From a virus (Duplodnaviria; Caudoviricetes), in IMG/VR virus record IMGVR_UViG_3300014158_000359, positions 1 to 26,014 of that record: 26,014 nt of DNA. The stretch is one strand, 5' to 3'. This document shows, piece after piece, positions 1-26,014 of this stretch. Below the pieces are notes generated by a model. It searched no databases. It was not told where the DNA came from and saw only the letters and a list, made by a program, of their open reading frames with translations. The position numbers and the translations under genes were made by a program. How positions within the stretch are numbered: position 1 is the stretch's first letter; every line of letters starts with the position of its first letter.

Positions 1-405
1 GGCGGCTGCCTCGTTTATAGTGAGGACCGCAAGGGCGAACATCCGCAGGCGCACCTGCGTGGGTTCCGCCGCCTGCTGCAGGTGGACGGCTATGCAGGGC
101 TGATCCTTTATCTCGACGACGGCCGCCTGGAGCTGGACCACCAACACCGTCGAGCGCGCCGTGCGCCCGGTTGCTCTCGGCGCAAGAATGCGTTGTTCGC
201 TGGCGCCGATAACGGCGGGCGGCATTGGGCGACCATCGCCACGCTGATCCAGACGGCAAAGCTGAACGATGTCGAGCCATCGGCGTGGCTGACCGATGCG
301 CTGCAACGCATCGTGGCAAGACGTACCAAACTGATCGAGCTCGCCTCGCTGCTGCCGTCGAACTGGAAGGCTGCCAAGGCGCTTGAAGCACCTGGCACCG
401 GGTAG
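1..405 (+). pseudogene. tnpC: IS66-family transposase (TnpC) C-terminal remnant
   Basis: Frame 1 reads YSEDRKGEHPQAHL..LLQVDGYAG joined directly to LILYLDDGRLELD, then RKNALFAG..GGRHWATIATLIQTAKLNDVEP.AWLTD, all IS66 TnpC motifs. The segment normally between DGYAG and LDDGR is missing, and NTVERAVRPVAL is read in a shifted frame (~138-180). Confidence 0.88.
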
Positions 406-534
406 CGACGCAAAACTTCGCGTTGATCCGCTATCCTGCATCATCCTCGTACAGGATCATAGATCGCGTGATCAGCGCCATGTGGGTGGCCCGCAACGCT
501 AACGGATCCACGCCACCGTCCACGAAACTTTCAA

Positions 535-1503
535 AGAGTCTGTCCGGAAACATCGCTAGGCCCGGCATAGTCTCCTGACCATGAGGCGGATGGAGGCCAT
601 CAGCAGAAATGCCCGCGCCTTGTGGTTGAGGCTCTCCCAGTCCTTGCTCAGGCGGCGGCAGCGGCTCAGCCATGCAAGCATTCTCTCGACCACCCAGCGT
701 TTGGGCAGCACGACAAAGCCTTTGACCTGATCCGAGCGCTTGACGATCTCAACCGATACCTGTGACAGCACGGCCCGCACCGAGTTGCGGAATTCGGGCC
801 CCTGATAGCCGCCATCGTCGTAGAGCTTCAGCAGGAAGGGATAGAGACCGAACAGCGTGCCGAGCAGCCACGCCCCACCATCGCGGTCTTGGATATCGGC
901 GGGGGTGACGATGGCGTGCAGCACCAGCCCCTGCGTGTCGACCAGAACGTGCCGATTCTTGCCTTTGATCTTCTTGCCTGCGTCATAGCCGTGCGGATCG
1001 ATGTGAGCGCCGCCCTTTTCCGTACTCTTGACACTCTTGGCGTCGATGATCCCCGCGGTCGGGCTGGCCTCCCGAGACACCTGCTCGCGGCATTTTACGT
1101 AGAGCGCGTGATGGATCCGCTCCAGGGTTCCGTCCCAGCTCCAGCGATCGAAGTAGTCGTAGATAGTGCGGCGCGCTGCCAGATCCTTGGGGATAGCACG
1201 CCACTGGCACCCGGTACTGAGAATGTACATCAGCCCGTTCGCCGCCTCGCGTGGCTTGACCGATCGCTTGTTTCCGCCTGGCTTGGCAGGTGGAATCAGG
1301 GGCGCGATCTTCGCCCACTCTTCATCGGTCAGGTCGCTCTCATACCGCAGACCGCTGCGATCGTAGCGGCGGCGGTTCTCCACGGTCCACATCCGGCACT
1401 CCCCAAATCCGTACAGGGATGGGGGAATGGTAGCCAGATCAATCGGTTCCGGGGCAGACCACTAACCGATTCAAATGACTCAATTTGTTTCCGGACGGAC
1501 ACT
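535..1503 (-). mobile_element. IS5-family insertion sequence (IS1031-like), ~970 bp
   Basis: Terminal inverted repeats 535-552 (AGAGTCTGTCCGGAAACA) and 1486-1503 (reverse complement AGTGTCCGTCCGGAAACA) match at 16/18 and flank a single transposase ORF. Confidence 0.88.
556..1392 (-). CDS. IS5-family DDE transposase (278 aa)
   Basis: N-terminal YESDLTDEEWAKIAPLIP and TGCQWRAIPKD motifs; DDE-region motifs IIDAKSVK, GYDAGKKIKG, DGGY, KRWVVER. Confidence 0.93.
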   Translation of the reverse strand: MWTVENRRRYDRSGLRYESDLTDEEWAKIAPLIPPAKPGGNKRSVKPREAANGLMYILSTGCQWRAIPKDLAARRTIYDYFDRWSWDGTLERIHHALYVKCREQVSREASPTAGIIDAKSVKSTEKGGAHIDPHGYDAGKKIKGKNRHVLVDTQGLVLHAIVTPADIQDRDGGAWLLGTLFGLYPFLLKLYDDGGYQGPEFRNSVRAVLSQVSVEIVKRSDQVKGFVVLPKRWVVERMLAWLSRCRRLSKDWESLNHKARAFLLMASIRLMVRRLCRA

Positions 1504-1568
1504 GAGGTCTCCGGCATTACGGTAACCTATTTCGATGGTGCGGTCGGCACCACCAGCGGTGCATTCGT

Positions 1569-3422
1569 TCACGTCACCGAAAAGGCCGTGGGATACACGG
1601 TGGGCATGCTGCCATTTGTGCCTTCCACCCAAGCATACCATGTTCCGGCAACCGATGGCGTGTTGACGTACGCCCCCCACAGATTTGTGTTGACATAAGA
1701 GCCGAGGGTCCAACTTGTTGGAGGCACGGTCGAAGATGTAGAGAAGCCAAACTGCACAGGCGCACTGCTCGGTGAGACCTGTGCATTGATGCCAATGGCA
1801 CCATTGCCGTGCAGGTAGCTCCCCGAGGGGGTAACGTTCCAGGTGATCGAGGTTACTGAAACGCCGGCCGCCGTGGTGCTCGCCGTTTCCACGTTAGACG
1901 CCGGGCCCGGGCCTGCAGCATTGACTGCAACGACCTCGAAATCGTAACTGGTATCGGATGATAGCCCAGTTACAGCGAAAGATGTCGACGTCAGGCCGGA
2001 TGCGCCGGTTAACCAGGATACTGTCCCTGAGACGCGATACTGGACCGTATAGCTGCTGGCCGTCCCCCCTGATCCCGGCGACGACCACGCCAGCGACATA
2101 CCACTACTGGTAGCGTTGTTAGTCGTGAGGCCGGTCACCATCCCGGGTGGATTGAGGCCTGCGGATGTCGACGCAGTGACGATTGCCGAAGGAATACCTA
2201 CTCCGGCATTGTTTGCGGCTGATACGACAAAGTCATAACTGCTTGCCGAGAGCAGACCGGTGACGGTGCACTCAAGTGCGGTCACGGATGGTGCAGTCGA
2301 CCATCCTGCTGTTCCACTAACCCTATACTGGATCGTATAGCTTGTCGGTGACGGCGATAGCGTAGCCCAAGTCAATGTGATGGTGTCAAAGCTTTCTGAG
2401 CTTACGGCTAAGTCACTGACCTGTCCCGGAACACCGAACGACGACGCGGATACGCTCAGCCAAGCAAAGACGAGAGTTCCACCTGAGTATGTCACACATG
2501 TAACGGTAGCAGCCTGGCCTGGAGCGAGAATGGAAGTACCCGATGAGGTGGTAACGCTACCACCCAATGTGATGTTGCCAGCGCTGACGTTGAGCAGATC
2601 ACAGGTGAAGCCATTTCCCATACTAGTCGGTGCTGAGGTGACGGTAACAGGCTGACTGCATACCAGCATCCGGCCATTGTGAACAGCCGCACTTAAAGTC
2701 GTGTCCGTTGTAAGCTCGAGCGTAGGCGGCTGATAGCATGGCAACTGCGAACTGAGCCAGACCCACACGGCAGCCAGGGTCTGGCGCAGCATCACGTTCC
2801 CGCCCTGCGCCACGAAAAAAATGTCGGTACCCGAAGCTGCGGCTGCAGCCTGCGCTTGGTCGATCGTTTGTCCGTCGATGAGATTAGCGTAGCTAATCGT
2901 GTGATCCAATCCAGCCTGACTTATCGCAACCAGATCGCCCGCCGAAATTGTCGTCACTGTTGGAAGGTCCGTGATGCTATATCCCGATGTGCCGCCCGAC
3001 GTGCCGCCTTCGAGTATCGCAGAGATAGTGCCATATTGATCGATCGCAATATTCGATCCAGAGGAAAACAAACCACGTAAAAGCGACAGTTGCAACAGTT
3101 TAGGATTGCCTTCGCTGCTCAGCACCGCTTCGTCGCTGAGCGTGAGGGTGCCCTGTACCGGGAAGCTCGCATGATCGGCTCCGGTGGCGACCAAGGTGTC
3201 AGTATTTAGGAGCAGACCAACTCCGACCCCAACTGGGTCTGGTCCCCCAGGCCCCAAACTCGTGCGTCCAAGGAGGGTTCCGGTCGCCGCGAGAATGGCC
3301 GGCTGAATGCCGGCCAGCAGTGTGCCGACGCTCACTGAGCAAGCTGACCCACCTTGGCTGATCGGAACCTGGTCCGCAGCGGTCACCTGCGAGACGGCTG
3401 GAAGCTGGGAAATTGTTGGCAT
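1569..3422 (-). CDS. Fibronectin type III domain-containing virion fibre/adhesin (617 aa)
   Basis: Two FN3 repeats (PGQVSDL..ITLTW..YTIQYR..TGLLSASSYDFVVSAAN and PPGMVTGL..SLAW..YTVQYR..TGLSSDTSYDFEVVAVN). The N-terminus is paralogous to the upstream 919-aa protein. GGAG RBS at 3428-3431. Confidence 0.8.
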   Translation of the reverse strand: MPTISQLPAVSQVTAADQVPISQGGSACSVSVGTLLAGIQPAILAATGTLLGRTSLGPGGPDPVGVGVGLLLNTDTLVATGADHASFPVQGTLTLSDEAVLSSEGNPKLLQLSLLRGLFSSGSNIAIDQYGTISAILEGGTSGGTSGYSITDLPTVTTISAGDLVAISQAGLDHTISYANLIDGQTIDQAQAAAAASGTDIFFVAQGGNVMLRQTLAAVWVWLSSQLPCYQPPTLELTTDTTLSAAVHNGRMLVCSQPVTVTSAPTSMGNGFTCDLLNVSAGNITLGGSVTTSSGTSILAPGQAATVTCVTYSGGTLVFAWLSVSASSFGVPGQVSDLAVSSESFDTITLTWATLSPSPTSYTIQYRVSGTAGWSTAPSVTALECTVTGLLSASSYDFVVSAANNAGVGIPSAIVTASTSAGLNPPGMVTGLTTNNATSSGMSLAWSSPGSGGTASSYTVQYRVSGTVSWLTGASGLTSTSFAVTGLSSDTSYDFEVVAVNAAGPGPASNVETASTTAAGVSVTSITWNVTPSGSYLHGNGAIGINAQVSPSSAPVQFGFSTSSTVPPTSWTLGSYVNTNLWGAYVNTPSVAGTWYAWVEGTNGSMPTVYPTAFSVT

Positions 3423-3464
3423 AGGCGCTCCGAATGGATGACCGTTTTTCTCGGTTTGCTCGCG

Positions 3465-6224
3465 TCAGGCCAGGACTTGAGATCCAGCGCACACTGAAAT
3501 CCAGTGCACGCCATCGCTGAAAACCTCAACACCGGACCCGGCGCCGGCAGCCTCAGTAGGCTTGCGCCCATTTGAGGCGAACGCCTTTGCACCGGCGATC
3601 GCAGTAGCGGGCAAGCCCGCAACGGTATATGATGGCAGCACAGGCGGTCCGCCGAACCGCGGATTGACCCAATTCGTCCGGAATACCTCGTGCCAGGACG
3701 AGCTACCGTCCGAGATAATGTGATAGCGGTCGTTTTGGTGGAGCGTCACCGGGCCATTGTCGATGGCATCGGTGCCGTTCGGAGTGATCGACACTGTGGG
3801 CGTGCTGACGACCGAAAATGTGAATCCTGTTCCTGCTGCGACCGTGGCCGCTGCTGGAAGCGTGATCGTATAGGTGCTTATGCCGGCTAGAAAGACAATG
3901 TTCCCGGCGACGTAGTTAGGTAGAGTTGTGTTGGCGGTGCAGACAGTCTGGAATCCTACGGTGATTCCTTTTCCGACCACATAGGACAGCGCGCCCTGAT
4001 ACCATCGGAGGACGCTTGTTGCACTATCGTACGCCAGGCGATACGTGACGGTTGGTTCAAAAGCAATTTGGTGGCCCGCGGCCAAGCGTATAGCGGCGGC
4101 ACCGGTCATCTGCGTAGCGTTCGATGTGTCTAAGACGGATGTCGAGAAGGGAATGCCGACTCCAAACACGGTGTATGCGTGTCCCGTGTGGCCCGCTGCA
4201 AGATATACGCCTAAGACGGTCGAGATCTCCATAGGGGCGCCTGAGAGATTGTTCTGACCCACTACCAGAGATTGTATTTGCCGATTGTGGCCATCGTCGG
4301 GACCATTCCCAAACCAATCCATCTCTGCGGCTATTCCAGCGTTCGTAACGCTCGAGAGTTGAGCCGTTGTGTCGCGATACTCAAAACACGCTGCCCAAAG
4401 TTGCGGCTGCGGGAGTGCCGTTCCAGCAGAGTTCGTTCCCACAGACTGGCGGATCGTCTGCACATAACGAGCAACGTGTTGTGCTGGTGCGCTTGCGGAC
4501 CCGGTTTGGATGCCGCACCAAAGCATACGGTCGATGCCACCCCATATGTAGTTGTTGGGGCTGTTATAAATAATTGTATCCGTGCGCGCATTGGCGGATA
4601 CTACTCCGGTCGTCGGTCCTCCCGTATGATTGACTATATATGCGGAGCGCGACACCGCAAAGTCGGTGGGCTGCGACGCGCCCTGAGACACCTCAACACT
4701 GATATTGCTGTTTCCGACAACTACGCCAGGCAAGACCATTTCGGCCGGCCCTGCGCCACCAGGGATTGCGTCCGCCAGTGACGTTCCGTCTGGTAGAGTG
4801 GTGCCATCGACGATCCACTTCACCCATTTCGTGAGGGAAATACCCCAGGTTGTGGGGTTCCGCAGACTCGTCACGCCATTCGGCACGTAAATGACTGAAC
4901 CAGCCGGAGCGGCCTGGTAAGCTGCGATGAATGCCGCAGTATCGTCAGTAGTTCCATTGAGTTGCGCATTGTACGGGAGGGATTTGATGTTTATGACGCC
5001 GATCATGCTTCCGGGGCTCGCGTCAACGTACGACTTAGTAGCAGCGCTCAATGGAGTTGTCGGTGCATTTGCCAGCGTCAGAGAGCCGGTTAACGTTCCA
5101 CCACTGAGCGGTAGAGCGGTTGCAATCTGCCCATCTACGTACTGCTTGGGAGCGGCCTGCATTGCAGCGGTAGGGATGTCAGCAAGCGTGATCGGCCCGG
5201 TCACTACGCCACCAGAAAGGGGTAGGCCTGTCGCGACCTGACTATCTACATAATGTTTTGTTGCTGCCTGCAACGACGAAGTCGGATCTGCTGCCAGAGA
5301 CAGCACCCCCGTTAATGAACCACCAGCAATCGGCAGCGCCGTCGCGACCTGTGCATCCGTGTACCCCTTGGTCGCCGCCTGTAGGGCAGAAACCGGGTTC
5401 GATGCCAAAATCAGGGCTCCGGTCAGAGTGTCTCCAGATCGAAATACGCGCGTATCGACGTACTCCTTGGTCGCTGCCTGCAGCGCCGCGGTAGGGTCGG
5501 TAGCCAAGGTCAGTGCCCCCGAGAGTACGCCGCCCGCCTTTGGAAGCAAGGTTGCGGTCTGGGTATCAACATAGTTCTTGGTGGCTGCTTGAGCAGCGAC
5601 AGTCGGATCGCCTGCCAGCGTCAACGGCCCGGAAAGGGTCCCGCCTGCCTTCGACAACGTAGTTGCTACTTGGCCGTCCACATAGGTCTTGGGGGCCGCC
5701 TGCAGGGGTGTCGTTGGAACAGCGGCAAGTGTTAAAGGCCCAGTCATAGACCCGCCAGTAAGCGGCAAGGTCCCTGCGGCAAAGTCAGCGAGCCTGGTGC
5801 TGGTCGTGGAACCTGTCGCAGTCAGGAGCATCTGGGATGCGTCTATATTGGAAATTTCCGGTAAGCCACTCAGAAATTGGCTATAAGGTACCGCAGTGTT
5901 GGTGCCTCCCTGACTGAGCGGTACCAAGTCACCTGGACCAGGTACCGTTCCGGTTGGCAACGCGCTGACCAGGTAGGGTGTCGCCGAGGCCGATAAAGTG
6001 CCGCTCGCCAGAGTAAGATTTGCCCCTACTGCCAGCGATTCAGGAGCCCCGGTACCTGCGCTACTGCGCCCCAGTAGAATTCCACTTTGCAGTGCCAACT
6101 GGGGCTGAACCCCGGCCAGGATTTGGGCACGCGTCATCTTTAGCGCTGTGCCTGCCTGACTGACGATATGTTCGTCGGTATCTGCTGCCGCAGTTGCCGG
6201 GGCGAGTTGGTCTATCGTCGGCAT
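3465..6224 (-). CDS. Repeat-rich fibre/tailspike-like protein (919 aa)
   Basis: Seven ~37-aa fibre repeats (..GG.LTG.LTLA.DP...QAATK.YVD), followed by NIK..YNAQLNGTTDDTAAFIAA..GSVIYVPNG, a motif like the start of pectate_lyase_3/tailspike beta-helices. GGAG RBS at 6236-6239. Confidence 0.78.
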   Translation of the reverse strand: MPTIDQLAPATAAADTDEHIVSQAGTALKMTRAQILAGVQPQLALQSGILLGRSSAGTGAPESLAVGANLTLASGTLSASATPYLVSALPTGTVPGPGDLVPLSQGGTNTAVPYSQFLSGLPEISNIDASQMLLTATGSTTSTRLADFAAGTLPLTGGSMTGPLTLAAVPTTPLQAAPKTYVDGQVATTLSKAGGTLSGPLTLAGDPTVAAQAATKNYVDTQTATLLPKAGGVLSGALTLATDPTAALQAATKEYVDTRVFRSGDTLTGALILASNPVSALQAATKGYTDAQVATALPIAGGSLTGVLSLAADPTSSLQAATKHYVDSQVATGLPLSGGVVTGPITLADIPTAAMQAAPKQYVDGQIATALPLSGGTLTGSLTLANAPTTPLSAATKSYVDASPGSMIGVINIKSLPYNAQLNGTTDDTAAFIAAYQAAPAGSVIYVPNGVTSLRNPTTWGISLTKWVKWIVDGTTLPDGTSLADAIPGGAGPAEMVLPGVVVGNSNISVEVSQGASQPTDFAVSRSAYIVNHTGGPTTGVVSANARTDTIIYNSPNNYIWGGIDRMLWCGIQTGSASAPAQHVARYVQTIRQSVGTNSAGTALPQPQLWAACFEYRDTTAQLSSVTNAGIAAEMDWFGNGPDDGHNRQIQSLVVGQNNLSGAPMEISTVLGVYLAAGHTGHAYTVFGVGIPFSTSVLDTSNATQMTGAAAIRLAAGHQIAFEPTVTYRLAYDSATSVLRWYQGALSYVVGKGITVGFQTVCTANTTLPNYVAGNIVFLAGISTYTITLPAAATVAAGTGFTFSVVSTPTVSITPNGTDAIDNGPVTLHQNDRYHIISDGSSSWHEVFRTNWVNPRFGGPPVLPSYTVAGLPATAIAGAKAFASNGRKPTEAAGAGSGVEVFSDGVHWISVCAGSQVLA
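5019..5768 (-). repeat. Seven degenerate tandem ~111-bp (37-aa) coding repeats
   Basis: Visible in the translation: AAPKTYVD, AATKNYVD, AATKEYVD, AATKGYTD, AATKHYVD, AAPKQYVD, AATKSYVD. Confidence 0.9.
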
Positions 6225-6330
6225 GTTTGATCGTGCTCCAACAGCAGTACCCGACCGATACTCGGCGAGCGAGAATCGCGATAGTATTGCTGTATAAGAA
6301 TAGGTAGCCGAAGCCAGGCTTGTATCGGTG

Positions 6331-6810
6331 TCAAGTCAGTACTGGGTTGCCATTTTGGTCCGTCAAGACCACACCGGCGGTGATATCAATGGCGTTAGGC
6401 GGAATCGGTGGTACCGACAGTAAAAGAACCGGCAGCAATATACTGCGCTGCAGCGCCCGTCCATTGATGGTAGATATTATCACGGTAATCGTATAGACGG
6501 TCCCAGCTTGCCCTCCGGACAGCCACAGCACGGCCGAAGGGCCGTCTGCCTGGACTTCGTTTAGTGTCAGATCCCCAGGGTTGTCAGGAGTTATAAAGAC
6601 ATCAAGAGTTGCAATTGAATCCCCCTCATTTCCTATCAATGCCGGAGATATATTGAGTTGATAATCGAGGACATCATTGGGGTCCTTGGTCGGCCAGTTC
6701 AGTGGAGGCGGGGCAACCGCGGTGGACCCACGCGGCACGGGGATAAAGGCATCCAGGAGAACGGTGCGAGCACTGCTGGGCTTCGATACGTGGATAGCTG
6801 GAGTGGCCAT
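6331..6810 (-). CDS. Phage fibre adaptor-like protein (159 aa)
   Basis: KDPNDVLDYQLN..DSI..VLWLSGGQAGTVYTIT..T.NGR..QRSI resembles small phage fibre/tail adaptor proteins; it lies between fibre genes. Confidence 0.65.
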   Translation of the reverse strand: MATPAIHVSKPSSARTVLLDAFIPVPRGSTAVAPPPLNWPTKDPNDVLDYQLNISPALIGNEGDSIATLDVFITPDNPGDLTLNEVQADGPSAVLWLSGGQAGTVYTITVIISTINGRALQRSILLPVLLLSVPPIPPNAIDITAGVVLTDQNGNPVLT

Positions 6811-6951
6811 GACAACCTTCTGACGCGTGTGGGGCGGGTAGTCAATCGCGCGGACACAGACTGATTATTAGTATCTCAAGGTCGGTGTTATACGTATCCA
6901 GACAGAACCGGTCCTGATGCATCAGAACCACTACGCCCAGCAGTAAATCAC

Positions 6952-7218
6952 TTAGACCGTCTTACTTAGACTCGCAAGTTGGGTCGCAAGAACCTTCAGC
7001 TGAGCCTGCATTTCAGAAATTGACAAAGCTGCAGGAGTAACGTCTGGAATTATAGCCTTCCTAAAAGCCGATCCATCATAAGTCCAGCCCTCCGCTAATC
7101 CGGTCACCGACGAAGCATCGACCCATACCAAGGATGGATGAAACATTGTCGAAATATCTAAGCTGGTAGTCAATAATTCAACCACCCGACCGTCTTGAAT
7201 CCTCGCATAGGTCCGCAT
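6952..7218 (-). CDS. Tail fibre assembly/chaperone-like small protein (88 aa)
   Basis: MRTYARIQDGRVVE..FHPSLVWVD..GWTYDGSAF pattern is typical of small proteins following tail fibre genes; starts 1 nt after the fibre stop. Confidence 0.65.
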   Translation of the reverse strand: MRTYARIQDGRVVELLTTSLDISTMFHPSLVWVDASSVTGLAEGWTYDGSAFRKAIIPDVTPAALSISEMQAQLKVLATQLASLSKTV

Positions 7219-7219
7219 A

Positions 7220-8485
7220 TTACCACCTCACGACTACTAACCCGAGCGCCCCGGCCGCGCCGTTGTACGGCGTGTTGCCATTGGAGCCTGTGCCAGCCCC
7301 AGCGGCGCCTCCCCCGGGAAACACTCCGGCAACACCGCTTGTGCCGCTGTTCTGGCTTCCGCCCATTGGGGCGGCACCTCCCATTCCCCCCTGGCTCAGC
7401 ACGGCCGCCTGGCCGGCAGATCCAACAAGATTCACGTCCCCACCAACGCCAGTTCCTGCGGGTGTAGCGCCGTTTTGTGGGCTTGTAACGCTAGCAAGAC
7501 AATTGAGACTGCCACCAGTCGCGCTAAGATAGGCACCGAAGCTGGATGTGCCACCGGAGGTCGCGCTACCGCCGCCAATTGTTCCGTAGTTGCCGCCGCT
7601 GCCGACGACAACAACGATAGACTGGCCCGGCGTTAGACCGGTTATCCGTTTTCGTGCATAGCCACCGCCCGAACCACCGCCTGAACTGCTACCGCTGGGT
7701 GTTCCGGAAACCGACGCGTAGCTACCCGCGCCCCCCCCCCAGACTTCGACTTCCACCTGTGTCACACCCGCGGGAACAACGAAATTCCCCGATGCAGTAA
7801 AGCTCTGGATTCCCGAACCGAAGCCAGGATGTAGTGACGGCAATTTCCACGACAGAAAGGGTGCCGTTGGTAGTGTCAAAATGTTCGCTGCGGTGATTGA
7901 TGCCTGGCCGTAGGAGACAGTGATGACGTAGAGTCCCGTCCAACCATCGTCAACCGGCGGGGTAGACTGTGTTCCGGAGATAGCGGGCGCACCAGACTTC
8001 ATCTCCAGTTCAACACATTGCGTACGCAGGGTGTTCTGAGCAGTTGCAGAATTCGCTGGGCCACTGTAAGGTTGCGATGGCTGGGCTGCATTATAGTAAG
8101 GCAAAACGATTGGATTGACATCGCTCTCCTGAAATGCAGCCTGTATAAGGTAATTCGCCGATTGGCCTGATGTAGTCGGGGCCGTGATTGTGAAGCTTGT
8201 CGGGGTGATATTGATACCAATCTTAAGTAGCGTATCCGTTGTGTCTGCGGGCAAGGATCCGTATGGTAGCATATCGACTACGGAAAGCTGAGAAATTGTG
8301 CCTGGCCCGACCATTATCGTCATGGAAGGAGGAGACGTCGGAGTGCAAGCTAGCCCATCCACGACGGGGCCAGTCCCCAGTACCGCCTGCGCCAGGTAGC
8401 CCACCGCAATCATCGCGTTACGATTGATAGAGAGCAAATCTGTATCGAGCGGGATGCTTCCTGGATAAACTAGATTTCGGTCCAT
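7220..8485 (-). CDS. Tail fibre protein with C-terminal glycine-rich domain (421 aa)
   Basis: Follows the baseplate wedge genes. The C-terminus has FTASGNFVVPAGVTQVEVEVWGGG..GGGSGGGY..G.VVVRW, a Gly-rich fibre domain. Confidence 0.8.
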   Translation of the reverse strand: MDRNLVYPGSIPLDTDLLSINRNAMIAVGYLAQAVLGTGPVVDGLACTPTSPPSMTIMVGPGTISQLSVVDMLPYGSLPADTTDTLLKIGINITPTSFTITAPTTSGQSANYLIQAAFQESDVNPIVLPYYNAAQPSQPYSGPANSATAQNTLRTQCVELEMKSGAPAISGTQSTPPVDDGWTGLYVITVSYGQASITAANILTLPTAPFLSWKLPSLHPGFGSGIQSFTASGNFVVPAGVTQVEVEVWGGGAGSYASVSGTPSGSSSGGGSGGGYARKRITGLTPGQSIVVVVGSGGNYGTIGGGSATSGGTSSFGAYLSATGGSLNCLASVTSPQNGATPAGTGVGGDVNLVGSAGQAAVLSQGGMGGAAPMGGSQNSGTSGVAGVFPGGGAAGAGTGSNGNTPYNGAAGALGLVVVRW

Positions 8486-8513
8486 GTGGTCCTCTTGTTG
8501 CCAAACGAAGGCG

Positions 8514-9188
8514 CTAGCTGCTTATTCGGGTCCAGGCTATGACCCCAACCGGCAGCACCTCGGTAATTGCAGTGCAAATATCGGCATCCGTGACTTGCCC
8601 CTGCATCATGGCAAGGTTTGCGTATTCCAGTGAGCCCTGACCGTATCCTCCGCCATCACATCCCCACCCCGACACGGATCCGATGCCTACACCCGCTGGT
8701 CGATAGGCCGTGACGAAGAATTGAAATGGCAAGTCAAGGTTCCCCCAGCCGCCTGCCGCTCCGTAAGCAATCCCGCTACCCTTTCCGCTGATACTGCCAT
8801 ATCCGCCAGTGTTCGAAGTGTTCGCAGGCTCAAACACATTCGGTGGTCGTCCTGTCTGATCTACAAGTGCCGAGATGACAGCTTGCCGTGTCCCTCGCTC
8901 GCGGATGAGTTCCAACTGGAGCCGCAGTCGGTACGCGTCGTCATTCTCGCCAACACGTCGGCCAAGATTGGCTCCGAAATAGTCCACTGCTATCAAGTCT
9001 AGCCAGGTGCCATAGGCTGTCGAAATGCGGGCCTGCGATATGACGTACTGCAAAAGTTCGTATACCCAGGCCCAAGCCCATGCGACACCATTCAGCAGTG
9101 TATCGAGAACCGGCGTGTCGTCCGGAAACCATTGTAGTGGCAGGACCTGTTTTAGACGGGACAGGACATCCTGCTGGTCGCCTATCAT
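8514..9188 (-). CDS. Baseplate wedge protein (P2 gpI / Mu gp48-like, 224 aa)
   Basis: TAYGTWLDLIAVDYFG..RRVGENDDAYRLRL..RGT motif; immediately after baseplate J. Confidence 0.75.
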   Translation of the reverse strand: MIGDQQDVLSRLKQVLPLQWFPDDTPVLDTLLNGVAWAWAWVYELLQYVISQARISTAYGTWLDLIAVDYFGANLGRRVGENDDAYRLRLQLELIRERGTRQAVISALVDQTGRPPNVFEPANTSNTGGYGSISGKGSGIAYGAAGGWGNLDLPFQFFVTAYRPAGVGIGSVSGWGCDGGGYGQGSLEYANLAMMQGQVTDADICTAITEVLPVGVIAWTRISS

Positions 9189-9189
9189 A

Positions 9190-10314
9190 TCAGCTCACCA
9201 CTACCGTGCCGATTTTTATAACCCCGGAAAGCTGTACGACGATATCCGAGGTCTGGCCATTCAACAGGATTGCCGTTACGTTGCTGACGTTTGGGCTTGC
9301 CGTATAGGCAATAAGCGCGATCATGGTGGCAGGAAGTGGAGCGCCAACCGGAAGAGCGTTTACGTACGCTCCTATGGCGCTGACGATCTGCGGGGTGAGG
9401 AGAGTCACGTTAGCGCCGCCAGCGGTGATGACGGTAAGTGAGACATTCACTTGTGTGACCGTTGGCGCAAAGACGGCAAATGTTGATCCGACCGGCCGAA
9501 CCGCCTCCACAGCCTGTTGGACCATAGACAAAAGTGTGTTCGACGGGTACCCAGTTCCGTCGTCCACGACGATCACAAAATTCCCGAGCTGGAATTCTCC
9601 CGACGAACTCTGGTTCTCCTGTATTGTATAGCTGAGCCCCTGCTGAACGGAGATGATCGCGTACCTCACCGCAAAAAGGGTTGCCCTCGACAGGCTTGAC
9701 ATAAAACTCTGGAACCGAAGCCTTAAGGCCGAATCCGACTCCGCGTTGACGCCATTGTCGAATGGAGTGGCATTCAAGACACCATCGACACCGGACAATG
9801 CCGACGCAAGGACAGTTATCGATGTGGCCTGCACGTTGCCGCACGTTCCTGCGGTCTGCGCCACAACAGGCACGTCAAGGGCGGTCACCCCTACTCCAAT
9901 CACGTAACCGTTTTGCGCCTGGTTCCATCCCGGCGCGGTGACGTCCTCAGTGACCGCAAAAGTCTGGGTACCGTCGGTCGTCCGAACAAGGGCGCCTACC
10001 GGGACAAGTGCAGGAACGCTGGAATCAAATCGGGAAAACGTGACCGTTCCAGACGCAGGACTCGCTGGAAGGCGTGCCAGGGAGAAGTCGGCCATCCAAC
10101 TATCAAGATCAGCTCCGGTGCTCGTAGCCGCGCGCGTCATCTGGAGAACCTCCAACACCAGCCATTGCATCCACAATGCAATCGATGCTGCCGCCTCCAA
10201 TATTGCCCGAAGCGTGGAGCCAACGGTAAGGTCTAGAAGCTGAGCCGCAGCAGCCTGAACGGCCGAGGCCATACCCTGAACCAGGCTGGTGAATGTTTGA
10301 AGTGGAAGCTGCAT
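9190..10314 (-). CDS. Baseplate J / Mu gp47-like protein (374 aa)
   Basis: GSTLRAILEA, ATSTGADLD, ASGTVTFSR, G.CGNV, NGVNAESDSALRLR motifs of the baseplate J family. Confidence 0.9.
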   Translation of the reverse strand: MQLPLQTFTSLVQGMASAVQAAAAQLLDLTVGSTLRAILEAAASIALWMQWLVLEVLQMTRAATSTGADLDSWMADFSLARLPASPASGTVTFSRFDSSVPALVPVGALVRTTDGTQTFAVTEDVTAPGWNQAQNGYVIGVGVTALDVPVVAQTAGTCGNVQATSITVLASALSGVDGVLNATPFDNGVNAESDSALRLRFQSFMSSLSRATLFAVRYAIISVQQGLSYTIQENQSSSGEFQLGNFVIVVDDGTGYPSNTLLSMVQQAVEAVRPVGSTFAVFAPTVTQVNVSLTVITAGGANVTLLTPQIVSAIGAYVNALPVGAPLPATMIALIAYTASPNVSNVTAILLNGQTSDIVVQLSGVIKIGTVVVS

Positions 10315-10317
10315 CGT

Positions 10318-10695
10318 CTATATACTCACAGAGAAGGTCAAGACCTGCGTCTGTCCGGTCTGTGCATCGACATAAAGAATATGCACATAGACGTCTCCCG
10401 CGGCACCGCCAGGACAGAGCGTCACGCCGATAGTCGGCTCTGGATTTTGTGCCACCGCAGCTTCCTTGAATATCTGGCTGCGAATCGTCGCGCGGATTTG
10501 TAAAGCATTCGCCGGCTGCCCGATGAAGCCGGCCAAACCGGCACCATAGGCAGGTTGCCATATATAGTCGAGCAGATTGGTAAGAAGGCGCCGCAGGACC
10601 CGTTGCTGGCCGAGCGCCGGGCCGACAACGACAGCCAGATCGCCTGTGGGTCCGAACGCGAGATCAGAACCCCACTGGTGGGCAATGTCGGCCAT
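10318..10695 (-). CDS. Baseplate wedge / sheath initiator (gp25/gpW/gp46-like, 125 aa)
   Basis: GDLAVV.G..QQRVLRRLLTN..Y.WQPAYGAGL; positioned between spike and J. Confidence 0.78.
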   Translation of the reverse strand: MADIAHQWGSDLAFGPTGDLAVVVGPALGQQRVLRRLLTNLLDYIWQPAYGAGLAGFIGQPANALQIRATIRSQIFKEAAVAQNPEPTIGVTLCPGGAAGDVYVHILYVDAQTGQTQVLTFSVSI

Positions 10696-10702
10696 GATGT
10701 CC

Positions 10703-11218
10703 CTAATCCGGTTGGCTGGTCGTAGTCGTTACGCCGCCGCGGGAATCAGTATGCGTGTGAGCATCATAGTGGCCCCGTAACCGCGATAAAGGCCCTTGGC
10801 TGTCGTAGACGTCTCCCGTTACGTGCAAATCACCGCCCACTTGAACCGTCCCATCATTAAGTAGTTTCAGGAAGGAGCCTGACTGATGTACAAGCCACAG
10901 TTCACCGCTAGGAGCGGGCGGAGGACACTGCTGGCTCGAGAATACCCGACCAACGATGACCCCGTGTTCGGCTGCCCCCTCCTGAGAGAGCACAAAGACC
11001 TGATCTCCAGGTGCCGGAGGGCAGATCATTCCCCAGCCGGCGCCTACCCAGGGCGATAAGACAGGAAGCCAGCCGCTTAGGACCCCTTCCGGCTGCAGCG
11101 TCAGTCGCGCCGTTCCTGTATTTGGGTCGACCGATGTGATTGTACCGAATCGCGGTTGCGCCTGAGTCTGAACCAGCGCGTCCGCGTGCATCTTTATAGC
11201 GTTCAAAAAGCGTTCCAT
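10703..11218 (-). CDS. Baseplate central spike (P2 gpV / Mu gp45-like, ~171 aa)
   Basis: OB-fold-like RFGTITSVDP..SGWLPV..PAPGDQVFV, short beta-rich segment, and C-terminal HTH (HxH) metal-tip motif. Confidence 0.88.
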   Translation of the reverse strand: MERFLNAIKMHADALVQTQAQPRFGTITSVDPNTGTARLTLQPEGVLSGWLPVLSPWVGAGWGMICPPAPGDQVFVLSQEGAAEHGVIVGRVFSSQQCPPPAPSGELWLVHQSGSFLKLLNDGTVQVGGDLHVTGDVYDSQGPLSRLRGHYDAHTHTDSRGGVTTTTSQPD

Positions 11219-11221
11219 CAA

Positions 11222-12316
11222 TCAACTCGTCGAGTTAAGAACCGAATTTGTCCTTGGCGAGCTATTGCTAGCCCGCACCCGCTCGATAAACCCAGTCTGA
11301 GGCCGGAATGTGCGCTCAATGGAATCTATATAGTAAGCTTGATCGAAGTCCGTTCCGGTTCCATCTAACTGGATCGTGCTTCGGGGGGTAAGCGCAAGTT
11401 CTCCCGGCATAGAGAACTCGATTACGCGCTCATGGCGGGATAGCTCGGACAGGCGCTGTTGAGCGACTGCCAGCGCCTTGTCAGGTGTCAAATTGGGACG
11501 CATGATAACGTACTGCTGGGCTGATCTTGCGCTAGAACTGGAGCCGCTCGAGGAACTTCCGCTGATAGTGCTACTGACGCTCTCGGTGAACGCCATTTGC
11601 TGGAGCGAGTTCCAGCTCTGTACCGTAACCTGGATGTCGCGTGCGAGGGTCAATGCACGTTCTAACCTGAGTTCCATCATGTCCGCCGGATATAGCACTT
11701 GATCGATCGTCGAAATCTGTGCGGCTGGTTGGAAGCACAGGTCGGTTCCGGTCACGAAAGCATCATAGCTTTCCTGCCGAGCCAGATATACTAGCAGATC
11801 CCACTCGGTCGTTGCCCCAGAGAACCGGTCGAGCGTTAGGCTTTCATGATCGCTTTGATAGAAGCGGCCGACCGGGGTGCTGGTTGGAACTACGCAAGGA
11901 ACAAGGCCGTGGCGCTGTGCAAAAATCGTAGCAATTTCGCTTGATGTTCTATTGGAAAAGGCTTCTTGCGTTTGAGCCCCAATCAGTGCCGCGGTGAAAT
12001 CTCTCCCGCTGACACGCACGACACCACCGACCGGATCTATCGATACCTTGTCGGCGAATCCTTGTATGAGGCTTGTAAAATTCGCTCCGCCATCGAGGCC
12101 CAATTGGATATCAATCAGGACGTCCGGTTCGGACGACCAGAAGCACGCGTCTGCCCATGGATCGGGGCCAAGCGCAATGACAGCATCAAAGCGGTCAGCG
12201 CTAAAGTGGTTGTTTGAGGCGACTTCTGCCTCATATGCGCCGGTCAGTATCTGGCCATTTGCAAGAAGGCAGAGTCTAGGGGCCCGATATGATGGTGGAG
12301 GTTCATTGAGAAGCAA
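11222..12316 (-). CDS. Baseplate hub (P2 gpD / Mu gp44-like, ~364 aa)
   Basis: Immediately before the spike; VRVSGRD..LI, SEIA..A..HGL, WDLL..LA and Y.IDSIERTF..GF motifs. A TTG start at 12316 has GGAGG at 12322-12326 (ORF track start is 12322). Confidence 0.82.
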   Translation of the reverse strand: MLLNEPPPSYRAPRLCLLANGQILTGAYEAEVASNNHFSADRFDAVIALGPDPWADACFWSSEPDVLIDIQLGLDGGANFTSLIQGFADKVSIDPVGGVVRVSGRDFTAALIGAQTQEAFSNRTSSEIATIFAQRHGLVPCVVPTSTPVGRFYQSDHESLTLDRFSGATTEWDLLVYLARQESYDAFVTGTDLCFQPAAQISTIDQVLYPADMMELRLERALTLARDIQVTVQSWNSLQQMAFTESVSSTISGSSSSGSSSSARSAQQYVIMRPNLTPDKALAVAQQRLSELSRHERVIEFSMPGELALTPRSTIQLDGTGTDFDQAYYIDSIERTFRPQTGFIERVRASNSSPRTNSVLNSTS

Positions 12317-12488
12317 TGCCACCTCCTGCGTTGGGGTCCTGATTTGGGATCAGCAAGGTCACGACGCCCGAAAGCATAGGATCGTTAAGCCGGTTTAACT
12401 GGGCGATCCTTAACCATTGCGTGGCGTCGCCCAATTGTTCGGCAGCAATACGAAACAGGTTACCGCCGGCGACAGTGATTGTCTGCAC
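12303..12488 (-). CDS. LysM-like baseplate/tail protein X (61 aa)
   Basis: TITVAGGNLFRIAAEQLGDATQWLRIAQLNRLNDP..L.IP is LysM/gpX-like. GTG start 1 nt after the upstream stop. Confidence 0.82.
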   Translation of the reverse strand: MQTITVAGGNLFRIAAEQLGDATQWLRIAQLNRLNDPMLSGVVTLLIPNQDPNAGGGIASQ

Positions 12489-12489
12489 G

Positions 12490-13230
12490 TCAGGTACTCG
12501 CGTTCGAGAGATTTCGCGCAGCTCGCCCCACATAGGCGCTGGCACTCGTCAAGTCCGCCAACTGTTGAGCAGCCGTCGTAGATGTCACAAGGTCTGTTAT
12601 CAGGGACCCGGCGTTGCCAGGGTTTGAAGAAATAACGGTCCGGAGTGTGGCCTCGGTGGATCCGATTTGGGTATTGATAGCGGACTGTGTCAGGCTGAGG
12701 CTCGACTGGGCGGCTGCGTATGCAGCACTCCCAAGGGTAGTGGCATTGGGATCTGCCAAACAGGCCTGGACATCAGTGAAATCGACGCCAAGGCTGGCGC
12801 ATTGACCGGCAGCAACACCCAGATCGGCGAGGACCGAATTGCCCAGGGAGATCACGGAAGAATTCGCTGCGGAGGCCTCATCCCTCACTACAGTGCAAGA
12901 GATCCGGTACGGTATCCATACGGGATTCTCATATTCGGCATCAAAGCGACTTAGAACGACCGTATAAAAGAAGACGTCCCACGTCAGGCTTATCCCGCCG
13001 CCCGCAACGCGAAGGGCATTCAACGCCCTCGCGCGCAAGGTAGCGTCTGCTCCCGAGAACGCGCCCGAGAAGGAGATTTCGGACTCATCGGGGCCAATGC
13101 TGTCGACAACCCTTCGACCATCGGTCAACTGATGGACTGCTAGGAGCTGTCGTCCTCCGAAATTGATACCCGACGGTATTTCGAAGGCTTGGAAGGCGAC
13201 CGGTCCAAGTACCAACACTACACCTGACAT
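12490..13230 (-). CDS. Tail tube initiator (gpU-like, 246 aa)
   Basis: LGPVAFQAFEIP..FGGRQ.LAVH.L..G.RVVD..GP..ISFSG; GAGGAG RBS at 13235-13240 before ATG 13230; canonical position after the tape measure. Confidence 0.72.
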   Translation of the reverse strand: MSGVVLVLGPVAFQAFEIPSGINFGGRQLLAVHQLTDGRRVVDSIGPDESEISFSGAFSGADATLRARALNALRVAGGGISLTWDVFFYTVVLSRFDAEYENPVWIPYRISCTVVRDEASAANSSVISLGNSVLADLGVAAGQCASLGVDFTDVQACLADPNATTLGSAAYAAAQSSLSLTQSAINTQIGSTEATLRTVISSNPGNAGSLITDLVTSTTAAQQLADLTSASAYVGRAARNLSNAST

Positions 13231-13337
13231 TCGGCTCCTCGAACGACGGACTTGAGCACGGCTGGCGAGGTAGAAGCACACTCACGGTGATACCCCCTAT
13301 CGTGCCCGGGATATGTTCTGAGATGACGTGGCGAAAA

Positions 13338-14309
13338 TCACGTCGCGAGTGACGGCCCACCCCACGATGGTGTAATTCGAGGGTCAACAGCCATGATACC
13401 AGCACGTGGACGGACGATCTCTCGGTTCAAGTGCTGGGTTAGCCAGCGACTAAGGATGGAACCCTCAAGGTAGAGATCGCCCTGCTCAGTGTTCTTTCCC
13501 TTGCCGTTGCCGTCTCGGTAACCGCTTCGATTGCTCCGCGCTGCCTTCAGGCCGGCTACCGCCGAGGTATGTGATGGCGACGCAGTCGAAATAGCGCCGG
13601 CTGAAGTGTCCGCGAGCCGGGTTATGCCTCCAATCAACTCATTATGAGCATAGTTATAATTGACCGGAGCGATCGCGGAAGCGGGCAGAAGCCTTGGTTG
13701 GCGGACATGTTCCAACGGAGATCGAGATCTCCCGAACGTTTGGCTGGAAGCCGAGAGCCGCGATCCAAGGGCCGAGACAACGGCGTCGAGTGCGATGGAC
13801 TGGATCACGGAGGTCCGTTGAGCCCGTGGAGCTATAGGTGCGGTTTTCTCAACCTGGCGGCTGGCTGGCCTGTTTACTGCACGCGGTCTTATCTGAGCAT
13901 AACCGCTTGGCATAATCGGGGCCTTGAAGCGTGGCGACGCGAGCCCCGGGGGGAGCGGGCGCATATTCTGAACTAGCAGCGACGCTGCCGGCCGGCGGGG
14001 CGGAGCCAGAGCAGCCCGCGAAGGACGGTAATGGTTGGCTACGTGAGACGACGTCCGCGGTATAGTGGTCATCATCGTCAACGCCAGACCCTGCGGCCCG
14101 TGTGCCAGAGAGGTCGGCCTGGCCCAGGGTAGCCGCCCGACCTTGCCGCCGAAGATGCCCTCGGCGATCCGCAGCAGCCTGGATAGGCTGATCGGCGACT
14201 CACCAATCATCCTGTCAAGTGTGCGAAGCTGAGTGCGGACCGCGAATATTTGCCGGAAGGCACTATTGCCGCGGAGGTACACCGGGCTGCGCGTGGGCGG
14301 GCCATTCAC
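13338..14309 (-). CDS. Atypical short protein at the tape-measure position (<=323 aa, possibly degenerate)
   Basis: Only long ORF between the tail chaperone and the gpU-like gene. Pro/Arg/Ser/Ala-rich with a C-terminal GDLYLEG..L.RW segment; start uncertain. Confidence 0.5.
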   Translation of the reverse strand: MNGPPTRSPVYLRGNSAFRQIFAVRTQLRTLDRMIGESPISLSRLLRIAEGIFGGKVGRLPWARPTSLAHGPQGLALTMMTTIPRTSSHVANHYRPSRAALAPPRRPAASLLVQNMRPLPPGLASPRFKAPIMPSGYAQIRPRAVNRPASRQVEKTAPIAPRAQRTSVIQSIALDAVVSALGSRLSASSQTFGRSRSPLEHVRQPRLLPASAIAPVNYNYAHNELIGGITRLADTSAGAISTASPSHTSAVAGLKAARSNRSGYRDGNGKGKNTEQGDLYLEGSILSRWLTQHLNREIVRPRAGIMAVDPRITPSWGGPSLAT

Positions 14310-14350
14310 AACACGATGCCATCAGCAAAAGGTGAGGTTGTAGTGTGACA

Positions 14351-14530
14351 TCATACCGGCTGCCTCCACCGCAGCGTCCGCCAATCGAACTGTTGTCCAT
14401 CCAGGATGCCGAAAGTGACCACGTATGCCATACGTTCATCTGGTGGGAGCGAAAAGGCAACATCGAACGGCACCCCGTTCCTGACCAGGTAAAGGCAGTC
14501 GGTCAGGTCGGGGTGCCGGACGAGTTTCCC
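14351..14530 (-). CDS. -1 frameshift extension of the tail assembly chaperone (gpT-like; fusion ~172 aa)
   Basis: The -1 frame is open from slippery GGGAAAC (14530-14524) to TGA 14351: KLVRHPDLTDCLYLVRNGVPFDVAFSLPPDERMAYVVTFGILDGQQFDWRTLRWRQPV. Confidence 0.8.
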   Translation of the reverse strand, partial: GKLVRHPDLTDCLYLVRNGVPFDVAFSLPPDERMAYVVTFGILDGQQFDWRTLRWRQPV

Positions 14531-14868
14531 GCGATTGTGACCTGCTCGATCTCGTCGACCCCAGACAATGGCTCCATACTCTCGGCAATTGCCTCAATCC
14601 CGCTGTCACCTAAACGACCTACCAGCGCCTCAATCTGGGTCTCGGTGGAAGGACGAGGGATAGGTATGTCATCGATAGCAGTCACTGAACTTGCGAGGAT
14701 TGCCATCGCGAGCCAAGGTTGGTTAAGGGCAAGCTCAGGTCCCGCTGCCTTTAGGATTCGCAGTTTGTCTAACGCCGTCAAACTCCTGAGAGTGAGCCTC
14801 CGACCCAAGCTGTCTACAACCGAGCGTGCTTCGGTTGCCTCAGCAACAATCGTCGCGGAGGGGGTCAT
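14503..14868 (-). CDS. Tail assembly chaperone (gpG-like, 121 aa)
   Basis: Follows the tube gene with a TGATG overlap and ends in G-GGA-AAC slippery codons (Gly-Asn). Confidence 0.8.
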   Translation of the reverse strand: MTPSATIVAEATEARSVVDSLGRRLTLRSLTALDKLRILKAAGPELALNQPWLAMAILASSVTAIDDIPIPRPSTETQIEALVGRLGDSGIEAIAESMEPLSGVDEIEQVTIAGNSSGTPT

Positions 14869-15296
14869 CAAATGCGACTCCTACTGACGCCAAAAAACTC
14901 GAGCTTCTGCTTGACGCTACTTTCGCCCTTCCAGACCCCCGCGTTGACCAGCTTGAACGTAACGGCAGCATACTGATATGTCGAAGTCGACCCGTCCGTC
15001 TCGTTGATGTACTGGTACATAGTGATCGAGCCCACACTCCCACCATTAAAGTATGCCTGCTCGGTTGCTGCAATAAAGTCTTCGACTACCGAATTGCCGC
15101 GCTCAAGCTCGAAGCTACCCTCCCAGCCTTTAGGTAGTTCGATGCCCAACTGAGTTCCATCCAACCGGCTGACGCGCACCGATTGAGTTAGCTGTCGACT
15201 TTCGAAGGCGGTGACATGCTCCAGGTCGATACGACCGCTCGGGCCCATGACGACAAGCTGAGTGTCGCGACCAACAGAGAATGCTGTAAATGACAT
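14868..15296 (-). CDS. Tail tube protein (142 aa)
   Basis: Size, beta-rich composition and position right after the sheath gene. Confidence 0.8.
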   Translation of the reverse strand: MSFTAFSVGRDTQLVVMGPSGRIDLEHVTAFESRQLTQSVRVSRLDGTQLGIELPKGWEGSFELERGNSVVEDFIAATEQAYFNGGSVGSITMYQYINETDGSTSTYQYAAVTFKLVNAGVWKGESSVKQKLEFFGVSRSRI

Positions 15297-15308
15297 AGGG
15301 ATACCTCG

Positions 15309-16871
15309 TTAGGTCGCCTGCCCGCTGGGGAGGGTCTGGACGGACACCTGGACTGTCTGACCTCCTTCCACGTTGACGATGAATTTTTCGTTGATCGATT
15401 GATATTGCACCTGCGCGTCCGACTGCACATAACCGAGGCCAGTCCTACTCGCTGGATTGTTTGACGTGTCGCAAATAACGCTGAATGGCAGACTTCCGTC
15501 GGTACTGCCAAGCAGACCCTGGCTGAGCATGTTTTGCAGGAACGAGAGCTGGCAGGAGCGAATACTGAGGAACAGGTTGGCGTTGATGACCTGCCCTACA
15601 TACTGCCCCATGCCCGCGGCGAGGGTAGCGGCGATGTAGTTGGTGAGGCGCGTATAGTTGTCACCATCGATAGCCTGATTGGACGATGAGTTGAAGCCCC
15701 CGCGGACCCCCCAGTAGCTTCCGCCAGGCTGCGGGTTGGATATCACGTCGATCCCCGCACCGAACAGCACCGCGAGATCCGCCGCGGAGTAGGATGTGCT
15801 TTGACCAGATCCCGGAGTCCCCGACATCTGGCTGCCGATGACACAGTAAATCTGTTTGTTCAAACTCGATTGCTCCGGTGACAGGTTCGCGAGCCGGCCG
15901 GCAACAAACCCTTGCGGTGAAACCAACCGGATCGTGCTGTTCACCTGGTCGGACCACCATAGCCAGTCGCCGAACATCAGCTTTGCAGAATAGCTGTCGA
16001 GCCCGGCCTGCTGCATAACTGTGACCGCATTCTGGATTGTGTCGCCGGCCGGGCCCGTCAGGATCATATAGACGCCTTGCTGGAGGCCGAACGCCGCCTG
16101 AGTTGTCCACTGAGTTGGATCGTCCGAGTCGGCCAGCACGGCGATACCGCAGCCCTGGCCTGTCAAGGCGTACATGCCGGTGCGGGGAGGAATGTCCACG
16201 CCGACCAACTGCATGGATGACACCCCAGATGCCCCATCGGACCCCGGCGTACTGGCACCAAGTGTCGTAGCGAAGGCTACCGGAGGCACCGTGGCACCAC
16301 CAGCACTGGCGATCACAAGCTGCGACGGTCCACGCTGCGGACCCTGACCCTGATTGACTGCTGCCGCGAGGGCGAGCCAGAACGGCGCCCCGGTACCGCC
16401 GATATTGTCATAGACCTCAGGCTGCAATCCAGGCAACGCTGCTATCAATCGCCAGGTGTTTGCTCCGGAACCAGGTTGCAGCGTGAGGCTAACCTGATTG
16501 CCGAGCGAGCCCGTGTAGAGTGCTGTAAAGGTAGCCGTCGTCCCAGGAACAACCACCTGCGCAGCCGTGTCGGTTCCATCGCTAACACGAACACAACGGA
16601 AATTCTGAGCGCCCTGTTGGACCGCTGTGGCGATTTGGGTTCCCATGTCATATTTTCGAGCGATGATCGGACCGAAACTCTGTGCATAATCCGCCATGGT
16701 TGCGACGATGACGGGTTGTGCGACCGGTCCCCAGGACGCGGTGCCGACGACGCCAACCACATTGGTCGGAACACCGTTCAGTACCAGGTTCTGGGGTGGC
16801 ACTATCTGGACGTAGAGGTCTGGCACCACCAGCGCCGTCGTATTGATGCTGCCCTGCTGAACGATCGGCAT
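15309..16871 (-). CDS. Contractile tail sheath protein (520 aa)
   Basis: PDLYVQIV, GVVGTASWGPV..PV, ALYTGSLGN and C-terminal R.TNYI..CDTSNNP motifs of the phage sheath family. Confidence 0.9.
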   Translation of the reverse strand: MPIVQQGSINTTALVVPDLYVQIVPPQNLVLNGVPTNVVGVVGTASWGPVAQPVIVATMADYAQSFGPIIARKYDMGTQIATAVQQGAQNFRCVRVSDGTDTAAQVVVPGTTATFTALYTGSLGNQVSLTLQPGSGANTWRLIAALPGLQPEVYDNIGGTGAPFWLALAAAVNQGQGPQRGPSQLVIASAGGATVPPVAFATTLGASTPGSDGASGVSSMQLVGVDIPPRTGMYALTGQGCGIAVLADSDDPTQWTTQAAFGLQQGVYMILTGPAGDTIQNAVTVMQQAGLDSYSAKLMFGDWLWWSDQVNSTIRLVSPQGFVAGRLANLSPEQSSLNKQIYCVIGSQMSGTPGSGQSTSYSAADLAVLFGAGIDVISNPQPGGSYWGVRGGFNSSSNQAIDGDNYTRLTNYIAATLAAGMGQYVGQVINANLFLSIRSCQLSFLQNMLSQGLLGSTDGSLPFSVICDTSNNPASRTGLGYVQSDAQVQYQSINEKFIVNVEGGQTVQVSVQTLPSGQAT

Positions 16872-16876
16872 TAGTA

Positions 16877-17026
16877 TTAAGCCCCTCCCGGCATCCGCGC
16901 GGCTACCCGCACAACATAATGGGCACGTTCACCACTGATGATGCTGGCGATACGCGCGGAATCCGTGATCACGTCACCGCGTGAGAAGCCGTCGAAAGGT
17001 CTCACAACGACCAAATGAATTTCCAT
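16877..17026 (-). CDS. Small conserved-position protein before the sheath (49 aa; not in ORF track)
   Basis: GGAG RBS at 17032-17035, ATG 17026, MEIHLVVVRPFDGFSRGDVITDSARIASIISGERAHYVVRVAARMPGGA, TAA 16877. It fills the gap between genes. Confidence 0.75.
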   Translation of the reverse strand: MEIHLVVVRPFDGFSRGDVITDSARIASIISGERAHYVVRVAARMPGGA

Positions 17027-17039
17027 GATGGCTCCGAGA

Positions 17040-17849
17040 TTAGGCTGTAAAGGTGCCGGCGTTTAGGACAAGTTCACCGAACAGCATGGCAGGCTGCCGG
17101 GCAGTGATCGTTGTGGGATATTCTACGTCGTAGAGCAGGTCGCGGCGATAAAGCAGCGCGTCCTGGGATTGATCGAATACAAGTGTACCGCGATATTGTA
17201 GGCGGCCCTGGGAGCTATCGGCCAGGTTGATGAACTGAAAACCAACGAGTAGCAGATCGATTGCCGAGGCCGAGGCGTCGCGAGTGGCGGGTGTGGGGCA
17301 CCAACACGTGATGCGGAATCCCCGTTCCTGACGCCGTACTTCCTGCATCACTGAAGCGTCGGCGACCACTCGGGCCAACACACTGCCGGCACCGGGAATT
17401 GTTAGTGTTGCGCCCGAGAGGTTGACAATCCAGTCAGTGCGAACAGCAGTTGCTAAGTTCGCGGCTACGGTCGCCGGCGTGTCGCCAGCTTGTGAGGCGT
17501 ACACATAACTGCTGTCATTGACCAGCATTCCGGCGAGCTGTCCCGGACCTGCGGTGCCCCCGATGGTGACCGAGACGCCAGAAACCGATGCGGTGAGTGT
17601 TGCCTGTGCCGGGAAACCTTGCCATTGTTGCGAATATCGGGTTGTATTGCGGCCTGGCTCGCCCTGTGGGAAGACTGTGACGTTAATGACGCCGGCCGCG
17701 AGGTCTGCGTTCAGCGCGGCTGAATTAGGCCAGCCGCGGTATATCCGACAGTCCGGCCCAGGGAGACTCGGCGAGCTCGACCCGTTTGGATATAGCGCAT
17801 TGGCAGCCAGTGCAACCAACGCATTCTCTACATCCGACTGGTCAGCCAT
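17040..17849 (-). CDS. Putative tail terminator/neck protein (269 aa)
   Basis: TGATG-coupled to the upstream gene and positioned before the sheath; function inferred from gene order. Confidence 0.6.
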   Translation of the reverse strand: MADQSDVENALVALAANALYPNGSSSPSLPGPDCRIYRGWPNSAALNADLAAGVINVTVFPQGEPGRNTTRYSQQWQGFPAQATLTASVSGVSVTIGGTAGPGQLAGMLVNDSSYVYASQAGDTPATVAANLATAVRTDWIVNLSGATLTIPGAGSVLARVVADASVMQEVRRQERGFRITCWCPTPATRDASASAIDLLLVGFQFINLADSSQGRLQYRGTLVFDQSQDALLYRRDLLYDVEYPTTITARQPAMLFGELVLNAGTFTA

Positions 17850-18493
17850 CAGGTCGTAGCCTGTCTTACAGCCAATCGCCAGCCGAGATCAGTTAGCTCA
17901 GTGGTTGCAACGACACCACCGCGTCCGAGATCATCAGACATCAAATCGGCAGTCTGCAGAACGACGCCGGGGCAAGCGGGCAGCAAGACGGTCCAGTAGG
18001 AGACCGACGTATCACTGGGCAGATTGGCGAGAGGGCGACCTTCTCTAGATGCGACCAGCACACTCGCTGGCCAGTTGGTCATGAGTGGAGTGACATTCGC
18101 TGCCGTAACGCCTCCATACATATTCACCCCAGTGCTTGTTTGCGCTGCGGGGCGAGTAAACGAAATCACCCGGTTGGTCTGTACGCAAAGAACGGGTAGA
18201 ATCTTGTGTTGTGCAGCGATAAACCAGGTGGCGTCGTGCTGCACCAAGTAGTCGCCGGGCCGCGTATATGCGGCGTCGAATATGCCGCACCATAGCGCGT
18301 TGCCATACCCATTCGGCCGGGTAAATTTTCCGTCGAGACCGCTGAATGCGGCATGAAGGCGAAGAAATCTGTTCCGCGTCGCAAGCGGACTTTCCGTTCC
18401 GCGCGGGCGGTATGCGCTAGTAGTCACGCCGGTCGCACGAGCGGCAACGTTTAGGCCCCAGCGGATACGATCTTCGAGCCGAGCTGAATCCAT
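17849..18493 (-). CDS. Putative head-closure/neck protein (214 aa)
   Basis: ATG 18493 lies 1 nt after the upstream stop (ORF track start 18610 overlaps the upstream gene); function inferred from gene order. Confidence 0.6.
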   Translation of the reverse strand: MDSARLEDRIRWGLNVAARATGVTTSAYRPRGTESPLATRNRFLRLHAAFSGLDGKFTRPNGYGNALWCGIFDAAYTRPGDYLVQHDATWFIAAQHKILPVLCVQTNRVISFTRPAAQTSTGVNMYGGVTAANVTPLMTNWPASVLVASREGRPLANLPSDTSVSYWTVLLPACPGVVLQTADLMSDDLGRGGVVATTELTDLGWRLAVRQATT

Positions 18494-18494
18494 T

Positions 18495-18872
18495 TTAGAC
18501 CACCAGTGTAATTCCGCAGTCGGCCAGCGCAGGCCCGGGAGGGACGCCGAGGAACCCACAAAAACGCCGGCACCAGTCGTCAAACAGCCGGATCCGATCG
18601 CGAGGCTCATCGCGGTTTCTCATCCATACCGCGGCAGAATCCGTGTCGAGGTTGTCACCGGAGCGTGGAATCGCGATCTCCAGCACGGTCAATGTTCCCA
18701 GATACCGGAGGACGACGGCCGTTTCCGCGTCAGAAAGGTTGTTAAGGCGGAACTCCAACAGGCCGTAAACCTGATAGAACCGCCAATTCTCAAACCCTGC
18801 TGGTGCAGCGCCGTACGCCGGATAGCCACAAAAGCGGCGGGCGTCGGTCTTCTGCGCGTCCGTCATCGTCAT
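18495..18872 (-). CDS. Putative head-tail connector/adaptor (~125 aa)
   Basis: Small helical protein (MTDAQKTDARRFCGYP..) after the capsid region; TAATG coupling at 18872. Confidence 0.65.
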   Translation of the reverse strand: MTMTDAQKTDARRFCGYPAYGAAPAGFENWRFYQVYGLLEFRLNNLSDAETAVVLRYLGTLTVLEIAIPRSGDNLDTDSAAVWMRNRDEPRDRIRLFDDWCRRFCGFLGVPPGPALADCGITLVV

Positions 18873-19179
18873 TAGCGGTACCACCCTTCGCCACGTATGA
18901 AGAAAACACTGTCATAGCTACTGGTGAGCATATCGGCAACAAAAGTAATCGGTGAGATGAACGACAGTACGGCTTGCGAAGTAGATAGTACCGGCGTGTC
19001 GGGCGATGGGGCGTTGACTGATGTGTTCCTACCGAACCCAACAGACACGGACACGCTGGTAGAACCGGTTACGGCAATCGACTTCCCATGGCAATCAAGC
19101 TGCATTCTTACAGATCTCGCGAGAGCATGCAGCGGGGCAATGCCGCTGGATGGAAATGGCCGATCGTTTGGATCGACAT
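18872..19179 (-). pseudogene. Frameshifted small virion (possible head decoration) gene
   Basis: ATG 19179 (MSIQTIGHFHPA..) stops at 19108. A second frame, open across the region, ends at TAA 18872, coupled to the next ATG. One indel near 19150 would give a ~102-aa beta-rich protein. Confidence 0.55.
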
Positions 19180-19199
19180 CTCTCCACAGCCTTCAGGCA

Positions 19200-20522
19200 T
19201 CAGCCGATATGTTCTACCATCACGGCACGTTTGAAAGCCGCGTTCGTGGCGGTGGGAACAGTGGTGGGATTCGTCGTTGTGTCGGATGGGGCGCAGAATC
19301 CACCCATCCAATACCAGGATTGAGCGATGATCTGTTGCAGCCGGTCGATTGGCTCCCGCGTAACCATAGCTACCCCGTCCACCACCACAACGATCGAATC
19401 CTTGGGGGCGACGTCCTCCGCGGCCATGCCGGCGAAGTCGCCTTCGACCAATGCGCCCTGCCCACAAATGATCGGCCGCCGTACCATAAGCCCCGCTAGA
19501 GTCGGGTGCGGCTGTACGAACGCCTCGGTAGTAGGCATGAATCTCAGACCCAGGAAATCATTTGTCATGCCCTGGCGAAACACTTGGTTGGCTGACGTTG
19601 CCCCCTGAAAAAGTTGCTTGAAATCCGGATCGGCGAATAGCTGCCGTGCGGAGACCGGATCCAAGTAGCAGTTGTACGAGCCATCAATTTCCGGGACCGC
19701 GTTCATGCGCAGCTTCGAGACGGCGTCCAGCAGGCAAGACATCGCTAGGGTATCGGTGGCGACAATTTGCGACGTGTTGCTGCGCTGCGAAGGGCGGACA
19801 ATTACACATGCGTTCGCTGCAGTCACGGTGTTGCCGGCAGTACCGTCGCTGACGGATACGTTGGCGGAGAAGGTCAATACGCCGGACACGCCATTCGGTG
19901 CGGTCGAAACGTTCGTTGCGTCTGCCGCGGCGCCAATCAGCGTATAGGAATCTGCGCCAACCGTGACTGTCAAAGTGTTCGAGCTGGTGACTGACTGCTG
20001 CACCCCGTTAACGAAGGCGGTCTGGAAACCACGAATATCGTCGACGGGCACCGATGGACCGGCGCCGCCAAGCGTGCTGCGTACACGCGTGTTCCCGCCG
20101 AAATACGCGTTGAACAGGGCATTTCGGGCCAATTCGTCCAGGCTGCGCGCGGCCTGTTCGCCATTGACGTAGGCGTTCTGCAGGAATTGCGAGGCAATAC
20201 CGACCCGGGCGGTCACCATGTTGAGGTCGGTTGTTGCTGCGTAGTGGTTGATTGTGATGGTATACTGCTCGACCCCCCATGTAGTCGGCGTCAGACCATT
20301 GTCAAAATTAGTGTTGGTGGCGGGCGCCAGCGGCGTTGTTACTGTCGGCTTCAGGCCAACCCGCGTCTTGGTGAGCGTCTCACCAATTCCTACGGCGAAG
20401 GCTTCCCGATCTGCGCACGCCCGATAGCCGAGACGCGAGCGGAGGGCCTGCTCAAATTCGCGCTCCAGAAAGCCCTGCTGAATGATCGGTTGCAGAGCCG
20501 GCGGAAAATTCTGAATCCCCAT
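19200..20522 (-). CDS. Major capsid protein (440 aa; DUF4043/N4-gp56-like by recollection)
   Basis: Follows portal and scaffold. HK97-fold-like features include GETLTKTR, EQAARSLDELA, Y.CYLDP..QLF.DP and GLRF; AAGGGA RBS. Confidence 0.85.
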   Translation of the reverse strand: MGIQNFPPALQPIIQQGFLEREFEQALRSRLGYRACADREAFAVGIGETLTKTRVGLKPTVTTPLAPATNTNFDNGLTPTTWGVEQYTITINHYAATTDLNMVTARVGIASQFLQNAYVNGEQAARSLDELARNALFNAYFGGNTRVRSTLGGAGPSVPVDDIRGFQTAFVNGVQQSVTSSNTLTVTVGADSYTLIGAAADATNVSTAPNGVSGVLTFSANVSVSDGTAGNTVTAANACVIVRPSQRSNTSQIVATDTLAMSCLLDAVSKLRMNAVPEIDGSYNCYLDPVSARQLFADPDFKQLFQGATSANQVFRQGMTNDFLGLRFMPTTEAFVQPHPTLAGLMVRRPIICGQGALVEGDFAGMAAEDVAPKDSIVVVVDGVAMVTREPIDRLQQIIAQSWYWMGGFCAPSDTTTNPTTVPTATNAAFKRAVMVEHIG

Positions 20523-20564
20523 AGAAGGTCCCTTTATTTATTAAGGAGAAATGGTGCTGCTATC

Positions 20565-20975
20565 TTAATAGCGCTGCTTCAGTAGCGCTGCACGGGCCGC
20601 TGCGTACTCCGCGCTTGTCATTTCAGTCGCATGCTTTTGGCGCGGTGGCTGTGCCAGAGGCGCACTCAATGGGCTGGACGACGACGGCATTCCAAATAGC
20701 CAAGGTTTGGCTTTTTTGAAGCGCCCCATCAATTCCGAGGCGTCGTCAATTTCGCCATTCTCATTAAGCTTTATCCCAGACAAGTCCAGCAGCTTCAAGC
20801 CATCTAGATCTATCATTCCTGCGCGTACGGCCTCAGCCTTCATTTCGGCGCGGACTAGGCGCGTATCTGACTGCTGCTGAAAGTCATTCAACTTCTTTTC
20901 AAGAAGCTCCGCGCGGGCACGTAGATCGTCGACGGGGTTATCAGCGGGTTCAACCTGAGGTACGATTTCGGTCAT
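20565..20975 (-). CDS. Capsid scaffolding protein (136 aa)
   Basis: Coiled-coil N-half, KKAKPWLF and C-terminal MTSAEYAAAR; between portal and capsid; TGATG coupling. Confidence 0.78.
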   Translation of the reverse strand: MTEIVPQVEPADNPVDDLRARAELLEKKLNDFQQQSDTRLVRAEMKAEAVRAGMIDLDGLKLLDLSGIKLNENGEIDDASELMGRFKKAKPWLFGMPSSSSPLSAPLAQPPRQKHATEMTSAEYAAARAALLKQRY

Positions 20976-22390
20976 CAGTTTATCCTGGTGCTGTGGTCCG
21001 CTGAAATACCGGTCAGCTCGCCAGGCACATCCTCGATGTCGAATGTGTCAGCGATGGCCTTGACCGCAGTCTCTCGGCTCATCAGGCCGGCGGTCACAAG
21101 GGTTGTCAGGGTCTGTGCATCTTTCTGGCGGTCATCAGCTGTCGGGGGATACCAGCGCGGCCACTTGATGGACAGGCGGGCGGATACATCGAGTGCTGGT
21201 ATTTCCTTTTCCATCGCTCGCAGCGGGTAGACATGTGACGCGCGCACAACCATCCGTGCAAGGCTAAGTAGCGCAGTCTCCCCGTAACTGACGCGCAGGT
21301 TGTCTGCGAGCCATAACAAACCCTGGTTCATCAGTTCTAGGGCCCGTCCGGATTGCGCCGCCGTCAGACGGTCGGCATTCGCTCGATTTCCGTGTACGCT
21401 TTCCAATGCAAGCTCTCGCAATGTTCGTACGTACTCCATGACCGCCGCGGACGCCGTACCGCCTATTTCCAGTAACCTGGCATCGCCCCTTTCGCTGACT
21501 ACAAGTGCATTGCCGGCGCCCTTAACTATCTGGGCATCGCTGGTAGCCGGCTCTTTGATCAATAGCGTAGGGTCACTGCTGTATTTCAGTCCGCGACCCG
21601 CTTGACTGAGTTGGTAGTCGATCTCAATTTGCGTCTCAATGGCCGATCTGAAAGTGCAGGCGCCATCGTTGGGATCGTCGGTTGCTGATCTGCCCGGTAA
21701 GTTCCTGACCCACACTATCGGAACGAAACCCAAGCCGTGTTTGACGCTTCGTTCTAGATCTATGTCCGGTACGCCTGTATGGCCGACAGCGACCGGAGTG
21801 AACCATGTTTCACATTCAATATCCCATTGGCGCTCAAACCAGTAGTCTATTCCGAGGTCGGCAATCTGATAGCCATTTTCGGCAAGTCTCGTGCCGGAAA
21901 CCTTATATCGCTCGGTGATTTTGCACAGGGAGTCCGGTGCTTCGGGATCCCAGAGTGGCGCAAGATAGGTGGTATCTAGTACCTGGAAGAATACGCGCCC
22001 ACGAAGGATTCGCATGAGAATTGCGACGGAGCCGACCGAGCCGAAAATCGCCGCCTCTGTCATAACTTGATTGAGCCGCGCCTCCTTGGCAATGTCCGAG
22101 AGAACCGATTGGACAGTCGTGTCTGCGCAGTCGATTGTTGGAAAATGGCCCTCGCTAAAGAGGAGAGAGACGCTGTCCTCGACGACAACTCGGGACAGGC
22201 CGTAACGCACGCTCGGTCGACGGCTGCGTAGGGGGATATAGTCACCACCGAGGCTGCGCTCCTCGTGAAATTGATACGGCAGCACGTCGTAAAGTGTTCC
22301 ATCAAGAACCCTGCGTAGGATGTCGAGCATCCGCGTCCGTGGCGAATAATCGGGGTCCCGAGGGATCAAATTGCAAATCGTGTCAAACAT
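20975..22390 (-). CDS. Portal protein (SPP1 gp6-like, 471 aa)
   Basis: HGLGFVPIVWVRN, SGRALEL and GLMSRETAV motifs; directly after the terminase. Confidence 0.88.
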   Translation of the reverse strand: MFDTICNLIPRDPDYSPRTRMLDILRRVLDGTLYDVLPYQFHEERSLGGDYIPLRSRRPSVRYGLSRVVVEDSVSLLFSEGHFPTIDCADTTVQSVLSDIAKEARLNQVMTEAAIFGSVGSVAILMRILRGRVFFQVLDTTYLAPLWDPEAPDSLCKITERYKVSGTRLAENGYQIADLGIDYWFERQWDIECETWFTPVAVGHTGVPDIDLERSVKHGLGFVPIVWVRNLPGRSATDDPNDGACTFRSAIETQIEIDYQLSQAGRGLKYSSDPTLLIKEPATSDAQIVKGAGNALVVSERGDARLLEIGGTASAAVMEYVRTLRELALESVHGNRANADRLTAAQSGRALELMNQGLLWLADNLRVSYGETALLSLARMVVRASHVYPLRAMEKEIPALDVSARLSIKWPRWYPPTADDRQKDAQTLTTLVTAGLMSRETAVKAIADTFDIEDVPGELTGISADHSTRIN

Positions 22391-22437
22391 CGAGGCTTGT
22401 TGTCCAACGTTGGGCGGCTGGGCGCACTCTTGCTGAA

Positions 22438-23865
22438 TTAGCGAGCCATGTGGGGAACCGTAAGCGTTCGCGATGGGGGGACGATGTCCAGCAGCATGGT
22501 GAAGGCGCGCGACAACGCGTCGACTTGGTCGTCTTTGCGGCCAAATGGGAAGTCGCGCAGCTCTTCAATGAATGCGTGGTTCCAGTTGGCCCGGAAAAGC
22601 GAAACGTTACCGCCTTCGATCTGAGAGGCGACCGGCGCCGCCCGTGTCGCTTTAGCGCCGGTTTCTCGCGACGGAACCACGTGATAGCCGGCGAGTTGGC
22701 TGGTAAGATAGGTGGTCTGGCTCTTGCCCGCTTGGCCAGGATCCACGGGAAGGCCGATGGTCACGCCGCGACCGTCGGCCCGAGCGGCCGTGACGATACT
22801 GTCTTCCACCTCACGCGGACTTCCACGCAGCCGCATAACATCCAGCACCGTGTATCGTCCCGAGTCGTGCCGAGTTAGTTTCACCCCTACAGTCCAATCG
22901 GGATCGTTACGGCCTGTCGTTGCGGTCGCCGCGAGATCCCATGCCCGCACGACCGGTGCAGGGGGACCGGGCGGTAGCCAGTCGATGAATTCCAGGCATC
23001 CGACTTTGAATAGTGTCCCCGCCTCCGGTCGTGGCGATTGCTGATATTGTGCCAACCATGCGCGTTGGCCGACAGAAGTGCGGCGACGCAACAGCCCTGG
23101 GATGTCCTCCCACTCCGGCCAAATGGGTTCGCCAAGCGGGCGGTTAAGCTGATCCCCCTCCTCCGCTAACGCTGGCAACGTCAAGCAACGCCACTCTTCC
23201 GCGTCGTGTTCGAGTAGACGGCCACAGAGGTCATCCTGATGCCAACGCGTCATGATCAGGATGATCCGTGCCTTTGGCTTCAGCCGCGGAATGAGATCAG
23301 ATCGATACCAGTCCCAAAGTCGATCCCGATGGATAAGGCTGTCCGCCTCGGCTTGTGATTTGACGGGATCGTCGATTATCGCCAGGTCGGCCCGGCGTCC
23401 AATCAGTGCACCGCGAATGCCGATCGCGTAATATTCTCCACCCAGCGATGTAGACCAGTGCGAGTTGGCGCGATCGCGGACCGAAATGTTATAACCCAAC
23501 GAGGGGGCCTCCTCGTCTATGATTGACCGGGCCCGGCGTCCGAAATATGTTGCGAGGCCCGCTGTGTGCGAAGCCGCTATGATTGAGTCTCGCGGATGCC
23601 GTGTGAACCACCAGGCGGGGAACAGGATCGACGTGTAGGTCGATTTGGCCGATCCCGGCGGCATTTGGACCATTAGCCGGTCGGTATCACCGCGACTCAG
23701 CGCCTCCAACTCGTTCATCAGCAGGCGATGGTGCTTTGCAGGTATCTGGCCGTAGCCGCAGATGGTTGTCTCAACCCATTCTAGCAGGTTGCAGTTTGTT
23801 AGGTACCTGGGGGCTACCACCTCGCCACCGTCAAACGGATATTTGGGTCTTTGGCGTTGCGCCAA
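22438..23865 (-). CDS. terL: Terminase large subunit (up to 475 aa)
   Basis: Walker A MPPGSAKST, Walker B IIDDP, coupling motif MTRWH.DDL, nuclease motifs RAWDLA and DDQVDA. Exact start uncertain. Confidence 0.95.
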   Translation of the reverse strand: MAQRQRPKYPFDGGEVVAPRYLTNCNLLEWVETTICGYGQIPAKHHRLLMNELEALSRGDTDRLMVQMPPGSAKSTYTSILFPAWWFTRHPRDSIIAASHTAGLATYFGRRARSIIDEEAPSLGYNISVRDRANSHWSTSLGGEYYAIGIRGALIGRRADLAIIDDPVKSQAEADSLIHRDRLWDWYRSDLIPRLKPKARIILIMTRWHQDDLCGRLLEHDAEEWRCLTLPALAEEGDQLNRPLGEPIWPEWEDIPGLLRRRTSVGQRAWLAQYQQSPRPEAGTLFKVGCLEFIDWLPPGPPAPVVRAWDLAATATTGRNDPDWTVGVKLTRHDSGRYTVLDVMRLRGSPREVEDSIVTAARADGRGVTIGLPVDPGQAGKSQTTYLTSQLAGYHVVPSRETGAKATRAAPVASQIEGGNVSLFRANWNHAFIEELRDFPFGRKDDQVDALSRAFTMLLDIVPPSRTLTVPHMAR

Positions 23866-24103
23866 ATACGATTTTCTTCGCGTCGGACCGCGTCAGTTCC
23901 ATCACTCATGATTGCGCAGAAATAGCGGTGAGGCGAGATGGGAAGGATGAGTCGGCCGGCAGCCGAATGCCGGTGGACTGACCCCGGGCCCGTTATTTTC
24001 GTGCGATCGGGAGTGCTAACCGGCGGCGCTGGCAACGCGTAGCGATAGCGGACTGGAGAGGGGCGGACTGGCGCTGCGGCTCGTCCTCGCCATCATACGC
24101 AAA

Positions 24104-24133
24104 CTTATACAGGAGATTGGGGTGTTTGGTCAA
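24104..24133 (-). promoter_or_regulatory. Putative sigma70-type promoter of the virion operon
   Basis: TTGACC (24133-24128), 18-nt spacer, TATAAG (24109-24104), preceded by an A6 tract. Confidence 0.55.
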
Positions 24134-24571
24134 GTCTTTTTTCCTAGCGGCTGCGGTTTGCGCTTGGGTGGGGTCGCTAGCGTCGCGTGCCTGCTGTTAT
24201 TGACGACCTGTACCGGAGACCCGGGGGAGCAACTGCAATCCGGTCAGGTATTGGCTTGGGGTGGATCGGACGGGCGCTGGGTCGGGCCGGTCACGCCGGT
24301 TGACATGAATTGCGGACAGCAGACCACCGGGCTGATGTCGATTGGCAGTAGTACGTTTGGCTTCGACCCGTTCCAGAGCGCAGAGGTGCTGCAGGGCAAT
24401 ATCGGCCCCTCAGGGAATCTCAGGGGAGAGGTGGTTCGCTCTGTTCCCGGAAACAGGTCTATCGGGATGAGTTTTCTGGGCCGGGTGCAGCACTCGGAGG
24501 GTGTCGAAAGCATCGTCGGGACGCTGACGTCGGGCCGGTGCCACTGGTCTGTCACCCTGCGTCGCGGCTAG
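24122..24571 (+). CDS. Hypothetical exported protein / possible lipoprotein (true start probably downstream)
   Basis: Hydrophobic stretch ending LLLLTTC followed by a beta-rich domain with two Cys (NCG, GRCHW). Confidence 0.6.
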   Translation: MFGQVFFPSGCGLRLGGVASVACLLLLTTCTGDPGEQLQSGQVLAWGGSDGRWVGPVTPVDMNCGQQTTGLMSIGSSTFGFDPFQSAEVLQGNIGPSGNLRGEVVRSVPGNRSIGMSFLGRVQHSEGVESIVGTLTSGRCHWSVTLRRG

Positions 24572-24744
24572 CCGCTGGCGCGCCTTGGCCATTCACGGAC
24601 TTTCACGGTTTTTTCCCGGAAACTGACGGCGTAATGACCGTTGACGAACTTTAACAAGCGACGCTTTGGTTGCACACTCGGGGATGTCGCCAACAGGGTT
24701 AGAGAAGCTCCGCGAAGGCGCAAGAATGCAGGATTCTGGAGGTA

Positions 24745-25221
24745 ATGATGACCTATATGCAGCGTTTGATCGAGATCGGGTCCGCCGACAGCGTTCGCGA
24801 CATAGAGCCGCTCCAGCGGCACCCGCTACTGCTGATAGTCGAGGATGGAGATGCGATCGCCGCCGCGCTGCAGCCAATATGCGACTTTCTGGATATCGCC
24901 CTTGAGAGTCTTCCCAGTCAGCATGACCTGGCCGCTGCGCTGCGAGACTACCGTCCGATGGGCGTCGTCGCCCACCTCGATTGTCAGGGCCAAGACGGGT
25001 GCCACGTCATGATGACTGTCGCGCAGCACGACCGCGGCCTGCCGATTATGCTGCTCACCGGCGACGATCCGGCGCTGGCCGGCGCTGCAGATGCCGTTGA
25101 GGAACTGTGGAAACTTGAGGCGGTGGTAAAGTCCCCTCGGTTGCCAAGCATAGGTGCCATCGTTGATTTTATTTTTCGCGCGGGCCGCAAGGGACGGTGT
25201 ACCCGGCTAGTGCCGGTGTAG
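24745..25221 (+). CDS. Single-domain atypical response-regulator receiver protein (158 aa)
   Basis: LLIVED, QDG, PIMLLTG and VVKSP receiver motifs; GGAGG RBS at 24738-24742. Confidence 0.8.
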   Translation: MMTYMQRLIEIGSADSVRDIEPLQRHPLLLIVEDGDAIAAALQPICDFLDIALESLPSQHDLAAALRDYRPMGVVAHLDCQGQDGCHVMMTVAQHDRGLPIMLLTGDDPALAGAADAVEELWKLEAVVKSPRLPSIGAIVDFIFRAGRKGRCTRLVPV

Positions 25222-25234
25222 CTCTCACGTCGCG

Positions 25235-26014
25235 TCAGTCGGCGCGGGCGGTGGCCGGACAGGTTGTTTGTCGCCGCTTGCGGGCGGCGACCGCATACCC
25301 TCCAAAGGCCCGATTCGGATCCTCGTTCGGGACGACGATGGTCGAGCGGTAGTCTGCCCAGTCGGTATCGTGCAATTCGCGCATGTCGCCCAGGAACTCC
25401 ATGGACGACAAGATGTCGTCAGAATATGCGATTTGTTGCACCGGCTGGAGATGCAGGAATGGAAAGTCGGCGCGCAGTCTTACTGGTACATTGGTGCGCG
25501 TGAAACGCAAGTTGGTGAACAACGGACCAAACCATCGATCTGTCGCGACAATGCCTTCGTACAGGCTAAAGCCGCCCGATGCTGGAAGATTGGCGGGAGC
25601 CCGAAGGAGCAGATGCCAGCCTGGAGCGGTTCGGGCCATGAGCCCAGTCCAAATCTGCAGTGAGCCGGCCTCCGGCAATGCTGTCAGAAACGGCGGTGCA
25701 CAATCATGTAATGCTGGTGGGACAGCGGCGTTAAACAGCGACGTGAAACCCGGGAAGTGAGCTGATGGCATCAATGGAAGCCAATCAGAAGCCCCGTCGT
25801 GCTGCCAAAAGATGTCCGCTCCATCCCACAGCAGCACCAGATCAGTCGGTGGGAAGGCCCACCATCCAAAGGCGGTGGCGCTAGCAACAGCCTCGCAATA
25901 ACGATACGCGCGGGTAGGCAACGTTCCAGCGGCCGAGCGATCGGCCCGTTGGGGCGGTCGGGCCTGGCCGATCAAACGATAGAACCGTACGATGGCTTCG
26001 ACAGATTGGGGCAT
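25235..26014 (-). CDS. DUF6065-like conserved protein (start may lie outside the window)
   Basis: RAYRYC..A.AFGW, LLRAPAN, YEGIV.TD.W..PLFTNLRFT motifs, recognised from memory as DUF6065. Confidence 0.7.
   Translation of the reverse strand: MPQSVEAIVRFYRLIGQARPPQRADRSAAGTLPTRAYRYCEAVASATAFGWWAFPPTDLVLLWDGADIFWQHDGASDWLPLMPSAHFPGFTSLFNAAVPPALHDCAPPFLTALPEAGSLQIWTGLMARTAPGWHLLLRAPANLPASGGFSLYEGIVATDRWFGPLFTNLRFTRTNVPVRLRADFPFLHLQPVQQIAYSDDILSSMEFLGDMRELHDTDWADYRSTIVVPNEDPNRAFGGYAVAARKRRQTTCPATARAD

Follow-up and report, generated by a model that had tools for sequence, protein, structure and literature searches.

RcGTA-like elements have a non-contractile tail, an HK97-type capsid, a prohead protease and homology to the head-tail cluster of RcGTA; R-type tailocins and eCIS consist of a tail only and carry no capsid, portal or terminase. 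Few independent lineages of gene transfer agents (GTAs) have been characterised, and those dealt with in the portion of a review drawn on here, namely RcGTA (Rhodogtaviriformidae), BaGTA and BhGTA, all have non-contractile tails (PMC9662315). According to the same portion, they are structure-only phage-derived clusters that are inherited vertically, co-evolve with their hosts and do not propagate themselves, features that the locus described below appears to share. PBSX of Bacillus is likewise fixed in the chromosome and combines genes for a head and a terminase with those for a contractile tail; the part of PMC8347963 that treats it describes particles with a head and a contractile tail that package random 13-kb pieces of host DNA and have a killing activity, and PBSX regions that carry XRE regulators, a sigma-like factor, a small terminase (TerS), a prohead protease and lysis genes. 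The host phylum of PBSX is unrelated to that of the present cluster, and the likeness noted here is one of gene layout. PBSX-type defective phages, which the original prediction about this locus had overlooked, are a live rival as regards function.

Several phages are also comparable to the cluster. The Ralstonia phage Raharianne (Rahariannevirus, NC_054955) has a structural module in the same gene order, and 17 of its 29 tested proteins, from the portal to the N-terminus of a fibre, match the window with 32–62% identity (capsid 62%, sheath 56%, portal 55%). However, Raharianne is a 46-kb phage that encodes a replication initiator, DnaB, RecET, an endolysin and a recombinase or transposase, all of them missing from the cluster; its lysis and recombination genes follow the fibres, its TerL does not match that of the window and a 184-aa ORF overlaps the start of this TerL. 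The Komagataeibacter phages phiKX1 and phiKX2, which are mitomycin-induced temperate myoviruses of acetic acid bacteria (PMC8566455), share with the cluster the host family, the head/contractile-tail layout and a capsid protein (51% identity). The 53-kb circular genome of phiKX1 encodes an integrase, an XRE regulator, an antirepressor, a Dam methylase and a TerS of the Terminase_2 family, none of which is found in the cluster. Of the TerL proteins in the phage collection, the nearest (47.6% identity) is that of Acetobacter phiAO1 (LC644971), which was obtained from mitomycin-induced myovirus-like particles (PMC8566455). The phiAO1 record contains no integrase, its structural module is interrupted by host-type genes, two small ORFs precede its TerL and its capsid protein, annotated as DUF2184, gave no match to the window capsid in the phage-collection search.

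The window, i.e. the whole stretch of DNA that was analysed, is an entire viral record of 26,014 bases in IMG/VR, which shows that clusters of this kind are catalogued as viruses. On its minus strand, positions 1569–24146 carry about 26 genes in one orientation, from TerL to the tail fibres, with a single promoter in front (Table 1). Neighbouring genes mostly overlap or are separated by 0–50 nt, and all of the ~26 ORFs are intact. Families were assigned with Pfam and PHROGs by scanning 29 ORFs; together with the comparison with Raharianne, this identified a virion-type gene set that includes TerL, portal, scaffold, capsid, neck, sheath, tube, baseplate and fibres. The co-oriented packaging-to-fibre operon announced by the original prediction was found with all its described genes, on the minus strand and where they had been placed, and its SPP1-like portal, its scaffold, its lack of a protease and its contractile Mu/P2-like tail were borne out by Pfam and PHROGs. 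Among the 29 ORFs, neither database detected any family of prohead protease, TerS, integrase, repressor, replication or lysis proteins. No XRE regulator or sigma-like factor was detected in the cluster (Pfam, PHROGs), nor any excisionase in it or beside it.

Table 1. Features of the cluster and of its 5' region, in order of transcription (positions in the window).
Feature	Position	Strand	Evidence
Cluster promoter, sigma-70-like	24104..24146	-	Sequence read; motif conservation
Long 5' leader	23866..24103	-	Starts with conserved ATGATGG (24096)
31-aa upstream ORF in leader, window subclade	23814-23909	-	Overlaps TerL start
TerL, large terminase, 475 aa from TTG (alternative start GTG 23820)	22438..23865	-	Terminase_6N + Terminase_6C; phrog_38 E 1.5e-97
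Portal, SPP1 Gp6-like	20975..22390	-	PF05133 E 7e-12; 55% identity to Raharianne gp25
Scaffolding protein	20565..20975	-	PF06810 E 5.9e-9; phrog_194
Major capsid protein	19200..20522	-	phrog_1357 E 1.5e-32; 62% identity to Raharianne capsid protein
77-aa ORF between capsid and neck genes	18872..19105	-	No family match; tblastn 34-43% identity, 41 related loci
Neck or head-completion protein, conserved, 129 aa	18495..18884	-	phrog_14539 E 2e-38; 52% to Raharianne gp31
Neck protein, conserved	17849..18610	-	phrog_14605 E 9e-52; Raharianne gp32 match
Neck or tail-terminator-region protein, conserved, 269 aa	17040..17849	-	phrog_13532 E 7.7e-69; Raharianne gp33 match
Small ORF, Raharianne gp34-like	16880..17020	-	tblastn 38% over 47 aa, E 2e-6
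Contractile tail sheath	15309..16871	-	phrog_23 E 3.5e-46; Raharianne gp36 56% identity
Tail tube	14868..15296	-	phrog_12993 E 1.8e-38; directly behind sheath gene; Raharianne gp37 match
Tail assembly chaperone-like	14503..14871	-	phrog_20383; Raharianne gp38 match; role inferred from position
ORF in tape-measure slot, 323 aa, unusually short	13338..14309	-	No Pfam/PHROGs family match
Tail or baseplate protein (p263), N-terminal part of Raharianne gp42	12490..13281	-	phrog_21362 E 3e-40
Small LysM-like tail protein (gpX-like), C-terminal part of Raharianne gp42	12303..12545	-	phrog_21362, phrog_28233, phrog_975
Tail protein, gpD-like by position	11222..12322	-	phrog_52 E 1.4e-23; Raharianne gp43 match
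Baseplate spike, gpV-like	10703..11221	-	PF04717 E 2.7e-10
Baseplate wedge protein, gpW-like	10318..10695	-	phrog_120, phrog_975; Raharianne gp45 match
Baseplate J	9190..10314	-	PF04865 E 1.4e-33
Baseplate protein, gpI-like	8514..9188	-	phrog_26379 E 8e-69; phrog_6
Tail fibre, glycine-rich C-terminal domain	7220..8485	-	PF21722; phrog_863 E 2.4e-32
Small fibre-associated ORF, 88 aa	6952..7218	-	phrog_8716 E 3e-5
Fibre-tail adaptor-like protein	6331..6810	-	PF23148 Gp77 E 3.5e-23
Large tail fibre, 919 aa, collagen-like repeats	3465..6224	-	phrog_8378 E 8e-22; phrog_16641
Distal fibre, two FN3 domains, final cluster gene	1569..3422	-	PF00041 E 1.3e-22

The cluster differs from the GTAs mentioned above by its sheath, tube, P2/Mu-type baseplate, SPP1-type portal and scaffold, with no protease or TerS found. 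Judging from the sheath, the baseplate, the portal and the lack of a detected protease, it would not belong to the RcGTA-like elements. It would not be an R-type tailocin or an eCIS either, given that it encodes a capsid, a portal, a scaffold and TerL, all under strong constraint. In length, the capsid protein equals those of phages with genomes of 46–53 kb, to which it is 51–62% identical; the head may accordingly have room for more than the 22.6-kb cluster. In contrast to the heads of RcGTA, BaGTA and BhGTA, it may therefore accommodate the whole cluster. In the second neck gene of Table 1 (17849..18610), the family match begins only at residue 40, so that translation probably starts at the ATG at 18493, which is coupled to the preceding stop codon.

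A TerS was also sought outside the cluster: the Pfam family Terminase_2, the only one covered, gave no hit above the cut-off in five carrier genomes. The 31-aa ORF upstream of TerL was considered as a vestigial TerS and rejected; it is confined to the subclade of the window (the window, L084, L086 and L088) and was not found elsewhere among the 131 loci examined, in so far as their upstream region was usable.

In the tail module, the slot of the tape measure is occupied by an intact ORF in 60 related loci (200–715 aa, median 316), conservation being limited to the C-terminal ~35 residues. The ORF of the window is about half as long as the tape measures of the related phages (323 aa versus 636 aa in Raharianne and 742 aa in phiKX1), and a tail of about half the length is accordingly predicted. 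The p263 and gpX-like proteins correspond to a single gene of Raharianne, gp42, and to two genes in the family of the cluster; a split by frameshift, i.e. a pseudogene, was rejected because the two ORFs are separate in 37/37 relatives. The region of the 88-aa fibre-associated ORF is reduced to ~70 bp in the Rhodopila globiformis element, too short to encode it. Variation within the family is greatest in the fibre genes: the large and the FN3 fibre had homologues within a reach of 10 kb in only one of 159 loci, and these two fibres show 37–82% identity among complete elements.

The original prediction had the promoter of the cluster abut host-type genes, and the right-hand coordinate that it gave, 24133, proved to be the first base of the -35 hexamer TTGACC (24133–24128, minus strand). 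This hexamer is preceded by an A-rich stretch, TAGGAAAAAAGA (24146–24135, minus strand), and is separated from the -10 hexamer TATAAG (24109–24104) by an 18-nt spacer that includes CCCCA. The 44-nt motif is found in 113 of 124 related loci and in none of 248 control windows. Four of the five genomes searched contain it just once, in front of TerL; apart from one chance-like match with two mismatches, no second site that would indicate a regulon was found in any of the five. A generic promoter scan of the window missed this promoter because its -10 hexamer ends in G. Concerning the leader, no Rfam family reached its gathering score, RNAalifold predicted no pairs in the consensus of 66 leaders, and single-sequence folds were close to those of shuffled sequences (mean z -0.68). 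One metatranscriptome run yielded 15 contigs with at least 99% identity that cover 14 of 30 bins of positions 4200–24199; such libraries can contain DNA and there was no silent control, so these contigs were not counted as evidence of transcription.

The 2.1 kb upstream of the cluster contain a 149-aa ORF, a receiver-like protein and a DUF6065 protein, and the claim that no integrase, repressor or replication gene lies in this segment holds. A near-identical MAG contig (L002/L168; 99.97% identity over 13.6 kb) adds 14.4 kb on the TerL side. It carries only housekeeping genes (TPR/BTAD, CCG, Tim44-like, secB, dnaQ, coaE, aroE and a Liv-type ABC transporter) and no integrase, repressor, replication gene or TerS, and no gene for replication, integration or excision was found in the 16.5 kb upstream of the cluster. 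ARAGORN found no tRNA gene in the window, which is therefore devoid of a tRNA att site. Since the window is the whole record, it cannot by itself show that life-cycle genes are absent. Its left end is occupied by a nest of insertion sequences, an IS5-family element (~534–1503) and an IS66 fragment (1 to ~504, at the contig end), which begins 65 bp past the last fibre gene and hides the distal flank. A temperate prophage of the ordinary kind could end in this way, with its early, lysis and integration genes beyond these IS elements; the lysis and recombination genes of Raharianne do follow the fibres.

The corresponding flank can be read in relatives of the cluster. In the closest well-assembled one (G002), host metabolic genes begin 29 bp past the homologue of the FN3 fibre. 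In complete relatives (G002, G404 and G405), the cluster stops at the fibres and host genes come next; in two Rhodopila genomes where it finishes at the fibre genes, recA is found 0.6–3.4 kb further. Integrase, TerS and replication families were found neither among 59 proteins representing the most frequent upstream gene clusters nor among 97 + 65 downstream proteins of relatives, and no att-like repeat flanks any of the four elements checked; the pattern that was to refute domestication, early genes and att sites in close homologues, is thus absent from these samples. A few regulator-like or lysis-related genes do occur nearby: in three relatives (G004–G006), the fibres are separated from pyrD by a Peptidase_S24 repressor-like gene and a gene encoding a GH108 lysin adjoins the cluster, and Acidisoma-type loci carry an HTH_3 gene and a DUF6362 gene 1.4–2.1 kb upstream of TerL. 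The GH108 lysin of G004, used as a query, was found in one of five other carrier genomes and was not detected in G001, G002, G405 and G334.

The sites themselves are fixed within clades, e.g. beside tgt, or beside the receiver-like gene together with dnaQ-coaE-aroE. A conserved location next to the receiver and DUF6065 genes had been proposed, and among 159 related loci the receiver-like gene is found upstream of TerL in 41, the 149-aa ORF in 31 and the DUF6065 gene in 20. This single-domain receiver gene is unlinked to the cluster in four of five other genomes. A second clade occupies the other site: of the 60 genome loci with at least 6 kb of upstream DNA, 21 have tgt ~175 bp ahead of TerL, and queF, queG, rsmI, trpS and murJ lie beyond tgt. 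The composition of the element differs from that of its surroundings (57.6% GC versus 64.9% in the host flanks, GC3 0.62 versus 0.78), as in the two Rhodopila genomes (56.3% versus 60.8% and 59.4% versus 64.8%); the element has therefore not acquired the host composition as a very old resident might, a point in favour of a prophage. Nevertheless, TerL is abutted by host genes without TerS, no annotated flank contains an integrase, and the co-divergence with the host and single-copy presence across the family described below are unlike a mobile phage. With integrase, att sites, repressor, replication genes, TerS and lysis genes not contiguous with it, the cluster would not be a temperate prophage of the Raharianne or phiKX1 type, and an ordinary prophage continuing beyond the IS elements is very improbable.

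Matches to the capsid gene were found in 206 of 401 sampled genomes of the Acetobacteraceae, ~148 of them at 70–90% identity, whereas a class-wide sample gave a match in just 3 of 401 genomes. There is one match per genome in 183 of the 206 carriers. Some carriers are in culture, namely Rhodopila globiformis DSM 161 and the type strains of Acidisoma silvae (HW T2.11) and A. cellulosilyticum (HW T5.17). The distances between element proteins follow those of the hosts, as was expected of a cluster congruent with the species tree: the Mantel correlation is 0.948 for the proteins of the host flanks at 13 loci (p 1e-4, slope 0.88, intercept 0.007), 0.969 for host proteins at 8 loci and 0.707 for Tgt+QueF in 24 genomes. 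It is 0.84 for the seven genomes (21 pairs) in which tgt is unlinked to the element. All nine tested clades of the host tree, which was built from two proteins (599 columns) and mostly from MAGs, were recovered in the element tree.

The dN/dS ratios, although rough since dS often exceeds 1, are well below 1, as foreseen: 0.02–0.15 in structural genes, with 0.02–0.06 for the capsid, 0.04–0.06 for the sheath and 0.09–0.12 for TerL. A decaying cryptic remnant devoid of function would account for the absence of life-cycle genes and for the IS elements at one border, and the closest genome relative (G403) does show IS insertions and broken ORFs, although its assembly may carry sequencing indels. 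Such decay is contradicted by the ~26 intact ORFs of the window cluster, the low ratios, the absence of any stop codon in 147 of the 150 capsid matches listed (three contain stops) and the promoter retained in most loci, and it is the least probable of the explanations considered. Location, congruence with the host and constraint, the three genomic predictions named in advance, were all borne out, and a domesticated, GTA-like cluster is thus supported at the level of genomes.

As in GTAs, this cluster encodes the genes of a virion-like particle and none for replication, integration or excision, and appears to be inherited vertically and to co-evolve with its host. We therefore favour, with a probability of roughly 0.7, the following reading: an immobile TerL-head-contractile-tail cluster that is transmitted vertically in Acetobacteraceae and kept by selection, and that probably produces, from one promoter, particles that would package bacterial DNA in the manner of a GTA. 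The particle would likely belong to the host and would package, and possibly transfer, bacterial DNA. The process can be pictured as follows. Once the cluster is expressed from its single conserved promoter, particles would be built; TerL would then start on any available DNA ends and the heads would be filled with host DNA. Indeed, without a TerS to recognise pac or cos sites and without excision or replication of the locus, TerL would be expected to package host DNA, and the strong selection on TerL, portal, scaffold and capsid suggests that the selected function includes heads filled with DNA.

The precedent of PBSX calls for another function to be weighed. The cluster could have been domesticated as a killer particle, i.e. 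a headed tailocin, the selected function of which would be the killing of related strains by the contractile tail, while any packaged host DNA would be incidental and would not reach recipients productively. The fibres, as the most variable part of the family, would suit such a role, and the Peptidase_S24 repressor-like gene and the GH108 lysin beside the cluster of G004–G006 recall the SOS-induced PBSX. Yet killing alone requires no TerL, portal, scaffold or capsid, and these are among the most constrained proteins (dN/dS of about 0.02–0.12); moreover, Pfam and PHROGs detected in the window cluster none of the XRE-type regulators, sigma-like factor, TerS, protease or lysis genes of PBSX. A function of this kind is thus rather unlikely, though clearly less so than a prophage or a remnant.

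A bolder version of the GTA-like reading can be proposed tentatively: Acetobacteraceae may possess an anciently domesticated myovirus GTA, inherited vertically across much of the family and independent of the RcGTA lineage, which would be the first with a contractile tail, without TerS and under one conserved promoter. If so, it would represent an additional independent domestication of a phage, with a different injection machine, and would raise the question of how DNA packaging begins without a small terminase. The cultured carriers make the function of the cluster directly testable. Acetobacteraceae are abundant in peatlands and dominate acidic peat soils, and such particles, if real, would constitute a possibly large, so far unrecognised way in which acidic peat bacteria exchange genes or in which their strains kill one another. 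Similar shared phage-like contigs in Acetobacteraceae genomes appear in the part of a 2025 virome study of peat moss drawn on here (PMC12142844). Recognising such clusters as host genes would alter the way in which 'core virome' signals are read.

The gene set carried by the window, a complete 26,014-base record classed as virus, is a real and complete phage head and contractile-tail cluster maintained under selection. Its genes were named by scanning 29 ORFs with Pfam and PHROGs. The gene calls, both databases and the promoter sequence agree with the original prediction of a co-oriented packaging, capsid and tail operon, even in the position of the -35 hexamer (24133). None of the 29 scanned ORFs matched a prohead protease, TerS, integrase, repressor, replication or lysis gene. 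The ORF in the tape-measure slot is intact in 60 loci (median 316 aa) and conserved at its C-terminus only.

Features of the window and of its head and contractile-tail gene cluster
Feature	Position	Strand	Remarks
IS66 fragment	1 to ~504		beside the IS5-family element
IS5-family element	~534-1503		
IS5-family transposase	556-1392	minus	DUF4096 + DDE_Tnp_1
Whole cluster	24146 down to 1569	minus	promoter, ~230-nt leader, ~26 tightly packed or overlapping genes
Large terminase TerL		minus	Terminase_6N/6C; phrog_38, E 1.5e-97
SPP1-type portal, scaffold, major capsid protein		minus	Pfam/PHROGs
Three neck proteins		minus	strongly conserved; phrog_14539, phrog_14605, phrog_13532
Sheath, tube, chaperone-like protein		minus	Pfam/PHROGs
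Tape-measure-slot ORF		minus	323 aa
Two small tail proteins, phrog_52 tail protein		minus	Pfam/PHROGs
Baseplate V, W, J, gpI-like protein		minus	Pfam/PHROGs
Four fibre/adaptor genes		minus	Pfam/PHROGs; final one with two FN3 domains
Upstream ORF	23814-23909	minus	31 aa, ending ...TVARW
Receiver-like protein	24745-25221	plus	158 aa, single domain; Response_reg E 5.5e-5, under the Pfam cut-off

The stop of the 31-aa upstream ORF overlaps a potential GTG start of TerL (GTGGTAG); this ORF has the same length in three related loci (L084, L086 and L088) and is absent beyond the subclade of the window. In another related locus, L017, the scaffold and capsid genes are separated by an inserted gene (13251-15782) for an 844-aa protein that has a pectate-lyase-like domain and could be a head-borne spike or depolymerase; a similar spacing is found in L008, L023, L025 and L026.

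To the right of the promoter and divergent from it lie a 149-aa ORF belonging to no family and the receiver-like gene, whose Atlas clusters are named 'response regulator', with a DUF6065 gene next. Homologues of the receiver-like protein (40-50% identity) are unlinked in 4/5 genomes having the cluster at another site; the protein might act as a regulator or just happen to lie nearby. To the left, 65 bp past the last fibre gene, the two insertion sequences lead to the end of the record; copies of them (76-100% identity) occur elsewhere in the matching MAG, on contigs G001:C419, C476, C427 and C304. As the window alone is insufficient to show that life-cycle genes are absent, a twin contig of this MAG was used (L002, G001:C20; 99.97% identity over window 12441-26014). 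It extends 14.4 kb further upstream of TerL and encodes TPR/BTAD, CCG-domain, Tim44-like, SecB, DnaQ exonuclease, CoaE, AroE and NHL proteins and a Liv-type ABC transporter, all of them host core genes, with no phage gene in this stretch.

A TerL search, from which 80 of 176 confirmed genome loci and 80 of 594 viral-catalogue loci were taken, led to 159 related loci sharing the same gene order (tblastn with the window proteins). The predicted conserved location was borne out: the receiver-like gene, the 149-aa ORF and DUF6065 lie upstream of TerL in 41, 31 and 20 of these loci, respectively, and dnaQ-coaE-aroE within 3 kb in several. Clustering of upstream genes from 60 genome loci with at least 6 kb of upstream DNA (59 cluster representatives annotated, single-locus clusters excluded) revealed at least three chromosomal contexts. 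In context A (21 loci, among them those of Rhodopila globiformis DSM 161 and of a complete Rhodopila chromosome), tgt lies ~175 bp from TerL and is followed by queF, queG, rsmI, an LppC-like gene, trpS, murJ, gpsA, rlmJ and tsaD. Context B, that of the window (20 loci), has the receiver-like gene, then either DUF6065-TPR-CCG-Tim44 genes or dnaQ-coaE-aroE. Context C (three Acidisoma-type loci) has a sulfotransferase, a DUF6362 gene and an HTH_3 gene. Two carrier contigs, L027 and L055, come from MAGs titled Bifidobacterium and Burkholderiaceae; for L027, mis-binning is likelier than transfer because the receiver-like neighbour typical of Acetobacteraceae is present.

The att sites and early genes that the original prediction had named as contrary evidence were looked for in relatives and not seen: no integrase, TerS or replication protein was found in the 59 upstream representatives, and no att-like direct repeats flank any of the four elements tested. 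Running from TerL to the gene for the FN3 fibre (22.6 kb, promoter included), the window cluster seems to be a full-length member, since complete relatives end at the fibres with host genes next. In the closest relative with a good assembly, G002, genes for an amidohydrolase, a GH15 enzyme, an FMN dehydrogenase and other proteins begin 29 bp past the FN3 fibre gene. The cluster of the Rhodopila chromosome covers 21.7 kb from promoter to FN3 fibre, with recA ~630 bp on and then flagellar export genes, and past the 24.5-kb cluster of R. globiformis come TPP enzyme, HicA-like and deaminase genes and then recA. In three genomes of one clade (G004-G006), the stretch separating the fibre genes from pyrD (L171 3426-7989, L172 3173-8260, L173 13166-17339) encodes a GH108 lysin, a TPR protein, some unknown proteins and a Peptidase_S24 repressor-like protein. 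No other lysis or regulator-like genes were seen adjoining the distal border of members, and this group may be a module with which the element controls lysis and the SOS response in this clade. Past the fibres of Acidisoma silvae (L179 10455-14470) lie another sheath-like gene, whose 647-aa product shares 57% identity with the window sheath, and then a gene for a 691-aa unknown protein; homologues of the latter (686-717 aa) also lie there in L170, L171, L173 and L177, and are absent from the window and G002.

The structural module of Raharianne, a 46-kb Ralstonia phage, is colinear with the cluster; 17/29 of its proteins match the window and its capsid protein is 62% identical, compared with 51% for the Komagataeibacter temperate phages phiKX1 and phiKX2. 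Unlike the cluster, these phage genomes carry replication genes, RecET, an integrase or recombinase, XRE and antirepressor genes, a lysin and TerS (Terminase_2 in phiKX1). The tape measures of the phage relatives are 636 and 742 aa long whereas the ORF in this slot of the cluster has 323 aa, two tail genes fused in Raharianne stay separate in 37/37 relatives of the cluster, and the cluster TerL belongs to a different lineage from that of Raharianne. Within the phage collection, the cluster TerL comes closest to that of phiAO1 (47.6%), described in the relevant part of PMC8566455 as derived from mitomycin-induced particles of Acetobacter orleanensis. No integrase occurs in the phiAO1 record (L174, LC644971; 34.1 kb), where genes for sorbosone dehydrogenase, sulfurtransferase, peroxiredoxin, SOD, catalase and MutT are interspersed with structural ones. 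This record may represent a further particle locus that has become fixed in its host, Acetobacter.

The predicted congruence with the host and dN/dS well below 1 were both found. For the 13 context A loci in which every gene is present, the p-distances of eight element proteins are strongly correlated with those of five host flank proteins (r = 0.948, Mantel p 1e-4, slope 0.88, intercept 0.007), capsid divergence being slower than that of Tgt; for eight context B loci, DnaQ+CoaE versus TerL+portal+capsid gives r = 0.969. As a linkage control, tgt-queF was taken from genomes that carry it away from the element: the correlation is 0.84 in seven such genomes and 0.707 over 24 genomes (p 1e-4, slope 1.04). 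All 9/9 tested host clades are recovered in the element tree, with a support of 100 for eight and 66 for one (IQ-TREE quick search, LG+G4). Nei-Gojobori dN/dS between the window and six close relatives, approximate because dS frequently approaches or exceeds 1, ranges from 0.02 to 0.15 across the tested structural genes: TerL 0.09-0.12, portal 0.03-0.08, capsid 0.02-0.06, sheath 0.04-0.06, tube 0.04-0.07 and two neck proteins 0.07-0.15. The flanking receiver-like gene gives 0.06-0.11 and the 149-aa ORF 0.27-0.45.

The capsid protein matches 206/401 genomes sampled evenly from the family of G001 (E <= 1e-20), with a single match in 183 of the 206, 70-90% identity in ~148 genomes and stops in 3 of the 150 matches listed. 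A second identity mode near 50% probably corresponds to phiKX1-like prophages. In a sample of the whole class, 3/401 genomes match (E <= 1e-60), G001 among them. Nineteen DNA runs from peat, wetland or soil contain sequence near-identical to window 4200-24199 (share of words 0.39-1.00). One metatranscriptome run yielded 15 short contigs with at least 99% identity to the window, scattered from a fibre gene to TerL, a weak hint that the cluster is transcribed.

In every context, TerL is preceded by an A-rich stretch and then CTTG(A/C)CC-N6-CCCA-N7-GTAT-N10-ATGATGG. At least 15/20 consensus positions are kept in 113/124 loci (22/24 in A, 40/42 in B and 51/58 in the remainder) and in 0/248 control windows, and a genome-wide pattern search of five carrier genomes matched this site alone. 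The window hexamers, TTGACC and TATAAG, are near the sigma-70 consensus. Conservation of both the spacer CCCCA and the ATGATGG shortly after the -10 hexamer suggests that a regulator would bind there.

Full-text literature searches on GTAs in Acetobacteraceae, in Rhodospirillales or with contractile tails turned up no account of this cluster family. Phage-like contigs shared by peat-moss metagenomes align to Acetobacteraceae genomes and have gpVWJ baseplate domains and metabolic-gene flanks, and the passages concerned raise GTAs and tailocins merely as possibilities (PMC12142844). Characterised GTAs have non-contractile tails, as outlined in PMC9662315. Several points count against a GTA-like role or stay unexplained. 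Searches of carrier genomes for lysin, receiver-like gene and Terminase_2 tied no lysis genes, TerS or regulator to the cluster, and the head may be big enough for the whole cluster, judging from phage relatives. Element GC is about 4.5-7 points under that of the flanks (57.6% for the window cluster versus 64.9% for adjacent host DNA in the twin contig, L168; GC3 0.62 versus 0.78 in the same genome), with the same offset in two Rhodopila genomes; this is unexpected after long residence and could be due to low expression or to a mutational regime of its own. Most data come from MAGs, with likely indel errors in some long-read assemblies. The main rival is a particle with a killing role like that of PBSX, the Bacillus defective phage summarised in part of PMC8347963. 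Taken together, domestication of the cluster is well supported, and a putative GTA-like mechanism is the best inference.
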